From positions 1 to 64,000 of IMG/VR virus record IMGVR_UViG_3300021255_001460: a stretch of DNA of 64,000 bases. One strand, given 5' to 3'. The notes below the pieces were generated by a model, which saw only the letters and a list, made by a program, of their open reading frames with translations, searched no databases and had not been told where the DNA came from. Positions 1 to 64,000 of the stretch are shown one piece after another. Position 1 is the first letter of the stretch. Every line of letters begins with the position of its first letter. The position numbers were made by a program, and so were the translations under genes. The DNA comes from a virus (lineage: Duplodnaviria > Caudoviricetes).

Positions 1-149
1 CTGGAATTTCTTAATACGATCTGCGAAAACTACCACTTTGAAAATCACGAATATGCAGAATTGTGGGAACACTTTTGGGAAGAACTTGGTTATGATGCCG
101 GGAACTTTGACATCATCGACCATGAAGTACTTGAGGGGAGGCTTGTGCA

Positions 150-539
150 ATGATTAAGGACTTTATTGATGCCCACAGAGAAACCGAAACCGAATACCGT
201 TTGGAGTTCTTCATTGACCGTGATGGCGGCTGTTCTTTTCCTTGCGACAAAGAAGGTAATCCGCAATTTGACAAAATGACAGATGCGGCAAAGGAAAATT
301 ACAAGAAATGTATGCAGAATCCAGACAAATTTCCCTATTGTTGGAACGAAGTACACAAACTAACGTGGTCATACACAGAGCCAGCAAGCGGAACTTGCAA
401 GTGCGGCACAAGGATCACGCTATACAACCAATATTGTGGCGCTTGTGAATGCCCGGAATGCGGACAGTGGTACAACCTGTTCGGGCAGGAACTTGTGCCG
501 CCAGAAGACTGGTTGGAAGATATTGAGCCGGATGTTTGA
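150..539 (+). CDS. hypothetical protein with C-terminal Cys cluster (possible Zn ribbon)
   Basis: 129 aa; GGGGAGG RBS; CxC and CxxCxCxxC motifs. Confidence 0.7.
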   Translation: MIKDFIDAHRETETEYRLEFFIDRDGGCSFPCDKEGNPQFDKMTDAAKENYKKCMQNPDKFPYCWNEVHKLTWSYTEPASGTCKCGTRITLYNQYCGACECPECGQWYNLFGQELVPPEDWLEDIEPDV

Positions 540-553
540 AAGGAGCATGAACA

Positions 554-871
554 ATGATACTTATGCAGTCAAGCCCATTACGTGCGGTAGAAATTGAAAT
601 GTATGAGGATGACTTCCCGGATTTTTCGCGAGACTTCTTCGCTGTCCTACATTGGGCAGAAATTCCCGGGCTTGGGGATGTTGCTTTAGTTGATGACATA
701 GATTACTGCATCGATCAGGCAAGAGATTGGGAAGCTTGTCGCGGAGATTACCACGATGACGACACACAGGGACGGCAACGTTCGGTGTATGTCGAGGAAC
801 TTCCAGTAAATGAAGGGATGTTGGAAGATGCTATATATCGAGGAATTACAAGTAAACGAAAGGATGGTTGA
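554..871 (+). CDS. hypothetical acidic early protein
   Basis: 105 aa; AAGGAG RBS; tightly packed with neighbours. Confidence 0.65.
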   Translation: MILMQSSPLRAVEIEMYEDDFPDFSRDFFAVLHWAEIPGLGDVALVDDIDYCIDQARDWEACRGDYHDDDTQGRQRSVYVEELPVNEGMLEDAIYRGITSKRKDG

Positions 872-877
872 GGAGTT

Positions 878-1201
878 ATGAGGAGAAACTACAGAATCCT
901 GAAGCTTCATGAAGGAATGATCATGGAATGTGCGGAGTTCGACGAGAATTATGATGCGGCATTCTACAAATTTATCAGTCCTGCCGCTGGTCGTGGTTGC
1001 TTTTATGCGGACAAGTACGGTGTGAACTTTGAGAATGGCGGCTGGGATGAGGAGAATGGCGAACTGATCTATGGTAACACAATCCTGAACGCCGCTGATA
1101 TTACAGACAATTTGCGGAGATTGTACGGAACAATCTACGACATAGTAGTGTGGGAAGATGACGAAGGAGATGACGAAGATGAAGAATCTGAAGCTGTTTA
1201 A
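878..1201 (+). CDS. hypothetical protein, paralogue of 1179..1469
   Basis: GAGGAG RBS; shares C.YAD.YG.N...GxIL...DI with the next ORF. Confidence 0.7.
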   Translation: MRRNYRILKLHEGMIMECAEFDENYDAAFYKFISPAAGRGCFYADKYGVNFENGGWDEENGELIYGNTILNAADITDNLRRLYGTIYDIVVWEDDEGDDEDEESEAV

Positions 1202-1469
1202 GATCTGCCCGGGTATGGATATCGACATCCCGGACTACGACTTCATTACGGACGGAAAGTATGACATCGAATGCTTCCGTATCGTTGGAAGGGCAAGGGG
1301 TGCGGATTGCTACTATGCAGATCGGTACGGTTACAACCTCGACGATGACGCAGAGCCGCAACTAATCGAGAACGGCTATATCTTAACGGAAACCGACATT
1401 CTCAATTATGCAAAATGGCATATGCCAGACAGAAGCTTTGATAAGGTGGTGTATTACGATGAATGCTGA
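1179..1469 (+). CDS. hypothetical protein, paralogue of 878..1201
   Basis: ATG at 1179 after GAAGGAG; same motif as the previous ORF. Confidence 0.65.
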   Translation: MKNLKLFKICPGMDIDIPDYDFITDGKYDIECFRIVGRARGADCYYADRYGYNLDDDAEPQLIENGYILTETDILNYAKWHMPDRSFDKVVYYDEC

Positions 1470-1836
1470 CATGTTCTATGAAATGCTGGCGGCATTCAGA
1501 AAGATACTTTGGATGCACGACATACAGACTTGGTCGAAAGTAATGGAGGGCGAACTGTGGGTAGATCTTGGTTCAATGGTTGCGGACATGGCAGAAAAGC
1601 CGCCAATACCAATTGACAACATTGACCAGATCTTCCCAGACTTGGTCGCGCCGTTTGAGGAAGCCGCAACAAAGTACATTGGTCGCATACCGAATGCGGA
1701 TCGCAATCGTGCGGAGTTCGCGGGATATAAATGCAAGAACATCTATGGAGATGATTTCTGGGATCTGGCAATTGCAATTGTCAACATTCTACTGCGTCAT
1801 GAAATACTAAAGATCACAAGAGAGGAGCAGAAATAA
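1459..1836 (+). CDS. hypothetical protein
   Basis: AAGGTGG RBS; stop overlaps next start (TAATG). Confidence 0.6.
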   Translation: MNADMFYEMLAAFRKILWMHDIQTWSKVMEGELWVDLGSMVADMAEKPPIPIDNIDQIFPDLVAPFEEAATKYIGRIPNADRNRAEFAGYKCKNIYGDDFWDLAIAIVNILLRHEILKITREEQK

Positions 1837-2258
1837 TGACTAAGATTTATGAAGGCCCACGGGTATTAACCATCCAAGATCCGTTTGGAACGTTGATCGC
1901 GGAAGGCAAGAAGAAGATTGAGACAAGAAGCTGGAATACAAAATATCGTGGAAAGCTTCTGATCCATGTCGCCAAGAAGCTTTGGATAGCCCCAGACTTA
2001 ATGGAAGAAGCGGGGCGGGAAAACGTGGCACGGAATTTGGGCCACATCATAGCAGAAGCTGACCTCGTGGACTGTATTCCAATGACACAGGAATTCATCC
2101 ACAAGATCCGCACAGAAAACCCGTTCGAGTTCAGAGCGGGTTTTTATAGTGTCGGCAGGTTTGCTTGGATTCTGGAAAACGTCAAGCCGCTGGATGAACC
2201 AATCCCGGCGAAGGGTCATCTGGGATTATGGATTCACAAGAGAGATTGGGAGGTGTGA
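1836..2258 (+). CDS. ASCH domain protein
   Basis: LTIQDPFG.LIAEGKKKIETRSW.T.YRG.LLIH; G.LGLW near the C-terminus. Confidence 0.85.
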   Translation: MTKIYEGPRVLTIQDPFGTLIAEGKKKIETRSWNTKYRGKLLIHVAKKLWIAPDLMEEAGRENVARNLGHIIAEADLVDCIPMTQEFIHKIRTENPFEFRAGFYSVGRFAWILENVKPLDEPIPAKGHLGLWIHKRDWEV

Positions 2259-2261
2259 GGA

Positions 2262-2477
2262 ATGCCGACAGAACTGGACAGAGTCTTGATGAGACTGGGC
2301 GAGGCGAACCGCAACATGATCAATTACTTCAGGACGGAACACATGCTTGGTAAGAGTCAGGAGTGGCGAAGCCTCGATCAAGCGCAAGCATTGGGTTATC
2401 TCGTTTGCTTACAAACCAATGGGCAAATTAACAGTCACGAATTGACATTGCTGAATGACTACATCTTGGAGGACTGA
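2262..2477 (+). CDS. hypothetical protein, paralogue of 2480..2698
   Basis: QAxGYxxCLxxxxxxxxxExxLLxxY shared with the next ORF. Confidence 0.65.
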   Translation: MPTELDRVLMRLGEANRNMINYFRTEHMLGKSQEWRSLDQAQALGYLVCLQTNGQINSHELTLLNDYILED

Positions 2478-2479
2478 AT

Positions 2480-2698
2480 ATGGACATAATTGAGAGACTC
2501 AGCGAAATCGACCGCCACGCAATTGAATACCTACGGGATGCGTACCAGAAATCAGAAGGCACGATGGAACGTGTGATTCTGAAAACACAGGCAAGCGGAT
2601 ATATCAGCTGTTTGTATGCACACAACCTTGTGACCAAAGAAGAACACGATCTTTTGTATGAATATGTGAAAGGAGAATACGGAAATGCAAAAATATAG
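2480..2698 (+). CDS. hypothetical protein, paralogue of 2262..2477
   Basis: GGAGG RBS; ends in TAG TAG. Confidence 0.65.
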   Translation: MDIIERLSEIDRHAIEYLRDAYQKSEGTMERVILKTQASGYISCLYAHNLVTKEEHDLLYEYVKGEYGNAKI

Positions 2699-3170
2699 TA
2701 GTGCGGAAACATCGATTAATTCCAGCAAGCTTCCAGCAATATATAGAAAGCTTGCAAAGCAGAACATTCGCGACTGTTCCATATTGGATTATGGTTGCGG
2801 CAAGTACTTGAAGTACATCAAAACATGGTGCAAGGCGCGGAACATAAAGTATCTCCCCTACGATGCCTTCAACCAGCCGCAGAAAGTAAATGAGGCTTCA
2901 TTGTTGGCGGCACGGAAAGCGGAACGGCTCGTAGTTGTATGCTCGAATGTGCTGAATGTGATCCAAGAGGACGAAGTTGTGCAGAATATCGTGGAAACAC
3001 TGGTGTCATTTAAAGCGCCAGTGTTCACGACGGTTTACGAGGGCGACGGTTCATCCAAAGGCCGCGCCACAAAGCGAGATTGCTGGCAACGCAATGAAAA
3101 ATTGCGGCAATACGCAAGATTTTTCCCGGAACATGCCCGTGTTGAGCGTGGAATGATTGTGTGCGGCTAA
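2685..3170 (+). CDS. class I SAM-dependent methyltransferase
   Basis: ILDYGCGK SAM-binding motif; YDAFN; CSNVLNVI motif. Confidence 0.8.
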   Translation: MQKYSSAETSINSSKLPAIYRKLAKQNIRDCSILDYGCGKYLKYIKTWCKARNIKYLPYDAFNQPQKVNEASLLAARKAERLVVVCSNVLNVIQEDEVVQNIVETLVSFKAPVFTTVYEGDGSSKGRATKRDCWQRNEKLRQYARFFPEHARVERGMIVCG

Positions 3171-3199
3171 CACAAAGCATAAGAAAGGATGTTGGAAAT

Positions 3200-6100
3200 A
3201 TGAGTTTTGTTGGAGTTGTGGAATTGTTGGAAGACTTGATCGTTAAGCAAGCACATTGTAAGCGCGGAAGTGCAGATGCAAATTATTACGATAATGTGCG
3301 GCACGGTGTGGAGCGGACACTGGATAAATTGGGAATTGATTACGAATACGAAGACACTGAGGATGAAAATTATCCTTTTGGCATAAAGAAAATCACGATT
3401 TATGACGCAGAATTCCGGGCAACCGAAAAAGAACTGAAACCGCTAACGAAAGGAGCAAACAACAAATGAAGATTAACGAAATGACATTTAAAGATGAAAT
3501 CAACGCGACCGACCGTGTGCGAAAAATAATGTATTGTGTGCGGAAATTGAACTTACTGCTGAAGGATGTCAATGCTTGCTACCAGACCGAGAAATCATTT
3601 GCGAACAACATAGATATAACAAATAAAGATCTCGATGTAGAACTGTTAGAAAAATATATGGATTATGTTACAGAAGCAGTTATTAATTTAATCAGAGCGG
3701 AAGTTATCCGCTGGGGTTTACATGAAGGGAGCGATAAATGATGTTGGAATTTGCAGATTATCTCCATGATGATAAATGTGGCGGCGAACCGGAAGAACGC
3801 TGGGTCAAAACCTTTGACTACTATGGGCAGAAGATTGAAGTGATTGAAGTTCACTTCAACACAGCTTCAACACCGCACATCATTCAGAAAGGTGTGCTGG
3901 TTCACTTCGACAATGGCGAACCCGATGCACTTTATGACTACAACTTCTCCATGCTCTATGATGCGGACGATCTGGAATGTATGTTCTACACCGAAACCGC
4001 AACAGAAAACTTTACCGATAATGGCTACGGCCTATACACAGCAAAGGAGTGGTGATGATGACACTATACGAATTCATGAAGACCTACGATAGCTGGGAAG
4101 TCACTTGCTGGGATAAGGAAATCGATGTGGAATTCTACTTCTACAATGAGGACGATGCCGAAGCGGAAAATGATCTGTGGGATTCCACAATGTTGCGGCT
4201 ATCAAAGTTGCTGGAAGTTGTCGAAGTCGTTGAGGGCGAACCCGGAATGCGTGAGGGTGTTGTCGTTGATATGTACGGACTGATTGATAAGCATCTCGCC
4301 CAACTGAAGGCCGCACACATTATTGGCAAACATATGGACACTGCGGATGTGGTTGAGAATATGGAGATGATTCTTGCCGGGAATCTCACCGAAAAGGAAT
4401 TCGACGAATTCGTTTTGGTACTGGAAAAGTGAGGAGGGTGCGTATGATGAAAGCGTCAATCGTGGAAAGTGCCGCAAAGAAGTACAACGAGATTATGAAT
4501 TGTATTGGGCAGGAACACAAAACAATCGGAACTATCCTGTCCGAAAATAGTTCAGATAATCCAGTAAATATTCAAAACCGCCTATACACGATTCGTGATA
4601 TGGTTGCGGAATGTGACTATATTCTGTCTCTGTATTATGAATCAGGTCACGGACGGAATGATCTGCGGTATGGGGATGAATTGGAGCGGAAGTGTTGGCG
4701 GTCTGATGTCGGAAAGTTGAAACGCTTCATCGCACATTACGAAAAGTACTTAACACCTGAGATCGGCAACGTTGAGCGCCACTGCTCACGGTATGATGTA
4801 GAACCGTTTGACTGGAAATACTGGAAAGTTGAGGTGTAAGTTATGCGTCGAAGCTACTATGAACTGGAGCGAGAAGACGGAACATTCGATCTGCGCTACA
4901 CCAGCGACAAGACCGACGAATTTAACTTGATCTGCGACGGTTACAAGCGGATCTCCCGGCACGAAGCTTTCCGGTTGTGCAATACAGAAAAAATGAGGCG
5001 GCTCACGGATGACAAACTTGCATGGTTGTCGGACGATACGGTCGCCCCAGCTTATGTAGATGAAGATAAGCTTGATGCGGATTACTTCATCTCAAGTGAA
5101 GGTATCTGGGAAATGAAACCGGAACTTGTGGCACAAGCAGACATGAGAGGATGGTAATAATATGAAGAAAACAATGAAGATTATGGATATCAATAACGAT
5201 GGCGACCACTTGATCTGCATTAAGGATTTGACCGCAAAAAGGAATCCGTATAAAATCTACCAAGTGTACTGGAAGGATGGCTGGCATCGGAAATTGCTTA
5301 CCAAGTATGAAGATTTCCAGTCCGTCATCTGGTTTCTCAAGTACTACTACATTGACTACGCGAAGCAGAATGTTGAGGAGTGGCTGAAATGAAAACTACA
5401 TCTAATCTTGATCGCTGGTATGTGGAAACTAATGACACTGAAGTGACACTTACAGTAAATGGCATCGAGAAAACCGCAACGAGGATTATTACCCGTGAAT
5501 ATATGGATGTTATCTTTGATGAAGATGAGCGGACATCATTCTTTGATCTGGATAGCATAGCGTTGGATGCGTTTGGCAGAGGTCTGAGTGATGATCAGAT
5601 CGCGAAAGAAAACCAGAAGTTCGGCAAGGCCACAGTTAACCACATTATCCTTATGGCTCATATGTACAAAGAAGCTGGCGGGATTTATGTTGGGATTGAT
5701 CAGGAAATTACATATGGAAACGGGCTTACATTCAGCAAAGAAGTCAGAACAGATGATGATCTGAATGCTGACGGTGATTTCTGATAAGGAGCGGCTGAAA
5801 TGAGCGCAAAATTTGTGGTCGGACAGCAGTATTGTCCAGCCGATAGCGGATATGAACCTGTTACGGTAGTACGCCGCACAGAAAAGTACATCACAGTTCG
5901 TAACAGTTACAATGAATGGCGAATGCTGGTGCGAACCGATGAACATGGTGTGGAGTACGCCCGGGATTCATCTTATTCTGGGCCGTGGCAAGAATCATTC
6001 ACCTACCGAGCGGATAATTGGGATATAAAGGAAAGGGAGAATTGATTATGGGTTATGTTTACAAAGCTGAGATTATGACAAGCAAAGATCAAACAGAATA

Positions 6101-7441
6101 CGCACTGACGAAACCCAAATGGCTTCACAATTGCAAGAACTTGGGCGAAGCAATGGATGCGTTCTCCGATAAGTACAGATTGGTCGCACTCACCTCACAG
6201 TTTGACGAGAACGAACTAGATCTGCACGGCTATGATATGAAGGACAACCTGTTCTGCTATCTGGAAAGCATGACACGAGGCCGCAACAAGACATATTACT
6301 TCATCTGGGAAAGCGATGTCGACCCAGAACTGCCAGATCCTGTGGAGAATGCAGAACTGCAACAGCGGATTAAGCAAGAGGCTGAACGCGAAGCTGTTGA
6401 GAATATAAAGCAGGACATAGAACGCGAAGCCGCCGAGAATTTGAAAGCAGAAGCCGCTACAAAATATAACGGCTGGAGCGTCTTAAAGGGCGGCGAAATT
6501 TGATATTATATATAGGGAGAGATGACTCGCGAACAACGGGTCATCTTTTTCTTGTCTATAGAAGCCGTCACAGAAAATTTACATGCCGTGCCACTTACCT
6601 TATGCAGAATTTTTCCACATTACTCAGATGAAAGGGAAAGGTGCGACAGAATGAAGAAAATCCCGAGGCCGCGACCAAAGAAGCCGCGCCGCAAAAAGGA
6701 GAAAGGAGCGGAGATTGTGACATTGGAAATGGTTGACCGTAGGATGGACAACATTGTGACCCAGATGGATATAATGAAGCGTTCATATGCTCAGTTGCGG
6801 CGGCTGGACGATCAGGAACAGTTGCGGAATATGAACATGGCGCTGATTGTGTTGGGCAATGCGATCACCAAAGTCAATGCCGCAATCTTGAGGGCACTCA
6901 AATATGATGCTGAAGAAGCAATTGGCAATGGATGAGCGCAAAGTTGAGCGGTGGTTCGACGGCAAGTGCGAGTCCATCATGTCCGCAATTGATGCCGCAA
7001 TTACATATAATGATCTGTACTGCATCGAACCTTATCTCGACGAACTCAGTACCATGTGCAAGTTCATCGAGACTTGTTGCGGTCGCAAGTTCGATTATGC
7101 CGAGCAAAAGTACGAGGAAGTTTCCAAATTTTACGACCGAAAACACGATACGATGCTGACACGCACAATGTAGGATGAGAGGCGACGATGGCAAGATGAG
7201 GAACATACCGATTGAGTATCAGGAAACGGTCATCAGGTACGAACCGCTTTCCGACTTCGCCACCATCACATGTTCGATACCATCCGAGCATGATAAATGG
7301 TTGCGGCTTGGTAACCAAATGTTGCGGCGCGGATTTCAGGGCGTGATCCGAGATGACCGTGACGGAATCGAGATCATGATTCCGAAAAGTTTGGTGCGGA
7401 TAATAATGGCTAACGCGCCAGCTGATGTAGCAAAGGCATAA
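3200..7441 (+). other. Run of about 14 small co-oriented hypothetical early genes
   Basis: ORFs 3200-3469, 3466-3741, 3738-4055, 4049-4432, 4444-4839, 4843-5157, 5162-5392, 5389-5784, 5800-6045, 6048-6503, 6651-6935, 6904-7173, 7175-7441; overlapping stop/start junctions and SD-like RBSs. Confidence 0.7.
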
Positions 7442-7458
7442 GGGGAAAGGATGATTCA

Positions 7459-7650
7459 ATGTTTGTAACCGCAAATAAGGGGCTGGAAAATTTCCTTTGG
7501 GTTCATGGTTTTGTTCCAAAGGAGATGAGGCGGCGACCCGACTTTCTGAACGAGTGGGTCTTCGAGTCAAGCCCGGAACTGCTGGAAACGGTGGACGAAT
7601 ATCAGGTTGTGCTGGAAAGAAAAAGATCAAAAAGCGCACGAAAGTGTTGA
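7459..7650 (+). CDS. small hypothetical protein
   Basis: 63 aa; AAAGGA RBS. Confidence 0.55.
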   Translation: MFVTANKGLENFLWVHGFVPKEMRRRPDFLNEWVFESSPELLETVDEYQVVLERKRSKSARKC

Positions 7651-7675
7651 TATTACAACGGTTTTCCGCTATAAT
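7647..7675 (+). promoter_or_regulatory. sigmaA/sigma70-type promoter upstream of recombinase 1
   Basis: TTGATA-N17-TATAAT. Confidence 0.75.
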
Positions 7676-7727
7676 AAATACGGAAACCCAACCGCCAGTA
7701 AGTGAGTCGCAAGTTGTTGGATGAAGG

Positions 7728-8726
7728 ATGAAGGAACAGGAGGGCTTTTCAATGAAACACTTCCCTATTACAAATCTTTTTATGGAAGCCAGAAAGAACG
7801 ATGTCAACGAGAACACACTGAACCTGTACCGTGACCGGATCGACCGCATACTTGACGAGTGGGAACTGGACTACAACGTATCCATTGTGCCGTTCGATGC
7901 GTATGGCGAACATCTGTACCGGATTCAGGGAGTCAACAAGACCATGCTGAGTGTGTGGCGTACTCGCTTCAACGAAAAGCTTGCTCCTTCTTCGATCAAC
8001 AACTACGCTTCGGCAATCCGCAGTTTTCTCCGCTGGTGCTATGAGGGCGACGTACTGGTGGACGATGATGCGAAACCGATTAATGACGATCTTTCGGTGG
8101 TAATCAAGACCGTGAAAGTTCCGACTCAGGAAAACCTGCCCGAGTGGGAGCGTCCGGTGCGAACCATCACCCCGTCCAATGTGGAAATTATGTTCGCCAA
8201 GCTGGGCGAAGGAACATTTGCGGCACGGAATCAGGCAATAGCCGCCGTTATTCTTTTCAGCGGCTTGCGGAGTTCGGAAGTGTGCGACCTTACAATGAGG
8301 GGCGTACTTGATCACCGCGCTGAGAACCTGATTCACTGTCGCAGAAAGGGTGGCAACTGGTGCTATGTGGAAGCGCCCAACGTCTTCTACACTTATCTGG
8401 ATCGCTACCTTGAAAACCGTGTCCCGTGTGTCGAGGACGAGGACTATTTGTTCACATCATATAGCGGCAAACATCTGTCGCGAATCGATGTGTACAGAAT
8501 TGTAGCCCCTGTGCAGAAATCGCTGAACATTAAGTCTGGCGGTCATGCATTACGTGCGGCCTTCGCATCCGAAGTGGAGCGGATCGGCGGTGTGGCAATT
8601 GCACGAGACACACTTAATCATAAATCCATCACGGTTACAAATCGTTACCTCTCCACCACGCACGAGGATCGGTTGCATACGGTTGAAAGCCTGTCTTATG
8701 CTCCGGTCAGAAGGATAGAAGGATAG
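7728..8726 (+). CDS. tyrosine recombinase/integrase 1
   Basis: SGLRSSE (R), HALR (HxxR), LNH, TNRY (Y); ends in TAG. Confidence 0.9.
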   Translation: MKEQEGFSMKHFPITNLFMEARKNDVNENTLNLYRDRIDRILDEWELDYNVSIVPFDAYGEHLYRIQGVNKTMLSVWRTRFNEKLAPSSINNYASAIRSFLRWCYEGDVLVDDDAKPINDDLSVVIKTVKVPTQENLPEWERPVRTITPSNVEIMFAKLGEGTFAARNQAIAAVILFSGLRSSEVCDLTMRGVLDHRAENLIHCRRKGGNWCYVEAPNVFYTYLDRYLENRVPCVEDEDYLFTSYSGKHLSRIDVYRIVAPVQKSLNIKSGGHALRAAFASEVERIGGVAIARDTLNHKSITVTNRYLSTTHEDRLHTVESLSYAPVRRIEG

Positions 8727-8744
8727 AAAGGAGTTCGGAAACTT

Positions 8745-9770
8745 ATGGCTTCATTGGTATTCAAAAAGGCCGACAGATCGAGCGCGAAACTGAAAATTGC
8801 GCTTGGTGGGCCTTCGGGAACTGGCAAAACAATGTCATCCCTGTTGATGGCATACGGAATGTTGGCAGAGGCACACAAAGATTGGTCGCCTGACGAAATC
8901 TGGGAACACATTTGCATCATCGATACGGAAAACGGATCTGGTTCGCTCTACATCGAGACTCAGGTCGGCACACAGCTGATCGGGGTGTACAACACCATTG
9001 AAATCTCGCCGCCATTCACTGTTGACCGCTACATTGATGCCATCCACATTGCGGAACAGAACGCACAGGAAGTAATCATTGTGGACTCATTATCACATGC
9101 ATGGTCTGGTGAGGGCGGCGCTCTGGACAAGCACGGAAAGATCACGCAGAGGGTTGGAAATAGTTATACGGCATGGCGCGAACCCAAAGAAGATCAGAAC
9201 AAACTGATGAACACGATTCTTCAGAGCCGCTCACATTTCATCTGCAACATCCGAGCAAAAACTGAATACGTTCAGGAAAAGGACGACAAGGGCAAAACAA
9301 CGGTGCGAAATATTGGCATGGGCCTCATCACACAGGGTGAAAGCCAATATGAATACACCGTTTTATTTATGCTCGACCGCGATCATGTTGTGAATGCGGA
9401 AAAGGATCGTACCGGAATGTTTGCCGGGAAATATTTCACAATCACGGCAGATACTGGGCGGCAACTGTATAACTGGTTGCTGACGAGCAAGAATATCGCC
9501 GCATCTATTGCCCAGCCTGTTGCTCCTCAAGCGGAAGCCGAAGAGCCGCAAGTTGAAACACCAGCCGTAGCGGAAGCCGTCGCGCAAGCAGAACCGCAGG
9601 ATAAGGAACTTCTGGCGAAGGTTGATGCCGCAATCAAGGCTTACATCAAGCAGAATGGGCGCGGCGCTGTTGTTGACCTGCTGAAAGCGACGGTGGGCAA
9701 CAATTTGAACTACATGACTTACGATAACGCCACCCTTGCCAAGGTTCTGAGCGTTGTCGAGGCCAAATAA
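8745..9770 (+). CDS. AAA_24 family ATPase, Sak4-like single-strand annealing recombinase
   Basis: Walker A GPSGTGKT, IIDTE, VIIVDSLSHAW; next to SSB. Confidence 0.8.
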   Translation: MASLVFKKADRSSAKLKIALGGPSGTGKTMSSLLMAYGMLAEAHKDWSPDEIWEHICIIDTENGSGSLYIETQVGTQLIGVYNTIEISPPFTVDRYIDAIHIAEQNAQEVIIVDSLSHAWSGEGGALDKHGKITQRVGNSYTAWREPKEDQNKLMNTILQSRSHFICNIRAKTEYVQEKDDKGKTTVRNIGMGLITQGESQYEYTVLFMLDRDHVVNAEKDRTGMFAGKYFTITADTGRQLYNWLLTSKNIAASIAQPVAPQAEAEEPQVETPAVAEAVAQAEPQDKELLAKVDAAIKAYIKQNGRGAVVDLLKATVGNNLNYMTYDNATLAKVLSVVEAK

Positions 9771-9800
9771 AAGGACAAAAGGATAAAGGAGAACAAAACC

Positions 9801-10202
9801 ATGCTGAATTTACACATTTGCGGCAGACTTGGTGCTGATCCAGAAACCAGAACTGCTGGAAGCGGAACTGTGACCACCTTTAACGTCGCCACCACATCCG
9901 CACGTAAGGGTGAGGACGGAAAGTACGTAACCGAGTGGATTCGAGTGTCCGCTTGGAACAAAATGGGCGAACTTTTGCAGAAATACTTCCACAAGGGTGA
10001 CATTTTCGACGGTTATGGCGATCTGACGGTCGAAAGATACACCACTCGTGAAGGAACTCCCGGTTTTCAGCTGAATCTTCAGTTGCGGAACTACAGTTTT
10101 GCCACTTTGAGCGGAAAACATGAAGAAAATGCCGCTCCAGTTGCTTCAACACCCTCTCCTGCCCCGGTAACCGCGCCAAATAATAACGATTTGCCCTTCT
10201 AA
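9801..10202 (+). CDS. ssb: single-stranded DNA-binding protein
   Basis: GRLGADPE, KGD, C-terminal DLPF. Confidence 0.92.
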   Translation: MLNLHICGRLGADPETRTAGSGTVTTFNVATTSARKGEDGKYVTEWIRVSAWNKMGELLQKYFHKGDIFDGYGDLTVERYTTREGTPGFQLNLQLRNYSFATLSGKHEENAAPVASTPSPAPVTAPNNNDLPF

Positions 10203-10258
10203 TTGGTAAAAAATACAAAATTTGTGGGTCAAAAAGATAAAAATTAATAAAAAGATAG

Positions 10259-10287
10259 CGATCCCACCACAAAGGGGTCGATTTTTT
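10259..10287 (+). terminator. Intrinsic terminator-like hairpin overlapping the sigma factor RBS and start
   Basis: CGATCCC/GGGGTCG stem followed by ATTTTTT. Confidence 0.55.
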
Positions 10288-10855
10288 GACACACGAAGCA
10301 TTGAATCAGTTACTCAAGCAGTACAACCCGATGTTCAAGGCACTTTCCCGCAATTTTGCACGGAAATATTCCTTCTATGCGAACATCGAAGCACAGGATC
10401 TGTATCAGGAATGCGTTCTTGCGGCCTGTGAGTACCTTGAACAGTTCAAAAGTGAAAAAGAAGTGGAATATATTCCGCGAATCGTCTGTGTGAACGCAAT
10501 GTCGAAAGCGATAGCGAACGCTTTGCCGCTCACTTACTGGAAAGACGGTCATATGAAACGCATTATTCCCCTTGCAGAAGAGGCGAACATGCGTTTTTTA
10601 ATGTTTGCGGAATCTGAGTTCCACAGGTGTATGTCAATCGATGAATTTGAGGGCGCGGATACCAACCTGTTCGTTTACGACTTTGTGCAAAACCTGAATC
10701 CAAAAGAAAAGACCATTGTTGGACTGCGGCTCGACCACTGGACACATCAGGAGATCGCAGATGAATTCGGTGTGTCCAAATCCGCAATCACACAGGCTTT
10801 ACACAAGGTCGGCAGAAAATATCTTAACGAAAGGAAGGCGATCCTCGATGGCTAA
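10286..10855 (+). CDS. RNA polymerase sigma-70 family factor (regions 2 and 4)
   Basis: DLYQE region 2-like; THQEIADEFGVSKSAI HTH; TTG start after AAAGGGG. Confidence 0.8.
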   Translation: MTHEALNQLLKQYNPMFKALSRNFARKYSFYANIEAQDLYQECVLAACEYLEQFKSEKEVEYIPRIVCVNAMSKAIANALPLTYWKDGHMKRIIPLAEEANMRFLMFAESEFHRCMSIDEFEGADTNLFVYDFVQNLNPKEKTIVGLRLDHWTHQEIADEFGVSKSAITQALHKVGRKYLNERKAILDG

Positions 10856-11639
10856 CAACGTCACGGTTGTACAGTTTGGTCAAAGTCGCGGCTGTGTTGT
10901 CGCCCACCCTTTGTGGCAATATGACTATGGACAGAAACTGTAGATCAAAGGGCTGAATTAGCCGAGCGATTACGAGGTACATTTTTCCAACTCCGAAGAG
11001 TCTGGCACAGCACGTATTGTGGCTGGTCATGGCAACCTCGTATCTATCCCCGATGAATATTTGCAGTCGGGCAATGACATTTATTGTTGGGTTATGTTCC
11101 ACGAAGACGGGTATGAAAACGATGCCCGTGTGTGGCACATGGCAAAAATTCCGGTCAGTAAGCGCCCCCGCCCCGTTGGAACAAACATTCCCGAGGACGA
11201 ACTTGAGCGCTACTACGACCTGCTGGCACAGATGGAACAGCAGATCGCGGCAATGGAAGCAATGACTGCCTCCTACTCAAATGCAACCGCTGTCGCCAAT
11301 ACGCTGAGTCCTGATGCCGCCGCTACAGTGAACCTTTCCACCAATGCACAGGGCAACAAGCTGTTCACCTTTGGTATTCCGCAAGGAAAGATCCCGGCGA
11401 TTGCCATTGGTACAGTTGAGGCGGTTGCCTACAACGAAGAAGCCGAGGTAAACCGCACAGGAACTGACCTGAATCCGGTGTTTAACTTCAAGCTTCCGCG
11501 AGGCGTTGATGGCACAGGCGCTGTCAGCACAGTCGATGGCAATGCTCCTGACACGAATCACAACGCTGTCTCTGATAAGCTGGGAATGTTTATCAATGAG
11601 GACGGCTATATGTGCCAGCGCATTAAAATCGAATCTTAA
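10848..11639 (+). CDS. BppU-like baseplate upper/fibre protein, 263 aa, two in-frame TAG (10941, 10959)
   Basis: WQYDYGQKL*IKGLN*PSDYEVHFSN continues in frame into ORF 11019..11639; FTFGIPQG motif. Confidence 0.8.
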
Positions 11640-11672
11640 CATTACGACAAAGAAAGTGAGGTGAGAACAACA

Positions 11673-12317
11673 ATGACAATCCGCGACAACAACACCGTAT
11701 ATGTCAACTTCGGCAATGGTGTGGACGCAACAGCCGACGCGATCTGGCAGTACGACACTGGCCTGTATCTCAAGGTTGTGAATGTTCCGAATATGCCTTC
11801 CACTTTTCAGGCACAGTTCAGCAACCAGCTTGAGGGCGGCACAGCAAAGGCAGTGGTCGGCAGTGATTCTGTGGCTCAGATCCCTGATGAGTTTACCCAG
11901 TCCGGTGAACCGATCTATGTTTGGCTGGTTTTCAACATCGATGGCGTGACAGTCCGCACAGAACGTGTCATCAAGATCCCGGTGAAGAAGCGCCCCAAGG
12001 TTGTGGACGAGTAGCCTACACCCGTCCAGCAAAGCACCATTGACTAGCTGATCGGTGAGATGGAGAAGGCTGTTGAAGTAACGGGCGAAGCTATGGATAC
12101 CGCCACTGAGGCGTTGACCCAAGCGAAAGAAGTCATTGTTCGCATCGAATCTTTGGATGTTGCCACTCGCCTTACCAATGCTCGATTGATAGCGTTGACC
12201 GGGGATGCCACTGGAAGCACATCGTTCGACGGTTCGCAGGATGTTGCGATTGATGTGACCATTCCCCGTGCGACAGAGCGAGATATTCAAGAGGTGATAA
12301 ACAATGGCGCTGACTAA
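11673..12317 (+). CDS. BppU-like protein, 214 aa, two in-frame TAG (12012, 12045)
   Basis: WQYDTGLYL..., IPDE, IPVKKRPKVVDE*PTPVQQSTID*LIGEMEK joins two ORF-track pieces in frame; GAGGTGA RBS. Confidence 0.8.
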
Positions 12318-13389
12318 CCCAAACAGTTTTATTGACGTTCAACAGCTTGACAACTTCTACCGACAGCTAGGCAGTGATCTCGCCAAGAAGGTTGACAAAG
12401 AGACTGGCAAAGCGCTCTCTACCAACGATTACACCACCGCCGAAAAAGAAAAGCTGGCTGGTATTGAGGCCGGGGCAAATAAGTATGTCCACCCATCCAC
12501 AGTGGCGTACAACTCCGGGTTTTATAAGATTACAACTAATGCACAGGGGCATGTGACTGCCGCCGTTCAGGTTACCAAGGAAGACATTATGGCGCTTGGT
12601 ATTCCTGACGAGGACACGACATACGATCCAGCCACCCCGACCACCGATGGCTTAATGAGTGCGGCTGATAAGACCAAACTCGACACGGTGGAACAGGGCG
12701 CGAACAATTATACTCACCCGGCTCACACTGCCGCTGTTGAAGGGTTTTACAAAGTAACGGTGGACGCTGAAGGGCATGTGGTCGCCGTGAAAGCTGTGAC
12801 CAAGGCCGATATTACTGCGCTGGGTATTCCCGCACAGGATACAACTTATGGCACAGCAACCAACACTCAGCACGGTCTGATGTCGTCCGATGACAAGGGC
12901 AAACTCGACGGCATCGAAGCTGGGGCAAATAACTATACGCATCCATCCCATACCGCCGCAACAAATGGCCTGTACAAGGTTACTGTGGATGGTGAAGGGC
13001 ATGTGACCGCAACAAATGCCGCAACCAAATCTGACATTACTGCGTTGGGTATCCCGGCACAGGACACCACCTATGATCCAGCCACCACAAGTGATCCCGG
13101 GCTGATGAGTGCGGCTGACAAAACCAAGCTTGATCAGTTTCTCGATGCTTCGGCCTACATGCTGAAGTCCGATGTTGGTTCTGCCATGATCTACAAAGGA
13201 AGCGTTGCCACACTGAGTGATCTTCCGGGTCAGGGGAACAAGATTGGCGATATGTGGGATGTGCGCGAGTATGGTATGAACTATGCTTGGGATGGTTCAA
13301 AGTGGGATGCGATGGGATCTGTTATGACGATATCCCGTGCAACCAGTGCTGATATTGACGAAATCTTTGCTCAGACATCAGATCCGTAA
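12304..13389 (+). CDS. fibre-like structural protein with three 75-aa tandem repeats
   Basis: KVDKETGKALSTNDYTTAEKEKL and GLMSAADKTKLD motifs; C-terminal YKGSV...NYAWDGSKWD. Confidence 0.8.
   Translation: MALTNPNSFIDVQQLDNFYRQLGSDLAKKVDKETGKALSTNDYTTAEKEKLAGIEAGANKYVHPSTVAYNSGFYKITTNAQGHVTAAVQVTKEDIMALGIPDEDTTYDPATPTTDGLMSAADKTKLDTVEQGANNYTHPAHTAAVEGFYKVTVDAEGHVVAVKAVTKADITALGIPAQDTTYGTATNTQHGLMSSDDKGKLDGIEAGANNYTHPSHTAATNGLYKVTVDGEGHVTATNAATKSDITALGIPAQDTTYDPATTSDPGLMSAADKTKLDQFLDASAYMLKSDVGSAMIYKGSVATLSDLPGQGNKIGDMWDVREYGMNYAWDGSKWDAMGSVMTISRATSADIDEIFAQTSDP
12451..13125 (+). repeat. 3 x 225-nt coding tandem repeat
   Basis: Units start at 12451, 12676, 12901 (KL.GIEAGAN.Y.HP...GLMS..DK). 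Confidence 0.85.
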
Positions 13390-13402
13390 GGGACGGTGAT
13401 GG

Positions 13403-13597
13403 TTGATGGCAGTTCAGGACAATCAGAATTTAGTTGATGTTGCCCGACTGGCTGAGTTTTACGGGCATCTTCAACAAGTATTTGGCGCTTCGGTTTTGTA
13501 CGTTGGCGACGATGGTTATGTACACCAGACAATTGTGGTGAACACACCGGATGAAACCAGCGGGAGCGAAAGCGAAGCTGAAGTAGGAGGGAGTTAA
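13403..13597 (+). CDS. small hypothetical protein in structural block
   Basis: 64 aa; YVGDDGYVHQ resembles FINEDGYMCQ at the end of 10848..11639. Confidence 0.6.
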   Translation: MMAVQDNQNLVDVARLAEFYGHLQQVFGASVLYVGDDGYVHQTIVVNTPDETSGSESEAEVGGS

Positions 13598-13600
13598 CAA

Positions 13601-14347
13601 ATGGCTCAGACATATGCCGATTATGTAATGATGACCGACTAGACTGGCAACAGGATAGCACAGGCCATTGAAGATATGTCACCGCCACTGGATGAAGAAG
13701 TTTCTGAAACCAGTACGAATGCGGTGGAAAACAGGGCAATTTACCGCGAACTGAAGGCGCTGTCTGATCGTATTGGTTCAGTCGAATCCCCGGCACAAAC
13801 CGCGATCAAACTGCCTTTTTCTATTGCGACAACTGCATGGACTGGAAGTGGCCCATACACTTATACATTCACTAGTTCCTCAATTAGTACAAACTCGTTG
13901 GTGCTTGAACCAATGATCAGTAGCGGCTTTGATGCACTGCCGCCTTCATGGTCTTGGACACAGACAACGAACGGGGTAACATTTACGGTTTCCACAAAGC
14001 CAAGCGTTACTATTGCTGGCGATATTCCGGTGATTGATAGCGTGAATGGCACTGTTCCAGTTGAGCGTGGTGGCACTGGCGCGACCTCTGCTGTTGATGC
14101 GAGAGTCAACCTTGGCATCCCGGCACATGGTCTTGTGATTGTGAGCGGTGAGAAAGGCACAACCGCCCCGCTTCCAATTTCCAATACCAATATCACGGCG
14201 AATCACAAGTTGCTTAATTATTTTATCGAAAAGCCAGAAAATGAGGCGGCTAGTTGGACATGGACGACTTCAGCTAACACACTGACTATCGAAGGTACAT
14301 TCCTTGGCTCGACCAATATGACGTTCATACTGGGTGTTCCGTATTAA
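13601..14347 (+). CDS. putative tail fibre/baseplate protein, 248 aa, in-frame TAG at codon 14 (13640)
   Basis: AGGAGG RBS; MAQTYADYVMMTD*TGNRIAQAIEDM in frame with ORF 13676; GTVPVERGGTGATSAVDARVNLG fibre motif. Confidence 0.8.
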
Positions 14348-14364
14348 TGAAAGGGCGATGAATT

Positions 14365-14895
14365 ATGATTGAAAAGTTTTATACCACATAGGAGATTCAG
14401 CATCTTCCGAATGGCAACATACAGTGCCTTTACGATCACTATAGTGACATCCGTTATGCGCTGGCTAAGTATCATACAGTTTGTGCGGCGGCTGTGCTGA
14501 GTGAACTTGATTATCATGCGGCTTATCTGCTGGACGATACTGGTGTTTATCGTGATGAAACTGGTCGTATGTACCGTGAAATCTATGACCGCCGCGAAGA
14601 TCCGATGGCTGATCTGTATGTGACCATTGAGAACCAGATGCGGCCTGATGGAAGTAAGGGTCTGCTCTATGAATCCTTCGACAATCTTCCTCAAGGTCAG
14701 CAGAAGTACCACTACATTTGTGCGGCGGCTTCTGTGAGTGGTATTCCTTACCATGCCGCCTTCCTGATCCGCGAAGATGGAGTGTTTGTTGATCAGGCTA
14801 TTTGGGATCGTAGAGTTGATCCTGATATTCAGCCTGAACCAGAACCCGAAGAAGAAACTCCTGCCGAACAGGTTGATGAAGGCGGTGAGGCGTAA
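14365..14895 (+). CDS. hypothetical late protein, 176 aa, in-frame TAG at codon 9 (14389)
   Basis: MIEKFYTT*EIQHLPNG... in frame with ORF 14494; internal duplication (YHTVCAAAVLS / YHYICAAASVS). Confidence 0.75.
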
Positions 14896-15251
14896 TGGCA
14901 ACAGGTACAGTTAAGAGTCTTGTTTCTACGTTAAACAGCAAGTTAGCCTTAAAAACTGGAACGTTTGAGTACAGTGCCGGGTTCTCTTCTGATACGTTTA
15001 GGATTCTCAAATCTGGGAACGTTGTTACTATCTGTTTCGACAGTTTAAAAATTCCGGCTACTGGCACAAATCTTGTTGGCTATATCCCGTCTGGGTTCAG
15101 GCCACCTGTGACAATCGTTGGGACGGCTTTTACAAGAAACGGGAACGCTTTTCTCTTCCTGATTGGGGTGGATGGAAATCTTAAGCTTTACGATGTGCAA
15201 AGCACAAGTCAGGTATTTTATGGTAATGCTTCATATTGCATTTCTGATTAA
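14895..15251 (+). CDS. expressed variable fibre-tip/receptor-binding module A (12-aa leader plus shufflon cassette)
   Basis: MATGTVKSLVST-LNSK...; KSGNVVTI, IPSGFRP beta-rich tip motifs; site at 14929. Confidence 0.7.
   Translation: MATGTVKSLVSTLNSKLALKTGTFEYSAGFSSDTFRILKSGNVVTICFDSLKIPATGTNLVGYIPSGFRPPVTIVGTAFTRNGNAFLFLIGVDGNLKLYDVQSTSQVFYGNASYCISD
14929..14941 (+). repeat. shufflon recombination site A (CGTTAAACAGCAA)
   Basis: Identical 13-mer at 14929(+), 15539(-), 44899(+), 45631(-), always in the frame encoding LNS. Confidence 0.8.
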
Positions 15252-15264
15252 GTAACTTGCTGAT

Positions 15265-15549
15265 TTATCCAGTGATGAACGCGATATTAACATTCCCGGC
15301 TTTACTCATTGTAACATTGCCATTGCTTCGCACCAAGCAATATCCATCAATGATAGCACTGTCATTTAGTAATGGAAAATACATGTTTGCGCTAGGTCTG
15401 TACGGAATATAAAACTGCACCGAACCTGAGACAGTGGTTGCACTCACAGATCCGCAGACAAGGTTACCCATCTTTTTAAGCATGTGCTCTATGGTATTGC
15501 CATCCATGACGTTGATCTGCACACGTTCCGGCGTAAGATTGCTGTTTAA
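15265..15549 (-). other. silent inverted cassette B (LNSNLTPERVQINVMDG...ITG*)
   Basis: Open frame starts at site B and has no upstream RBS/ATG of its own. Confidence 0.75.
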
Positions 15550-15551
15550 CG
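15539..15551 (-). repeat. shufflon recombination site B
   Basis: TTGCTGTTTAACG on +, the inverted copy of site A. Confidence 0.8.
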
Positions 15552-15572
15552 AAATACCAAGGAGAAGAAAAC

Positions 15573-15890
15573 ATGAAACGAATACTGTTATTTATCCTCA
15601 TTTTGATCATGCTGTTTTGCATGGTCGGGTGTTCAAGTATAGATTACGGAACAGTTAAGGATAAATCGTTTTCTCCTGCACATCGAACATATCGACCGAT
15701 GATGATCCATATGGGCAAAGGTATGCATGTTATTCCACGTTGGGTGAGCCATAAAGCATCATGGAAAATTTTTGTCGAGAATAACGAAGGCAGTGAATGG
15801 TGGACTGTTACGGAAGAATATTACAATGCTGTAAATGTCGGAGACTTTGTTGATAGACGACCAAACAATCAAAAGAGGAGTACAAAATGA
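15573..15890 (+). CDS. putative lipoprotein
   Basis: MKR + hydrophobic stretch + MVGC lipobox; AAGGAG RBS. Confidence 0.65.
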   Translation: MKRILLFILILIMLFCMVGCSSIDYGTVKDKSFSPAHRTYRPMMIHMGKGMHVIPRWVSHKASWKIFVENNEGSEWWTVTEEYYNAVNVGDFVDRRPNNQKRSTK

Positions 15891-16027
15891 AAACATTGTA
15901 TGACTTCACAAATGCATTTGAAGAACTTATGGATGAAGCACTGAACGAACTGTCTCCTGAATCATTCGAGCGGTTCAAAGATTCTGTATCAATGATCCTT
16001 GATGATTATGAAGGATCGGATGATTAA
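15887..16027 (+). CDS. small acidic hypothetical protein (46 aa)
   Basis: GAGGAG RBS; ATGA overlap. Confidence 0.5.
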   Translation: MKTLYDFTNAFEELMDEALNELSPESFERFKDSVSMILDDYEGSDD

Positions 16028-16034
16028 CAGATGA

Positions 16035-16340
16035 TAAGGATGCAAGTCCTTAACATACTATGGGAAGCGGCACGACTGAAACCCAGCTTTACCTTTCTAC
16101 GCATTGCCTCCTTAACAATGCTTTCAACTGTCGTGCTTCCCTTTGAAACCGCACAGCGCAACACGGCAGACCACCTTGATACAATCGTCTTGTCAACGCA
16201 TCGAGGTCAGGGTAATGAGAGTCTGCAAGCTTCCTGCACTCCGAGGTTGTAAAATCCTGACAGGTTGACATCTGAAGGGGTTTAGTTTGACGGAGATATC
16301 TCATGTACAAGTGTACAAGGAGTTCCCGGATACGTCATTA
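16035..16340 (+). ncRNA. unassigned structured non-coding region
   Basis: Stems 16035-52, 16062-76/16130-41 with inner 16101-21, 16166-71/16221-26 with 16173-80/16200-07; no credible CDS; strand inferred. Confidence 0.45.
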
Positions 16341-16361
16341 AATTATGGCGCTTCCTGAAAC

Positions 16362-16458
16362 GATTGGTGACGGAATAGGTAGACGCGCCGGGTGTCGCAA
16401 GCGAGGCGATGGTATTGCGATAGTCCATCATGTAAGGTGCAAATCCTTACCCAGTTCA
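16362..16458 (+). ncRNA. tRNA-like RNA 1 (D and T arms, no canonical anticodon arm)
   Basis: GATTGG/CCAGTT acceptor, TGACGGAATAGGTAGACGC D-arm, GTAAGG-TGCAAAT-CCTTAC T-arm. Confidence 0.65.
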
Positions 16459-16500
16459 TTTCAGCAGTTTTCTCAAGAAACTGCGAAAATAATCAAAGAT

Positions 16501-16532
16501 GGTACACCTTTCGTGGGTGTACCTTCGTTTTT
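16501..16532 (+). terminator. intrinsic terminator-like hairpin
   Basis: GGTACACCT/GGGTGTACC stem followed by a T run. Confidence 0.55.
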
Positions 16533-16562
16533 ATCTGTAGGTTTAAGGAAGAAGGTGTTGGT

Positions 16563-18416
16563 TTGCAAATCGAGGAAGCTGTGAGACAGTTTGCGGATGA
16601 TTACTTGGGAGAGTACCGCCTGAAAGAAAGACATGGGGTTACCGAGTATGTTGCAAAAGTCTGCCCGGTTTGTAAAGCGGCACACGATCCTTGGACATTC
16701 TCCATCAATGCGCTTGGGCTGGCAAACTGCAAGCGCGGCAACTGTGGATTCAAGGGTACGTACAACCAACTCATGAAAGAACTTGGTTTGCCCACCATTA
16801 AAACATCAGATTGGAACAGGTCGAATAAAATGAATCAGAGTGTTACAAAGGTCAAGTACGATTTGCCGCACACAACTTTACTTCCATTGACTGACCAGTG
16901 TAGAGATTACCTTCATCTGCGCGGCTTCTCAGACATTACCATTGATCACTTCCCCATCAACAGCGACCCCGAAGGTAACATTGTCTTCAGCTTTATGCGC
17001 GGTGGAATAAACGTGTTCCAAAAGTTCCGTAGGCCGCAGAAATATGTACACGGAGACTCAAAGCCCAAAGAGTGGCAGGTCAAGAATACCGAGCCAATTC
17101 TGTGGAACATAGATCAGCTTGATGTAACACAGCCAATCTACATCACAGAAGGCCAGATGGATTGCCTTGCCCTGTACGAAGCTGGGTTTGACAATGTGAC
17201 CTCAGTTCCATGCGGTTGCGACAATGACCAGTGGATTGAAAACTGCTGGGATTTCCTGAACACGGTTGACACATTCGTGATTGTGGGCGACTCAGATGCT
17301 CCGGGTCAGAAGATGGTGGACGTTCTCAGGAAGCGCCTCTCCATGTGCAAGGTCAAGTATGTGCCGCTTGGTGAATATCCGCTCAGAGATGACGGCACAC
17401 TGATGAAGGATGCCAACGAAGTTTTTGTGCGGCGTGGTGCTGATGCGCTGGTTGAGATGGTTGAGTCCGCAGTAGATGACCAGATCAATGGCCTGATCAA
17501 TATCTCGCACGTTGAGCCAACTGATCCGACCACAATCCATCGTATCCACACTGGATTCATCTCTATCGACAGAAGCTTGGGTGGCCTTGTTGATGGCGGC
17601 TTGACCATTATTTGCGGCGACGCTGGATCTGGTAAGTCAACCATCAGCAATACATTAATTCTCTCCGCAATCAATGAGGGTGCGAAGGTAACAGTGTATA
17701 GCGGCGAACTCGACAAGGAACAGTTCCAGTGGTGGCTATACCTTCAGGCGGCTGGCGATGACTGGGTTGGTCTGAAGTACGACAGCTTCAACGAAATGAA
17801 TGTGCCGTACATAACTCGCGAGTGCCAAGACCGCATCTCAGCTTTCCTCGACAACAAACTCTACCTGTACGACAACGAGTCCGACACAAGCGACGACCTG
17901 ATGAACAATGTTATTTCTTTGTTCGAGGCATCAGCGCGGCGCTACGGCACTTCGATCTTTCTGGTTGACAACGTGATGAGCATGTCGGCTGGTATGGAAG
18001 ATGACGAGTATTCCGCACAGGCAAAGATTGTGAACGCACTCAAGCGGTTCGCACTCAGGTACAAGGTTCATGTGATCATTGTGGCTCATCTCCGCAAACA
18101 CTTTGGCGACGCATCCACAGTTTCGCTCCATGACATCAGCGGCAACAGTGTGCTGAACAAGACCGCTACCAACGCCATCTATGTTGCGGATCAGAAACTG
18201 AGGATTCTCAAGAACAGAGGGAGCGGCGTGAAGTGCGTTGTGCCACTGGTTTACTGCCGCGCATCAAGGCGAGTGTACGAAAGCCAGTATGGTGACCGCC
18301 TGAAACTGTGCTGGAATACAACAGGACTGAAGCCGCCAAACCCAAGAGCCGACTCCATGCCTGAGTATCAGATCCTCTTGCCGCCCGAACAGATACCGCA
18401 GACAAGTCCATTTTAA
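16563..18416 (+). CDS. bifunctional primase-helicase (Zn finger, TOPRIM, SF4 helicase; T7 gp4-like)
   Basis: CPVC...CKRGNC, ITEGQMD, DSD, KDANE, Walker A GDAGSGKS, LVDN, VAHLRK; probable TTG start at 16563. Confidence 0.9.
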   Translation: MQIEEAVRQFADDYLGEYRLKERHGVTEYVAKVCPVCKAAHDPWTFSINALGLANCKRGNCGFKGTYNQLMKELGLPTIKTSDWNRSNKMNQSVTKVKYDLPHTTLLPLTDQCRDYLHLRGFSDITIDHFPINSDPEGNIVFSFMRGGINVFQKFRRPQKYVHGDSKPKEWQVKNTEPILWNIDQLDVTQPIYITEGQMDCLALYEAGFDNVTSVPCGCDNDQWIENCWDFLNTVDTFVIVGDSDAPGQKMVDVLRKRLSMCKVKYVPLGEYPLRDDGTLMKDANEVFVRRGADALVEMVESAVDDQINGLINISHVEPTDPTTIHRIHTGFISIDRSLGGLVDGGLTIICGDAGSGKSTISNTLILSAINEGAKVTVYSGELDKEQFQWWLYLQAAGDDWVGLKYDSFNEMNVPYITRECQDRISAFLDNKLYLYDNESDTSDDLMNNVISLFEASARRYGTSIFLVDNVMSMSAGMEDDEYSAQAKIVNALKRFALRYKVHVIIVAHLRKHFGDASTVSLHDISGNSVLNKTATNAIYVADQKLRILKNRGSGVKCVVPLVYCRASRRVYESQYGDRLKLCWNTTGLKPPNPRADSMPEYQILLPPEQIPQTSPF

Positions 18417-18444
18417 GCTGAACGAAAGGAATAAGGTATAAGGT

Positions 18445-19254
18445 ATGTGCATGTTGCCAGAAGGAATTAAGTTTTCGTTCTCATCCCTGTCTGCCTACGA
18501 TCATTGCCCCATGAGTTTCAAGCTGTCCAAAATCGATCACCTTCATGACGACGGCAACTTCTTTTCCCAGTACGGTTCTTTCGGACACAAGCTGTTCGAG
18601 CAGTATGAGAAGGGCGAGATCCCTTTGATTGCGCTGGGGCAAGAGTACGCTGATCGGTTTGAGGCTGAGGTTACCGCAGACCCGCCACCATTTCCCCGTG
18701 GCCTGTGGCAAAAATACTATGATGCTGGGCAGGAGTTCTTCGACAACTTCAATGGGTTCGACGAACACTACGAAATCCTTGAGATTGAGCAAAAGTTTGA
18801 AATCAATATCGGCGGCTATCCTTTTGTGGGCATTGCCGATTTAATAGTCCGCAACACACTGACTGGCGGTATCGAAGTCATCGATCACAAGTCCAAGTCA
18901 AAGAACAGCATGAAGAAAGAGATTGATGTGTACCGCAAACAGCTTTACACATATGCCATGTATGTTCATGAGAAGTACGGCGAGTGGCCTACCATGTTGC
19001 GGTTTAACATGTACAAGGAAAACTACTGGATTGACGAGCCGTTTGATATAAAGATGGTCAAGGAAACTGAAGACTGGGTAGTTGCCACGATAGACCGCAT
19101 CAAGGCCGACACAGAATGGTTCATCCACGAAGATGAATATTTCTGTTGTAATATCTGCGGCTTCTTTATGCAATGCCCAGCCCACAACATCATCATCGAA
19201 CGTCGCCACGAGCGCATGTTGGCGAAGGAACAGGCACAGAGGGGTGACGAGTAG
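18445..19254 (+). CDS. PD-(D/E)XK nuclease, Cas4/RecB-like
   Basis: SFSSLSAYDHCP, IEQKF, GIADLI, IDHKS, QLYTY, C-terminal CCxxCxxxxxC. Confidence 0.85.
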   Translation: MCMLPEGIKFSFSSLSAYDHCPMSFKLSKIDHLHDDGNFFSQYGSFGHKLFEQYEKGEIPLIALGQEYADRFEAEVTADPPPFPRGLWQKYYDAGQEFFDNFNGFDEHYEILEIEQKFEINIGGYPFVGIADLIVRNTLTGGIEVIDHKSKSKNSMKKEIDVYRKQLYTYAMYVHEKYGEWPTMLRFNMYKENYWIDEPFDIKMVKETEDWVVATIDRIKADTEWFIHEDEYFCCNICGFFMQCPAHNIIIERRHERMLAKEQAQRGDE

Positions 19255-19255
19255 T

Positions 19256-22200
19256 ATGAGCATGGTGGTCTATCATCTACACAGTGACAACTCAATGTTC
19301 GACTGTGCCACCGACTTTGCCGACTATATCGCGTTAGCCAAAGAGCAAGGCATGACCGCGATTGGCTCAAGCGAACACGGCATCCATCGTGACTGGGTTC
19401 GCAAGAAGCTACTGTGCGAAGAGGCTGGGCTGAAGTTTCTGAATGGTGTAGAGATCTACCTTACTGAGTCGCTGGAAGAAAAGGTGCGCGACAACTATCA
19501 CACCATATTGATCGCCAAGAACCATGATGGTCTGGTGGAACTCAATCGTGCGGTCTACAACTCCACAAAGCCCGACCACATGTTCTACAACAACCGCCTG
19601 ACTTTTGATGAGTTTCTGGCGCTGTCCGACAATATCATTAAGATCAGCGCCTGTATAGCTTCGCCACTCTGCCGTTTGCCGCATGATCATCCTTACTACA
19701 ACAGGTTGGTCGAGGCGTATGACTTCCTTGAGATTCAGCATCACAATATTCCGCTCCAGAAAGAATATAACTCTTGGCTGTGGCAACTGTCCTGCGAGTA
19801 TGGCAAGCCACTGATTGCTGGCACTGACACACATGCCGCCACCAAGTACAAGGCCGATTGCCGCCAGATTATGCTTGACTACAAGAAGCAAAGATATGAC
19901 GGCGAGGATGAGATGGATCTGACTTGGATTACTGAGCAGGATCTTGTGGCGGCTTATGCACGGCAAGGTGTTTTGCCACAAGCAGTTTATCTGGAAGCAA
20001 TCGCAAACACGAACAAGCTGGCTGACATGGTGGAAGATGAGCCGCTGGATAGGTCGATCAAGTATCCTATTCTGTACGGTTCTCGAGAAAAGGATGAAGA
20101 GGTTTTTGAAAACCGCATCCAAGAAATGTTTGCGGCAAAGTTGCGTGACGGTGTGATTCCGATGAGCCAGAAGGAAGCATATGAGAAAGCAATTGATGAA
20201 GAGTTGAGCGTATTCAAGAAGCTACATATGTGCGGCTTTATGCTTTCCCAGAGCGAACTGGTCAAATGGTGTCATGATAATGATATTCCGACAGGGCCAT
20301 CCCGTGGTTCTGTTGGCGGCTCGAGGATTGCATACATTACCGACATCATCGATATGAATCCCGAGACACTCAATACAATCTTCTCACGCTTCTGTAATGA
20401 ATCTCGTGTAGAGGTGGGTGGACATATCGCTCACCTAATAAAAATCTGTTGAACTGCTGGAACACCCTGAGAGCCTTGATACCAAAACAGAACGATGAAA
20501 TATGCGTAGATGGCAATGGTTTGAAAAGTTCAAGGATTGGGCAATCAGCAACCAAGCCCCGAACAGGGGAAGGCTCAACGACCATTCCGTAAGGAAGTAC
20601 ACCGTAAGCGCGGTGGAAGTGGCAGACGCTATATAAGCGAAGATATGGTCTGTTCTCTACAGAAAGTGTAGAGAGGTTAATCCTTGCACGGAGTAGCGAT
20701 CCGAGCAAAACATTCAAAGATATTGATACCGATATTATTACCGAAGACCGCCCGAAGATATTTGAATACATCGCCAGCCGTTTTGGTAGCGAGTTCACAG
20801 CACGGGTTGGTTCATATGGTACGTACTCAGATAAGAATATCATCATCGATGTTGGTGCGGCACTTGCAAACAACTGGTTGCGCGATCACGGTGAAGATGA
20901 CCGCGAACTCAGTCCTTATCCGCTGAAACGTGTTGACCGCATCAAGAAAGAATACGACTCAGATCCTGATGCGACTGCAAAGAAATATCCCGACATCTTC
21001 TACTACTACGAAGGCTTGAAGAATGTCCGCAAGCAACAAGGAGTCCACCCGGCTGGTATGGTGATTTCGCCAGTTAATCTGATCGACGAATACGGCGTGA
21101 TGTACAAAGATGGCGAGAACGTTCTGATTCACGACATGGATGCGGTTCATGATGCTGGTTTGGTCAAGTACGATTTTCTTGGACTGAAGACCATTGCCGT
21201 TATTCGTGACACATGTAAGCTTGCTGGCATCCCCTATCCACGCTATCACACAATGGACTGGGATGACCAGAAGGTATGGAAGGATATCTGCGATTTTCCA
21301 CAGGCTATCTTCCAGATGGAATCTCAGTTTGCGGCAGACGCGATCAAAACATTCCAAGCCAAGAGCATTGCTGACATGACTCTGGTGACCGCATGTATTC
21401 GGCCTTCTGGTGAATCATACCGTGATAAGGTCTTTGCACATATTGCAAATAAGAATCCGACCAAAGAAATGGATAACCTTTTTGCGAACAGTCTTGGTTA
21501 TCTGGTTTATCAGGAACAGATCATTGAAGCCCTCATCAAATTGTGCGGTTTCAGTGGAAGTGAAGCCGACACGGTTCGCCGCGATATTGCAAAGAAAAAA
21601 GAAGACAAAGTTGCCGCCGACGTTATTAAGATCCGTGAAGGATATTGCGCTCGTTCTGATAAGCCGCGAGAAGTTGCTGAGAAAGAGTGCGAGGAAATGC
21701 TTCAGGTTATCAATGATGCAAGTGGGTATAGCTTTGGATACAATCATGCCGCTGGATATAGTTTGATCGGCTACATCTGTGGCTGGCTTCGGTACTACTA
21801 CCCCACTGAATTTGTTGCGGCTTGGATGAACAACGCTGATGGTAAGGATGATCTCGCCACAGGTACTGCTTTGATGCGGCGCTACAATGTCCGAGTTATG
21901 CCGCCAAAGTTTGGTGTCAGTAAGAGCGGATTTGGTTGCGACCACGAAAAGCATGAGTGCGCTATTGGCCTGATCTCTATCGATGGCTTCGGCTCAACAC
22001 AGGGCGATGCGCTTTACAAGCTGGCACATGAGCATGAGTACAAATCATTTGTGGATCTGCTCGACGACATATTTGAAACCCGCGCACTGAATGCCACACA
22101 GGTTCAGCAGTTGATCGACATCGACTTCTTTTCAATGTTTGGCAATATTAACGAACTGACAAGCATCTACGAGTTCTACAACATGCTGGGTAACCGCAAA

Positions 22201-22701
22201 ACATTGAACAAGGAGAAGTACGCAAATACACCGATTCAGTGCATTATCCAGCAAAACGCCAACGGCTTAACTGCAAAGGGTGCTGAAGCCAAGGTATGGA
22301 CGATAACCAACCGCCACCAACTCCTGCTCGACATTGAAGAGTATGTTCGCCGCCAGAAGCTGGATGATCTGTCAACCATAAGCAAGGCAATAGTTTACGC
22401 AAGGATTATGAACGGCGAGTGTCCGGTCACAGGCCGCGAAGAAGACCGCCCCAAGCTTTATGTCAAATCGGTGTATCCGGTCAAGCGCAAGAAGGACAAC
22501 AAACAGTTTGGTGTGGCGATCACAACCAGATCCTTGGGCAGTGGTATTGAGTCGCGCTTCACGATCTTTATGAATGTGTACAACCAAGATCCGGTCGAGG
22601 CTGGCGACTTTGTTTTTGTGCGGCGCTATTCGGCTGACACAAAGGGCGACACAACTTACTTTACTTTGTGGGAGTACTATAAGTTATATCCCGGAGATTA
22701 A
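19256..22701 (+). CDS. dnaE: DNA polymerase III alpha subunit, split by a group I intron (exons 19256-20419 and 20719-22701, 1048 aa)
   Basis: PHP HLHSD, GPSRGSVGGS, FSRFCNESRVEVG|DIDTD, HPAG, KYDFLG, YQEQ, YSFGYNHA. Confidence 0.92.
20420..20718 (+). ncRNA. group I intron without ORF (299 nt) in dnaE
   Basis: P1 AGGTGGGT/GCTCACCT with U.G at 20419; P 20452-66, Q AATCAGCA 20543, R TCAACGACC 20575, S GAAGATATGGTCT 20639; P9 hairpin; removal restores VEVGDIDTD. Confidence 0.88.
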
Positions 22702-22720
22702 CAGATAAGGAGCAAGGCAT

Positions 22721-23143
22721 ATGGAAACAGAAAAGCTGAAACCCGGTTTGGTGCATAAGAAAAACTATTATAAGGGCGAGATTCCACCGCCCAACTTTAT
22801 CCATATCGGCAACAACAATTACATCAGCGCCGATATGGTTTGTATGGTGCTGGAGATGAAAGGCAGGAGCGCAACTGCAATGCGTGAGGCCGCAGAACGA
22901 CATGGCTTGCTGTGTGATGCGCGACGAGGTGGACGCAATGGTTCATACATCGTGCTGACAGATGGACATGTCGTGATCTCAAGCTTCTCGCCCAAGAATG
23001 TGGCTACACGGTTGAATCTTGGCATACTTGGCCCAGAGATTAGCGAAGAGCCAGTGGTTGTTGAGGAGCGGCCTATGGCTGAAGTACCGGAAGGAGTGTA
23101 CATGTTCAACAATGATGACGGCGACGGAGAAAATGATGTATGA
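22721..23143 (+). CDS. RemA/DUF370-like protein
   Basis: HIGNNNYISAD...AAERHGLLCDARRGGRNGSYIVLTDGHVVISSFSPKNVATRL matches the RemA pattern as I recall it. Confidence 0.75.
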   Translation: METEKLKPGLVHKKNYYKGEIPPPNFIHIGNNNYISADMVCMVLEMKGRSATAMREAAERHGLLCDARRGGRNGSYIVLTDGHVVISSFSPKNVATRLNLGILGPEISEEPVVVEERPMAEVPEGVYMFNNDDGDGENDV

Positions 23144-23372
23144 CAGTCTTCGCCACACGCTGACGGATCTGATGAATGAATTTGAATACGGGTTAACTGA
23201 TCCATCTGATCCGCACTATCAACGCACACTGGACAACATTGAATATGCCGCCAGCTTGCTTGATGCCTACACATTCGACAGGGCGCTGAGTGAATTCCTG
23301 ACCCTGTTGATGCACGACATCGAACAGCTTCGCGCACAAATAAAACAAAAGGAAGAAGAGGAAAAGGTATGA
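23133..23372 (+). CDS. hypothetical protein
   Basis: GGAGA RBS; packed in operon. Confidence 0.6.
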   Translation: MMYDSLRHTLTDLMNEFEYGLTDPSDPHYQRTLDNIEYAASLLDAYTFDRALSEFLTLLMHDIEQLRAQIKQKEEEEKV

Positions 23373-24088
23373 GGGTTCGTTGTACTGGAATGAATGGTCT
23401 GCTTGATGCGGCAACCGCACTGTATATGTCAAAGAGAACTTGGAATGATGCTCGTGGGATTATTCTCGCCAGCAACTATTCCGCATGGATTTCAACTCCG
23501 CGCAAGGAACGCGAGAAACATCCCGACGATTATCCATTCGACAAGGAAATCGACAAGCTGTGCAAGTATGGCAAGAAGCATATTACCTTGCTCAAGTTTG
23601 TGGACTTCGGCTTTCTGGTTGAGGACATTCATCGCGGTGCTCAAGACGACTGGGATTCACACGCGAAGAGATTCGACAACCGTATTGTTCGCGCTTCCAC
23701 CCGGCTGGCTGATTTTGAAAAGGGCGAAATGTCCGACTACTACAAGGATAAGATCCTGACAGATGATCAGGCCGCAGACATCCTGAAAATGACTTTCCCG
23801 GACAAGATCCACACGAATGATCACACTTATGTTCGCGCCGTCAATGGTTATGTGCTTGAAGAGTACGCCGATAACCGCGATGTAAAGCGTGGCCTGTATA
23901 TGCTGTCCATCCCCAGCGACTTTATCTTCCGGGTTAACCTCGCCGAGTTCGCCCACATCTATAAGTTGCGGAACGAACATAGTGGCGCGAATCCCGAAGT
24001 GAAGGAACTGTGCGAGACATGCGCTGATCTGATCGAAAACAAAGTGCCGCAGTTTAACAGAGAATTTCTGCTGTCGGTCGATAATTAA
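23369..24088 (+). CDS. divergent ThyX-like (FAD-dependent thymidylate synthase fold) protein
   Basis: H...F.F.VEDIHR......H...S.R and N..E..H..KLR...A..EV.EL follow ThyX spacing; next to dUTPase; the RHR motif is not intact. Confidence 0.5.
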   Translation: MRVRCTGMNGLLDAATALYMSKRTWNDARGIILASNYSAWISTPRKEREKHPDDYPFDKEIDKLCKYGKKHITLLKFVDFGFLVEDIHRGAQDDWDSHAKRFDNRIVRASTRLADFEKGEMSDYYKDKILTDDQAADILKMTFPDKIHTNDHTYVRAVNGYVLEEYADNRDVKRGLYMLSIPSDFIFRVNLAEFAHIYKLRNEHSGANPEVKELCETCADLIENKVPQFNREFLLSVDN

Positions 24089-24098
24089 AGGAGCAAAT

Positions 24099-24545
24099 AT
24101 GGCATTGGGTAAAGAGGCTGTTGTCAGGGTCAAATATCACAACCCTGATCTGATTCCCGTAGGTGTAATTGAGTGCGGCGACTGGGTCGATCTCCGTGCC
24201 GCCGAAACTGTCAACATGAAGGCTGGCGAGTTCAAGATTATCTCGCTTGGTATGTCGGTCAAGATTCCACAGGGATATGAATTGTGGATAGCGCCGCGAT
24301 CAAGTACATTCAAAAACTTTGGCATCCTCCAGACAAACTCTCCCGGCATTGTAGACGAGTCTTATTGCGGCGACGACGATGTGCTTGGTTTCCCAGCGTT
24401 AGCTATGCGCGACACAACCATCTGTGTAAATGACCGGATCTGCCAGTGTAGATTGGTCAAGCATCAGCCAGATGTATGTTTTGTTAAGGTTGATCATTTG
24501 GGCGGCAAATCTCGTGGCGGCTTTGGAAGTACTGGAACAAAATAA
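24099..24545 (+). CDS. dut: trimeric dUTPase
   Basis: DLRA, APRSS, GIVDESYCG, RICQ, RGGFGSTG. Confidence 0.95.
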   Translation: MALGKEAVVRVKYHNPDLIPVGVIECGDWVDLRAAETVNMKAGEFKIISLGMSVKIPQGYELWIAPRSSTFKNFGILQTNSPGIVDESYCGDDDVLGFPALAMRDTTICVNDRICQCRLVKHQPDVCFVKVDHLGGKSRGGFGSTGTK

Positions 24546-24558
24546 AAGGAGGAAAGGC

Positions 24559-24846
24559 ATGAACGGTATTACATTTATTACAGAGTCTATTGGTCTTGTG
24601 TGTCAGTACATTCGTGAATATCACAAGAATGACAAGGACTTTAATTTTGATGGCGAGAATGTGTACGTGGTATGGTCTTGCAAAACGCTCAAGAATAACA
24701 AGGCATTGCTGGCAACAAATTTGAAAGACGACGAATATTATGAGGTGACCTACAATGGTGAAACGAAAGAGTTCTACCTCGATGTTTATCAGAAGGTTGC
24801 TAACTGCGTCTGCCATCCTGAGAAGGGCGAGAATGAGAACGTATGA
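24559..24846 (+). CDS. DUF6275-like protein
   Basis: VYVVWSCKTLKNNKALL...YYEVTYNG...YLDVY.K. Confidence 0.7.
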   Translation: MNGITFITESIGLVCQYIREYHKNDKDFNFDGENVYVVWSCKTLKNNKALLATNLKDDEYYEVTYNGETKEFYLDVYQKVANCVCHPEKGENENV

Positions 24847-25312
24847 TCCCGAGCAAGCTATGACCGCACAGAAAAAGTTTTGTGCCGATCATAACTACCC
24901 GTGTTTCTGTACTGAGATTTGTTGGCGGTGTGGAGAGAACATCTTCATGCCGCCTCATGGTTTCTCTGTAGAAGAAGCTGGGTCAAGGCTCATCACTGGA
25001 CATGACTATGGTTGCCACGCCACGTTTTTGGATTAAGGATTAAGGAATAAGGTTATGGTTAAGAAGGTCACACAGGGCGAAGGAGTCTGGTATTGGTATA
25101 AGGATTCGGCGCGACATGGCATTGTTGAGGCGGCTGTGAACTTCGACGGTCTGTATCCGGTTATCGATGACGAGAGCGGACACAGATTGTTGCGGTACAC
25201 AAAAGAGTTGTACCACACACAGGAGTCGGTTGAGCCAATGCTTGTTGCGGATAAAGGAGTCAAGGATAAAGCGCCAATTAAGAGGAAAAAGAAGGGACGA
25301 AGTAAATCATGA
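24833..25312 (+). other. two small hypothetical CDS (24833-25036, 25055-25312)
   Basis: RBS-preceded ORFs in operon. Confidence 0.55.
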
Positions 25313-25530
25313 TTATGTATTCTACACAGTCCTGTCCACAGTGTACTATGCTCAAGAATATCATGGACGGGATGCATTTGGACTATCAGGTAAATCACGA
25401 TGAAGAACTGATGAGAAGTAAGGGTATTGTTTCTATCCCCCAGCTTGAATTGGATGACGGAACACTTCTTACTTTCAAAGAAGCATTACAGTATCTTCGG
25501 GAGGGTGATCTGAATGGGAATTGTAGATAA
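25309..25530 (+). CDS. glutaredoxin-like (NrdH-type) protein
   Basis: CPQC; IVSIPQL; precedes nrdD. Confidence 0.8.
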   Translation: MIMYSTQSCPQCTMLKNIMDGMHLDYQVNHDEELMRSKGIVSIPQLELDDGTLLTFKEALQYLREGDLNGNCR

Positions 25531-27400
25531 GTACGAGCCATATCGTAAGGACATAAATTTTGTAAAGAAATATATCTCCGCACAGAATGCCGCATCTGGT
25601 AGCGAGGTTGACGCAAATGCAAATGTCAGCAACAAGAACATCGCAACACTTGCTCCAGAGATTCATAAGAAGGCAAACATTTATGCGAACCGCCTGATGA
25701 TGCATGATCGCATTAGTCAGATGTACGGTGTTCCGATGGCTGATGAGTACTTGCGTCAGCTTGAGGCACATGAAATATACCGCCATGATGAAAGTGGTAT
25801 GCCGATTGGAACACCGTATTGTGCCAGCATTACGTTGTATCCGTTTTTGTTCGACGGCCTGAAACGACTGGGTGGCACAACTTCTGCTCCGAAGCATTTG
25901 AGTTCTTTTTGTGGCGGCTTCATTAATCTGGTGTTCGCAGTGTCAGCACAGCTTTGTGGTGCGGTTGCTACACCTGAGTTCCTTGCTTATATGGATTACT
26001 TTCTCCGTAAGGATTATGGTGACGACTATTATCTTCATCCAGACAAAGTGGTCGATCTATCTTCAAGAGGCCGCACAATTATGGGTGTAATTCACGATAG
26101 TTTTGGTCAGGTTGTGTATAGTCTCAATCAACCAGCCGCCGCAAGAGGTTCGCAGTCAGTATTTTGGAACATCGCATACCTAGACAAATACTATTTTGAA
26201 CAGCTTTTCGACGGCTTCGTTTTTCCTGATGGAACGGGTATGCAATGGGAGTCTGTGAGTTGGCTTCAGAAGGCATTCATGAAGTGGTTCAACAATGAGC
26301 GGCTCAAGAATATTCTTACCTTCCCTGTCGAAACTCTGTCACTGCTGAATGATGGTAAAGAATATTGTGATAAAGAGTGGGCTGACTTCGCCGCACAAAT
26401 GTACTCAGAAGGACATAGCTTCTTTGTTTACACATCCGATAGCGTTGACAGTCTTGCCTCTTGTTGCCGCCTCAGAAATGGCATACAGGACAACCAGTTC
26501 TCGTACACACTTGGTGCTGGCGGTGTTTCAACCGGAAGTAAGTGTGTTATGACTATCAATATCAATCGCCTTGTACAGAAAGCCATTATTGAACATCAGG
26601 CATATAACAAGGATCTTGATTACCAACTCAAGTTAATTGAAGACGCAGTGCGCGAACAGGTTCAGAAGATTCATAAGTATCTGATTGCATTCAACTCAAT
26701 CATACTCGATATGCGTGACAATCATATGATCTCGATTTATGATGCCGGGTTTGTTGCTCCAGAAAAGCAGTATCTGACGGTTGGTATTAATGGCGCTGTT
26801 GAAGGTGCTGAATATCTTGCAATTAAGATTACCGATAATGATGATTATCAGAAATATATCAACGCTATTCTTCGCCCAATTAACGAGGAGAACAAAAAGA
26901 ACCGCACTAAGGAAATCATGTTCAACACTGAGTTTGTTCCCGCAGAAAACCTTGGTGTAAAGAATGCAAAGTGGGATCTCAAGGATGGTTATTATGTGCC
27001 GCGAGATTGTTACAATTCTTACTTCTATATTGTGGAAGACGAAACAACCAATCCCATCGACAAGTTTAATCTGCACGGCAAGAAGTACACGCAGTTCTTG
27101 GACGGCGGCTCTGCTCTGCATTGTAATCTCGCAGAACATCTTTCCAAACAACAGTATGAGTTGCTGTTGAATTATGCTATCACAACGGGATGCAACTATT
27201 TTACATTTAATATTCCGAATACCATTTGCAACAAGTGCGGCTATATCTCAAAGCACAAGTTGGATGTATGCCCAATATGTGGTAGTGAAGATCTTGATTA
27301 TGCACTACGCGTTATTGGGTATCTTGGACGAGTATCAAAATGGTCAATCGAACGTCAGGCAGAAGAAAAACGCAGATACTATGCGAAAGGAATCTCGTAA
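25514..27400 (+). CDS. nrdD: anaerobic ribonucleoside-triphosphate reductase
   Basis: PYC, SCCRL, PAEN, C-terminal CxxC..CPxC and RVIGYL glycyl-radical loop. Confidence 0.95.
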   Translation: MGIVDKYEPYRKDINFVKKYISAQNAASGSEVDANANVSNKNIATLAPEIHKKANIYANRLMMHDRISQMYGVPMADEYLRQLEAHEIYRHDESGMPIGTPYCASITLYPFLFDGLKRLGGTTSAPKHLSSFCGGFINLVFAVSAQLCGAVATPEFLAYMDYFLRKDYGDDYYLHPDKVVDLSSRGRTIMGVIHDSFGQVVYSLNQPAAARGSQSVFWNIAYLDKYYFEQLFDGFVFPDGTGMQWESVSWLQKAFMKWFNNERLKNILTFPVETLSLLNDGKEYCDKEWADFAAQMYSEGHSFFVYTSDSVDSLASCCRLRNGIQDNQFSYTLGAGGVSTGSKCVMTININRLVQKAIIEHQAYNKDLDYQLKLIEDAVREQVQKIHKYLIAFNSIILDMRDNHMISIYDAGFVAPEKQYLTVGINGAVEGAEYLAIKITDNDDYQKYINAILRPINEENKKNRTKEIMFNTEFVPAENLGVKNAKWDLKDGYYVPRDCYNSYFYIVEDETTNPIDKFNLHGKKYTQFLDGGSALHCNLAEHLSKQQYELLLNYAITTGCNYFTFNIPNTICNKCGYISKHKLDVCPICGSEDLDYALRVIGYLGRVSKWSIERQAEEKRRYYAKGIS

Positions 27401-27885
27401 TGATTCTATTTCAGGGGTTTACTATTACATTCCAAGAAGTTCCAGATGAGATCAGTCTTGTCTTTAACATTGCTGATTGTCAGATGAGATGTAAAGGATG
27501 TCACTCGCCCAATCTACAAAAACATGAAGGCGATGTGTTACTTGATTATTTGCAACAAACAATTGATCAATATCGTGCCGCCATCACTTGTGTTTGCTTT
27601 ATGGGTGAAGGTAATGATTATGACGGACTACTACAGTGCCGCCAGATTGTTGCCAATAATGGATTAAAAACCTGTCTCTATACCGGGGTTGACTCAACAA
27701 ATCCCGGTGTAGATTATTGCGGCTGGGATTACATTAAAGTCGGACATTATGACGCAAGTAAAGGTGGTCTTGATTCCAAGACTACAAATCAGCGGATGTA
27801 CAAACTTGTCGATGCCGCATACAAAGATATCACATACAGATTCCAAGAGAAGAATATGAATCTTGGTCGAATCGAGGTGAACTGA
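27400..27885 (+). CDS. nrdG: anaerobic RNR activating protein (radical SAM)
   Basis: CQMRCKGC CxxxCxxC; GSKTTNQR-like C-terminal segment; follows nrdD. Confidence 0.9.
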   Translation: MILFQGFTITFQEVPDEISLVFNIADCQMRCKGCHSPNLQKHEGDVLLDYLQQTIDQYRAAITCVCFMGEGNDYDGLLQCRQIVANNGLKTCLYTGVDSTNPGVDYCGWDYIKVGHYDASKGGLDSKTTNQRMYKLVDAAYKDITYRFQEKNMNLGRIEVN

Positions 27886-28491
27886 ATGCCCGTCACATCA
27901 TTCTCAGAACACATCAACGTAAATGATCTGGGTAAGGCTGGCACATTAACCTTGTAGTGCCTCGACCTGTCTATGCGTCGTCCGGGTTTCGCCGTAATCG
28001 AATACGACAAAGAAACCCGCGCCACAAGGGTTGTCGAATCCTCAGTGGTTGACAACAAATCCACCAAGGCTTTAAGAACGCACGGACAGATGTTGCTTGC
28101 TACTGCCGCCGAACTCAGGCGCTACTTCGAGAAATACAAAGACCGCAAACTGATCCTTGCCAAAGAGGATGCGGTTATGTCTTACCGCAACATTAACACC
28201 AGTGTAACCATCAGCAAAGTACACGGTGTTGCTGACATGATTGCCGCCGAGTATGGCTACTTCGATTTTCAAGGTATTGGCACAACCGCAATCAAAAAGA
28301 TGTTAACTGGTCGCGGCGATGCACAGAAGGACGAAGTGGAGCGCGGCACACGGGTCTTCATCGGACAGGAGTACGAATACCAATTCGATGATGAGTCCGA
28401 CGCTGTGGCTGTTGGGCTGGCGTGGCTTATTCAGGGCGGCTTGCTCAAGATGCCGAAGAACTGGAAGCTTCCAGAAAAAGAAAATGGTTGA
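27886..28491 (+). CDS. ruvC: RuvC-like Holliday junction resolvase, 201 aa, in-frame TAG at codon 24 (27955)
   Basis: TLTL*CLDLSMRRPGFAV; AKED; G.G.AQKDEV; DESDAVAV; GAGGTGA RBS before ATG 27886. Confidence 0.85.
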
Positions 28492-28499
28492 TCTCATTA

Positions 28500-28531
28500 A
28501 GGGGTTGTCGTTATGGCAACCCCTCTTTTTT
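28500..28531 (+). terminator. intrinsic terminator after ruvC
   Basis: AGGGGTTGTC/GGCAACCCCT stem followed by T6. Confidence 0.8.
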
Positions 28532-30048
28532 ATTTGTCTGGATGTAACAAATTTGTGTCATCGTGCCAGCCGCTTACCAAATCCACTATTTTTCCACATT
28601 ACCTTAATGAGGAGTGGAAAGGCGGTGATAGAGATTTCACACGACGAAGGCATTCCGTTCTGGAGATGCCGAGACTGTAAGTGGTGGTCGAAGCTACCCA
28701 TGACTTCCAAGTGTCCATGCTTCGACTACCACTGGATTTGCCCAGCCCGTGACCCAGCCGCCATATTTGGTGGATTTACGTCGCACTGGCAAGGGTACAC
28801 CAATGGGTCGCATCGAATTTGTGCGGCCTTTCAACCAACGCATGACCAGCAGTTCTGGGATGGGTTCGACTTCTACTACAACCACTACTGTCCAGAGGCT
28901 GGGCGACATGTGATCATCCACCCTATCACGCCACTTGGTATTCACAGGAGCGGTGTGGATGATGTGTTTATCGTTCCCGAGATTGATTTCGTTGAGTGCA
29001 AAATCATCAAGGGCGACAGGATTCGCTACCTGCATCACTATGAGCCGCGAACAACTTTTACCAAAACAAAGGCCGAAATGATCTCATCACAGCACGGGGG
29101 CGAAATCATACTGGGCAAAGATTTTGTGCGGTTCGACTGGGATTATTACGGTAAGCCGCCAGAAGAGGAAAATGGATATGGTTAAGAGGCTGAACGGCAA
29201 ACGTGGCCCAATCATTGTGCGCGAGTGGAAACATACGGTCGGTTGCCATGATGACTGGGGATCTGAGTACTACACTGTTGAGTATTGTGTGCGGCTCTTG
29301 CTCGACCGACATGGGTTTAGCTGGTTAATTGAGGCTGGCGACTTTACATGCCACGAGAAGAAATTGATTGACTGCGCGGTGTTCGCTTTACAGGTTATGG
29401 AACAGTGTTCGCCGCGCTACAAACGATTGATGGATCATTTATTCAAAACCAGACTGATTGAAAGGTTGTAATTTATGACAGGCCGCGAACTGATTGAGTA
29501 CATCCAGCGCCACAAACTTGAAGACTGTGTGGTCGAAGTCCAATACCGTGATGATGGCGGGTACTACTTCGGTACTGACCCAGAACCGATACTTTACAAG
29601 ATCGAAGCACTTGAGGATGACAGGTGGGCTTACACAGTGCCGTTCGACAGGCTGATTTTATAAGGAGTACTTTGATGTTAAGACTTGATTATGACATTAT
29701 GCACTGCGGCGACGAACTAAAGAAGTTGATTGCCGCACATCCTGACCTGCCTATCGTGTTCGAGGCAAATGATGAAGCAAACTTTGGCGATTATGAAGTG
29801 ACGATCTGCACTAGTGTTCACGCCAGAATCGGCGAAATCCTTGATTGTCAGCAGGAGATCGCCGACGACTATATCTTCACCGACAGAGATCAGTTTGCGG
29901 ATTGTGTTCAGGATTACATTTACGATACCAGCCCATATGATGACCGCCCAGATGATTATTACATACAGAAAGCAAAACAACTTGTCGAAAGCTACGAACC
30001 TTACTGGAAGAAGTGCATTCTTGTGACGGTCGGCAACTGAGGTGGATT

Positions 30049-30480
30049 ATGAGATACGGAAAATGGATTGACCCAGTTCCAGAAGGTGTTATGTACTGGG
30101 ATGAACGAGCGTATCAACAATGTTCGCTATGTGGCAAGAAGCAATTTCTATCATATGGGATGAAGTATTGTCCGCATTGTGGGGCAAGAATGGACGGCAC
30201 TGAGGATAAATATTGGATCAGCGTTCGTGATCGACTTCCAGTTATCGATGAAGATGTGCTGGTTTGCGCGGTTAACAAAACAACTGGCGAACAAAGCATC
30301 TTGATTACAAGCATGGAAGATACGTTGTACTACGGCGCTAGTAATTCGGTAAAGATAGATCCAAGATGGAGAAGTCCGTACCAGTATTTTTCTGAAAACA
30401 ATACGATCACTCACTGGATGCCGCTTCCACAGCCACCAGACAAGGAGCAAGATCAAGATGAAAGAAAAGCTGACAAGTAA
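30049..30480 (+). CDS. Zn-ribbon plus DUF551-like protein
   Basis: CSLCG...YCPHCGARMD then WISVRDRLP...THWMPLPQPP. Confidence 0.7.
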   Translation: MRYGKWIDPVPEGVMYWDERAYQQCSLCGKKQFLSYGMKYCPHCGARMDGTEDKYWISVRDRLPVIDEDVLVCAVNKTTGEQSILITSMEDTLYYGASNSVKIDPRWRSPYQYFSENNTITHWMPLPQPPDKEQDQDERKADK

Positions 30481-32308
30481 TGAAATCATAAAGGTTCTGG
30501 ACACACTGATAGGGCCGACAGAAGCTATTGGAGACTCAGCCGCAGACCATACTATTGAACATAATCTCATGACTCTGATTGACATTGTGAACTGGTGTCT
30601 TGACGGCATAAGTTATAGCGCATCCACTAGACACAGGTTTGAAGCCAGTATGCGTGATGTGGGCGAACGGGCATTCGCCGCACTGGATGAGTGGCGAAAC
30701 TGGCTGGACGAAAGGATCAAGGAGGACTAACAGTGGATACCGTGAACGCTCTCATGATGGGTGAAATGAATCGCGGCAAAGAAATGAAGGTCTTCGACTG
30801 GAACAAGGCGGCGAAGATCATCAAAGAAAGAGGAGCGCAAGAAGCCAGTGCTGGGTTAGCAGAGGATTATAGTTATACTGGTGGTTTTATTCTTTACAAC
30901 GGTATGATCATAAGAAATAGTTGTACATACCTAGCATCAACTTGGGCAACACCAACCCTGTATGTCGATAGCGAAGAGATTCCATGCTATGTTATGGAAT
31001 CGCAAACCAACTGGAATGAATACACAAGGTGGCCTGAGTCTGCGGTCAAAATATTGATGGGTGATAAGTATGACTAACATCGATAAGGTTATCGAAGGAC
31101 TGGAATGCTGTCAGTATTCTTCAAAGGCACATTGCGATGAATGCCCATATGTAAATGATGGTTTATGCAGTATCGACGCTTGTACTGCTGATTTAGCAAG
31201 CGATGCTCTTGACATGCTGAAAGAGCAGGAAGATACGCGCCTTATTTCAAGGAAGCCGTATCATACAAAGGTCGAATATGCGAACGGTGGCTCTTGGATT
31301 ACTGACCAATGCCCCGAGTGTGTGGAGCGCGGCGTTGGTATTTGGGACACGCTTGTTGATAGATACGTCAAGTATTGCCGTCGATGTGGTCAGGCCCTTG
31401 ACTGGAGCGAGTATAACGACCGTGACAAGATAGACTGGGATGAATACATGAGCCATGTCGGAGAGCGTGCTAATCGCATAATTAAAAGACGGTGAAGTGA
31501 AAATGACAAAGGAAGAAGCGTATCGTTATATTGACAATCTTAAATGGTTAAAGGGGTACGACAATACAACAATCGACGGAAAAACCGTTGGCGAGATATT
31601 GGACGAAATTAAAACTCTGCTGAAAGAGCAGGAAGCGAAACCAATGACAGAATACGACGATGGATGGGATTGCCCAAGATGCGGACTTAAACTTGTAGGA
31701 AAAACAGCAAGTGGATATCCGTATGATGAGTTGGATTTACCAAATGATGAAATTGTGAAGTATTGCCCAGTATGCGGACAGGCGGTGAAATTGGATGATT
31801 GACAAACGGCAACTTATCGAATCGTTAACCATATGTATCAATGACGAATGCGATAAGTGTGTTTACAGAAACAAAGGCGAGTACTGTAGCCTTGCATTGC
31901 TCCATGATGTCCGCGAACTATTAACAACTCAAGACGGTTACAGACCAGCCGACATCGTTCGTTGTAAAGACTGTAAATATGGATATATGCTACCAAATTC
32001 TAGCGATTATGTTTACTGTACCAAACCATATAGCGGCACGACCTCACATAAACCTGATTGGTTTTGCGCTGATGGAGACAGGCGGTGAAGTAGGAATGAA
32101 TACGAAAAAGAAAAACGCTTTATTCGGACGGTATCCATCGTGCGATATGCTCAACAATGCTCTGCGTTTTATCCATGAAGGGAAAATTGATGTTGCTTGT
32201 TCTGAGATTGTTTTTGCCATTGAAAAAGCAGATGGATATTTCCATGAAGATATTGTACCTATTGTTGAAAAGATTAAAAGCGACTGGATGAAAACACATT
32301 AGGAAGGT

Positions 32309-32496
32309 CAGTGAAGTGGAATGACGCTACAGGTTGAACTTCAAGACTTGCGGAAAATGCTCAAAGAAAAATGCGAAGAGATTATCAGCGATAAAAAACT
32401 CGTATGCGAGTTTTATTGGAGAATCTGCGAAATCGAAGAAGATGATAGGTTCACGGTTGTAGATGATTTGCATGATGGGCAGTGAAGTGGAATGAC
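32309..32496 (+). repeat. 17-bp gene-junction direct repeat CAGTGAAGTGGAATGAC (32309, 32480)
   Basis: Each copy holds the stop, RBS-like sequence and next ATG. Confidence 0.7.
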
Positions 32497-33482
32497 TGAT
32501 TCTGATAAAACAAAAATAATAGATGGATTTGCATATTGGATTGAGAACGAGGAAAACGGGGTTTGTTATATTCCGTTGAATCTTTGCGAAAAAATTATGG
32601 AACTGCTGAAGGAGCAAGAAAAGGAAATCAAAGGTACGACAGCACTAGTTTCTTGGAACAGCAAGCTCTGGAACACAAGAGTGTAATAAGGAAGTGAGAA
32701 TTTGTACGGCGATTTAAACGATTGTTATGGACGAGCGTTACAACAGGAACTTGCTGAAGCAAACAGACTTGAGCATGAGTTGATCGAAGAATCGAACCGC
32801 GAAGCCGATGCTTATTACGCAGAAATGGCTCGTCTTGAAGAGCAGAATAAGATGGAGAGTGAGTCATGAAAGAAATTATCATTGAAGTCCATGATAACTT
32901 TGTTTGTACTAACGACGAAGTGATCAGATGTCGCAACTGTAAATGGTGGAGACAAGACAGTATTCAGCACAATGTAAATGATGGCGGCGAGTGGGATGAC
33001 GCTTACTGCGAACGTTTGTGTGATATAGATAGATGGGGCGATATCTTTGATATATACAAACGAACACCATCAGATTTCTATTGTGCCGCCGCTGAAAGGA
33101 TAAGTAAATGAGAGAAGTCATTGTCGAAGTTCCTGACAACTATGCATTTAATCAAGAAGCTGTTCCCGTAAAAGGCAACCTAACTAGATGCAAGAACTGT
33201 ATACATGGTAGGCCGTACACCAATGGCATCATATGCGACAGAGATTTGTTTATTGTGCCAGAGGAGCATTATTGTGGTATGGCAAAGCCGAGGATGTATG
33301 AAAAGAAAGACTTGATCGTTCGTAGATCCATCACTATGATTGACGGAAAGCCGCATGTTGAGACATATTCGGAGCAACCGCTGATCAGATGTAAGGACTG
33401 CAAGCACTATGGTGAACAGTGGAAGACATGTGAAGAATTTAACTATTGCCAAGTTCCAGAAGACTTTTATTGTGGTAATGCT

Positions 33483-33706
33483 GAAAGAAGAGATGAACAA
33501 TGAAAGAACTTATAGTGCCGTTCACAGATGATGAGTTTGCATTCCACATGAAACACTATGGAGAATATCAGGAACTGATCAGATGCCGCGATTGCAAGTA
33601 TTATATTTTGGACGACAGGGATCATATGGTGTGTGACTACGATGAACGGATCAGATATCCAGAAGACTATTACTGTGCATCCGCAGAAAGAAGAGATGAA
33701 CAATGA
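33483..33706 (+). repeat. 21-bp gene-junction direct repeat GAAAGAAGAGATGAACAATGA (33483, 33686)
   Basis: Identical stop/start junctions of adjacent genes. Confidence 0.75.
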
Positions 33707-35791
33707 CCAAACTTGAAAAGGTCTTTGCAGGACTTAGCTGTCATAGCGTGGATAACCGCTGTTATGAATGTCCATACTCAGGTTCAAGTTATTGTTCCGA
33801 AGCACTGGCTCTTGATACTATAGAGGTAATATCACTATTACAAAATCAGATCGTAGATACAAAGTCATGCAAGACTTGTGCATATTATGATCGCTGTGAT
33901 CCAAGTGCCGCATCTTGTTCACCTGAATTCAGAACGTTTGCAGAGTGTCGCGGAAGTGCGAAATGGAATTGGAAATGGAAAGGCGTGGATTTGGAATGAC
34001 AATAAAAGAAGAGCCGCACAAAATCACTGCACATCTGGATGTTACAATCACTGGCAGATTTCACGACGATGAAGCTTCAGAAGAAACTGTTCGTCAATGT
34101 CTTGAGGAAGAGTTGAACGAATTATGGGAAGACGTTGAAGTGCGGTTGATTAAAGACGACAAACCAGCGGAAAACATCATATCAATACATTGCAAAGACT
34201 GTCTATGGTGGCAACCGGGTTTTGTCTATGGTGAAAATTATTATCCACCACATTGTGACAAGACTGGTGCTGGGCGATCTTCCGATGACTCTTGTCCAGA
34301 TGCAGAGATAGACTTTACGATAAGAGAGTTAGTATGAGGAGGCCAATAAGCCGTGTTCAGAGACTTGACAGAATTCGTGTGTGCGAAGTGCGGCGAAAGA
34401 TTTCTTGCCTACACCTACGGTTGCGATCTTCAAATCGATCTCAAACGCGATGATTGGTTTTACGTAAGTAGTTGTCCGTCTTGCGGTGCTGATTGCTTAG
34501 CGCCTATAGAATGATCTGAATATGCATGAAGAGTATCTCGCATCAATCGAGCATTTGGCAAAGAATTGATCCGATGTTTGGCGAAGAAAGGAAGAACAAT
34601 GGATAGAGATGATGTAATCAAACGGCTTGAACGTGCTTGTCAACTCGTGTGGAACGGCGAACGTTGTAACATCAGGGGTGCTAATGATGCGCTGGATGTC
34701 GCTTATGCGATACACGATGCGATAGCTTTGATTCAGAAACAAAAAGCAGTTAAGCCCGAATGGTGGCAAGGAAAAGCTTATTGTGGTGGCTGTGGCGCTA
34801 AATTGCCAAAAAAGAAATACAGTATGAATTTCTGCGGCAAGTGTGGACATATGATTGATTGGGGTGATGACTGATGGCGGTTCTGATTCGCGATATGGAG
34901 ATGCCGAAGTCATGCATTTATTGTGTATTTTGTCATGAGTGTGAATGCATTCTGACTGGACAATATCCACTAGATGATGAACTTATAATAGGTTACATGG
35001 TTCACCCAGATGAGTGTCCGCTGGAAGAAGTAACATGGGTCGCTGGGAACGAGGTGAAGTAAATGAGTGATCCAAATTTTCCGATAATCGAAGGTGTGCG
35101 GCTGTTGAACATAACCACACATCTACCGGATTGGGCAGGCATAATTATAGCAATATTATCCGTCATTGGTGGTCTGTGCTTGTTGACGGTGCTTGGTGCG
35201 TGGGAAGACATGTCTATACGGAAGAAAACATGGATGTGCGCTATATCCGCAATAATGATATTCGGTGCATTACTGTTTGCCGTACTTGTACCCAAGCAGT
35301 CAGTTTATCAATGCCTAGTCGATCCGTCTGTGAGTTATCAAAAGCTGACAGAGATATTTAATGTTATCGAACAGCACGGCGAGATCATTGATCTGATGCC
35401 CAAGTAATGAGAAAGGAGCGGTGGAATGAAACTCTACCACACGACCCACGCATACGACCCTACAGTGCCAGAAGAAGATTTTGTGACAGAGTTTGAGATT
35501 GACGAGAAATTAACAATCTCACAACTCGAAGCGAAAGCAGGACTTGAACCAAACATCTGCTACTACAACCGGGCTTGCCTCGATGATGATGACTCCCCCA
35601 CCCGCCTCATTATCGACTACGGCTCATGGAGTTGGTTCTTGGTTATTACTGGCACACAAGAAGAATTAAAGGAGTTGATAAATCTATGGTTTTCCAGACA
35701 GTAATGTATCTCGTTTTCGCGGTCAGTGGCCTCGCGCTTGGACTACTGATCGGCTACACCCGTGGCATTGAAGATTCGAGGAGGTACTGAG

Positions 35792-36061
35792 ATGAATCGT
35801 AAAGAGGTTCTTGAAGCCGCACAGACTTGTGTTTGCGGTAACCGTGAAGATGACTATGGTTCGCCCGAAAACAATTTCGCCCGTATCGCTAACCTGTGGA
35901 ACGCTTACCTTGGGGTGGACAAGATCAAACCCCATGATGTGGCGGCAATGTTGGCTCTGCTGAAGGTGGCACGGATCGCTTCCGAAGGTCACGGCAAAGC
36001 TGATAATTGGATTGATCTCGCGGGGTATGCGGCTTGCGGGGGTGAACTACAGGATGTCTGA
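35792..36061 (+). CDS. DUF6378-like protein
   Basis: REDDYGSPENNFARIANLW...LLKVARI...DNWIDLAGYAACGGE. Confidence 0.75.
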   Translation: MNRKEVLEAAQTCVCGNREDDYGSPENNFARIANLWNAYLGVDKIKPHDVAAMLALLKVARIASEGHGKADNWIDLAGYAACGGELQDV

Positions 36062-37016
36062 TTCTGACCTTGTGGTAAAGTTTACCCCAGCCAGTATCCG
36101 CGACATGATCGACAACAATGGTTACGGCGATATAAAGGCCACACCATTTGTCCGCACAACAATCCTTGATAAAAACTTAATAGCATCGGCTAAACCTCAT
36201 GAAGTTGTTTCCTGCCCTCACCTGCGGCTAAACAACTTCATTTTATTTGACGGCAAACCGATCAGTGAGTTCGCGCAAGATCCAAACTGGAAACCAGTTC
36301 CCAAGCCGCTACGAAGTCATCCACAGTACATGCAACTGCTGGAGCAAAGGTTCTCGCACAGCCCCGAGTACGACGAAGCAAGAGCCGCGCTGAAAACCAT
36401 GCGCTCCGATTGCCCTGACGATATCTTAGCCGCATACAAGAAAGGCTGGATTGTTGAGGCGGCGGTATTAAAGCGCCAGCCCCGTATCACAATGGAGTTC
36501 AAGAAGGGCCTGACCGCATACAAAGCTGTGCGTGAACATGTCAGTTGGACGTTGCGCTACGCCGAAGAGCCGTCTGACTTCGCAACAGAAGTGTGTCAAC
36601 TTTACGATAGTTATGACAAGGCGCTAGAAGTGGCGAACGTGTTATGTGCCGACTGGATGGACTCAATGCTCCGTACCGCAGGAAAAGACTGGCGCGAGGA
36701 TATCGAGTGGGCGCTTGAACGTGTGCCAGACAAGTACAAGATGAACGCACGACTGGCGCTTGACTTATGTCAACCAATACCGGGCGCTGTGATCCGGGTC
36801 TGTAATAACAAGATCTATCGGCGCGAACGACAGGGCTACGAATGGTCTGTAATCTTTGATTGGGAGGATGAATAAGATGCTTGGTGATTTGACGGGTACA
36901 TACACTTGTGATCTGATTATGGTCATTCTCGCGGTATGTGCTGGTGTCCATTGGATTATTGGAGCAATCATTGGCGACGACGATGACGATGATGACGACG
37001 ATGAGGAGTAAATGAT

Positions 37017-37289
37017 ATGACGAAAGCAAATGCAGAGCAGTGGCGATCTGGTGAGGCTGGCGCTTGTGGCCTGTGCCGCCGCGAAAAGTATTGCCACAAA
37101 CCTTGCCTGAATAACAAGGAGAGACTTGCCACCATTGCTGTCAGAATGCTCGAACAACTGGGCAAAGATCCCGAGTTTGATGATAAGGTTGCTGGAGTGC
37201 TTACGGTTGCGAACCAGCTTGCTAAGAGTGCCATTATGATCAAAAACATGAACCTTGGTCTGGACGAGGAGCAGAGCGATGAAGTTTAA
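37017..37289 (+). CDS. hypothetical protein
   Basis: GAGGAG RBS; Cys cluster. Confidence 0.55.
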   Translation: MTKANAEQWRSGEAGACGLCRREKYCHKPCLNNKERLATIAVRMLEQLGKDPEFDDKVAGVLTVANQLAKSAIMIKNMNLGLDEEQSDEV

Positions 37290-38022
37290 GGATTTCGACA
37301 AACAGATGCGGCAGTACGAACTAGTCCGCGACACGTTTATCCCTATGGGCGGCTACACAGTTGTGCGGCTTGATGGACGTAGTTTCTCGAAGTTAACCAA
37401 CCGCAAAGGATATGCCAAGCCGTTCGATGATCGGTTCAAAGATGCGATGTCACAGGTTGCCGCAGAACTCATGAAGTGCGGCTTTGATGTGCGGTTCGTC
37501 TACGTGCAGTCTGACGAGATCAATATCTTGTTCGACGATGAATGTACCACATTCAACCGCAAGGAGCGCAAGTGGTTGTCGATACTGGCTGGGGTCGCCT
37601 CTTCTGTGATGTCGCACTGTATCAACTGCATGGCGGTATTTGATGCTCGTGTGATCTGGTTGCCCGACGAAGAAGCTTGCAACCACTATTTTGCTTGGCG
37701 GCAAGGAGATAGTGAGCGCAACTGTCTGAACAGTTACTGCTACTGGACATTGATCAACACTGGCATGAGCAAGTACAAGGCCGCATCAAAGCTGGATCAC
37801 ATGAAGTACGACGATAAGCTGGATCTGCTCACACAGTACGGTATTAACTATGATGCCGTTCCCATCTGGCACAAGTATGGATACGGGTTCTATTGGAAGC
37901 AGTACGAGAAGACTGGTCGCAATGGCGAGAAAGTTACCCGGATGCGAGTGTGGCGAGATGAGGAGTTGCCGCACTTCAAATTTACATTGGAGACTATAAA
38001 ACAAAATGAGTCACACGATTGA
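37279..38022 (+). CDS. tRNA(His) guanylyltransferase Thg1-like 3'-5' nucleotidyltransferase
   Basis: VVRLDGRSFSKLT, YVQSDEINIL, FDARV, YFAWRQ.D..RN. Confidence 0.9.
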   Translation: MKFKDFDKQMRQYELVRDTFIPMGGYTVVRLDGRSFSKLTNRKGYAKPFDDRFKDAMSQVAAELMKCGFDVRFVYVQSDEINILFDDECTTFNRKERKWLSILAGVASSVMSHCINCMAVFDARVIWLPDEEACNHYFAWRQGDSERNCLNSYCYWTLINTGMSKYKAASKLDHMKYDDKLDLLTQYGINYDAVPIWHKYGYGFYWKQYEKTGRNGEKVTRMRVWRDEELPHFKFTLETIKQNESHD

Positions 38023-39157
38023 AGATCTTAATACACTGGTAGCACTGCCCCACCCACATAAAGTAGCACTCACGAAGGAACGCATCAAGGAGTGGTATGA
38101 TCACTGGGACGGCAACGTTTATGTTTTATTTTCTGGCGGCAAGGACAGCACGGTTCTGCTCCACATTGTTCGCCAGATGTACCCGGAAGTAAAGGCCGTC
38201 TTCAGCAACACAGGTCTTGAATATCCTGAGACTGTTAAGTTTGTGAAGTCTTTCGATAACGTAGACCTTGTTCGCCCCAAGATGACGTTTGCCGACGTAA
38301 TCACAACCTATGGTTATCCCATCATCAACAAGGAAACAGCAGAGACAATCCATTATGCACGGTCACGAGATCCGCGCCAAGAAGCAACTGCCAGACGCAA
38401 ACGGGAAGAACTTCTTGGTCAGCGGATTTACGTTGACCCAAGTGGGAATGATCCGCGCATCAATTACAACAAGCGACCATTTGCCGATACCGCAGAATCA
38501 AAGGGGCGGCTCAGTAAATATAACAAGGACAAGTGGTTGCCGCTCTGTATGGAAGCGCCATTCAAGATCTCCCACTACTGTTGCGAGATCATGAAGAAGT
38601 CGCCAATGGGTATCTATGACCGCCGAAGTGGTTTGTATCCTATGGTTGGCACAATGACAGAAGAAAGTAGATTGCGGCGAGGGGCATGGCTCAGACACGG
38701 ATGCAATGTGTACGAAGCGAAACATCCGGTTAGCCAGCCTCTTTCTTTCTGGACAGCGCAGGACATCCTGTACTACATCAAGGAAAACAATCTGCCCATC
38801 TGCTCATTGTACGGCGACATTGAGGTTAACCAGTTTGGCGAACTCTACACCACTGGTTCATCCCGGCTGGGTTGCTCTGCCTGTCTCTTCACACTACACC
38901 GCGAAACCAAGGGCGACACAAGATTCCAAGTTATGAAGCAAACCCATCCAAAGCTTTATGAGTTCTGTATGGGCGGCGGTCAGTGGATCGATAATCCCGA
39001 CTATGATCCCACCTATGACGGCACACCGGATGATATTGGCTGGGTTTATTGGAATCCACCAAAGCTGTGGATACCGTCAAAGGAAGGGCTTGGAATGAAG
39101 TTTGTCCTTGATTTCGTGAACGACATTTATGGAAAACGGTTTTGCCGCTATGAATGA
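38006..39157 (+). CDS. PAPS reductase family protein
   Basis: FSGGKDS PP-loop; CCEIMKK; ESRLRR; RLGCSAC. Confidence 0.85.
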   Translation: MSHTIEDLNTLVALPHPHKVALTKERIKEWYDHWDGNVYVLFSGGKDSTVLLHIVRQMYPEVKAVFSNTGLEYPETVKFVKSFDNVDLVRPKMTFADVITTYGYPIINKETAETIHYARSRDPRQEATARRKREELLGQRIYVDPSGNDPRINYNKRPFADTAESKGRLSKYNKDKWLPLCMEAPFKISHYCCEIMKKSPMGIYDRRSGLYPMVGTMTEESRLRRGAWLRHGCNVYEAKHPVSQPLSFWTAQDILYYIKENNLPICSLYGDIEVNQFGELYTTGSSRLGCSACLFTLHRETKGDTRFQVMKQTHPKLYEFCMGGGQWIDNPDYDPTYDGTPDDIGWVYWNPPKLWIPSKEGLGMKFVLDFVNDIYGKRFCRYE

Positions 39158-39392
39158 AAATGAACTTGAGATTCTCCCCTGTTACAAATGTGGTTCGCAC
39201 AACGTGATGCTCAACACATGTGCGTCCACCATTATGTGTGTCGAGTGTCTGGCAAAGAGTCCACCTTTCAGACTGCCAGATGGGCGACGCAAGAAGATGT
39301 CAAAAGAAACTGTGATTAAGGCTTGGAATAGCGTACCACGAAAAGCTATTCCGCGAAAAAGTGAGGATAATACCAATGGACATCAGACATGA
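39150..39392 (+). CDS. Lar-like Zn-ribbon protein
   Basis: LPCYKCG...CVEC...AWN. Confidence 0.55.
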   Translation: MNENELEILPCYKCGSHNVMLNTCASTIMCVECLAKSPPFRLPDGRRKKMSKETVIKAWNSVPRKAIPRKSEDNTNGHQT

Positions 39393-40476
39393 ATTTCCGT
39401 TCTTTGAGAAAACCGATGTGACCTATCTCGACTCTGCCGCCACAACTCAGAAGCCATATAAAGTGATAGACAGCATCGTACAATCCTATTCAGAATTCAA
39501 CGCCAATCCGGGAAGGGGTTCGCACACCCTTTCCCTTTTTGCTACCTCTCGTTACGAAAAGGCGAGAGAACATGTTGCGGCCTTCTTCGGTTGCGATCCT
39601 GACGAACTGATCTTTACGTCGGGCGCTACTGAATCGCTCAACATTATTGCCAAAAATCTCTCCCCACTTACCCGCCACGTAAACTTCGCCACCGCACCAT
39701 TTGACCACCACTCTTGCATTCTCCCTTGGTTCTATTGCTACGACAGCGAAGACATGACAACCAAACCGTTCAAGTCTGTGGATGTTTATACAGTGGTGTC
39801 CAACGTAATTGGCGATGTGAAACTGCCGCATCAAGAACATACAGAGGATAGAGTTGTTGTTGCGGATCTGACCCAAGCTGTCGCCCACATGCCGATCAAC
39901 CTGCACGAGATGAGCATTGATTGCGCGGCCTTCTCTGCCCACAAGATGTATGGCCCAATGGGAGTTGGTTGCCTATACATCAAACGGGATCTCCAGAAGT
40001 ATTTTATCAACATTAACTATGGTGGCGGCATGGTAGAGGATCTGGTGGACGAAGAGTTCAGGTTCAAATCTGGGCCGCAAAAATTTGAAGCTGGCACAAG
40101 AGATGTTGCCGGGGTAGTCGCCCTTTCTGCGGCTTGTTCATTCCTCGAGCAGTATGGCTGGATAAACATCATGGCTCACGAGAAAGACCTGATGGATCAT
40201 CTGCTCTACGAGTTTGCACAGGATGACCGCATCGAAATTTATGGTCACAACCAGCAGAGTCTCGTGTCGTTCAATGTGCGCGGCTTTCACTCATCTTATG
40301 TTTCCGACCACCTTGATGGCTGGAACATTGCAATCCGGGCTGGGCATATGTGTGCGCTGAACACCATGAGGGCGCTCGACATCGACTCTTGTTGCCGTGT
40401 AAGTCTGGGCATCTACAACACACACGAAGATATTGATTATCTCGCAAGATCACTGAAGGAGTTGAAAGAAGAATGA
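39376..40476 (+). CDS. sufS: cysteine desulfurase (SufS/Csd-like, PLP class V)
   Basis: YLDSAATTQKP, FTSGATES, FSAHKMYGP, EAGT, RAGHMCA. Confidence 0.9.
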   Translation: MDIRHEFPFFEKTDVTYLDSAATTQKPYKVIDSIVQSYSEFNANPGRGSHTLSLFATSRYEKAREHVAAFFGCDPDELIFTSGATESLNIIAKNLSPLTRHVNFATAPFDHHSCILPWFYCYDSEDMTTKPFKSVDVYTVVSNVIGDVKLPHQEHTEDRVVVADLTQAVAHMPINLHEMSIDCAAFSAHKMYGPMGVGCLYIKRDLQKYFININYGGGMVEDLVDEEFRFKSGPQKFEAGTRDVAGVVALSAACSFLEQYGWINIMAHEKDLMDHLLYEFAQDDRIEIYGHNQQSLVSFNVRGFHSSYVSDHLDGWNIAIRAGHMCALNTMRALDIDSCCRVSLGIYNTHEDIDYLARSLKELKEE

Positions 40477-41519
40477 GACATCTCGCAAGTATACAGAAGA
40501 TCTGGAAGATTGAACCTATCGAAGGCGCTGACCGCATCGAACTGATCCATGTGTGTGGCTGGCAGTGTGTGGCAAATAAAGGCCAGTTCAAGCCTATGGA
40601 CAACGCCATCTATTTTGAAATTGATAGCTTCCTGCCGATCCGACCTGAGTTTGAATTCCTGCGCTCATCCAGCTACAAAAAGACCGACATTATGGGCGAA
40701 GGCTTCAGACTCCGCACCATGAGGTTCAAGGGGCAGATCTCTCAGGGTCTTGTCCTGCCGCTGAGTATGTTCCCGGAGATTGATCCCGGCACAGAAGTTG
40801 GCGTGGATGTAAGTCAGGCACTGGGGGTGAAGAAGTGGGAAGTCGAAGAACGTGCAACAACGCAAGGCACAATTATTGGCACACTGCCGCCATCAATCCC
40901 AACAACTGATGAATCGAGAGTGCAAGAATGTCCTGAGCTAATCCAAGACTTCGGCAACCTTGAATTCTATATCTCCAGCAAGATGGATGGCACATCCTGC
41001 TCTGTCGCCATTGATGAGGATGGCTGGCATGTGTGCGGTCACCACTATGAGTACGCCGATGATGGCAAGTCCTCATTCTACAACTTCATCAATAATCTTG
41101 GTCTGCGCGAAAAGATGGAAAAGTATGTTAAGGAGATGGGCTATAAATCGCTCGTGATCCAAGGCGAGTTCTGCGCTCCCGGCATTCAGAAGAATCCGCT
41201 GAAACTAATAAAACCTGAGTGGTATGTGTTCACAATCCGTGTTGATAACAAGCGTGTCGGACTCATCCCCATGCAAACCATCTGTCACGAACTTGGGCTG
41301 ACCCATGTGCCAATCGAAGAAGTCGCCAACAATCTGAGCGCCCACTACCCAACCGTTGAAGCGCTCCTCGCCCGTGCTGAACAGGGTACATATCCGAGCG
41401 GCAGTATGAAAGAGGGCATCGTGATCCGACCAACCGAGCCAGTCTATTGTCCGCGCATCAGTGCTTCCCTGTCCATGAAAGTTGTCAGCAATAAGTATCT
41501 GTTGAAGAAAGGTGAATAA
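40473..41519 (+). CDS. ATP-dependent RNA ligase (Rnl2/DRB0094-like)
   Basis: LASIQKI..IEPIEGADRIE, SKMDGTS (KxDG), QGE, EGIV, KVVS. Confidence 0.88.
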   Translation: MRHLASIQKIWKIEPIEGADRIELIHVCGWQCVANKGQFKPMDNAIYFEIDSFLPIRPEFEFLRSSSYKKTDIMGEGFRLRTMRFKGQISQGLVLPLSMFPEIDPGTEVGVDVSQALGVKKWEVEERATTQGTIIGTLPPSIPTTDESRVQECPELIQDFGNLEFYISSKMDGTSCSVAIDEDGWHVCGHHYEYADDGKSSFYNFINNLGLREKMEKYVKEMGYKSLVIQGEFCAPGIQKNPLKLIKPEWYVFTIRVDNKRVGLIPMQTICHELGLTHVPIEEVANNLSAHYPTVEALLARAEQGTYPSGSMKEGIVIRPTEPVYCPRISASLSMKVVSNKYLLKKGE

Positions 41520-41520
41520 G

Positions 41521-42019
41521 ATGCCAAAGAAACCGGAAGACATTGAACTGGAAGAGCAGAATATCTTTTGCCGCATACCAAAGAACACATTCAAAATGAA
41601 AATTGAATGTGTCGTCATTATTGGCGGCAAAGAGCAGAAGGTACACAAAGAATTAATGCTCGACGAGATAAATAAAGCACGGGAAGATTTTCTTGAGTAT
41701 GTCGAAGATGGCGACGACTATGATGCCCGCTATGAACTAACAGATGAAGGCCGCAAACTATTGGAGCAGATGCGAAATGATAAACTCTTGTGATTGGTGT
41801 GGTAACCAGCATCTCAAGGTGAATATTTTAACCGACTACATTACGGTGGACGAAAAGCATTATGTGTGCGGCAGAGGAGTGGTGTATTGCCCGATCTGTG
41901 GAGCGACCTATACCAAGTGCGACGCATACACCCAACTGTTCGACCCGATCCTGCCCAGCATGATAACCGACACAACGCATCGTTTACGTGTTGGAATTCT
42001 CAATGAATTAACTGCATAA
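41521..42019 (+). other. two small hypothetical CDS (41521-41793, about 41777-42019)
   Basis: ORF track; packed downstream of the ligase. Confidence 0.5.
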
Positions 42020-42024
42020 AACAC

Positions 42025-42057
42025 CCCCATCAGCCGCCTCTCGTGTGGTTGGTGGGG
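42025..42057 (+). terminator. 13-bp hairpin between the operon end and integrase 2
   Basis: CCCCATCAGCCGC/GTGGTTGGTGGGG with G.U pairs; T-rich tail. Confidence 0.5.
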
Positions 42058-42090
42058 ATTTACTTTACCTTTTTCTGGAGGCGATTTGAC

Positions 42091-43257
42091 ATGCAAAAAC
42101 TCAATGATTATACTGGGGTCGAGATGAACCTTGAAAACTGCAAAGCGGATACAGACAAGGGGGCTATCTCTATGGCGACAGCGAGAATCCGGTTACCCAT
42201 TACACTACCAATTGTCGGCAAAGTATGGATGACAGGCCGCACATATCAGGAAGCGGTGACAAACCTCATGGCGAAGTATGCGTGGCTTTATCCAGACAGC
42301 GCACCACCAGTAAGCGCAAAGTTCACAACGCCACAAACTCCCACAGTACGCGAGATGGGCGAACGATGGATTGCAGAAGATGTTGATCAGCGTGTGGGCG
42401 AAGCAAGACTGAGAAATTTGAGCCGCACACTATTGAACCATATCTATCCCATCATTGGAGAAACACATGTCGGGGATATTAAGTTCAGCGAGGCAAATCA
42501 GTTCTATATGCGTTTCAATGGATATGGCGTTGGTGTTGTCAGAAATATCAAAACCTGTATGAGAGGTATCTTTGACTTCTGTATTGATTGCGGCATAGTG
42601 GACGAGAATCCGTTCCGTAACGGACATTTGAAAGTCCGCAACGTTAAGCCTTGCGAGACACGCGAACCCATACCTGACCGCGATCTGATTGCCGCACTCA
42701 ATAAGTTAAACAACTTAAACTTCCAGCAACTTACCGCTTTTCTATTTGGCCTCTATGCTGGTCTTCGTTCTGGTGAGGTGTTCGCGCTACGATGGGAAGA
42801 TGTTCATCTTGAAACACCGGGCAAAGAATATGTGTCGATTAGCAAAACAACAGCCTATGACAGGAATCTTCATACGATCATAAAGTCACCGAAGACAAAG
42901 GCTGGTGTGCGAAATGTGCCACTTAACGCGACAATTGTTGAACATTTGAAAAAAGTTGACCCCTTAAACCGCTCTGGTTATATCCTACACAAGAGGGGCA
43001 ATACAGAATGTTATATAGCGAAGAACAGTGCCACACGTACATGTAAAATTGCGCTGTGTAATATTGGGCTTGGTCAGTACACATTCCACCAGTTGCGGCA
43101 CACTTTTGCGACCAAGATGCAACCGCACACAGATGTCAAAACCTTGCAGTACCTTATGGGGCATAGCAGTGCGTCAATCACGTTGAACACCTATGCCGCA
43201 CTCGATGTGACCCAGTTGGAGAAGACAAGGGATGTACAATTCGTGTTTGCCAGTTGA
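42091..43257 (+). CDS. tyrosine integrase 2 (prophage-type, with N-terminal extension)
   Basis: GLRSGE, KTKAGVRNVP, HQLRH, MGH, LNTY; GGAGG RBS. Confidence 0.9.
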   Translation: MQKLNDYTGVEMNLENCKADTDKGAISMATARIRLPITLPIVGKVWMTGRTYQEAVTNLMAKYAWLYPDSAPPVSAKFTTPQTPTVREMGERWIAEDVDQRVGEARLRNLSRTLLNHIYPIIGETHVGDIKFSEANQFYMRFNGYGVGVVRNIKTCMRGIFDFCIDCGIVDENPFRNGHLKVRNVKPCETREPIPDRDLIAALNKLNNLNFQQLTAFLFGLYAGLRSGEVFALRWEDVHLETPGKEYVSISKTTAYDRNLHTIIKSPKTKAGVRNVPLNATIVEHLKKVDPLNRSGYILHKRGNTECYIAKNSATRTCKIALCNIGLGQYTFHQLRHTFATKMQPHTDVKTLQYLMGHSSASITLNTYAALDVTQLEKTRDVQFVFAS

Positions 43258-43420
43258 CAACTTTGTTGATGGTATATGGTGGCGAGAATCGTTGCGGCAG
43301 TAAGAGTTTCGGCGATTGGTAATGTACATGGTTGTTGACACAAAACTGGCATTTATGCATATATGCATATTTTATTGCATAAATATACAGTGTCAAACAA
43401 AAGTCAAATAATGTCAACAA
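43253..43420. other. attP-like region
   Basis: TTGACA 43254 and 43335, 16-bp palindrome TATGCATATATGCATA 43354-69, (T/A)GTCAA at 43391, 43402, 43412; directly 3' of integrase 2. Confidence 0.4.
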
Positions 43421-43633
43421 AGAAAAAGAACCGTTACAAACAAATAGATTTGAAAAGCATTGATCTTTCTTCACTTTGACCTTCAAATCAAAATTGTTGC
43501 ACTTTTCTACTGAAACAGATACATGTATAAATATACATAATATTTCCACGTATCCGCTTTGCATATTTCAAGGGGAAGACTTGTTTCAGCCAATGATTTC
43601 GTTAGTTGAACCAAGTCCTGCTCAAACAAAAAT

Positions 43634-43675
43634 AAGCCCTGTTAACAAGATTTATTTCTCGTTAACAGGGCTTTT
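43634..43675. terminator. 13-bp inverted repeat, terminator-like
   Basis: AAGCCCTGTTAAC/GTTAACAGGGCTT followed by TT. Confidence 0.55.
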
Positions 43676-43711
43676 GTTATTGTCAAAGATCTTATGTTAT
43701 TATAAATCTTC

Positions 43712-43740
43712 TTGACAATCTGTGCGTTAAACTTTATCAT
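43712..43740 (+). promoter_or_regulatory. sigmaA-type promoter of recombinase 3
   Basis: TTGACA-N17-TATCAT; the spacer contains TGCGTTAAAC. Confidence 0.75.
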
Positions 43741-43871
43741 AAAAAGAGCGTCAGCGTGTACCAGACGCTTGCGCTCTTATATGGTGAAAGATGTGGGGTA
43801 AGCACATCCAACACAAAGGGAATTGTAACACATCCTTTCACCAATATCAATATATGGGAGGATGTGTTTTT

Positions 43872-44870
43872 ATGTCCAATAATTCCGAATCTTTCCGCAA
43901 CGAATTGGTAACACGGCTGTTTGACCAGATTCCGCAGGAGCAACTCAAGAACGTGATCTCAATCCTTGACGCAACCATGAGTAGCTACGACATTACTCGC
44001 AAGCCTGTCGAACTGATTCCCGCCAACGGTCTTCCAGAAGTTGTGAAGTATTTTCTCGCCAGTAAAGCGGTGGAAAATCTCAGCCGCAAAACGTTGAAGA
44101 TCTACAAACTTCGCCTTGAAGATTTCTTCGCGACGGTACGCAAACCTTTTCAGGATATCCGCGCTAATGATATCAGGCTATACTTGTACTACTACAAAGA
44201 CCAGCGTCACGCATCAGATGCTTACCTTGACGACATCCGCAGAATCCTCAACTCGTTCTTTTCTTGGCTCGTCAATAACGAGTACCTGCTCAGAAACCCT
44301 TGTGCCACCGTTGACCGCATCAAGTATCAAACAAAAGAAAGAGAACCTTTAACCGCATATGAACTTGAAGTCCTGAGATGGAACTGTAAGAATGTGCGCG
44401 AAAAGGCTCTGGTAGATTTTCTGTATTCAACTGGTGTTCGTGTCAGTGAGTGTCATGATATCAACCTGTCAGACATTGATTGGGATAGACGGTCGGTCAT
44501 TATTCAACACGGTAAAGGCAACAAGCGCAGGACTGTTTTCTTCAATGCTGAGTCAGAGTTGTCGTTAAGGAAATACTTGGAGTCGCGGTCTGACGATAAC
44601 GATGCGCTGTTCGTTTCTATTCGTAATCCGCACAACAGATTATGTGTACGGGCATTGGAAAGCATTATTACGAAGGTTGCCGCCCGTTGTAATATGCATG
44701 TGTTCCCGCACAAACTTCGCCACACATTCGCAACCAGTGGACTTCATGGCGGCATCTCTCTGGAGAAGCTTCAGGCATTGATGGGTCACGCGAAGCCTGA
44801 GACTACGCTGATCTATGCAAAGCTTGATAGTATGGATCTCCAGAGAGAACACCAAAGAGTCTATGCTTAA
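43872..44870 (+). CDS. XerC/D-like tyrosine recombinase 3, candidate shufflon invertase
   Basis: TGVRVSE, GKGNKRR, HKLRH, MGH, TLIY; stop lies 28 bp before site C. Confidence 0.9.
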   Translation: MSNNSESFRNELVTRLFDQIPQEQLKNVISILDATMSSYDITRKPVELIPANGLPEVVKYFLASKAVENLSRKTLKIYKLRLEDFFATVRKPFQDIRANDIRLYLYYYKDQRHASDAYLDDIRRILNSFFSWLVNNEYLLRNPCATVDRIKYQTKEREPLTAYELEVLRWNCKNVREKALVDFLYSTGVRVSECHDINLSDIDWDRRSVIIQHGKGNKRRTVFFNAESELSLRKYLESRSDDNDALFVSIRNPHNRLCVRALESIITKVAARCNMHVFPHKLRHTFATSGLHGGISLEKLQALMGHAKPETTLIYAKLDSMDLQREHQRVYA

Positions 44871-44898
44871 TTGCTTTATTTTTGGCGGTTTGGTCTTG

Positions 44899-44911
44899 CG
44901 TTAAACAGCAA
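44899..44911 (+). repeat. shufflon recombination site C
   Basis: CGTTAAACAGCAA. Confidence 0.8.
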
Positions 44912-45155
44912 TATTCAGACGATGCAAAACAACCAAATCAAATATATGGATATAACAGATACTACACCGGTAAATGTCAACTCGAAAAGTGGGCAAGTTA
45001 TAACCATCAATAATTTTATCGGTTACGCCGCACTAACTAACGGGGTATTGCCCATGCCTTATACGAACAGCGGTGTCCAATACATTAAACTTGTAAACTA
45101 CAACGACCTATCCGCTTTTTCCGGGTCGGCAACTATACGAGTTTGGTATAGATAA
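44901..45155 (+). other. silent cassette C (LNSNIQTMQNNQ...RVWYR*)
   Basis: Frame starts at site C with no convincing RBS/start upstream. Confidence 0.72.
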
Positions 45156-45162
45156 TCAGCAA

Positions 45163-45269
45163 TTAAGCGGGTGAGGATTTGCACCTCACAACTGTCGCTC
45201 CATTGGGGTCTTATCGACAATTTCCCCCAGCGCTTTCGGAGTGCGTCTACCTATTCCGCCACCGCTCAA
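45163..45269 (-). ncRNA. tRNA-like RNA 2 (same family as 16362..16458)
   Basis: TTGAGCGG/CCGCTTAA acceptor, TGGCGGAATAGGTAGACGC D-arm, GTGAGG-TGCAAAT-CCTCAC T-arm. Confidence 0.68.
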
Positions 45270-45281
45270 TTCATTATACAA

Positions 45282-45695
45282 TCATTTAATCGCCAGAATC
45301 TTATACGGAATCATTTTTGTGTTGTCCGTTGCACTACCGCTAGTGGATGTATGAGCGTAACAATCCCCAAAGATAATGTTATTACTATCTGGACGAACCA
45401 CAACTTCCCGGGTAACGATGGCAAACGAACCAGCCGAATTCGACATTATCGCCAAATCACGCTCATACGAATACGGTACTAGATGACTTGTACCCAGTGT
45501 GGCACTCGTGTTGTAGCGGAAATAGATAACAACCATACGAACCCCGGTCATGTTCACAGTAAGCGTTTGACCCCCAAAGGACTGTGAGGGGCTTGGGTTC
45601 GTCCAAATTGTTTCAAAACGATTCGCAAGCTTGCTGTTTAACGCTTCAACATCTGCCGCCAATTTTGTCTGTGATCCTGCTACCTGATTAGCCAT
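45282..45695 (-). CDS. expressed variable fibre-tip/receptor-binding module D (17-aa leader plus cassette)
   Basis: AGGAGG RBS; MANQVAGSQTKLAADVEA-LNSK...IWTNPSPSQSF...IPYKILAIK. Confidence 0.75.
   Translation of the reverse strand: MANQVAGSQTKLAADVEALNSKLANRFETIWTNPSPSQSFGGQTLTVNMTGVRMVVIYFRYNTSATLGTSHLVPYSYERDLAIMSNSAGSFAIVTREVVVRPDSNNIIFGDCYAHTSTSGSATDNTKMIPYKILAIK
45631..45643 (-). repeat. shufflon recombination site D
   Basis: TTGCTGTTTAACG on +. Confidence 0.8.
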
Positions 45696-46068
45696 TTGCC
45701 TCATCCTCCTTATCAACACCAAGCATTACATTTTCTGTCGCGGCCTCTTCCTTCAGTCCAATCGCAATCTGGTCGAGGTTCATGTTGTACCAAGCCGCCT
45801 CAAGTGCTTCAACGATCTGTTCTTCATCCAGCTTGATACCCTTGCTCTTCATCATGGCAATAGCGCGGGTAAGCTTTTCGTGTCCGCTCAGTGTCTTGTA
45901 CAGAACCTCAACACTGCGAACCACATCATGTGCGGTTGTAGTGAGATGCTCTTCCTCAAGCCACGGGATCAGGTATGTTTTAACCGCCCACGATCCAATC
46001 AAACTTACAAGCGAAATAATCGCGAGGAATAATTCATTCCAAGGAAACGTATTCATAATTCCTATCAT
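45688..46068 (-). CDS. phage holin (LL-H-like)
   Basis: N-terminal TM helix; G.EKL..AI...G.......I...EAA. Confidence 0.7.
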   Translation of the reverse strand: MIGIMNTFPWNELFLAIISLVSLIGSWAVKTYLIPWLEEEHLTTTAHDVVRSVEVLYKTLSGHEKLTRAIAMMKSKGIKLDEEQIVEALEAAWYNMNLDQIAIGLKEEAATENVMLGVDKEDEANG

Positions 46069-46079
46069 CCTTTCTGGCC

Positions 46080-46511
46080 TTACATATCAATAGGGGCTTC
46101 GTGTAGCTTTTCCACAAAGTCCGTTGGTACATGATTATGTCGTCCGCACTTCACGTACTGTTCGTACATGCGCTCGAGCGAACTTCTCGTATCCAGTGAT
46201 ATTGGGTTCTTCTTAACACCATAGTGGACGTATGCCCAAGTCAATTTTTCGTTCTGTAGCGTAGCTGTCTGCTCGTCGGTCTGTGCCAGCCGCCCATCAA
46301 TCTCATCAAGCCGCTGAACAATCTTGTCAATCTTCTCATCAATCGATTCAATGCGTCGCTGTGCTTCAAGCTTGCGCTCTGCTCTTTTTAACACCCAGTC
46401 ATGAACGGCCTCAAACGTTTTAACAGCGCCAACGACTACGCCAATCTAGGCAATTACTCCTACGAAAGCACCCCACCCAGAAGTGAGCCACTTAACTGCT
46501 TCCTCTCCCAT
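46080..46511 (-). CDS. holin-like membrane protein, 143 aa, in-frame TAG at codon 22 (46446-48)
   Basis: MGEEAVKWLTSGWGAFVGVIA*IGVVVGAVK (TM helix) continues into ORF 46080..46394; LERMYEQYVKCG.N. Confidence 0.75.
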
Positions 46512-46533
46512 TGGTGTCACCCTACCTTATCTT

Positions 46534-47391
46534 TTAAATTGCCGCTTGTAATGCTTTCAGTAGTGCGGCGGCTACTGGTCTGTCGAGTTCGAGGATTACC
46601 TTCTGTCCAAGGATCTCCTCGTCGGCTGAAACAATGTCGGGTTCTGGATCTTCAGCAGGATTCATAGTTTCCACTTCTTCCAGATACTCGCTCATGACAT
46701 ATCCGGTCTTACCGTCGTACTCAACAAACGACCACATAGAGTTGTGCGGTGTGGCGGTTACAATTTCGCCAGCATTGATCTTTGTCACACGGTCGGCTTT
46801 CTTGTCAGGCTTCACACGCATATTGACATAGCCGCCATTCGGTGTAGTCACTTTCATAAACATCATCTGTTCGTCCGCTTCTTCAACAGGAGCGTCATTA
46901 AATGCTTCGGGAATACCCACTCTGTTCCATCCCCCATTCTTTATAGTCTTGCCAGCAAACTTGGATTCGGCTACGCAACCCCGCGAAGAGGATGCATGAA
47001 CCGCGCCAAGCCCCTGACCTGTGTAAACCCCAACGTGGCTTGCGTTGCCCTCATTGTCGTTGTAGCCTCTGACTTTCTCGCCGCCATCATCTTTCACAAT
47101 GAATAGCCAAGCCCCCACTGGGATCTTTCCAAACTTTGCTTTACACTCTTCCGGTGTGCCTTTCCAAGACAGAGCGTGTCGCCACATGTCGTTTGAGCCG
47201 CGATAATTGTGCGGCTTGCCGATCTGACGCAAACACCACTCGATCAGTCCTTGGCAGTCCATTCCAGTAAGTGAACTGCCGTTATTGACGTAAGGGATTA
47301 TGCCGTCGCGGTTGCCACCATGAGCCGCAACAAAGCTTGGGTCAACCAGATTCATAGCAAAGGCGGCGAACCGTTCGTTAATAGCATCCAT
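46534..47391 (-). CDS. endolysin: NlpC/P60-like peptidase plus SH3b
   Basis: DCQGLI, SHVGVYTG, VHASS; VNMRVKP...WSFVEYDGKTGYVMSEYL. Confidence 0.85.
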   Translation of the reverse strand: MDAINERFAAFAMNLVDPSFVAAHGGNRDGIIPYVNNGSSLTGMDCQGLIEWCLRQIGKPHNYRGSNDMWRHALSWKGTPEECKAKFGKIPVGAWLFIVKDDGGEKVRGYNDNEGNASHVGVYTGQGLGAVHASSSRGCVAESKFAGKTIKNGGWNRVGIPEAFNDAPVEEADEQMMFMKVTTPNGGYVNMRVKPDKKADRVTKINAGEIVTATPHNSMWSFVEYDGKTGYVMSEYLEEVETMNPAEDPEPDIVSADEEILGQKVILELDRPVAAALLKALQAAI

Positions 47392-47397
47392 TGGTTA

Positions 47398-48531
47398 TCA
47401 CCTCTTGCGGCACATCAACTGTCCACTATAGATATAAATCTCATATGGTGTGTTGGTGGCCTCGTCGCGGATTACAATGCCTGTGTCACCATTGATCAGG
47501 ATGCCAGCGGGAGCAATCTCGTTGTCCTTGCCCACAGCCAGAACCTTCTCAACATTTCCATCAGCGGCAGTGGTCGAAAGCTTGCATTCCATCAGGTAGT
47601 CGAGCCGCTGGTTGATCTCTTCGTAGAGCGCATCAATACGTGCCTGAATTGCCGCCGCCTGAGAGTTTGCCAGCAGTTCTTCGAGTGCGGTAATCCCCTC
47701 TTCGATTGCCAGAAGCCGCTCCTCATACTCCGCAAGGGAACTCATATCGATGTGGTGGTCGATCAGAACTTCCCAGTGTTCTGTGTCTGCATCAGGGGCT
47801 AACGCTTCATCCTCTTCGCCAACACCAGCAACCGCCGCTTTGCATAGGTACGTAATTGCATCATAGTCAGCCAGATCAAGTTCTTCATAGCTGGTAGTCT
47901 TGTTCCACTCACCCGTATATCTTGGGCGAACTCTTCCAGCCACCTGAGTCTCGCCGCCATCAACTGTGTACTCAAGCTGTCCGTCAGCAACGCTCAGTTC
48001 CAGATCAACGTGCGGTTCTGGGAAGGTAAAGTCGAACGAAGTTGTGTCGCCGCCAATCGTGTTCGCCGCCACGCCCAATTCATCGCCAGTCTGTGCGGTT
48101 GCCTCGATATTTGTAAGCTTTGCAATCTTGTCGAGCAATTCCTGTGCGGTTGCGATCAGCTGACCAATCGCGGTTTCCTCTTCCTGCGTACTCTCATAGC
48201 TGACTGGTTTGCTCCGCGCCACAACTGGCAACCGGATCTCATAGTAGACGGTCACGCCTTCATTGTCGGTTACCTCGAGGTACACAAATACTTGCTTGCC
48301 GCGAATCAAAACCACATCAGGTACTGTGATCAGAATATTCGGGGGATCAACAGTAACGGCGGCTGGTACTGCGGCTTGCTGTCCGTCAAAAGCGGCTTGG
48401 GCGCTATAAATCATATCGCTTGGAATGCCGCTCAAACTGATCTGCACACCTGTATCCCACTGATATGCGGAAGTCGAACAGGTGGCGACCGTTTCGCCAT
48501 TCTCCATGATGGCGTATATTTTCTTAGCCAT
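47398..48531 (-). CDS. BppU-like baseplate/fibre protein
   Basis: YQWDTGVQI, VPDV, IRLPVVARSKP; carbohydrate-binding-like W..TTSYEELD..Y segment. Confidence 0.65.
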   Translation of the reverse strand: MAKKIYAIMENGETVATCSTSAYQWDTGVQISLSGIPSDMIYSAQAAFDGQQAAVPAAVTVDPPNILITVPDVVLIRGKQVFVYLEVTDNEGVTVYYEIRLPVVARSKPVSYESTQEEETAIGQLIATAQELLDKIAKLTNIEATAQTGDELGVAANTIGGDTTSFDFTFPEPHVDLELSVADGQLEYTVDGGETQVAGRVRPRYTGEWNKTTSYEELDLADYDAITYLCKAAVAGVGEEDEALAPDADTEHWEVLIDHHIDMSSLAEYEERLLAIEEGITALEELLANSQAAAIQARIDALYEEINQRLDYLMECKLSTTAADGNVEKVLAVGKDNEIAPAGILINGDTGIVIRDEATNTPYEIYIYSGQLMCRKR

Positions 48532-48544
48532 AGGTATCACCTCA

Positions 48545-48910
48545 TTAAAGCGCATTCTGTGGCGGCTTTGCGTGTCGGATCACGGGTATCCTGATTTGTC
48601 GCACAGTCTTCCACTGCTTCTCGCCCACTGGGTCAAAGATGTAGCACAAAACATCAATGGCGGTCTGAAACAAGCTGTCCGGGATTGCAAACTTCAAAGT
48701 GCCGTCAGCCGCAACAGTTACGTTCTCAACCTCAAATGTTCCGTACACACCAACATTCGCTTTGGTAATGTGGGCAACGTATCTTGTCTGCGGCGCTGGA
48801 ACTCCGGTCAGTTCCATCCTGACTCCGTTCTGCCACTGATAAACGGGAGCAGAGATCGCGAAGAAATCTACTCCCGTTTCAAGGTTTGTCATATCAAGTT
48901 TTAACGTCAT
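48545..48910 (-). CDS. stand-alone BppU N-terminal-like protein
   Basis: YQWQNGVRM, IPDSL, IRIPVIRHAKP. Confidence 0.6.
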   Translation of the reverse strand: MTLKLDMTNLETGVDFFAISAPVYQWQNGVRMELTGVPAPQTRYVAHITKANVGVYGTFEVENVTVAADGTLKFAIPDSLFQTAIDVLCYIFDPVGEKQWKTVRQIRIPVIRHAKPPQNAL

Positions 48911-49329
48911 TCGGCATCAACTGCCTTTGCTTCATGTTCCTTGTTGTAATTATCCAAGTACTGACCGATTGCGTTCAGGTCGTTATCAATTGCGGAAACA
49001 ATGCGACAGCTCTGAGTCCCGATTACTGTCAACTGTCCAAGCGTCTGAAGAATTGCAATGATTCCTTTTACACAATCTTTGATAGAATTAAATCCCTGTT
49101 CCATAATCCTTGCTCCTTTATGTTAATCCTCAAATGTCTCAGCAATAGACTGACCAAAATTCAGAAAGTCTTGAGCCATCTTAACCTCAGAGTCTTTGGT
49201 TAGCACAATGTTCTTTTTGATATTTGATTTCACAATACTACGTGTCGCCTCATCAATAACATTGTACGTAATTGCAACACGCATACCAGTAGGATCATTC
49301 CATGTAGTCATCGCAACTACTTTATTCAT
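48907..49329 (-). other. two small hypothetical CDS in the tail operon (48907-49104, 49123-49329)
   Basis: AAGGAG/GAGGT RBSs; packed. Confidence 0.6.
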
Positions 49330-49339
49330 AATATCAACC

Positions 49340-52300
49340 TCACATAATACCTGATGTTTGATAGTCTGGTAGTGCTTCCAGTCGTTCCATTCTTGTATTG
49401 ATATAATCCTTTTGCGGTGATTTTACTTCCCAACCAAACCGCATATTGGGTGTACCACATACAATGAAGTAAGCTGGATATCTTTCTTTAACAAAGCACA
49501 TGCCATCGTCATAGGCTTGAATAAAGACTTGATACGCACTTGTACTAATAGTTTCGGCAAATACTGGATCGAGATCAACATATGCGTATCCGTCCGCACC
49601 AATTATTCCCTCGCCAATATCTCCAAACATTGGTGTCGGTGTTTCGTATGCGGACATAGTAACCGCGCCATAATGTTCCGTGGTAAATAATCTATTCTTC
49701 TGTCCACCACCAACTACAGTGAAATAATGGCCTGATGGAATATTCATGGATATATCGCCGTTTTGGTAAAACCGCATGTAACACCCGGCACTCTCTGCAT
49801 CCGGTTCGTCGCTATATCCAAGTTCAAATGCATTTTGGTATCCAGATACACCCTGTAAAAAACCACGATAATAACCACCAGCAATGATGTTAATCGTATT
49901 ATTGAATCCGCATCTGCCATCATTCCAAAAATACATTTGCCCACCACTAGACACAAGAGTCATCGTCATCGTGCCATCGGAACTCCATACACAACTTGAT
50001 GCATTGCCAATCACCATATTCCCGGCATGGTCAATAAAGCATCCGTGGGTTTGGTTTACATTTGAGGAACGAAAAGTCCAACCAGCACTCGTTGGTGGTC
50101 GAAGTACTGTATAACTTGTACTGCCACCAATATTGGAAGCACTATATAAGTTCCCGTATTGATCAATTGTCCAACCGCCAATCTTACCGCCAGTTGCAGT
50201 AATATTACTACACGTAACAGCGCCAGCCGTAGTTACTTGGAAAGCACCATTCCCGATATTAATCGATGCACCACTGATAGACCCACCAGTGACAGTCAGA
50301 TTGCTACAACTCACAGCACCAGCAGTAGATACGGTAAAAGCGCCGCTACCAATATTGATAGATGTACCACTGATCGACCCACCAGTGACAGTAAGGTTTG
50401 TACAAGTAACCTTACCACTCGCAGTTACCCTGAATGGCGCTGATGCAAGTGTCGAACTACCAGCATAAATAACAACATTGTCACCAGTCACACCAGAGCG
50501 CAACCCAACACGGGAAGCACCAGTGCCGCTATATAACGTATCTGTTCCGATTGTCCAACCAGCAATACTGCCGCCATTCTTTGCGGTCATATAGCCGTTT
50601 TGGTCAATCGAGAAACCGTTGTTAATTGTGGTATGACCAATCAAGCTGATCTTGGATGCATTAATGGTCGCACCTTCGGTTGACACATTGATCGCATTGA
50701 TTACGCCGTTCTGATCAACCTTTGCCGACCACGAAGATGCGTTCTGTTCAACTGTGGTCTTTACGCCGCTATAAGTATTGTTGACGGTTTGCATGATCGA
50801 CTCTGGCATCAGCCTAATAGTAGTCTGCATCCCAGTGATCGTGCTGTTCGCCGACAGGTCAATGCTTTGCCCCACACCAGCCGCCAGATGACTTGCGGTA
50901 ATTGTTCCAGCTTCAATTCGCGCCGCAGAAAGATAACCAGTGATTATCTCGTCGGCACTAAAGCCTCGTCCTGCACATGATTCCATTATTACTAATGGCG
51001 TAGACTATCTCTTAATCCACTTGGGATTCAGTGCGCTTCGACTGGTAACTCATCTTCCAGCCTACATAATAGTCGTTACACCTTCCGCTTTGTTGCGGCT
51101 TGGCACGGTATTATCCACGAAGGACTTCACCGTTAGCAACTTACGTCACACCCCTGAGTAATAGGGTTCACACTGTTTAACCAATATGTCGCCACATTGG
51201 TGGGCCTGAACGTTGACCCAAATGTTCTCCAGTTCCAATTACCGTTTTCATCTTTGCCGTTCGCGATCATAAATCCGTCGCCGCACAACATCATCGCGGC
51301 CTCATCGTTTGCCTCGACAAACATCATGTTTCCGTTGTCGTCCGTATACCATGAAGATCTGGACGACATGAACTGATGCTTCAGCACATCGATAGTTCCT
51401 TCGAGCCGCTCAGTAAATATCGAGCCATCCATATTGATAATGTTTGTGCGGTTATAAATGTCTGCTCTTGATTGCAGTTCGCTTGTTACTTCGCTGATGC
51501 GTTGCAGTACAGATCCAAGATCCTTGCCGCTCAACGAAATATCTTCATCCGTGATCTCGATCTTGTCATCCCACGGGTGATCCATATACCGTGTAATCTT
51601 CTTGACATACAACAGTGCATTTACGTTCAGGATTGCATCGTAAACTCGCACCTCTGTATTAATCTCAAAGTCATAGATGTCGCGCCCCAATACCTGTGCC
51701 ATGTTTGTGCGGGTCACAGAGTAAGTCACAACTGGGCGGCTCATGCGTTCCATTACATTCTGGGCATCAGCATACAGGGCGGCTTCCTGACCGACAATGT
51801 AGTTCGGATTGTTCCACTTGCCATCCTTAATCAGGTCGCCCAGAGAAGAATGCATGAAGGTAGACTCCGCATCAATCTGCTGTTGCTGAATGTTCGCCAC
51901 CGCAAGCGAATTTTTATACACGGTGTAAGCCAGATCAGCCGCACGATACATGATAACTTTCAGGCCAAGTTCCTTTTCGGTTGTACTTCCCCAGCCGTCA
52001 TAGATCTTATTGATCTCGGTCTGAATCTCGGCTATCTGTGCGCGGTATGTGGCTTTCTTTTCCTCACTCGCTGTTGCCGCAATCATTCGGTTCAGCGACT
52101 TGATGCTCTCCTGCTTTGCCGCAATCGAAGCTTCCATCGAGCCAACCCAGCCAGCCGATGTACCAGTACCAGACTTCGACAGGGTGGCGTATTTCACCGC
52201 ATACTTGTCAGTGCTGTTAAAAGTGATAGCGCCGCCAGCACCTACGGTTACCGCACGATAAACCTTGTTCGGGCCAACTACGATAACATAGTCGCCCTCG

Positions 52301-53340
52301 AGCAATCTCTGCTTATCGACTGCTACTTCGCCGCCAATAAACTGGTCAACGATTTGCCCATTCTGAAGCACAAACTCAACATAGTTGTATTGACCCCAGT
52401 ATGTGTTTAGCTTGTTTGAGTTGGTGTTATATGTTGCAGTTGCGGCCTTAATCTGCTGGTTGAGCGAGATCCGCGAGTTAATATAGTTGTCGTAAATTAC
52501 CTGATGTTCCGCAGTGAATAAGCCGATCTCTTTATAGTAGTCGAAGTTCATGAGGAAGTTCAGCCCAGTCGGGTTCACTTCATCAATTCCGACATACCCA
52601 TCGTCGCCATACTCGCCCTCAACATACAGGCGGGTAATGATATCTTCCGTATTGTACGAAACAGTCAGTGCGGTCAGGTCGCGCCCAATAGCCATCTCAC
52701 GAAGATCGTTGCGGTTCTCCATACACTTGAAGGCAACAGTCTTCTTGTCGGTGTCCGCGATCAGATAACCATTGAACAGTTCGCACAGGGTTACCAGTAA
52801 CTTGTACGCCCCAACGCCGCCACTCATATCCAAGCTTCGGATCTTTTCGGTTGTGCCGTCAGCTTCGTAGAATGTATCGGTTTTGGTAGTGTCCAGCGTC
52901 CACCCAGTTCCGTTAAGAATATCGGTGGCGAGATTCGGCAGTGTATCAATACCAGTTTCGTCGCCGTCATATTCTTTGTAGATCTGCTTGGTTCGCAACT
53001 GAGAGAGTAAAGTGGTACAGGTAACAGACTCGCTGATCGCCTTATCACTTCGCGTCTTCTTTGGGATGTGAATGATGAACCATACGTTGCGGTCACGTTC
53101 AGTAAGCCGCACCAAGTATTCATTCACCACAAAATCCCAGCGATGGTTGCGCGATCCATCTGGTAACCTGTACGGCATGTCAAACCTTAATGTTTCCCAA
53201 GCTTCGTAGTCGGATGTGTATTCGATGTTGTACGCTTGTCCGGGCGACTGTACTTCGGAATCGTAGAGGTCGCACACTTTCTCGCGGTTAAGGTTGAATA
53301 TGCTTAATGTACACTTTGGATATTCGTTTAGTTGTGCCAC
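49340..53340 (-). CDS. tail protein (Tal/endopeptidase-tail type), split by a group I intron (exons 53340-51216 and 50973-49340, 1252 aa)
   Basis: TRLYVEG; DENGNWNWRTFGS|GRGFSADEIITG restored on splicing; C-terminal ETPTPMFGDIGEG. Confidence 0.85.
50974..51215 (-). ncRNA. group I intron without ORF (242 nt) in the tail protein gene
   Basis: P1 UGGGU/GCCCA with U.G; R GTAACGACTA (51070-79); S AAGAGATAGTCTA (51001-13); P9 CCATTA-GTAA-TAATGG; P9.0 AC/GT; omega-G at 50974. Confidence 0.88.
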
Positions 53341-53352
53341 TTGCCCACCCCC

Positions 53353-54423
53353 TTACCGCATCAGGCCATCAAAGGTGATGGTAAGTTTGGACAAGCTGGC
53401 ATTTCCAGATCCGCTCTGCCCGGTAATGTTCTGCGTAGACACAATGAGTTCATTCATCTTGCCGACCAGACAAACATCGCCCTTAGTTGCTGGCATGTTC
53501 GCGTTGATTGTACAAGAGCCGCCATCATCAGCTACCGCCAGAATCTTTCGCCAAGCGCCCTGTACGTAAATGTAACTGCCTACATCTTCTGGGAAAAACT
53601 TCGCGGTTGTTTTCAGCAAAGCAGATCCTTGAGCGCAGATCACATAAATGTCGCGCCTGTACGGGAAGCAAGGCTCAAGATTGATGTACCCTTTGTCGTG
53701 GTATGCAAACGCATAGTTCGAGCCAACCGTGATCTTCTGGTACTTACTGTCGATGACCAGATCCTGACCAGAGGGCAACCCGACAATTTCGCACGTATCA
53801 TTGTTGGCGCTGTTTACGATCACAAGTTTACGGCCTGTCGGAATTGTTCCGCGCACAGTAATGGTCGCCGGGGTTGGCTCAGTGCCGGGATTCCACACAA
53901 GCTTTGTACCCATTGCAGTTGACACGGCTGGGATCATGGAGTGGCGAAGTATGCCGCAAAAAGATTCGATGCGGTACTCGTCTACCTCGTTGTCAGTGAG
54001 TTCCAACGTGTTCATTGTGCCGAATGGATAATACGCCGTCAGGTTGAGCGTGATTGTGCCGCTATACACTGTGAGCAGATTACGGTTCGTGTGTTCCTGA
54101 TAGCGGTCGCCAGTGGGCAGTTTGCTAGGCCGCACCATGTAGGTGATCCAAGGGCGCTCGTCAAAAACCAGTTCGCCCAGTACGCCAACGTGAACCCACT
54201 GGTAAATCTTGTCAAGCTGTGCATCGGTCAGGTCTTCAAAGTAGCAGTACAAGCTGAAGTCCTTTTGCTGAACGGTCGCCCCATTATAATAAGCGCCGGG
54301 AAAGTTTGTTACTGTTGCTGTGTTCACTTTGTACGGTGTGCCAGCATCCAGCAATGTCTTGGAATTGGGTATATAGGTCTATCCCATCTCGGTACAGTGG
54401 ATGCCGCGAAAAGTAAACCCCAT
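53353..54423 (-). CDS. distal tail protein (Dit-like), 356 aa, in-frame TAG at codon 15 (54379-81)
   Basis: MGFTFRGIHCTEMG*TYIP; GELVFDERP..Y; L.AYYPF; N.GT.P; follows the tape measure. Confidence 0.78.
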
Positions 54424-54444
54424 CACATCCGCTTTCAATGGTCA

Positions 54445-54705
54445 TCACCGCCTGTTGGTATTTAAATTAATGCCCTCAATTTCTGCGCGGCGCTCCAGAA
54501 TTCCAAGCAGGTCATCCATCACGCTCAACTGATACTCCAGCAAATTGTAAGGGCAGTTTGGTTCAAAGTTCAGTTCGTTGCGACGGTGTCGATTCAATAT
54601 CACTTTCATCTTGTCGGCACGTATCCGCAACTGCCAGTATTCCGCACGAAATCGATCACGATAATCATCAGATAACATCAAATCCACAGTGTCTTGTAAT
54701 TTCAT
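54445..54705 (-). CDS. small protein of the crAss001_48-like family
   Basis: MKLQDTVDLMLSDDYRDRFRAEY.QL..R..K...CP..LL..QL..M..L..IL..RAEIEGI. Confidence 0.7.
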   Translation of the reverse strand: MKLQDTVDLMLSDDYRDRFRAEYWQLRIRADKMKVILNRHRRNELNFEPNCPYNLLEYQLSVMDDLLGILERRAEIEGINLNTNRR

Positions 54706-54730
54706 GACGCTTCGCTCCTTTTGCCTCAAT

Positions 54731-54762
54731 AAAAAGGGAGAGGCGCGAAGACCCCTCCCTTT
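54731..54762 (-). terminator. intrinsic terminator after the tape measure gene
   Basis: AAAGGGAGGGG...CCTCTCCCTTTTT on -. Confidence 0.75.
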
Positions 54763-54779
54763 ATATAATATCAAATAAA

Positions 54780-57700
54780 TCAGTTGAATCTGATGCCGCC
54801 AACAGACATTCCCTTCGACATATCTGCCACAATGGAATCCTTGACACGGGTGGCAACTTCTTCAAAGTCCGCATCATCATTCAGGGTGTCAACCTGTACG
54901 ATAATGTCGCCCACATTAATTGTGTTCGCCGTAGTGTTTGTGCCAGCCAGACCGCCAAAGGAAGGAAGCTGGAAGTGCATCATGCCGATGGTGTCGAGCA
55001 TATCGTTCAGCGCCTTCAAGCTGTTGGAGCGGTCGGCGTTGATCAGCAGTCGAGTCAGTTCCGCATCGTTGATACTTTCCGGGTTCGTCTTTGTGCCGTC
55101 GAGCCAAGCATAACCTGTGCGGTCAATCAAGCCGCCAGATGCATAAGCACGATGTGTATTACCCATTGCACGAGCCGCCACAGAAGCAACAGCCGACACA
55201 ATGTTTGTGCTTGTGCGTTCAACCGCTTGATTTACCATATTACTAAGCCACCCGCCACCGGAACTCCCGGACGAATTTGCGTTGTTGGAATTTGTAAACC
55301 GCGAGAATGCTGTACTAACTGTTTCTGGATTCGCTTGGTTAACTGTCCGGCTAATACTACTCAGGAAGCCACCGCTACCAGAACTACCAGACACAGGCGT
55401 TGTGTTAACACGATCCTGCGTCTTTCTCGGAATATTATAAGCACGAACATAGTCAGCAGAAACAACACCGCCACCGGGCAGATTCTTGTTACGCCAATTC
55501 ACACATTCGGTCTGACTTGCTGGGCCATAATACCAATACTTGTCATCCACAACATAGAATTGCCCATTGCTATCAGCAAGCATAAACAGGTCGCTACCCT
55601 GTCCAAGATGGTTAATTGTTCCAGAACGGATAGGCACTTGAGAAGTTGTCGGTTGTCCATTGCCTCCAGATCCTCCTCTGCCTCCACCGCCGCCAGATCC
55701 ACCAGTCGCAGATGCCGCCGCCGCACTAGCAGAAGCCGCCGCAGACTGTACCTGACTCAATGCCTGAAGCGCGGTATTGGTGAATTCCATCAACTGCTCT
55801 GTTGGGAACATATCGATGTATGCTCTTCTCAGATTCTCAATAGCATCCTGCCAGCCCTGTGTCATCAGTTTCTGTGCATAGCTATTGGCTTCAAGGAACT
55901 CCTGACTGTTCTCCTGTAGGAACTGTATGATGTAGTCGCCGCCCTTGGAGATGATCTCTTCAACCTCATCCCAGTTGGTCTTAATGATGCCAAACATTTT
56001 TTCAAGAGTTTCTGTCCAACTATCAGAATACTCTTTCTGCATGTTGGCGGTCGCCTTAATATACTCTTCGTCGTTCGCTTTAAGCCACTCGAGGATTTCG
56101 GTCATAGACATCTTCATGATATTGTTGACTTCTGCCTCAAAGTTCCTCGGATCTTTCAGCAGTTCCTCATAGTAGCTTTCGATGTAATCCGCATAGTCTT
56201 CAAGAGATTCAACCTTTTCTGTGATAGCTTCCTGCTGGGCTTCAACTTCCTGTTCAGCCGCATCCCAAGCGATTTCTTCCTGAAGTTCCGCAATCTCTTT
56301 GGCAATCTTCTGGGCATCTTTGGCGCGGGTCGGGTCAGCAGAAATACGAGCGTACTGTGCCTGTAAGTTGGACAGTCGCATCGCTTTGTCTTCCTGTTCA
56401 GCAAGCTGTTTGCGCTTGTTCAACTGGTTGGTCAGTTCGGAAGACTCTTTGTTCAGCGCCTTGATACGGGTGTTGGTGGTTTCAAGGATCTCGTCGCGCT
56501 CTTTCTCATAACGCTTCATGACCACTTCGAGGATCTTTTCTTCCACCTCACGCGATGCTTCAAACGCTTCTTTCTCGCGTGCTTTCCGGTCTTCGATTGC
56601 CGCATTGATGGTGTCGCGCAGGTCGCTTTCCATCTGCCAGATCTGTTTGCGGTATTCCTTGATAGCCTTTTCGTTGGCCTTGATCTGGGCGGTGTTCTGA
56701 AGAATGGCTTTGTTATAGTCGGCGTACTTCTTTTCAAGTTCGGTCAGGCGCGATGCAACGGAGTCATAAACTTCGCTGTTCGCATCTGTGCTGGCGAGTT
56801 CGGCTTTGGTTTCGTCAATCTTGGATCTCAGCTGATCCATATTGCTCTGGTAAACCTCAGACTGTTTTGCCAGCCACTTGTTTTCTTCGGTCAGAGTATT
56901 GATTACGCCAGTGAGATAACCTTCGTCAGCCCAAGATTTTTCAATAATGCCAAGTCGGTCGAGCAGATCTTTAATGGCATCGATCTCATTGTCGATACTA
57001 TCAAGAAAGAGTTTTTGTCTCCTACTTGCGGCTTCTTCGGCTTTCTGTGCTTCTTCAGCGGCAATTTCTTCGGCAGTCTTTTTAGTACCACCACCGCCTC
57101 CACCGCCACCTCTCTTGCCAGTGGTTGTCGCTGTTTCGTTATTATTTTTCTTACTACTTGTTGCCGATGCGGCTTTTGCGGCAAGACCTGTTAACCTACT
57201 AGTCGCGCTACCACCACCGCCGCCATTCACAGTCGCAGTCACCAGTCCATTAGCATCAACACCAATCCTCACGCCGTTCAAAGACATAGCCTTGTTCAAC
57301 AGATTGGCAAGCGCAACCTCTGCTTCGGTGGCTGTGGATTTCATTCTGATAAAACCGTTTGTAAACGATGACGGGTCAAATCTTGTGCCAGCCATGTTCA
57401 CCAAAGCCTGTGTTAAGACTTGGATGGATGCTCGGACTTGTTCGGTTTGCCCGTTCAGAATCTGAAGCGCAGTGTCAAGGTTATTTTTGACAGAATCGGC
57501 AGTCATACCAGTTACGGATGCCAGAAGCGAATATGCACTGGTCATTTCCTTGGTATCAGCCCCGGCATTCGCAGTGACATAATCCAAAGCTTCATATGCT
57601 CGTCTTAACTTGTCGGACTGGTCAATCATCTTTGCCATCGCTTCGGTAAATGTACCCTGATCTTCACCAGCCGCACTAAAAGCTGTCGCATACTGTTTGA

Positions 57701-60700
57701 TAATCTGTCCACTTGCACCAAGCTTATTTAAATCCATCTGAGCAATCTGCTTGGCGAATCTTGACAAATCCTCTTCGCCATCTTGTAGTGCCTTACGCAG
57801 ATCTTCGATAAAATCGTCGGTAATAACACCAGCACTCTTCAAAGATTTCTGCGTTGCTTCATCAAGTTCATCATAAGCCTTAATCAACCCACGGGCTTCT
57901 TCTGGCGACTTCATGGCTTCAATGATCTGCTGATAAGAATTAATCGCCACACGACCAGAGTTTACCCACTGCTGGTTGACGGTATTGAGCGCAGTACCCA
58001 TACGCTTGGTTGCGTCCTCAACACCCTGACTCATCTGGGTAGATACGGTACTGAAGTCGTAATTGTTAATCTTCTCCTGAAGCTGATCAAGCCACACAAC
58101 CAGCGGATGATCCTCGCCAAGATATTCACGCATCATATCAATCGACTCGAGCCATGCGTTCAGCTTTTCGATAAGCATCGTATAAATGCCATCGAGATTA
58201 CCTTCAACATCTTCGGTATCGATTTTAAATTCAGATGCAAGAAGTTTTTGCGCTTCCTGTAATTCCTTGGCAGAAGCAATACCATCGCCCTGTGCTTCTG
58301 AAATCAGTTTCCATGCATCGTACAATCTTCCAAGTTTTGCCGCCCCAGCTTCCGCATCCATTTGTAGCGGCACAAAACTTCCAATCTCATCGTTGCGGTG
58401 TTCAAAGAGTGCATATAATTCATCGACAAATTCGCCAGCATCATTTAGTGCCTCGGCCTCTGCATTATGAACATCAGCTATGGCGGTCGAGAAATCTGTC
58501 GCGCCCTGTACCCAAAGCACCTGAAGCTTACGGATAAAATCTTCGGTCAATCCGGTCGCGCTCAAGAAGGTTTTCTGCTGTTCTTTTGTGAAGTTATCAT
58601 AAACTTCAAGCACAGCCGCCACACCTTCACGAGAACCAAGACTTTCAGCAAATTCTCCGAAGAAGTCCACATTTGCCTTACCTGTGGTATTGTTCGCGGT
58701 TGCCGTCATCAGAGTGGAAAGGTTATTCAGACCGCCGTAATTCTGCGACTGAGTTTTAACCGCATCACCAAATGATATGCCAGCCAGTTCCTCGAATTGG
58801 TCGATCAGTACTTGTAGATCTCCAAGTGTTGCGCTATCTGGGGCAATCGAGTTAACTATTTCTGAGAATTCGGTTAGCTTTTCTTTTGCTCCATCAACCT
58901 TCAGACCAATCAAGCCAAAGACTTCATCAAGATGCTGTTCCACATATTCCTTATCCAGCCCAAGAGCATCGGCAATTGTTTTGTACCTTGCCTCGTCCGC
59001 TTCCTTATTTGCAAGATGATCTGGCGCGGTGAGTTCCTGATATGCCTTTGCCGCCTCAATGATCTTATTGTAGTCCTGACGGATTTTTTCAAATGCCGCC
59101 GTATACTCTACTTCCTTCTTCGGGTCGAGACTCAGCGTAAAGGCTTCGGCAAGAGACTTATTATCAGAACCCATCTTACCATACAGTTCGAGGCGGTACT
59201 CATTCATCTGCTTGATGAACTCGTCAAAGTTTACTTCGCCATGTTTGAAAGAAACTTCCAGCCCCTTGATCCAGTCATCCGTAATACCAGTCATGGACTT
59301 GAATGTCTTGAGTGTTTCTTCATCCATTGAGCCAAAAGCACGAATCAAAGCCTCCGCGCCAGAACGATCCTGTAATGCTTCGTTCATGATACGCCATGCA
59401 TCTTCGACATCTTCGGTATCAACCGCAAACTTATCAGTGAAGACATTCAGGTAGCTAAGAATCTCGCTTGTCTGATCCTGAAGTTCTGCGTTGTGTTTTT
59501 CTGCGATAGTGTAGAACTCTGCATTATCCAGCAGATCATTCATGTCGTCGATAAACTCAGCCACAAGACTGTTTTGATCGTAATCTTCAGAGGCAGTAAA
59601 TGCATCGTTCAGTGCTTCGACAGAATCAACAGTCTGATTATACTTCGCAACCAAGACATCCAGCGCTGGTTCAAGGTTGTTCTTGAGATTATCCGCATCA
59701 AGTCCGGTAACAGTAGATAGTGTCTTATAAGCTTCTTCAAGTTCGCTACCAGACAAAGCATCTTCCTTGATATTCTTGTATGCTTCCCATGCCTTAACCA
59801 GTGTGGCAAAATCAGCTTTCTGACCTTCCATCAATGGATACAATTCAATGATATTCTGGTTGCCGCCAATAGTATCACGATTATCAAAGATGTCGCTATA
59901 GCCTTTGAGGATGTCGCCACTCTTGGCACGAGCCGCCAGAGATTTTGCAGGACTTGCTTCCTCGTCCGGGTTCGCACCGTCAATCGCGCCTTCGCCATCC
60001 TGCACTGCTTTATCGACAATATCGGCAACCTTCGCCACAGCAATCCCGTAGATCTCGCTATAGTCCTGTGCGATCCGATTGTATTCATCGACATCTGCCT
60101 GAGTTGCTCCTTCGGCAGTGGCTTTCTTGTAAGCTTCGTCAACCATCTGCCAACGGTCACGCTGGAGATATCCTGCATCAGCATATGCGTTCTGGGCATT
60201 CTGGCTGATCTGCGTAACAGCATCAATTGCCTGTCGCGCCCTTGCTTTCAGGCCGCTGTCAAGTGTGTAATCAAATCCATCAATTACGCTCTGATACTGC
60301 TGTTTGTATCCTTCTGCCAACCACTGTGGAACGTTATCCAGATCAAGGAAGTTGCTGAATATATCACGCACTTGGCCTTTCAGATCTTCCTTCTGCCGCT
60401 CCAGATTAGCAAGGTCAGATACGGTCTGCATGTATTCTTCTTGAGCATAAGAGATATTGCTGTTATTCCAATAGTCCTGATTGTTGATGGCTTCATGATG
60501 TGCATTATCTTTAATCCACTGATCAAATGTGCCGCCATAATTGAAAGCCATATTGCCGCTTGTCCAAAGATCATACTCCTTAAAGATCTTGGAGAAAGCG
60601 TCAATATCAGTACCTCTCCTGAACCGTTCAAGAATATCCTCGCCGTATGCTTCCTGTAGTGCCGCCGCATAGTTATCGACGAACTGATTCATGTCGGTAT

Positions 60701-63491
60701 AATAACGTCCATGAGCAGTGGGAATTTGATCTTCCTGCCGCCTGATCTTACTGGCGGTTGCGTCGATGGTATTCAAGGTTTCATAAGCGGATCGTTTCGA
60801 TGCCTCTTTTTGTAGCCGCAGATTTTCAGCAAGTGATTCGTTCAGCTTGTCTACCATATCTTTCTGGTAGCTATACTTATCACCAATATTCTGCACACCG
60901 CTGGTAATACCGGGAATTAATCCTTCAAGAGCCGCATAAATTTCATTCAGCTTTTGCTGATCTTCTGCGGTCTTGTCTGTTTTCTTGGAAAGTTCTTCAT
61001 ACTCATCGCGAAGTGCGACAATAGCGTCATTTTTCTGTGCAAATTTTTCCTGTTCTTCTCTTGCGTCACTAATACTATTTTTAATGTCAGACAAAGACTG
61101 ATCAATATCTTCGCTACGGTCGGCAATTTCCGTTTCAGCACCGCCAACCATTCCGATCAAAGAAGAGAACAGCGCAATCATCGCACCAACACCAGCCGCA
61201 ATCATTGCATACGGATGGCCTGTGGCGAAGTTAATAATTGTGTCGAACAAGTTAAATGATTTGTGAGCATTCAGGAAAGTTACTAAAGATCCAATCAGAC
61301 CAATGAGAACCGGGAGCGCGATATTCAGTCCACCAACAGCGCTGGTCACATCGAGGAAATCGGTGGCAAGATCAAGCAATCCCTTAGTGATTTCTGGAAT
61401 GTGGAAGGCACTATATAGTTTTTCCAACGAAGCCTGAAGTCTACCTTGTGCCGCCGTAACTGATTCCTGCCAGACCGCGAAAGACTCAGTTGTGGTATTG
61501 GCACTATCCATTGCGATTTGATATAGTGTCAGTGCGCGAGAAACTCCGTCTACACTTTCAGCCGTCTTTGACAAATCTTCCATCAAGCCGATAAAGAAGT
61601 TCTGTCCACGAGTACCAGCCATAACTGTAGCCAGATAGGATCGGGTCTTGCTATCCATGTCTGCCCACTTTTCACCGATCTCGTTAAACACTTGGCCCAT
61701 CTTACGCCACTTGCCATTCGCATCCATCAGAGCAATACCCTGTGTGGCAAGTGCTTTTGTAACATCATTCAGTTTGGTTTCGTCATCACTATTGAAACCA
61801 GTCTGCTTGATCTGACGCATACGTGCCAGAATTGTGTTCAGCGCAGTACCGATAGATTCAGGGGCAAGACGAGTACGCTCGGACAATGTGGCAATCCAAG
61901 AAGACAATTGCTCAAACGATACACCAGCATCAGATGCAACACTCGCAACCTTCTGCATTGCGGTTGCCATTTCAGCACCACTCGTTGCGGCGGCGTTTCC
62001 CATTGCGATAAACGTATCTGTGACATGTTCGATATTAAGTCCAACTTGTCCTGTGGCATCATCAACCCAACCGGAATAACCGTTCAGAGTTGCAGTCAAA
62101 AGTTCTGAAGCTTCGTCAAAATTCATCTTGGTAACCTTTGCGAACTCGGTTACCCATTTAAGTCTGTCGTCAACTTCATCATCACTCAAGCCCTGACGAT
62201 AGAATGTAATTGCCGCTTCAGCAATCTCTTTGCTACTAACATTCATCTCACGAGCCATATCGCGATACTTAACAGCCAGTTCGTCTGCGGCTTGTTGGTT
62301 CATACCAGTAACCACACGAATTTCGTTCATCTGGTCATAGTATTCGTTAGCATATTGGGTTGCTTCCTGCCACATTTTTCGCAGAAGATTTTGGGCGGCA
62401 TGAACACCAATCTGCACCAATGATGTAAGAATCTTGTCAGCCAGCGTGGTGGTGACCGTTAGTTCAGAATTCGCGTCGGCAAACTTACCCCTGAGATCTG
62501 TGGCATAATCGCCTGACTTGCGAATATAGTCAGCTTCCAGTTGAGTATTATCAGCGCCAGCATCAACAAGCGCATTAATCTCGGCTTCTACACCCCTCAA
62601 CTGTTGTGCATAATGATAAGACTGTTCAATAGCCGCAGAACGTTTTTCTTCACTCGAAGATTCGGAATGTCCAACAGCATCTGCGGATGACATTTTCTTA
62701 AAGTATTCAAGACGCTGTTTGTATAGTTCGTTAAGCCGCCTCTGATTGGCGATCTCATTTTGTGTAGCAGTTGTGTCGGCTTGCTTAGCCCTGACCAAAG
62801 CGGCTTCCTGCTCATATGTTCTGTTCAGCTGTTCAAGTGCATTGCGCTGTGTTTCAGTCAGAGTGATGTTCCGGGATCTCTGCTCATACTCCGCACGTAA
62901 AGCATCTGCCTGTGCATGTAAGGCCACAATAGAATTTGCATCTTTTGATGGATCAAGTTTTGCGGCCTGTAATTCATATGAGTTGATTTGCTTCTGGAGA
63001 CTCAACAACTGCTGATATTGTTCGACTTGCCTTTTGGAGGCTTCAGTTGCGGCCTTTTGATCGGCAACCTGTGCTTTGATTTGCTCAGTACGAGTCTGTC
63101 CTTTTGAAACAAGTTCCGCAAGTTGAAGCTTTTCTTTGTCATTGAACTTGATGCTATCTACAATCAGATTAACAATAGCACCTAACTTCTCCGCTCTTTT
63201 TTGTAGCGCTTGCAGTTCGCTGGCATTTGTCTCAGCACTTAACCGCGCATTCTGAGCAGATATGTTATTAAGTTCGGACAAAACCTTCTTGAGTTCATTA
63301 TAAGCGATAGTGGCTTCCTTGGCAGACTTTGCCGCGCCAGACTGGTTACCCATATCAGCGATTGCACCATCAACGCCACTGATCTACCCTTTGATTTTGT
63401 CCATCTGTTCTGCGGTGAACGATGTTGCACTAACTAGCGCATCATGTAATGGTTTCCAGTTAATGACTAGTTCGCCAACATTAACAGCCAT
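54780..63491 (-). CDS. tape measure protein, 2903 aa, single in-frame TAG at codon 36 (63384-86)
   Basis: GGGGAGG RBS; MAVNVGELVIN...KIKG*ISGVDGAIADM joins the 2857-aa ORF; TP901-type core; C-terminal GGLIDRTG.AWLDGT. Confidence 0.9.
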
Positions 63492-63518
63492 AGGTTATCC
63501 CTCCCCTAGTAAAACAAG

Positions 63519-63542
63519 AAAAAGGGGGTTGTTACACCCCCT
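63519..63542 (-). terminator. intrinsic terminator just upstream of the tape measure gene
   Basis: AGGGGGT...ACCCCCTTTTT on -. Confidence 0.7.
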
Positions 63543-63547
63543 CATAA

Positions 63548-64000
63548 TCAGTTAACTTTGCGCGGTTTCAGGTCGATAACATTGCCAGCAGTGCCAACAA
63601 CTCTTACACCATTCGCCTTTTTCGCTTCGGTATTCTTATTAGGAAGGCTATTAAGGACTTCCATAACATCGATCATCCGTTCAGTCAGCCCACTCTGATC
63701 TGCAAGCTGTGCCGCAACATCTGGATTGTCAAACACAAAACCAAAACTCTTCATAAAATTGTGAGACAGACTATGCCGCGACATAAATGTAGAAACGACA
63801 ACAGTGCGAACATCAAAAACATTTTCCATGCATATCGATTCATCCTTGATCACCGCACAAATCTGTTCTGCGATTCCACTCGACCAAAGATAATCATAAA
63901 CCTTGTCGCACTCTTCAGCGTTATTGATATCAAACTTGATGTTTGTATAATACTCGGCATTAAGCAATGTCCGCATCATTTTCTCGTTCGTGAAGAAACA
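63548..64000 (-). CDS. hypothetical protein (possible tail assembly chaperone), probably 5'-truncated
   Basis: Frame is open to the window edge; lies upstream of the tape measure. Confidence 0.55.
   Translation of the reverse strand, partial: CFFTNEKMMRTLLNAEYYTNIKFDINNAEECDKVYDYLWSSGIAEQICAVIKDESICMENVFDVRTVVVSTFMSRHSLSHNFMKSFGFVFDNPDVAAQLADQSGLTERMIDVMEVLNSLPNKNTEAKKANGVRVVGTAGNVIDLKPRKVN

Follow-up and report, generated by a model that had tools for sequence, protein, structure and literature searches.

In-Frame TAG Codons and the Genes That Carry Them

The DNA analysed here (the window) comprises bases 1–64,000 of a 90,106-bp IMG/VR phage record that is 78% complete. Ten TAG triplets interrupt eight genes of the window at the positions originally reported (Table 1), those on the minus strand appearing as CTA. 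Reading through them yields eight intact ORFs, every one of which terminates with TAA or TGA, and the ORF map confirms that the interruptions are TAG alone, with zero internal TAA or TGA in these genes. Six more in-frame TAGs counted as sense codons lie beyond the window, one each in the genes for TerL, the portal, two virion proteins, a GIY-YIG endonuclease and an exonuclease, which brings the 90-kb record to 16. Further TAGs in read-through frames (10256, 16380, 19079/19091, 51007 and 77336) lie 5′ of the real starts and were left out of the count. The base 3′ of the TAG is A at 8 of the 16 sites, and there is no clear motif.

The TAG-bearing set comprises fibres, Dit, tape measure, tail tube, portal, TerL, membrane protein and RuvC, and internal TAGs are absent from primase-helicase, DNA polymerase, NrdD and integrase. 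This is the distribution of a recoded phage, with TAG favoured in late or lytic genes and avoided in the integrase and early genes. The original prediction assigned the TAGs to late genes; the set is not solely late structural, as RuvC, a homing endonuclease and an exonuclease have one TAG each. A megablast search with 5 kb gave no match among the INPHARED phages, and Clostridia MAGs contain relatives of the phage, including contigs of 268 and 300 kb. We take it to be a temperate phage of the rumen or gut with a host probably among the Clostridia.

Table 1. Genes with internal or terminal TAG in the window, and the tRNA located beyond it.
Feature	Coordinates	Strand	Length	TAG
Integrase	7728..8726	+		8724–8726 (terminal)
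Fibre-like gene 1	10848..11639	+	263 aa	10941–10943 (codon 32), 10959–10961 (codon 38)
Fibre-like gene 2	11661..12317	+	218 aa	12012–12014 (codon 118), 12045–12047 (codon 129)
Tail-fibre-like gene	13601..14347	+	248 aa	13640–13642 (codon 14)
Two-repeat protein	14365..14895	+	176 aa	14389–14391 (codon 9)
Early exonuclease	18445..19254	+		19252–19254 (terminal)
RuvC-like resolvase	27886..28491	+	201 aa	27955–27957 (codon 24)
Small membrane protein, possible holin	46080..46520	-		46446–46448 (codon 25)
Distal tail protein Dit	53353..54438	-	361 aa	54379–54381 (codon 20)
Tape measure protein	54780..63491	-	2903 aa	63384–63386 (codon 36)
tRNA(CUA)	78172–78269	-	98 nt

TAG as a Sense Codon

The location of the TAGs inside coding sequence is backed by homology, paralogy, an internal repeat or conservation at nine of the ten window sites, and by the ribosome binding site (RBS) alone at 13640; at the former nine, we rejected the possibility that the TAG is an in-frame stop 5′ of the true start. 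Alignments to family profiles or relatives run through the TAG in both fibre-like genes, RuvC, Dit and the membrane protein and, beyond the window, in the portal, TerL and tail tube. The ATGs upstream of the TAGs have Shine-Dalgarno sequences, as had been noted; downstream starts are far off and have none.

The two fibre-like genes are paralogues with the same domain order, and their alignments to phrog_16164 cross both TAGs in each (residues 18–135 of gene 1 and 22–143 of gene 2). Homologues of gene 1 in relatives G003 and G010 cover both TAG sites, the RBS aaggaagg lies 5′ of its ATG, and the following start comes only at codon 58. Between ATG 10848 and TAG 10941, all six differences listed for other ruminant-gut strains fall at third codon positions. 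In gene 2, which has the only mid-gene TAGs, homology covers residues 1–160 of the frame, and tail-fibre motif matches lie downstream of both TAGs at residues 164–203. A contig from an RNA library spans 11844–12147 in this gene, for which DNA carry-over is possible. The hexamer gene caller favoured an antisense ORF of 337 codons (11277–12290, minus strand) over both fibre genes; we rejected it because PHROG matches, homologues and third-position strain differences all back the plus strand.

In the two-repeat protein the internal repeat aligns YTT-TAG-EIQ with YVTIENQ (score 146). This alignment crosses the TAG and therefore places it inside the coding sequence, opposite Ile; the next possible start is codon 44. 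The RuvC-like resolvase matches Pfam RuvC (3e-10) and phrog_159 (1e-17), and its TAG is located in the first beta-strand, where it is kept in relative G001 and other relatives have F, F and L; the catalytic Asp27 falls between the TAG and the first downstream start, M30. The TAG of the membrane protein sits in the middle of a hydrophobic helix (VGVIA-TAG-IGVVVG) and is likewise kept in G001, with Ile at this column in relatives that align weakly; the adjoining gene (46534–47391) matches an amidase/minor tail family. The alignment of Dit to phrog_33 (8e-20, residues 6–256) crosses the TAG, which G001 also keeps. The tape measure has the RBS aggggaggga before ATG 63491 and none before the next ATG (codon 47); its TAG is kept in the 97% identical relative L009, and the 35 upstream codons show only 2 changes, versus many more downstream, while more distant relatives show no homology across the TAG. 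The weakest case is TAG 13640. The gene that contains it has PHROG tail-fibre matches at residues 129–180, no homologue covers its N-terminus, and it is the strong RBS taggaggga before ATG 13601, with none before the next start at codon 26, that points to a sense reading.

At each of the eight sites covered by independent assemblies of 94–97% nucleotide identity, the TAG is retained (27955, 46448, 54381 and 63386 in the window; 66858, 68961, 74492 and 76401 outside it). Sheep and bovine gut contigs from four runs cover TAG regions; the differences listed for them, to which 1274 further rows belong, include no change of a TAG base, and we do not take this as proof for every TAG.

An alternative explanation is that the TAGs are genuine stops, in genes that start downstream, are split or are decaying as pseudogenes, and that the tRNA described below is irrelevant or dead. 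Most TAGs are indeed near 5′ ends, where an in-frame stop before the start is expected by chance, homology does not support TAG 13640, and the tRNA has no close relatives. However, this explanation is very improbable, as homology, paralogy or an internal repeat spans the TAG at most sites, the genes are interrupted by TAG only and never by TAA or TGA, and the TAG is conserved at eight of eight sites in diverged assemblies and recurs at the same columns in distant relatives. Starting downstream would moreover remove the catalytic Asp of RuvC, 58 codons of TerL and 108 codons of the portal. These comparisons place the TAGs inside coding sequence and show them to be conserved in close relatives.

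TAG is also used as a terminal stop in the integrase and the early exonuclease, in agreement with the original prediction, and the ORF map contains no gene ending in TAG in the minus-strand late block. The gene that follows the integrase runs from 8745 in the same frame, and a read-through fusion of the integrase with a phrog_1366 protein (7728–9770) was rejected: phrog_1 and phrog_216 (integrase) cover residues 17–320, and the phrog_1366 match begins at residue 342 of the read-through frame with profile position 2, which indicates two genes with a TAG stop between them. In the early exonuclease (phrog_69 exonuclease, 4e-28), homology in nine relatives stops before the TAG (residues 1–258 of 271), and reading through it would extend the protein by 11 codons.

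A Suppressor tRNA outside the Window

A phage suppressor tRNA had been predicted to lie outside the window, and a tRNA with anticodon CUA is indeed found on the same record (L006:15172–15269), just upstream of the packaging genes. It matches Rfam RF00005 with 44.8 bits (cut-off 29), has the anticodon loop UU-CUA-AA, and folds with acceptor, anticodon, 7-bp variable and T arms (z = -3.7). ARAGORN detected no tRNA in the window or the whole record and, at a relaxed threshold, returned a nonsense 4-base anticodon at the true locus, because the variable arm is about 28 nt long (a 7-bp stem and an 8-nt loop). IMG/VR and JGI metagenomes, scanned for exact patterns of this tRNA, yielded nothing or three unrelated tRNAs; as no relative with the exact 98-nt tRNA was found, the long variable arm has no covariation support. 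An Rfam scan of 63–90 kb (E <= 1) returned just the tRNA and a match resembling a group I intron, with no ribozyme beside the tRNA. Searches of the 78%-complete record for RF-1 and PCRF domains had no match, and neither an RF2 nor a synthetase was found in it.

The tRNA has A73, a G1.U72 pair, A14/A15, GG (G18G19) in the D-loop, U48 and a normal T-loop. By Rfam alignment and sequence, it combines the features of a leucine-type tRNA, i.e., a long variable arm, A73, A14/A15 with U48, and G18G19. Ser and Tyr tRNAs have G15:C48, A15 with U48 being a Leu feature. Bacterial tRNA-Gln is class I with G73 and U1-A72, and the glutamine-type combination of a class I body, G73 and a weak 1–72 pair is not found here. 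The acceptor, A73 and the T arm are common to this tRNA and the suppressor of relative G002; across the family, suppressor D-arms look like those of Firmicute tRNA-Leu, and class II versions of 84 nt occur in two relatives. The tRNA has a Leu-like class II body. The variable arm of tRNA-Leu is usually about half as long as the ~28 nt seen here, and charging could therefore differ.

The Amino Acid Inserted at TAG

To compare Leu with Gln, 14 genomes were aligned all against all and the residues at TAG columns were scored as log2-odds. In each genome carrying tRNA(CUA), Leu ranks first at the TAG columns, and in ten related ~100-kb phages with a tRNA(CUA) the columns are overwhelmingly Leu. The scores favour Leu over Gln by 70–170 bits in four dense users, G002 (+45.4 vs -24.7, with Leu the majority residue at 32 of 55 sites), G013 (+82.1 vs -44.9), G021 (+45.6 vs -24.9) and G023 (+109.6 vs -60.7), with smaller margins elsewhere; family-wide, Leu is clearly above Ile, Val, Met, Tyr and Ser. 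Three genomes in which no tRNA(CUA) was detected (G010, G012 and G014) have 1–4 in-frame TAGs. The aligned columns show that the relatives read TAG as Leu.

The 13 scorable sites of this genome weakly favour Leu (L 0.0 vs Q -4.3), with Val and Ile scoring equally. The TAG column of Dit has L7 V5 C1 in 13 relatives and that of a virion protein V12 I11 L4 M2 F2 in 31 sequences, neither with Gln, and five more relatives have TAG at the latter. Other columns are L in the exonuclease, D32 E18 N10 in the portal, K/S, L/N, E/T and E/K in the fibres, and H/Y in the endonuclease. The sole TAG/sense difference from L009 is a CAG (Gln) here and a TAG there, in a hypervariable column; among Gln codons, only CAG leads to TAG by a transition. 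Judged from its relatives and the body of its tRNA, TAG in this genome is most likely read as Leu.

The original prediction had instead invoked code 15, in which a phage tRNA(CUA) charged with glutamine makes TAG a Gln codon. TAG to Gln is the only such change reported in the literature for phages whose code differs from that of the host, several columns here are polar (e.g., portal D/E/N and fibre E/K), the CAG/TAG polymorphism with L009 fits, and the gap between the scores in this genome is merely ~4 bits. Nevertheless, we consider code 15 unlikely, as relatives with a homologous tRNA favour Leu by the large margins given above and the best-aligned columns of this genome are aliphatic, the conserved ones in Dit and the virion protein being devoid of Gln. 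The TAG of the membrane protein lies in the core of its helix and that of RuvC in the first beta-strand, and the tRNA, class II with A73, is not of the Gln type.

It is likewise improbable that TAG encodes another residue (Tyr, Ser or Ile/Val/Met) or is ambiguous, with the long variable arm altering the choice of synthetase. The arm is roughly double the length usual for Leu, Ser and bacterial Tyr tRNAs are class II as well, Val and Ile equal Leu on this genome's sites, and the endonuclease column is Y/H; however, A73 speaks against Ser, A15 with U48 is unlike the G15:C48 of Ser and Tyr tRNAs, Leu is clearly ahead of all these residues family-wide, and the acceptor and T arm match those of the suppressor in G002, where TAG aligns with Leu.

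UAG encodes pyrrolysine in some anaerobic Firmicutes, and the source of suppression might be the host and not the phage tRNA, by way of either pyrrolysine or an amber suppressor of the host, in line with the failure to find a synthetase or release factor in the phage record. This is extremely unlikely as the phage has a canonical-looking tRNA(CUA) whose normal T-loop and D-loop GG are unlike tRNA-Pyl, relatives without tRNA(CUA) have no or few (1–4) in-frame TAGs, except for the partial G023 record, and the aligned residues are Leu and not Lys-like.

Position of the TAGs and a Possible Translational Checkpoint

The TAGs are biased towards the 5′ ends of genes: 12 of the 16 fall in the first fifth of the gene (permutation p = 5e-6) and 14 within the first 68 codons (binomial 1e-10). 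The tape measure, with 2903 codons, has its sole TAG at codon 36. This bias is real. A promoter-like match upstream of tRNA(CUA) is weak and no better than chance.

We propose that the sparse TAG sense codons, 16 in the record, are decoded by the phage's own amber-suppressor tRNA. As leucyl-tRNA synthetase (LeuRS) ignores the anticodon, the LeuRS of the Clostridia host would charge tRNA(CUA), and TAG would most likely be read as Leu. Without the tRNA, host RF1 would terminate the TAG-bearing genes after 3 to 129 codons; with it, full-length fibres, RuvC, membrane/lysis protein, Dit, tape measure, tail tube, portal and TerL would be made. Since nearly all TAGs lie within the first 70 codons, the arrangement could provide a low-cost translational checkpoint for virion, packaging and lysis functions, with the integrase and early exonuclease keeping TAG as a stop. 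Such a checkpoint would serve a temperate phage. Taken as a whole, this explanation, with sparse sense TAGs, a dedicated Leu-type tRNA(CUA) and a 5′-biased checkpoint, is in our judgement probably correct. We infer the translational gate and the timing of tRNA expression indirectly, from the 5′ bias and the place of the tRNA gene upstream of the packaging genes, and a putative temporal switch of the code during infection, as originally suggested, is plausible. Alternatively, the 5′ bias could have no regulatory role and reflect that incomplete suppression costs less early in a gene. The extreme 5′ clustering of so few TAGs makes the idea of late-gene timing directly testable.

A stricter version is an "amber lock", in which each key gene (packaging, tail, lysis and resolvase) has about one TAG = Leu codon among its first ~70, and a temperate phage of rumen Clostridia combines these codons with one dedicated Leu-type tRNA(CUA). 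We put this forward tentatively, with somewhat more doubt than belief. If it were true, virion assembly, DNA resolution and lysis would hang on the expression of one small RNA, the TAG columns shared with distant relatives (portal codon 55 and tail-tube codon 18) would be conserved regulatory sites and not neutral recoding, and the phage would use a stop-to-leucine code that the literature searched does not describe for viruses.

Comparison with Relatives and Known Systems

The relatives compared (IMG/VR records G002, G003, G004/G005, G006/G007/G020, G008, G013, G021 and G023) are siphophages of ~90–120 kb from ruminant or animal-gut Clostridia. They have portal, TerL, Dit and tail genes in common with this phage at ~40–55% identity, and a tRNA(CUA) near the packaging genes with TAG aligning to Leu; some also have TAG at portal codon 55 and tail-tube codon 18. 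Most differ in having suppressors of 76–77 nt, with a truncated variable arm, or 84 nt, whereas the tRNA here has 98 nt, and in having 21–126 scored TAG sites further along the genes, whereas here there are 16 TAGs. In the dense relatives G002, G013 and G023, TAG occurs along the whole gene, in contrast to the 5′ concentration seen here.

Gut phages with code 15 and suppressor tRNAs include crAss-like, Lak, Garnet/Topaz and phAss-1 phages (10.1101/2021.08.26.457843; Peters et al. PMC9523058; PMC10607447), and the preprint by Borges et al. observed recoding of TAG to Gln and of TGA to Trp only (10.1101/2021.08.26.457843). In the literature that we searched, phage recoding of TAG is to Gln only. 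The present phage resembles these phages in its tRNA(CUA), its in-frame TAGs in structural, packaging and lysis genes, its integrase without internal TAG, its standard-code host and its animal-gut habitat, as well as in the hypothesis that translation of late genes awaits the suppressor. It differs in that the amino acid is most likely Leu and not Gln, that use of TAG is very sparse, with 16 codons in 90 kb, and concentrated in the first ~70 codons, and that the class II tRNA has an over-long variable arm; neither RF2 nor a synthetase was found. The tools prodigal-gv, MgCod and Pharokka-gv translate TAG as Gln, which would put the wrong residue at dozens of conserved Leu positions in this family. 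Such recoding pipelines would not flag sparse users of TAG at all, and would call TerL, portal, Dit, RuvC and tape measure truncated.

UAG is read as Leu in NCBI codes 16 and 22 (chlorophycean and Scenedesmus mitochondria), in chytrid mitochondria and in some phyllopharyngean ciliates (PMC6551751, PMC6131824, PMC11687900). The codon has the same meaning there, likewise via a tRNA-Leu with CUA, which is possible because LeuRS does not read the anticodon; those reassignments are genome-wide and belong to organelles or eukaryotic nuclei, whereas here the virus is proposed to impose the reading temporarily on a host that retains TAG as a stop. For the same reason a Leu tRNA would be an easy suppressor scaffold that needs no phage synthetase, which may give viruses more ways of rewriting the code of hosts that use the standard one. 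The classical leucine-inserting amber suppressor is E. coli supP/leuX, a tRNA-Leu changed from CAA to CUA that competes with RF1. The phage tRNA is predicted to work in the same manner, with a tRNA-Leu body and anticodon CUA inserting Leu at UAG; however, supP/leuX suppressors are laboratory mutants of a host gene, whereas the phage tRNA gene is natural and occurs together with TAGs conserved in essential genes of the same phage. The 98-nt tRNA, whose variable arm is over-long, is a natural candidate for a suppressor scaffold.

In-frame TAG codons

All ten TAG codons predicted to be in frame within the window are present, and with TAG read as a sense codon the eight ORFs that contain them are continuous and end in TAA or TGA. 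Because some in-frame stop lies upstream of every ORF, and about one third of such stops are expected to be TAG, an ATG followed by a TAG and a long ORF can occur by chance. This null explanation, in which each TAG is a chance stop upstream of the true start, was tested site by site. The family and repeat alignments and the RuvC catalytic residue (see the table of features) argue against it, as does the presence in all cases of an upstream ATG or GTG with a Shine-Dalgarno sequence at the correct spacing; the next possible starts have no Shine-Dalgarno sequence and are often distant (codon 44, 58, 59 or 109). The two fibre-like genes are paralogues with identical domain order, and the differences listed for other strains in the stretch from the ATG at 10848 to the first TAG are without exception at third codon positions. 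For the tape measure gene, comparison with a relative that keeps the TAG shows many more changes after the TAG than before it (308-nt alignment, ~90% identity). Another sample provides two independent IMG/VR assemblies (94-97% identity), in which TAG is kept at 8 of the 8 covered sites. For the TAG at 13640, a weakly supported site, the RBS is the sole evidence. Six further in-frame TAGs occur in the remainder of the record, in the genes for TerL, the portal, two virion proteins, the GIY-YIG homing endonuclease and an exonuclease.

Opposite the fibre-like genes lies an antisense ORF of 337 codons with no stop of any kind and a good hexamer-model score. This candidate was ruled out, as homology and strain variation all favour the plus strand.

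Features of the phage record, with TAG codons and the residues aligned with them (window and record positions coincide)
Feature	Position	TAG codon	Observation	Residues in TAG column
Fibre-like genes 1 and 2		32, 38; 118, 129	phrog_16164 alignment crosses all four TAGs	K/S, L/N, E/T, E/K
Dit		20	phrog_33 alignment begins at residue 6	L7 V5 C1
RuvC		24	catalytic Asp is codon 27; earliest downstream start is codon 30	F F L
Internal-repeat protein	14365-14895	9	two internal repeats; repeat alignment (score 146) crosses TAG	I
Membrane helix				I
Tape measure		36	2 changes in preceding 35 codons relative to a relative that keeps the TAG	
TerL		7	next start only at codon 59; family matches from residue 21	
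Portal		55	24 full-length homologues aligned on either side	D/E/N
Two virion proteins, including the tail-tube-like one (codon 18)		18 and 68		
Tail-tube-like virion gene	66187-66909		split by the 978-bp insertion	V12 I11 L4 M2 F2
GIY-YIG homing endonuclease		43	TAG within catalytic domain	H/Y
Exonuclease		3		L
tRNA(CUA)	78172-78269 (-) (L006:15172-15269)		Rfam, 44.8 bits (cut-off 29)	
978-bp insertion	65231-66208 (L006:2231-3208)		just past window end; absent from 97%-identical relative L009	
Antisense ORF	11277-12290 (-)		rejected	
Integrase and phrog_1366 gene	7728-9770		integrase stop TAG at 8724; phrog_1366 gene begins 6 codons on, same frame, no other stop between	
Small early-region ORF	32120-32617 (-)		TAG at 32327-32329	
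DNA polymerase (phrog_405)	19133-22701		two ORFs, 19133-20452 and 20878-22701; gap about 20407-20877	
Contig junctions	16366-16452		just upstream of primase-helicase gene	

A suppressor tRNA

The suppressor tRNA that was expected outside the window is encoded further along the record. ARAGORN found no tRNA in the window or the whole record; Rfam identified one, with the anticodon loop UU-CUA-AA. Its length of 98 nt is due to a variable arm of ~28 nt (7-bp stem, 8-nt loop). It has discriminator A73, a first pair G1.U72, A14, A15 and GG in the D-loop, and U48 before the T stem. The tRNA gene is on the same strand as the late block and is flanked by an exonuclease gene on one side and by the HNH/TerL packaging genes on the other. 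Exact-pattern scans of IMG/VR and JGI metagenomes for covariation found no sequence relatives of this tRNA, and the record (78% complete) encodes no release-factor domain.

The amino acid inserted at TAG

Thirteen related records of 64-119 kb were obtained via the portal family, and ten of these carry a tRNA(CUA). Most of these tRNAs are 76-77 nt long, and two are class II molecules of 84 nt. A73 and a D-arm like that of Firmicute tRNA-Leu are common to all, and the tRNA of relative G002 shares its acceptor and T arm with that of the phage studied here. Every frame bounded by TAA or TGA was translated with X for TAG, and the genomes were compared all against all. Only the best-supported frame per locus was retained, and the residues aligned with X were scored.

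Residues aligned with in-frame TAGs in four related phage genomes
Genome	Sites	Majority Leu	Leu (log2-odds)	Gln (log2-odds)	Sites in log2-odds sums
G002	55	32	+45.4	-24.7	64
G013	71	48	+82.1	-44.9	74
G021	62	25	+45.6	-24.9	64
G023	120	65	+109.6	-60.7	126

The log2-odds were summed over slightly more sites than are counted in the second column because of a looser local-alignment cut-off. Antisense-frame artefacts would yield Q, E or K and not L, since CTN is NAG on the opposite strand. Five TAGs of the portal gene of G002 (residues 87, 90, 161, 167 and 311) lie opposite Leu in all three genomes compared, this phage, G004 and G006. Three relatives in which no tRNA(CUA) was detected (G010, G012, G014) have 1-4 in-frame TAGs. 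Relatives G008 (IMGVR_UViG_3300045988_157779) and G004/G005 encode the tRNA and have 3 and about 11 scored in-frame TAG sites, respectively; other phages of this family thus also use TAG sparsely.

The TAG sites of this phage are less decisive because they are located in less conserved N-termini. Their columns are aliphatic or hydrophobic in Dit, the tail-tube-like protein, RuvC, the exonuclease, the membrane helix and the internal repeat; the portal, fibre and endonuclease columns are not of this type. The summed scores for these sites are 0.0 for L, -0.2 for V and -4.3 for Q. Taken with the result for the family, the body of the tRNA and the conserved aliphatic columns, they suggest that TAG probably encodes Leu here too. 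The original prediction had referred to code 15, in which TAG is Gln; the negative Gln scores in this phage and its relatives make this reading improbable. The sole TAG/sense difference from a close relative, CAG here and TAG in L009, would be silent under the Gln reading; it lies in a hypervariable column, and any new TAG most commonly arises through a change from CAG. That some other residue is inserted, as the endonuclease column or the score for V might be taken to indicate, appears just as unlikely as Gln.

Phage stop-codon recoding via suppressor tRNAs is established, with enrichment in late and lysis genes and avoidance in integrases (10.1101/2021.08.26.457843; PMC9523058; PMC10607447), and one study states explicitly that TAG to Gln and TGA to Trp were the only changes seen (10.1101/2021.08.26.457843). 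Our literature search on recoded phages likewise found only these two, and a search on UAG to Leu found mitochondria and ciliates only (PMC6551751, PMC6131824, PMC11687900). The phage described here follows the same logic but differs in its tRNA scaffold and, probably, in the amino acid, and its use of TAG is unusually sparse and start-proximal.

Distribution of TAG and a possible translational gate

TAG use in this genome is sparse and 5'-biased: 12 of the 16 TAGs lie within the first fifth of the gene (permutation p = 5e-6), 14 are inside the first 68 codons (binomial 1e-10), and the tape measure gene has a single TAG in 2903 codons. The skew in the relatives is milder, with 28-48% of TAGs in the first fifth versus 20% expected. 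TAG occurs at the identical column in distant relatives for portal codon 55 (G002 and contig L014) and for tail-tube codon 18 (five contigs). The capsid, scaffold-region, baseplate and replication genes contain no TAG. The prediction that early genes retain TAG as a stop agrees with the integrase and an early exonuclease, both of which end in TAG.

We infer that the start-proximal TAGs may form a translational gate. Before the tRNA builds up, translation of TAG-containing genes would be ended by RF1 within a few dozen codons, at low cost and without harm; with Leu-charged tRNA(CUA) available, the packaging, tail, resolvase and lysis proteins could be made in full length. In a temperate phage, leaky late transcripts in the lysogen would also be silenced. 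Alternatively, the 5' bias could have arisen without a gate, through selection to keep truncated products short where suppression is incomplete.

While the suppressor is active, part of the integrase would be made as a fusion with the phrog_1366 protein. The TAG of the small early-region ORF is aligned with a TAG in G002, and weak similarity extends 5 residues past it; this TAG may either be read as sense or be a conserved stop.

Source of the phage and other features

The record is a linear IMG/VR virus of 90,106 bp (CheckV, 78% complete; the window is bases 1-64000). The phage is of the siphovirus type. Its tape measure is 2903 aa long, and the phage encodes an integrase and, as replication genes of its own, a primase-helicase, a split DNA polymerase and NrdD. 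Identical or nearly identical DNA occurs in sheep, bovine and other animal-gut metagenomes (13 studies). Portal relatives were found in Clostridia MAGs (Eubacteriales, Christensenellales-like, Acutalibacteraceae), including on contigs of 268 and 300 kb, which indicates that the relatives are prophages of Clostridia.

Within the 978-bp insertion are a group I intron-like Rfam match of 33 bits, for which the cut-off is 50, and the gene of a GIY-YIG homing endonuclease, which has an in-frame TAG of its own. As the insertion interrupts the tail-tube-like gene, expression of this virion gene seems to require splicing as well as read-through of its TAG. In the DNA polymerase, contigs of two other gut samples connect 20407/20412 to 20718/20722, without about 310 nt, which points to a small mobile intron that this phage has and other strains lack. 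Many contigs, from all four runs compared, end or join just upstream of the primase-helicase gene, with unrelated loose ends on both sides, suggesting either a short sequence common to many genomes or a recombination hot spot.

What the first reader, a model, noticed from the sequence alone, without database searches (positions are those of the whole stretch)
10848..63491. Ambers sit near the 5' end, about one per gene: a translational gate rather than wholesale recoding
Codon positions are 32 and 38 of 263, 114 and 125 of 214, 14 of 248, 9 of 176, 24 of 201, 22 of 143, 15 of 356 and 36 of 2903. Eight of ten fall in the first 38 codons, although the first 40 codons are only about 7% of the 4504 codons in these genes. 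The Gln-rich 2903-aa tape measure has exactly one TAG, and the 1252-aa tail protein has none. A synonymous Gln codon would be scattered along genes. Inference: a few 5' ambers act as a lock that cheaply aborts translation of selected virion, lysis and resolvase genes until a suppressor appears. This could silence a prophage or time the late phase. I regard this as the best candidate for an undescribed regulatory system here.
Basis: partly seen in the sequence, partly recalled or inferred. Interest (0 to 1): 0.95.

Follow-up and report, generated by a model that had tools for sequence, protein, structure and literature searches.

The report
Start-proximal amber-leucine codons in phage late genes
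A 90-kb gut or rumen phage writes one or two TAG "stop" codons near the start of many virion, lysis-region and resolvase genes and carries its own tRNA that reads TAG, most likely as leucine, so these genes can only be made once that tRNA is present; the general idea is published, but the start-of-gene placement and the leucine meaning were not in the papers I could search.

Summary
Observation confirmed. All ten TAG positions reproduce exactly, and 8 of 10 lie in the first 38 codons (binomial P = 2.6e-8).

They are not upstream stops mistaken for sense codons. Homology crosses the TAG, or covers start-less sequence just after it, in all eight genes. Shine-Dalgarno motifs precede six of the eight pre-TAG starts and only one post-TAG start, badly spaced. 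Read-through closes otherwise odd 78-194-nt gaps.

The bias holds genome-wide (14 of 16 in the first 55 codons). It also holds in about 90 related loci: 241 TAG sites in 17 late-gene families, and the first 20% of a gene is enriched even among conserved-Leu columns (OR 9.3, P = 7e-8).

Interpretation partly supported. A late-gene translational gate by stop-codon recoding is already published (Borges et al.; Yutin et al.). The suppressor is the phage's own tRNA(CUA), which ARAGORN misses, 14 kb beyond the window. TAG means Leu, not Gln (76 of 100 conserved sites). One sub-lineage reads it as Ser.

Dependence on the tRNA follows from the sequence. An evolved gate, rather than mere tolerance of cheap early stops, is inferred.

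Earlier agents of this scan reported the same TAG=Leu and 5'-TAG pattern on other genomes, at least some of them gut or rumen phages of similar size.

New variant of a known kind.

The parts
10848..11639 (+). Fibre-like gene of 263 aa, with sense TAGs at 10941-10943 (codon 32) and 10959-10961 (codon 38)
   Evidence: phrog_16164 matches residues 18-135 across both TAGs. The first standard-code start is at codon 58. Read-through turns a 163-nt gap into an 8-nt overlap.
11661..12317 (+). Paralogous fibre-like gene (214-218 aa), with mid-gene sense TAGs at 12012-12014 and 12045-12047
   Evidence: phrog_16164 matches residues 22-143 across both TAGs, and tail-fibre families match residues 141-208 downstream. 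It is 36% identical to the 263-aa gene across the TAG region.
13601..14347 (+). Tail-fibre-like gene of 248 aa, with a sense TAG at 13640-13642 (codon 14)
   Evidence: AGGAGG lies 10 nt before the ATG at 13601; there is none before the ATG at 13676. N-termini of homologues run co-linear from Met1, and invariant N17 lies between the TAG and M26. The gap shrinks from 78 to 3 nt.
14365..14895 (+). Gene of 176 aa of unknown function, with a sense TAG at 14389-14391 (codon 9)
   Evidence: Uninterrupted homologues P0147 and P0148 align from Met1 and have Val at the TAG column. The first standard start is at codon 44.
27886..28491 (+). RuvC-like resolvase of 201 aa, with a sense TAG at 27955-27957 (codon 24)
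   Evidence: Pfam RuvC matches residues 27-178. The conserved Asp of the D-L-S motif (residue 27) lies between the TAG and the first later ATG at codon 30. Homologues have I, V or L at the TAG column.
46080..46511 (-). Gene of 143 aa between an amidase-like gene and the holin, with a sense TAG at 46446-46448 (codon 22)
   Evidence: The homologue in G004 aligns from the N-terminus. The TAG lies in a hydrophobic stretch that looks like a membrane helix (my reading of the sequence) and faces Ile. The gap shrinks from 139 to 13-22 nt. Neighbours: holin phrog_6918, and weak amidase (phrog_1794, E 2.9e-5) and minor-tail-protein (phrog_329, E 5.7e-7) matches.
53353..54438 (-). Distal tail protein Dit (356-361 aa), with a sense TAG at 54379-54381 (codon 15 or 20)
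   Evidence: phrog_33 matches residues 5-256 across the TAG. G001 and G002 have Leu and G004 has Val at that column.
54780..63491 (-). Tape measure protein of 2903 aa, with a single sense TAG at 63384-63386 (codon 36)
   Evidence: GGAGG lies 8 nt before the ATG at 63491; there is none before 63353. The gap shrinks from 194 to 56 nt. N-termini of the relatives' tape measures align. G004 has TAGs at codons 32, 62 and 73, and G002 at 43, 71 and 96.
7728..8726 (+). Integrase that ends in TAG (8724-8726). Here TAG is a true terminator
   Evidence: Pfam Phage_integrase matches residues 146-311. The next gene (AAA_24, phrog_1366) starts at 8745 and matches from its second profile position.

Best explanation
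The window is part of a temperate siphovirus-like phage record (IMG/VR, 90,106 bp, about 78% complete). Relatives sit in Clostridia MAGs. The phage uses a sparse recoding of TAG that is confined to late genes.

Its own tRNA with anticodon CUA lies about 1.75 kb upstream of the terminase gene and on the same strand as the late genes (genome 78172-78269, minus strand, outside the window). It is 98 nt long, with discriminator A73, A15:U48 and a variable arm of about 28 nt. It most likely inserts leucine at TAG after charging by the host LeuRS, which does not read the anticodon.

Early and replication genes and the integrase carry no internal TAG. About a third of late genes carry one or two, nearly all in the first 55 codons. 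These are the terminase, portal, tape measure, Dit, tail tube, fibre-like genes, a gene in the lysis region and the RuvC resolvase.

While the tRNA is scarce, host RF1 ends translation after a few codons, at little cost. Once the tRNA accumulates, full-length proteins are made. The wiring resembles a coherent feed-forward 'leak dampener'.

Shown:
- the TAGs are sense codons;
- they are 5'-biased in this genome and across the clade;
- TAG equals Leu in the clade;
- the tRNA exists.

Inferred:
- the timing of the tRNA;
- competition with RF1;
- that selection for a gate or for low abort cost, and not chance, placed the TAGs.
For: Read-through is real.
- Homology crosses the TAG or the start-less stretch after it.
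- The RBS evidence agrees, and so does the gap control against TAA and TGA.
- An independent near-identical contig has the same TAGs.

The tRNA.
- Rfam RF00005 scores 44.8 bits, with anticodon loop UUCUAAA.
- The cloverleaf folds with z = -3.7.
- In eleven clade tRNAs the CTA is invariant, and all 20 pairs show compensatory changes.

TAG = Leu.
- 76 of 100 conserved TAG sites are Leu columns, against a background of 9.6%; Gln accounts for 1 of 100.
- This holds per lineage, including the nearest relatives: L006 15 of 17, L008 7 of 8.
- This genome's own TAGs mostly face hydrophobic residues: L, I or V in Dit, g143, the tail tube, g68158, RuvC and g176, and mixed L, F or I in the exonuclease.

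5' bias.
- Site deciles are 61, 43, 24, 21, 20, 18, 9, 10, 14, 21.
- Among conserved-Leu columns, the first 20% of a gene against the rest gives OR 9.3, P = 7e-8.
- TAG makes up 7.5-8% of Leu codons in the first 20% and 1.1-1.3% in the last 40%. The rare sense codon CTA changes only about 2-fold and TTA not at all.
- 5' sites are shared more widely.

Late-gene restriction.
- 15 TAGs per 889 Leu in late genes, against 1 per 772 in early genes, P = 0.0014.
- The same split holds in G001, G002 and G004.

No release factor or class-I aaRS gene is present in the record.
Against: - No expression or proteomic data exist.
- The timing of the tRNA is unknown. The promoter-like site upstream of it is no better than chance.
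- Only 13 of 35 late genes carry a TAG. The major capsid-region genes, the holin and the amidase carry none.
- The +4 context of sense TAGs does not differ from that of Leu codons (P = 0.14), so there is no sign of tuning.
- The portal TAG55 of this genome faces D, E or N, not Leu.
- Heavily recoded relatives such as G001 (27 TAGs in the tape measure, none in its first 200 codons) show that the bias is a tendency, not a rule.
- A gradient of this shape is also what plain purifying selection against wasteful truncation would give.
Confidence: 0.6

Rival explanations
1. There is no evolved gate. After the phage acquired a Leu suppressor tRNA, TAG became a rare and slightly costly synonym of Leu that drifts in and out. 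Suppression competes with RF1, so a TAG far into a gene wastes more translation and yields longer, possibly harmful fragments. Purifying selection therefore leaves TAGs mainly near starts. Dependence of late genes on the tRNA would then be a by-product.
For: - TAG density declines smoothly and monotonically along genes, with no sharp window.
- TAG density per codon is similar across late-gene families (0.03-0.09 sites per codon), with no obvious targeting of key genes.
- Many late genes have none.
- There is no context tuning.
- Relatives carry the suppressor but have no TAG in the portal or terminase gene (L031, L033, L036, L076). This fits the order 'tRNA first, TAGs accumulate later' described.
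Against: - Early genes are TAG-free even at their 5' ends. The tRNA is therefore not effective at all times, which already makes the TAG-bearing genes conditional.
- 5' TAG sites persist or recur in divergent lineages more than downstream sites do: 35% against 17% are shared by carriers no more than 70% identical.
- Every terminase gene with any TAG has at least one in its first ~80 codons, across many lineages and at different positions.
Confidence: 0.28
2. This is a codon ramp. TAG is read by a scarce tRNA and so is a slow codon. Like other rare codons, it is enriched in the first tens of codons to space ribosomes or to weaken mRNA structure near the start.
For: At conserved Leu columns the major codon CTG falls from 42-51% to 31% in the first decile, and rare CTA is about 2-fold enriched in the first 20%.
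Against: - The TAG gradient is 6-7-fold, against about 2-fold for CTA.
- The most AT-rich Leu codon, TTA, shows no 5' enrichment.
- The enrichment reaches to about codon 80, beyond the usual ramp.
- A ramp does not explain why early genes lack TAG altogether.
Confidence: 0.07
3. Annotation artefact. The TAGs are ordinary stops lying just upstream of the true starts, and the reader simply chose starts too far upstream.
For: By construction, any gene whose nearest upstream in-frame stop is TAG and that has an upstream in-frame ATG would look this way. Standard-code gene callers did truncate these genes in public data (P0004, P0124, P0146, P0149).
Against: - Homology to full-length relatives spans the TAGs.
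- Catalytic or invariant residues lie between the TAG and the next possible start (RuvC D27, g248 N17, the portal from residue 54, the terminase from residue 21).
- SD motifs sit before six of the eight upstream starts in the window and are essentially absent before the post-TAG starts.
- The TAA/TGA control shows no such gaps.
Confidence: 0.02

Closest known systems
Stop-codon-recoded gut phages with suppressor tRNAs (crAss-like, Lak, Agate, Garnet, Topaz; Borges et al., bioRxiv 10.1101/2021.08.26.457843; Yutin et al., PMC7886860; phAss-1, PMC10607447)
   Same: - In-frame TAG in structural and other late genes.
- Early genes and the integrase free of internal TAG.
- A phage-encoded tRNA(CUA).
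- TAG rare as a terminator.
- Standard-code relatives that already carry the suppressor.
- A proposed role as a late-gene gate and lysogeny switch.
   Different: - Those papers report only TAG to Gln and TGA to Trp. Here TAG aligns with Leu, and with Ser in one sub-lineage.
- Recoding here is sparse, at about 1-2 TAGs per affected gene, so standard-code calling mostly trims N-termini and does not fragment genes.
- The papers I read contain no analysis of position within genes. The 5' bias is the new element.
Synthetic 'leak dampener': supP (tRNA-Leu CUA) in a coherent feed-forward loop (Ho et al., Nucleic Acids Res 2021, PMC7969014)
   Same: - A Leu amber suppressor, chosen because LeuRS ignores the anticodon.
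- TAG placed at Leu codons or right after the initiator Met of the genes to be silenced.
- Target and tRNA induced together to remove leak.
   Different: It is an engineered E. coli device. For the phage, co-regulation of the tRNA and the late genes is inferred only from their position and strand.
NCBI genetic codes 16 and 22 (TAG = Leu in chlorophycean and Scenedesmus mitochondria)
   Same: The same codon-to-amino-acid assignment.
   Different: Those are organelle-wide reassignments (my own knowledge of the NCBI tables). Here the assignment is conditional, partial and virus-encoded, and TAG still terminates some early genes.
Classical amber polarity gradient in bacterial operons (lac, trp, his; my own knowledge, not checked here)
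   Same: A nonsense codon near the 5' end of a gene leaves the longest untranslated stretch and gives the strongest loss of downstream expression. That would make 5' TAGs the most effective place for a lock.
   Different: Those were laboratory mutants. Whether Rho-dependent polarity acts on this phage's late operon was not tested.

Membership tests
Suppressor-tRNA-driven stop-codon recoding of phage late genes | In-frame stop codons inside conserved genes, with homology continuing across them | tested here: met
   Seen in the portal, terminase, Dit, RuvC, the fibre-like genes, g176 and g248.
Suppressor-tRNA-driven stop-codon recoding of phage late genes | A phage-encoded tRNA whose anticodon matches the recoded stop | tested here: met
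   RF00005 scores 44.8 bits at L001:14172-14269 (-), with anticodon CUA. ARAGORN misses it.
Suppressor-tRNA-driven stop-codon recoding of phage late genes | Recoded codons confined to late or structural genes, with the integrase and early genes free of internal stops | tested here: met
   The integrase ends at a TAG.
Suppressor-tRNA-driven stop-codon recoding of phage late genes | The recoded codon is depleted as a terminator | tested here: met
   TAG ends 11 of 154 strand-consistent ORFs in the standard-code model. Most of those are short or doubtful; four clear cases lie in the window.
Genetic code 15 (TAG = Gln) | TAG aligns with conserved Gln in relatives | tested here: not met
   Gln accounts for 1 of 100 conserved TAG sites, Leu for 76 of 100.
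TAG = Leu assignment (as in NCBI tables 16 and 22) | TAG aligns with conserved Leu, and a Leu-type tRNA(CUA) is present | tested here: met
   Clade level. This genome: 7 of 8 informative sites face hydrophobic residues, mostly L, I or V. The tRNA has A73, A15:U48 and a long variable arm; calling these Leu identity features rests on my own knowledge. Actual charging was not tested.
Pyrrolysine decoding (TAG = Pyl) | A PylT-type tRNA (short variable loop, unusual D arm) plus pylS and pylBCD genes | tested here: not met
   The tRNA has a 28-nt variable arm and an ordinary cloverleaf. TAG columns are Leu, not Lys-like. I did not search for pyl genes. ARAGORN's 'tRNA-Pyl' label only reflects the CUA anticodon.
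Programmed single-site read-through (C-terminal extension type, for example Q-beta A1) | One leaky stop at the end of a complete ORF, giving a minor extended product | tested here: not met
   The TAGs lie at codons 3-129, before the conserved domains. The truncated products would be non-functional.

The most novel reading that the evidence does not exclude
The 5'-proximal TAG(Leu) codons and the suppressor tRNA at the entrance of the late module form an evolved coherent feed-forward lock, a natural 'leak dampener'. In the lysogen or early in infection, leaky late transcripts are aborted after a few codons, and Rho-type polarity possibly silences them further. Late in infection the tRNA opens all gated genes together. 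The same clade has built this lock at least twice, with tRNAs whose synthetases ignore the anticodon (Leu, and Ser in one sub-lineage). This would define a sparse, position-specific class of recoding that screens based on coding density do not detect.
Probability: 0.4. Interest if true: 0.8.

Novelty: new variant of a known kind. Interest (0 to 1): 0.65.

Why it matters
Stop-codon recoding in phages has been proposed, but not shown, to regulate late genes.

A phage with only one or two TAGs per gene, all near the start, offers a tractable test. Changing about sixteen codons to TTG, or removing one tRNA, should show whether the code change is a switch.

The 5' bias is the first positional signature I could find that argues for a cost or control logic and not a plain synonymous codon.

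The Leu meaning, and the Ser meaning in a sub-lineage, widen the known phage reassignments beyond Gln and Trp. They point to synthetases that ignore the anticodon as an easy route to recoding.

There is also a practical consequence. Standard-code gene callers silently cut the N-termini of these genes. The public RuvC entry, for example, lacks its catalytic Asp. tRNA finders can also miss the suppressor.

Tried and rejected
1. Upstream-stop artefact: rejected. See the observation check.
2. 'No suppressor in the genome'. ARAGORN found no tRNA in the window or in the whole 90 kb, and relaxed ARAGORN gave only noise. Rfam then found the tRNA.
3. TAG = Gln: rejected.
4. Pyrrolysine: rejected on tRNA shape and on the aligned residues.
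5. The +4 nucleotide context of sense TAGs against Leu codons showed no difference (P = 0.14).
6. The paralogue comparison of the two fibre-like genes, meant to reveal the residue at TAG, was uninformative: the TAGs face K, M, N and D at 36% identity.
7. The PDB alignment of the RuvC protein did not reach the N-terminus. Metagenomic homologues were used instead.
8. The promoter and terminator scan around the tRNA gave matches no better than shuffles.
9. Rfam on seven TAG-bearing related loci without an ARAGORN suppressor found no further tRNA(CUA) within 10 kb of the portal gene. Their suppressors, if any, lie elsewhere on those contigs.
10. No release-factor or class-I aaRS gene is present in the record.
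12. No terminal repeat was found. IMG/VR and CheckV rate the record linear and 78% complete, so 'the rest of the genome' is not fully known.
13. The nucleotide search of the phage collection gave only short matches to an intron.
Full report
**What the window is.** The 64-kb window is the first part of a single-contig IMG/VR virus record of 90,106 bp. The record is rated linear and about 78% complete. Genes run on the + strand up to about 45.2 kb and on the - strand from there on. Portal relatives lie in MAGs of Clostridia, Eubacteriales and Christensenellales-like bacteria. Two of them sit in contigs of 268 and 300 kb, and one IMG/VR relative is classed as a provirus. The record also encodes a tyrosine integrase. 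The phage is therefore most likely temperate.

**Checking the observation.** Eight of ten lie in the first 40 codons, which are 7.1% of the codons, giving P = 2.6e-8.

The serious alternative was that each 'amber' is merely the in-frame stop upstream of the true start. Four lines of evidence reject this.

1. *Control with the other stops.* Of the genes whose nearest upstream in-frame stop is TAG, 20 of 26 are preceded by a gap of at least 60 nt under the standard code. For TAA or TGA the figure is 25 of 104 (Fisher P = 1e-6). Reading through the TAG closes most of those gaps to between -8 and +64 nt. Reading through TAA or TGA would run into the upstream gene.

2. *Homology across the TAG.*
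   - phrog_16164 spans both TAGs in each of the two fibre-like paralogues, and phrog_33 spans the Dit TAG.
   - In RuvC, Pfam matches from residue 27. The Asp of the conserved D-L-S motif lies between TAG24 and the next ATG at codon 30, and homologues continue upstream.
   - g176 and g248 align with uninterrupted homologues from Met1.
   - g143 and the tape measure align at the N-terminus with the genes of related phages.

3. *Ribosome-binding sites.* Six of the eight pre-TAG starts in the window have Shine-Dalgarno motifs (none was found for g176 or Dit). Examples are AGGAGG for g248, GGAGG for the tape measure and GAGG for RuvC; outside the window, the tail tube has GGAGG and the portal AGGAG. 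Among the post-TAG starts only two weak GAGG matches at a poor 14-nt spacing turn up (g143, and g68158 outside the window).

4. *An independent assembly.* A near-identical contig carries the same TAGs.

**Beyond the window.**
- The terminase has a TAG at codon 7. Homology starts at residue 21, and the next start codon is at 59.
- The portal has a TAG at codon 55. It aligns with full-length homologues from residue 1, and the next start is at 109.
- The tail tube (codon 18), gene 68158 (codon 12 from its conserved start), an exonuclease (codon 3) and an intron-borne homing endonuclease (codon 43) follow the same pattern.

In all, 14 of 16 sense TAGs lie in the first 55 codons (P = 6e-12; 2e-8 without the tape measure). 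Late genes hold 15 TAGs per 889 Leu codons. Early genes hold only the one in RuvC per 772 (P = 0.0014).

Some TAGs are real terminators: the integrase stop, a tandem TAG-TAG at 2696-2701, and those at 7171 and 32300.

**The suppressor.** ARAGORN finds no tRNA in the record. Rfam's tRNA model finds one at genome 78172-78269 on the - strand (44.8 bits against a gathering score of 29).
- Its anticodon loop is UUCUAAA, so the anticodon is CUA.
- It has G1-U72, discriminator A73, A15 with U48, G18G19, and a variable arm of about 28 nt with a 7-bp stem. That arm is probably why ARAGORN misses it.
- It lies in a 413-nt gap about 1.75 kb upstream of the terminase gene, on the late-gene strand.
- Fourteen of the forty related loci scanned carry a tRNA(CUA) at a comparable place, often as the last tRNA of an array before the late module.
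- Across eleven of them the CTA is invariant, and all 20 helix pairs show compensatory changes.

**Relatives.** A portal alignment retrieved 80 IMG/VR loci and 13 loci in MAGs. Three related genomes were fetched whole. Portal and terminase genes range from no TAG to eight. Lineages with a single terminase TAG have it at codon 7, 30, 18, 6, 43, 23, 61, 16 or 6 of about 550. Every terminase with any TAG has one in its first ~80 codons.

I aligned 17 late-gene families and counted only TAGs at or after each family's consensus start. This gave 241 distinct TAG sites, with relative-position deciles 61, 43, 24, 21, 20, 18, 9, 10, 14, 21. The first two deciles hold 104 of 241 (P = 3e-16).

Normalising by opportunity gives the same picture. 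Among 189 conserved-Leu columns, the share that holds a TAG in at least one relative runs 0.91, 0.76, 0.38, 0.42, 0.14 and 0.29 along the gene (first 20% against the rest: OR 9.3, P = 7e-8).

In the three whole relatives, replication genes are essentially TAG-free (a few TAGs at codons 7-24 are doubtful) and late genes carry TAGs. The sparsely recoded relatives show the 5' bias. In G004, for example, the tape measure has TAGs at 32, 62, 73 and 1555 of 2741 codons.

**What TAG means.**
- At conserved columns TAG faces Leu in 76 of 100 sites, against a background of 9.6%. It faces Gln in 1.
- This holds lineage by lineage: L038 21 of 23, L006 15 of 17, L017 10 of 10.
- In this genome the TAGs of Dit, g143, the tail tube, g68158, RuvC and g176 face L, I or V, and the exonuclease TAG faces a mix of L, F and I. 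The portal TAG faces D, E or N in a variable stretch.
- In the nearest non-carrier relative the commonest codons at TAG sites are CTG, TTG and CTT.
- One sub-lineage (L063, L066, L070) instead has TAG at strongly conserved Ser columns: terminase 56 of 62, portal 69 of 72, capsid-region gene 39 of 45. The L063 suppressor is the only one with G73, a Ser-type discriminator.

LeuRS and SerRS do not use the anticodon for recognition. For LeuRS this is stated in PMC7969014. For SerRS it rests on my own knowledge. That property would make such suppressors easy to evolve.

**How it most likely works.** TAG-bearing genes cannot yield full-length protein unless the tRNA outcompetes RF1. Early genes avoid TAG even at their 5' ends. 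The tRNA therefore cannot be effective throughout the cycle, so the dependence is conditional in practice. This part follows from the sequence. The rest is inference:
- that the tRNA rises with late transcription;
- that the 5' position was selected, either because aborted translation is then cheap or because an early nonsense codon is most polar on downstream genes.

The main rival is that TAG is a tolerated, slightly costly Leu synonym that survives best near starts. Three points argue against pure tolerance, but none is decisive:
- 5' sites are shared by more, and more divergent, carriers (median 2 against 1, P = 0.011).
- The gradient is 6-7-fold for TAG, about 2-fold for the rare codon CTA, and absent for TTA.
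- Early genes have no TAGs at all.

Points against a finely tuned gate:
- Only 13 of 35 late genes carry a TAG. The holin, the amidase and the capsid-region genes carry none.
- There is no +4 context bias.

**Comparison with what is known.** Borges et al. describe recoded stops concentrated in structural and lysis genes, TAG-free integrases, prophages with recoding, suppressors that precede recoding, and the gate and lysogeny-switch hypothesis. Yutin et al. note that reassignment is restricted to late regions and that divergent suppressors may escape detection.

Those papers, and phAss-1, give only TAG=Gln and TGA=Trp. The texts I searched contain no analysis of position within genes. The nearest functional analogue is engineered: the supP (Leu, CUA) feed-forward leak dampener, with TAG placed right after the initiator Met.

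Earlier agents of this scan reached the same reading (TAG=Leu, 5' TAGs) on other genomes, at least some of them gut or rumen phages of similar size, and first-stage notes on this genome flagged the tRNA. Those are unchecked AI notes. I re-tested their claims here and do not count them as evidence.

**Verdict.**
- This is a new variant of a known kind: sparse, 5'-biased, TAG=Leu.
- Interest 0.65.

Noticed in passing
window 20386-20673 (+): A group I intron (Rfam RF00028, 60.2 bits) splits a DNA polymerase gene into the ORFs 19133-20452 and 20878-22701. G001, G002 and G004 encode one ORF of 1047-1074 aa.
   Followed up: partly
window 50972-51213 (-): The tail protein is split into ORFs of 735 and 548 aa in different frames. 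Residues 705 and 706 of the single G002 protein align on either side of an intervening stretch of about 240 nt with no Rfam match.
   Followed up: partly
window 7728-9770 (+): The integrase ends in TAG at 8724-8726 and is in frame, with no other stop, with the downstream AAA_24 / phrog_1366 gene. When the suppressor is active, a 680-aa fusion would be made. This could be chance (roughly 1 in 4).
   Followed up: no
window 2696-2701 (+): A small early gene ends in a tandem TAG-TAG, followed five codons later by TAA. It may be a back-up against read-through.
   Followed up: no
L063, L066, L070 (for example L063:7811-7898 for the tRNA): A sub-lineage of the same phage clade has TAG at strongly conserved Ser columns and a class-II tRNA(CUA) with G73. 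TAG is apparently read as Ser there. Its TAGs are also mostly 5'-proximal.
   Followed up: partly
L001:1280-2064 (-) = genome 65280-66064: A weak group-I-intron-like match (33 bits, below the gathering score) lies next to a GIY-YIG-type homing endonuclease ORF (phrog_314, E 1e-37). The ORF itself has a TAG at codon 43. Both lie in the tail-tube region.
   Followed up: partly
L031, L033, L036, L076: These relatives carry a tRNA(CUA) but have no TAG in the portal or terminase gene, so the suppressor is present before recoding of these genes.
   Followed up: no
window 10848-12317 and 47398-48555: Three fibre-like genes share an N-terminal phrog_16164 domain. Two of them lie on the + strand next to the integrase, far from the tail module.
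   Followed up: no
L050:5436-5505 (+): A skipping-rope RNA (RF02924, 51.8 bits) lies inside a relative's tRNA array.
   Followed up: no
P0004, P0124, P0135, P0146, P0149: Public protein entries for this phage group are cut at the N-terminus by standard-code gene calling. For example, RuvC entries start at 'MRRPGF' and lack the catalytic Asp.
   Followed up: yes

Follow-up and report, generated by a model that had tools for sequence, protein, structure and literature searches.

The host range of phages is set by their receptor-binding tips, and the DNA described here raises the question of why a single phage genome should carry the same 13-bp sequence, CGTTAAACAGCAA, at two places 30 kb apart, each time as an inverted pair lying next to cassettes that look like such tips. 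The sequence analyzed (the window) is a stretch of 64,000 nucleotides from a phage that originates from sheep rumen and has a genome of 90 kb. The reading that we prefer, and that we consider moderately probable, is that of two dispersed Rin-type inversion switches, both of them flipped by the tyrosine recombinase Rec3, which would act on locus 1 in trans, with a set of heads pooled over evolution. The features of both loci are collected in Table 1.

Table 1. Features of the two loci, with positions in the window.
Feature	Position	Strand	Description
Fibre-like gene cluster	11019..14895	+	Ends in locus 1; weak tail-fibre and head-fibre matches
Leader A	14895..14928	+	Start and first 11 codons, MATGTVKSLVS, then T straddling the core
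Site A	14929..14941	+	13-bp core
Cassette A	14942..15251	+	Expressed head-like domain, 118-aa protein
Cassette B	15265..15538	-	Silent; 94 codons open from the core, without start codon
Site B	15539..15551	-	13-bp core
Right-flank gene, locus 1	15573..15890	+	Small protein, lipoprotein-type signal peptide
Rec3	43872..44870	+	Xer-like tyrosine recombinase; own promoter-like site at 43712-43740
Site C	44899..44911	+	13-bp core; 28 bp past the Rec3 stop codon
Cassette C	44912..45155	+	Silent; 84 codons open from the core
Spacer between cassettes C and D	45156..45281	.	Inside the invertible segment; hairpin and tRNA-like stretch
Cassette D	45282..45630	-	Expressed head-like domain, 137-aa protein
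Site D	45631..45643	-	13-bp core
Leader D	45644..45695	-	MANQVAGSQTKLAADVE, then A straddling the core; 17 full codons before that codon

The 13-mer occurs exactly four times per 90,106-bp genome, as two inverted pairs (A/B and C/D). No further copy was found in the 64-kb window when up to one mismatch was allowed, the only match with two mismatches lay at 18997, and the 13-mer was not found in the remaining 26 kb of the genome. Shuffled sequence contained a mean of 0.08 matches, with four being reached in 0 of 100 shuffles. All four copies are read in the same frame, xCG-TTA-AAC-AGC-AAx, which encodes (T/A/S)-L-N-S-(K/N), and each of them is followed by an open frame of 84–119 codons. The first-pass annotation had reported four 13-mers in an LNS frame, and their positions, strands, and frame were all confirmed, at a frequency far beyond chance.

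Comparison with related sequences showed no change in the 13-mer in any of at least 25 different contexts, among them the non-coding flanks on the silent side, while the residue preceding Leu was A, T, or S and its codon was always NCG. Because the 13-mer does not vary even in non-coding flanks and the NCG codon is constant, the constraint acts on the DNA rather than on the protein. An extended site with WTGKT at −9 to −5 fitted the four sites here but failed in several relatives, so the site was defined as the 13-mer only. At the level of sequence, identification of the four copies as recombination sites of a tyrosine-recombinase inversion system is supported.

Each leader has a plausible ribosome-binding site upstream of its start. 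The leader A ATG (14895) is preceded by GGTGAGG and overlaps the stop of the gene at 14494-14895, and the leader D ATG (45695) is preceded by AAGGAGG and overlaps the holin stop. It had been proposed that leaders with ribosome-binding sites close structural operons at both loci; the ribosome-binding sites hold at both, but locus 1 does not stand at the end of the main structural operon. It lies at the end of a 4-kb fibre-like cluster that follows a sigma-factor gene within the early region, and locus 2 follows the endolysin and holin genes at the end of the late operon. Locus 1 showed only weak matches to isolated phages, namely to Faecalibacterium phages in one fibre gene, and the gene upstream of leader A had no relatives in the viral collection; locus 2 had no close DNA relatives among isolated phages. 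The tRNA-like stretch in the locus-2 spacer was rejected as a tRNA (none by ARAGORN, no Rfam match even at E<1, and a fold z-score of −0.9).

The constant part in front of the core comprises just 12–18 residues in this phage and 42 to >599 residues in relatives with the same core; in distant relatives, the core lies within fibre proteins of 560–600 aa or more. Cassette A matched the C-terminus of a PHROG minor tail protein (E 7.5e-7), and the AF2 model of protein A (pLDDT 81.5) matched the receptor-binding heads of phages TP901-1 and p2 (E 2e-4, TM 0.6). The AF2 model of protein D (pLDDT 92) showed a helix at residues 2-23 and a beta-sandwich, with phi812 baseplate proteins and a monocin side fibre as the best, though weak, fold matches (E 1e-3, probability 1.0). 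Protein D has 411 homologues, many of which are stand-alone proteins of 110–170 aa, and protein searches with cassette B and with protein A, the latter at both near and longer lengths, returned the window's own forms alone. According to these models, both expressed proteins would consist of an N-terminal helix and a beta-sandwich resembling phage receptor-binding heads, and the models of A and D and the PHROG match agree with the initial view of the cassettes as fibre or receptor-binding tips. The best fold match of protein A, BppL of the lactococcal phage TP901-1 (163 aa; PDB 3ejc, 2f0c), is likewise a small receptor-binding protein that stands alone, its N-terminal helix leading into a beta-sandwich head, and the sequence identity is 21–24%; unlike the loci described here, it has no inversion system.

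Three tyrosine recombinases are encoded in the genome (Rec1, 7728-8726; a second at 42043-43257; and Rec3, 43872-44870). Only Rec3 adjoins a site, in line with the earlier remark that locus 2 alone has a neighboring recombinase, and no serine recombinase was encountered among the recombinases of the window, all three of which are tyrosine recombinases. Rec3 contains the Pfam domains Phage_int_SAM_4 and Phage_integrase, its best NCBIfam matches were XerA, XerC, and XerD (every one below the cut-off), and the catalytic residues R, K, H, R, H, and Y are invariant. Homologues with 58–74% identity had the exact core within ~3 kb in 9 of 11 loci (7/9 viral and 2/2 MAG loci), and no core was found near homologues with ≤45% identity. 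Rec3 is likely the invertase of these loci, and locus 1 is probably served by it in trans.

In the mechanism that we propose, each switch would start with a ribosome-binding site and a short leader coding for the start of an alpha-helix, continue with the 13-bp crossover core inside the alpha-helix of the leader, and end with the expressed beta-sandwich receptor-binding head. A second head, without a start codon and in the opposite orientation, would lie behind the inverted copy of the core. Rec3 would bring together both inverted cores within one locus and flip the intervening 0.6–0.75 kb, by which the other head would be placed behind the leader; for locus 1, which lacks its own recombinase, the enzyme would be supplied in trans. 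Because the four cores are identical and lie in one frame, they would also be interchangeable joints. In the course of evolution, entire cassette pairs have been replaced from a large pool in related phages and have moved between loci; recombination between the loci of one genome would be chemically possible, yet rare or selected against. We infer that this strain still undergoes inversion.

Comparison of related strains revealed extensive cassette turnover. Strains with flanks that are 93–99% identical carry more than 10 unrelated cassettes, and homology between such strains ends 0–9 nt from the cores. In other strains, an identical leader D is joined to cassettes E, G, K, L, or N, and leader A is joined to cassettes I or D'. 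That one leader stays unchanged in front of so many unrelated tips, with the rest of the sequence nearly the same from strain to strain, suggests that host-range modules are exchanged very rapidly and in a site-directed manner in the rumen. Two strains share cassette D at 99.7% identity, with the cassette joined to the leader (expressed) in one and to the Rec3 flank (silent) in the other.

Cassette pairs were also found to be shared between the two locus types, with the right-flank gene of locus 1 being used to recognize the R flank in related strains. In another strain, a copy of the D/C pair of locus 2 (96% identity, 827 nt) is joined through the core to the right flank of locus 1, as seen in two independent assemblies. 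Similarly, an E-D pair occupying locus 2 in one strain and a D'-F pair occupying locus 1 in a different strain are homologous over their whole length (65.8% over 833 nt). The occurrence of a locus-2 pair at a locus-1 right flank supports a pooled repertoire over evolutionary time, and it is on this time scale that the single cassette pool suggested by the first-pass annotation is borne out, through the D/C and E-D/D'-F pairs.

It had further been suggested that recombination between the loci inverts 30 kb (A-D or B-C) or excises it (A-C or B-D), but no contig shows either event. The corresponding explanation, a genome-scale shufflon in which Rec3 pairs A-D and B-C in the living population, so that the 30-kb replication module flips and heads change leaders within a few generations, appears unlikely to us. 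The identity and common frame of the four cores are consistent with it, and the C-core-R-flank junction expected from B-C exchange exists in the related strain mentioned above; however, that strain also differs upstream of its leader and is therefore not a simple isomer. All contigs spanning either locus showed the parental neighbors on both sides, and no chimeric leader-cassette protein of this strain (leader A + B, leader D + A, and others) was present in 5.8 billion clusters.

Contig ends provided additional information. In favor of the two inversion switches, contigs ended exactly at core edges in four assemblies. With regard to genome-scale exchange, scaffold_8796 in ERZ28612978 ended exactly at 15551 and another contig at 44912 (core plus T). 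Since only cassettes B and C start with T in this strain, an additional junction of the Rec3 flank, the core, and cassette B would explain both branch points, and the assembly graph of ERZ28612978 gives a hint that this junction exists. Against genome-scale exchange, the reciprocal junction was not branched in ERZ28612978, and the samples consist of mixed strains. A live four-site network, in which Rec3 pairs sites across the loci, the 30-kb module flips, any head can come to lie behind either leader, and co-infecting phages swap cassette pairs, is likewise improbable. With regard to contig breaks in general, mixed strains with different cassettes can also cause breaks at cores, and a break at 45690 was accounted for exactly by two leader variants.

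No within-strain inversion isomers were found, the A/B, D/C, E/D, and D'/F pairs each being present in one orientation in 4 to 6 contigs each. One orientation per cassette pair, together with the massive replacement of cassettes between strains, would fit fossil switches, that is, cores whose remaining role is that of a hot spot or module boundary in exchanges among co-infecting phages, in a strain that no longer inverts. We regard this as quite unlikely, since Rec3 is intact, conserved, and equipped with a promoter-like site of its own, every strain has silent cassettes that are full open frames (84–157 codons), and all four cores are perfect. That the loci are independent, with Rec1 serving locus 1, Rec3 serving locus 2, and the shared core reflecting common descent of the cassettes, is very unlikely: Rec1 is an intact Xer-like tyrosine recombinase located 6 kb upstream of locus 1 and is 99.7% conserved in a sister strain, but the cores are identical despite only 25% identity between Rec1 and Rec3 over 130 residues, Rec3 relatives travel with the core whereas no Rec1 relatives were found in the viral collection, and other phages show a core pair without a recombinase in the surrounding DNA examined.

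The preferred arrangement, with two switches flipped by Rec3, is best described as a putative Rin-type tyrosine-recombinase shufflon in two-locus form, the likeness to Rin being based on described features. The kinship with tyrosine-recombinase shufflons and fibre inversion systems that was noted at the outset stands in this Rin-type sense, but not as split, genome-scale activity, for which no recombinant contig was found. The Rin shufflon was described in Bifidobacterium breve and Bifidobacterium longum prophages (Mavrich et al. 2018, PMC6109161) and has also been reported in Eggerthella lenta prophages (PMC8778435); a second inverted locus without a recombinase was reported as well, with supply in trans being suggested (PMC6109161). 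Rin (PMC6109161) and the system described here share a phage-encoded Xer-like tyrosine recombinase without an arm-binding domain, short asymmetric in-frame sites heading each variable cassette (11-bp rix in Rin, 13-bp core here), and variable parts that resemble the TP901-1 receptor-binding head. They differ in that Rin forms one cluster, whereas here two loci 30 kb apart have identical sites and two cassettes each, and in that the constant part of Rin is the full Rc gene instead of a dozen or so residues (12–18). The site sequence also differs, and the host here is a rumen Clostridia lineage.

The shufflon of plasmid R64 uses the tyrosine recombinase Rci and 19-bp asymmetric sfx sites with a short conserved part, and it varies the pilV tips. 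Likened to the loci here by description, it shows the same in-frame exchange of C-terminal adhesin tips by a tyrosine recombinase, but it is a conjugative-pilus system of a plasmid and forms one compact cluster. Inversion by Gin, Cin, Pin, and Min (phages Mu, P1, e14, and p15B) swaps the C-terminal host-range part of tail fibres. In contrast to the system described here, these enzymes are serine recombinases with an enhancer and Fis, the constant part is long, and a chaperone gene lies inside the invertible segment. The global invertase Mpi of Bacteroides fragilis also resembles the present system in that one recombinase acts in trans on distant inverted-repeat pairs, but it is cellular, flips promoters, and is a serine recombinase.

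In this phage, one 13-bp site and probably one enzyme would act on two distinct tip genes of the same genome, and the site is preserved without change among phages with only 58–74% identity between their recombinases. If the system is active, the core and Rec3 together would offer a portable, naturally occurring way to swap receptor-binding heads, and metagenomes could be searched for such heads with the core as a marker. Should the live four-site network be true, it would mean recombinase-mediated cassette exchange between co-infecting phages, with the 13-bp core as a universal joint for host-range modules throughout a broad clade of Clostridia phages from rumen and gut. Finally, a 670-bp contig of GCA_001684375.1 appears to correspond to the invertible segment from 14929 to 15598, with these coordinates being derived from gene positions only.

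The four 13-bp core sites of the rumen phage and the recombinase beside one of them probably constitute a two-locus form of a Rin-like switch. As the first-pass annotation had reported, the cores lay at four positions in one shared reading frame (xCG TTA AAC AGC AAx in 4/4 copies), with the coordinates listed in the table. No fifth copy was found with up to one mismatch allowed in the window, which covers the first 64 kb of the 90,106-bp record, nor any extra copy in the other 26 kb, and shuffled sequence contained a mean of 0.08 copies. Because the flanks differ, identity among the four sites is limited to 13 bases. The open frames after the cores, counted in codons from Leu, were 106 (A), 94 (B), 84 (C), and 119 (D). 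A purine-rich ribosome-binding site and a start codon precede A and D, and B and C have no start codon, which agrees with the proposal of one leader with a ribosome-binding site and one silent cassette per locus. Across at least 25 distinct contexts, including non-coding silent flanks, all 13 bases were unchanged, and the residue ahead of Leu was A, T, or S with the codon always NCG; the constraint therefore acts on the DNA. Silent sites with the variant CGTAAAACAGCAA, in which a TAA stop replaces the Leu codon, were observed in the relatives G005 (IMGVR_UViG_3300021255_000873, 6326-7828), G008, and L064, with G005 carrying one expressed site and two silent sites of this variant.

Features of the two loci and the interval between them
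Feature	Position	Strand	Remarks
Core, site A (locus 1)	14929	+	CGTTAAACAGCAA, exact match
Core, site B (locus 1)	15539	-	CGTTAAACAGCAA, exact match
Core, site C (locus 2)	44899	+	CGTTAAACAGCAA, exact match
Core, site D (locus 2)	45631	-	CGTTAAACAGCAA, exact match
Lipoprotein-like gene	15573-15890	+	right of locus 1; 105 aa; lipoprotein-type signal peptide MKRILLFILILIMLFCMVGCSS
DNA polymerase III alpha, first frame	19133-20452
Group I intron	20386-20673	+	Rfam RF00028, 60 bits, E 9e-13
DNA polymerase III alpha, second frame	20878-22701
Rec2	42043-43257		integrase between the loci, lambda-type
Rec3	43872-44870		tyrosine recombinase adjoining site C
TTG-started frame	44868-45155	+	directly after the Rec3 TAA, in frame; crosses site C and extends into silent cassette C
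Spacer with tRNA-like stretch	45156-45281	-	between cassettes C and D; GGCGGAAUAGGUAGACGC ... GUGAGGUGCAAAUCCUCAC
Inter-locus genes			primase-helicase, PD-(D/E)XK nuclease, split DNA polymerase III alpha, ThyX, dUTPase
Further inter-locus genes			anaerobic ribonucleotide reductase, Thg1, PAPS reductase, aminotransferase, RNA ligase

The genome encodes three tyrosine recombinases, Rec1, Rec2, and Rec3, that are only ~25% identical pairwise over their catalytic parts, and, in line with the annotation, Rec3 at locus 2 is the only one adjoining a site. Rec3 combines a SAM-like core-binding domain with a catalytic domain and lacks an arm-binding domain. Among curated families it comes nearest to XerA, XerC, and XerD, and its catalytic residues were invariant across nine homologues. 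The exact 13-mer was present within ~3 kb at seven of the nine viral loci encoding a Rec3 homologue of 58-74% identity and at both MAG loci (homologues of 70-74%; uncultured Clostridia), and was not found at any locus of a homologue at ≤45% identity. Complete relatives of 31-38 kb carry one locus each, so the two-locus layout is unusual within this clade.

Among known systems, the Rin shufflon found in Bifidobacterium prophages comes closest (PMC6109161). Its phage-encoded tyrosine invertase has a XerD-like architecture, the rix sites are 11 bp long and in frame, the variable heads resemble that of TP901-1, and a second inverted locus is suggested to be supplied in trans; Rin has also been reported from Eggerthella prophages (PMC8778435). 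The rumen phage differs from Rin in that its two loci share identical cores and hold two cassettes each, its constant parts are very short, and the core is conserved across a broad clade of recombinases; its group also shows clear evidence of cassette-pair replacement and inter-locus transfer at the cores.

Structure prediction was performed for the two expressed heads. The AF2 model of the 137-aa protein D (74 sequences; pLDDT 92) showed a helix at residues 2-23 followed by a beta-sandwich, and its best fold matches were two phi812 baseplate proteins and the monocin side fibre, with a weak E-value of 1e-3 at probability 1.0. The model of the 118-aa protein A (seven related cassettes; pLDDT 81.5) matched the receptor-binding heads of the lactococcal phages TP901-1 and p2 (E 2e-4, TM 0.6, 21-24% identity). 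The core falls within the predicted N-terminal helix, so that recombination there would retain the first helix turns and exchange the head. Small stand-alone forms are common. Among 411 homologues of protein D in a representative library, many stand alone at 110-170 aa, and others have the domain as the terminal part of a longer protein. Fibre proteins of distant phages carry the same core, in the same frame, near their ends and behind 42 to >599 residues, and the very short leaders of the rumen phage are one extreme of this range of constant-part lengths. Gene callers also reported the TTG-started form reaching cassette C (P0155, P0156), and weak coupled translation of this "silent" head after Rec3 is conceivable.

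Comparison among strains gave evidence for recombination at the cores. In a sister strain (metagenome 3300031994; flanks 94-97% identical to the window), leader D of locus 2 is joined to a new cassette E and cassette D (99.7% identical) occupies the silent position beside Rec3, an arrangement found again in ENA and Logan assemblies; at its locus 1, leader A is joined to cassette I and the right flank to cassette J, with homology to the window stopping at 14945 and 15539. Other strains with an identical leader D carry cassettes G/H, K, K'/O, L/M, and N, all except the G/H strain also keeping the Rec3 flank. In another strain, leader A leads into D', F is silent, and the locus-1 flanks are otherwise normal; two other assemblies contain the D'/F segment (99% identical) behind a long fibre N-terminus missing from the window, with the break at the core. 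This N-terminus, joined at the core to D'/F and the locus-1 right flank, was observed in L018:1-345 and L019:1-345, two contigs that begin at the same base. In four assemblies, contigs terminate precisely at the edge of a core. In L076:2330-2720 (ENA ERZ28612955 scaffold_111580), silent cassette H lies head to head with cassette M via only the inner six core bases TTGCTG, and homology to L023 stops mid-core; this joint reflects either aberrant recombination or misassembly.

Alignments across strains support the proposed cassette pool shared by the two loci, over evolutionary time. The E-D segment from locus 2 of the sister strain aligned over its full length with D'-F from locus 1 of another strain (65.8% over 833 nt). 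Two independent assemblies (L069 and L070, 98.8% alike) contain a leader-D variant, the D/C pair, and its spacer (96% identical to 45695-44890), joined at the core to the locus-1 lipoprotein flank (91% identical to 15535-15864); this C-core-right flank joint is the same junction that a B-C exchange would make. The same samples contain a locus 2 with K'/O beside Rec3, and the two sets of contigs may belong to one genome. The leader-D variant (L069:1837-1912 and L070:1106-1181) carries a 7-residue insertion (KLAADV-AQLQTDVGS-LNS) that repeats the heptad ahead of the core.

Inversion of the 30-kb interval, also proposed in the annotation, is possible; the assembled data gave no sign of it. Parental neighbours were present on both sides in every contig crossing locus 1 (L013, L015, L042, L061, and L062) and in every one crossing locus 2 (L024, L036, L074, L077, L078, and a 49-kb ENA contig). 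No 30-kb isomer was found, the protein collection contained no chimeric protein of this strain, and each cassette pair occurred in a single orientation. One hint comes from assembly ERZ28612978, where scaffold_8796 stops at 15551 and scaffold_7743 begins 55 nt before that point; likewise, scaffold_74093 stops at 44912 (core + T) and scaffold_516054 begins 55 nt before it. Read as a 55-mer graph, this gives two exits for cassette B plus core and two for Rec3 flank plus core plus T. Since only B and C of this strain's cassettes start with T, one Rec3 flank-core-B junction would explain both branch points. The reciprocal junction showed no branch in this assembly, a mixture of several strains is present in these samples, and one break, at 45690, coincides with the divergence point of two leader variants; this hint therefore carries little weight.

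The gene content of the record is of siphovirus type. The minus strand encodes a 2,857-aa tape measure, Dit, a Tal-like protein, and more tail proteins; after these come an SH3 endolysin, a holin, and the D gene, the start codon of which overlaps the stop codon of the holin gene. Locus 1 ends a 4-kb cluster with weak head-fibre and tail-fibre matches, upstream of which lie Rec1, an AAA_24 protein, SSB, and a sigma factor; downstream are the small lipoprotein-like gene, whose product matches PHROGs of unknown function and may have a surface or exclusion role, and then replication genes. The genes between the loci, including primase-helicase and polymerase III alpha, show that the interval was rightly described as holding the replication module. 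The group I intron lies between the two polymerase III alpha frames, and the gene therefore looks intron-split. Between cassettes C and D, the spacer contains a stretch that resembles a class II tRNA D-arm plus T-arm; it gave no match by ARAGORN or Rfam (E below 1) and a fold z-score of -0.9, and in L069 and L070 it is 96% conserved together with the cassette pair.

Follow-up and report, generated by a model that had tools for sequence, protein, structure and literature searches.

The window analysed here, a stretch of 64,000 nucleotides, belongs to a 90-kb IMG/VR phage contig and carries a replication module made up of a primase-helicase, a PD-(D/E)XK nuclease, DnaE, ThyX, dUTPase and NrdD. 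DnaE, the sole polymerase of the module, is encoded by two exons separated by a 299-nt group I intron, which is inserted between a Gly and an Asp codon, directly 5' of the codons for the catalytic DIDTD motif (Table 1). Translation is likely to start at the Met at 19256 or 19262, and the full-length, intronless relatives P0003 and P0124 begin MVVYH and MSMVVYH, respectively. The covariance model RF00028 of Rfam gives a full-length match at 20386-20673 (60.2 bits, E 8.6e-13, for a gathering score of 50), and this is the only group I intron above the Rfam threshold found in the region. The conserved catalytic core P3-P8, with its P3/P7 pseudoknot, is present, as seen from this score and from the covariation in P7. 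No homing-endonuclease ORF was found inside the intron, in which all the sense-strand ORFs are of 47 aa or less. On these features we regard the element as a genuine group I intron of a phage-type subfamily, without an endonuclease gene. An earlier sequence-only reading of the locus had placed it at 20412-20725; the intron is real, while the start given there belongs to the exon strand of P1, and the first intron base is 20420.

Table 1. Coordinates of the dnaE exons, of the intron and of its structural elements in the window.
Feature	Position	Strand	Evidence and remarks
dnaE exon 1 (PHP domain and start of the polymerase palm)	19256..20419	+	translation; Pfam PHP, DNA_pol3_alpha positions 15-101
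Antisense ORF, 167 aa, spurious, across the whole intron and both junctions	20370..20873	-	called elsewhere as P0137
P1 hairpin	20412..20436	+	sequence; fold (-13.4 kcal/mol); homologous P1 of relatives
dnaE group I intron	20420..20718	+	Rfam RF00028
P7 5' strand	20578..20585	+	Rfam alignment; G20580 of the G-binding pair, bulged C20579
P7 3' strand AUGGUCU	20645..20651	+	Rfam alignment, covariation; C20650 pairs with G20580
P9 hairpin, 9 bp, loop GAAAG	20653..20675	+	Rfam alignment, folds
3' hairpin, loop GUAGCGA	20684..20708	+	folds; also in L157, L162, L166, L167, L170, L172 and L158
3' tail AACAUUCAAA, 10 nt	20709..20718	+	A20718 at the position of the relatives' terminal G
P10, 3' exon strand GAUAU	20719..20723	+	pairs with AUAUC 20424-20428, adjoins the U.G pair
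dnaE exon 2, begins at DIDTD	20719..22701	+	translation; Pfam DNA_pol3_alpha 103-260, finger and HHH_6 domains

The point at which the two exons have to be joined is fixed at VEVG/DIDTD (slashes mark junctions) by intronless alleles and by the Pfam profile. Exon 1 ends in ...RVEVG, and DNA_pol3_alpha runs to position 101 at residue 428 of exon 1 and resumes at position 103 at residue 1 of exon 2, with no residue missing or added across the junction. The intronless JGI contig L007, about 95% identical to the window in DNA over 6 kb, differs from it at the intron by an exact presence/absence of 299 nt and reads RVEVG-DIDTD (GTA GAA GTT GGG/GAC ATT GAT). In P0003 and P0124, which belong to the same 90% cluster, the junction is RVEPP-DIDTD; exon 2 of the window is 100% identical to P0003 (about 99.7% for P0003 and P0124 together), and over 120 other relatives run through the VEVG/DIDTD point without interruption. 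The sequence GGU GAU AUU is obtained only by joining 20419 to 20719 or 20420 to 20720. The sequence-only reading had likewise held that only an end at A20718, or a 1-nt shift of both sites, restores VEVG-DIDTD, and the profile and the intronless alleles agree with it. It was also right that G20719, taken as the terminal (omega) G together with the canonical 5' site, frameshifts the polymerase, as U20419 joined to A20720 gives a shifted frame that meets a stop at 20926. When the 5' site is set at U20419, the frame is kept only by a 3' site after A20718, and the intron then does not end in the terminal G, provided that the base call is correct; under a shift of both sites by one base the terminal G would be there.

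Both exons are under purifying selection, the codon differences from L007 being 55 synonymous and 3 non-synonymous in exon 1 and 68 and 12 in exon 2 (123 versus 15 for the two together). From this selection we infer that the intron functions, that is, that it splices itself out and leaves ligated exons.

The elements that guide splicing at the 5' site are those of an ordinary group I intron. P1 consists of A20412-U20419 paired to G20429-U20436, 8 bp with U20419.G20429 at the 5' splice site, and sequence, fold and the homologous P1 of the relatives all agree on this helix, as had been claimed from the sequence. In the minimum-energy fold it is extended by two further pairs on the intron side, namely G20420-C20428 and G20421.U20427. 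That a P1 extension draws on guide bases later taken up by P10 is usual in the standard mechanism, and the relatives too have short extensions of this kind; this accounts for the first intron base, G20420, which mimics the first base of exon 2. P10 itself is present as 5 bp contiguous with P1 and, again in accord with the earlier claim, places the start of the 3' exon at G20719; the ligated exons and the guide form 13 continuous bp (-19.7 kcal/mol in the fold). Three synonymous differences from L007, at 20413, 20416 and 20419, each convert a guide mismatch to a pair, and the change from GAC in L007 to GAU in the window, at +3 of exon 2, completes P10. The G-binding pair, next to its bulged base, is standard, as had also been proposed, and identical to that of the relatives, among which P7 shows a compensatory change (GACCAU with AUGGUC versus GACUAU with AUAGUC).

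A search with a degenerate pattern of the core identified 25 viral loci. The nearest GenBank relative is the intron of Streptococcus phage Str-PAP-1 (L147), which, like those of L155, L157, L162, L166 and L172, has a core about 75-86% identical to that of the dnaE intron. These relatives have in common with it a P1 theme, P7 with its covariation and the 3' domain, and they lie in other host genes (tail, terminase and others), not in dnaE. The P1 theme, GGGU/ paired with GCUC..., takes the form AUGGGU/ with GCUCAU in Str-PAP-1, AUGGGU/ with GCCCAU in L155, CGGGU/ with GCUCG in L162 and GGUGGGU/ with GCUCACC in the dnaE intron, and this homology therefore places the site of the first step after U20419. 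The 3' domain of the relatives comprises P9, a small hairpin, a hairpin with the loop GUAGCGA and, last, a short tail with the terminal G at its end. The tail is of 10 nt in L162 (AACAUAACAG/GAUUUC, with a terminal G), in L157 (AACAAAUCGG/GGGAAA) and in L166, of 12 nt in L172 and probably also of 12 nt in L161. The resulting junctions are TG/DFWFQLDE in L162, where 120 homologues have N, A, D, S or G directly after TG, in no case Y, and PKKN/GKSEL in the terminase of L157. The introns of L162, L157, L166 and L172, for which the junction was placed, all end in G, whereas the dnaE intron has an A at this position, followed by the G of the exon. The tail length, varying from 10 to 12 nt, is no more than suggestive of where the terminal position lies, and the P9.0 pairing does not discriminate between the models of the splice sites. 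Both ends of the dnaE intron nonetheless appear to be in register with the subfamily, in the same register that restores the frame, so that only the last base would deviate. The GUAGCGA loop is near-invariant across the subfamily of the dnaE intron, and its hairpin probably makes a tertiary contact.

Could the missing G simply have been lost in assembly? The sequence-only reading had listed such an error (AAAGGAT) among its options, and we rejected it. The antisense ORF that spans the intron is called as P0137 on an independent ENA contig; P0137 is 96% identical, its differences all fall in the exon parts, and its frame is unbroken across both junctions, which excludes an indel at the 3' junction. 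Neither P0137 nor any other protein record separates A from G at 20718: the base is synonymous in both frames, at the third position of Ser in that of P0137 (UCU versus UCC) and of Lys in that of dnaE. An ORF in frame 2 (20684-20926) would separate the two (Lys versus Arg); it is not in the protein collection, and a full HMMER search gave only two weak matches, neither of which shows an evident relation to it. Intron-bearing alleles have been assembled independently, as 607-aa exon-2 ORFs (P0123, P0125 and P0133) on at least 7 contigs, and the translations of four different exon-1 ORFs continue into the intron as VEVGGHIAHLIKIC. Neither the dnaE intron nor its 3' junction was matched by exact pattern in viral contigs, a set from which near-identical records may be absent, and searches of metagenome, viral and genome collections with exon 2 yielded intronless or distant relatives only. 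The window also contains a second group I intron, in a tail gene (about 50974-51234, minus strand; ORF-less; 31 bits by Rfam, below threshold), whose ends are ordinary (GGGU/ on the 5' side and ...CAUGUG/ on the 3' side) and whose splicing restores WRTFG-S-GRGFSADEI. Together with the alignment of 6 kb to L007 without a frameshift, these ordinary ends make the assembly look sound and the phage not generally odd in this respect. The gene-caller "proteins" P0137-P0142 are antisense translations of group I intron cores, with a conserved ...PYGMVVEPSPVRGLVADCPIL... in common; such records, present in large collections, are a usable handle on intron copies.

A natural terminal-A intron is the best-supported of the options that had been set out for this locus, and we put the chance of a real one, ligating at A20718/G20719, a little short of even. 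The tail homology backs the position of the end at A20718, while the identity of the base comes from one contig. We infer that phages of this population do carry the A and that their exons are joined at A/G, probably inefficiently and guided mainly by P10. The intron would first be cut after U20419 of the U.G pair of P1; the 3' exon would replace the P1 extension and form a perfect 5-bp P10 stacked on P1, which would set the A20718-G20719 bond for exon ligation, this being the sole ligation from U20419 expected to give a working polymerase. Most simply, the terminal A would have arisen by a G-to-A transition that left the G-binding site unchanged. The more specific proposal, that a compact phage intron with a standard G-C binding site joins its exons at A/G with P10 and the tail choosing the 3' site, is one we advance tentatively. 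Against a terminal A are the core, which is the same as in the relatives and bears no sign of adaptation to it, the single contig as the source of the base, and the adjoining G20719, which could act as terminal G and give a frameshifted mRNA. Given the unchanged core and this competing G, the terminal A looks recent; it may be tolerated owing to the unusually good 5-bp P10, or the A may be a miscall or a private variant. In Tetrahymena, changing the terminal G to A with the wild-type binding site reportedly nearly abolishes exon ligation.

A substitution at 20718 was not among the options of the sequence-only reading, and we consider it rather unlikely. Were the true or ancestral base G (UUCAAG/GAUAUU), with the A a consensus miscall or a rare private variant, a single transition would yield a canonical intron with the modal 10-nt tail, and a core without compensation for an A would be as expected; the A has been seen in no independent copy, as the base is synonymous in the two frames, and the scanning of many windows tends to catch such rare errors. 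Substitution errors in an assembled consensus are rare, however, the remaining region is free of defects relative to L007, and a private variant, if lethal in an essential gene, should not dominate the sample enough to be assembled. Canonical chemistry on the sequence as it stands, with U20419 joined to A20720, would require nothing unusual, and the resulting frame has no stop for 69 codons, up to 20926. The mRNA would then be frameshifted and the allele defective or productive of almost no polymerase. That the only polymerase of the module should lose its catalytic DIDTD motif, while intron-bearing alleles occur on at least 7 contigs and both exons are under strong purifying selection, makes this outcome improbable.

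The alternative of shifting both sites by one base would put the first cleavage behind G20420, the partner of C20428, and make G20719 the terminal G; the mRNA would be the same as from ligation at A20718/G20719, and the 5' exon would end in G rather than U. A terminal G and a standard G-binding site are thereby retained, P1 and P10 stay contiguous through G20420-C20428 and AUAU with AUAU, and the 11-nt tail falls within the 10-12 nt of the subfamily. Yet an intact U.G one base upstream, homologous to the cleavage site of the relatives, specifies the site, and G20420 is already accounted for by the P1 extension. Such a shift can never have been ancestral, as the intron would then be preceded by the G of the Asp codon, so that both sites must have slipped. 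The shifted splicing envisaged by the sequence-only reading is thus an option made less likely by the homologous U.G pair, and we judge it quite improbable and place it clearly below a terminal A on these sequence comparisons. G20703, also proposed there as the terminal G, is in frame and follows a G, and would add SKTFK before DIDTD. We rejected it as 3' site: it is paired with C20689 in folds of the conserved GUAGCGA hairpin, AGCAA offers no P10, and the extra residues occur in no homologue and would interrupt a continuous Pfam profile, all of which renders its use barely credible.

If ligation does take place at A20718/G20719, the intron departs from what is known of its class. Annotation and engineering of group I introns take the terminal G and the U.G pair to be invariant. 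In the Tetrahymena work of Michel in 1989 and of Been and Perrotta in 1991, engineered terminal-A introns are said to have been active only in combination with a changed G-C binding pair; the pair of the dnaE intron is the wild-type G-C. The hexacoral mitochondrial intron ND5-717 is reported to be without the conserved terminal G, yet its exons are perfectly ligated in vivo, inefficiently (PMC6545197). It resembles the dnaE intron in being a natural group I intron from which the terminal G is absent, and differs from this compact phage intron in being giant, vertically inherited, organellar and poorly spliced, with genes in P8; ligation was seen in RNA there, and here it is predicted from sequence. 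In a recent database the U.G pair counts as completely conserved and G as the usual last base, and intron candidates without the U are discarded (PMC11835236). In the literature we found no report of a missing terminal G in a phage or bacterial intron. Provided that the base call is right, the dnaE intron would be a rare exception to a near-universal rule and the first such intron outside cnidarian mitochondria, easy to study in vitro. It would offer a tractable natural system for the share of P10 and tail versus G-binding in the choice of the 3' splice site, and would imply that genuine introns can escape the boundary rules of annotation pipelines. Should the A be a miscall, the dnaE intron is an ordinary one in a hot spot for introns of phage dnaE.

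That the DxD motif of phage DnaE is such a hot spot is indicated by a family of introns at a neighbouring site, GAU/AUH, in the same gene and catalytic motif, 3 nt downstream and with a related core that has a P7.1/P7.2-like insert. They were found in L006 (1821-3000), L014, L017 (3187-3470), L018, L053, L073-L075 and L085, and in Lysinibacillus phage LC76P1. All have a U before the intron and a terminal G, and their guide, which differs from that of the window intron, forms a P1 that covaries with the exon (GGAGAU with GUCUCC versus GGCGAU with GUCGCC). Several are of 0.8-1.2 kb, and the intron ORFs of L006 and LC76P1 match LAGLIDADG endonuclease families. At the site of the window intron itself, the exon-2 ORFs of P0005 and P0016 read MLNIS/DIDVD and ..ANIT/DIDTD, which suggests introns at the same dnaE site; a scan of viral contigs with P0005 gave no match, and one with P0016 gave 52 loci, all contiguous at the site of the dnaE intron.

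P0003 and P0124 diverge from the window over the last approximately 60 residues of exon 1 (FMNETRVEPP versus FCNESRVEVG, about 20230-20419), in what looks like a boundary of recombination or co-conversion at the intron site. The presence/absence polymorphism and the divergent ends of exon 1 indicate past mobility of the dnaE intron.

Two further insertions interrupt dnaE in L005, at 3718-4722 (about 1.0 kb) and 5140-6039 (about 0.9 kb), near exon 2 residues 203 and 341, and such insertions are also seen in L013. Both of those in L005 contain ORFs of 104-185 aa, and neither has an Rfam match at E<=0.01; an intein was rejected for 3718-4722, which contains about 30 in-frame stops. A third group I intron candidate of the phage under study lies beyond the end of the window (G000:C1:65280-65485, minus strand, 33 bits). 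In L057 (2630-3500), an intron of the GAU/AUH family with the guide GUCUCC is found 7 nt further upstream, after a second copy of GGAGAU (GAG GAG AU/A) rather than after GGA GAU/, and looks as if it had moved to a site resembling the usual target of its guide.
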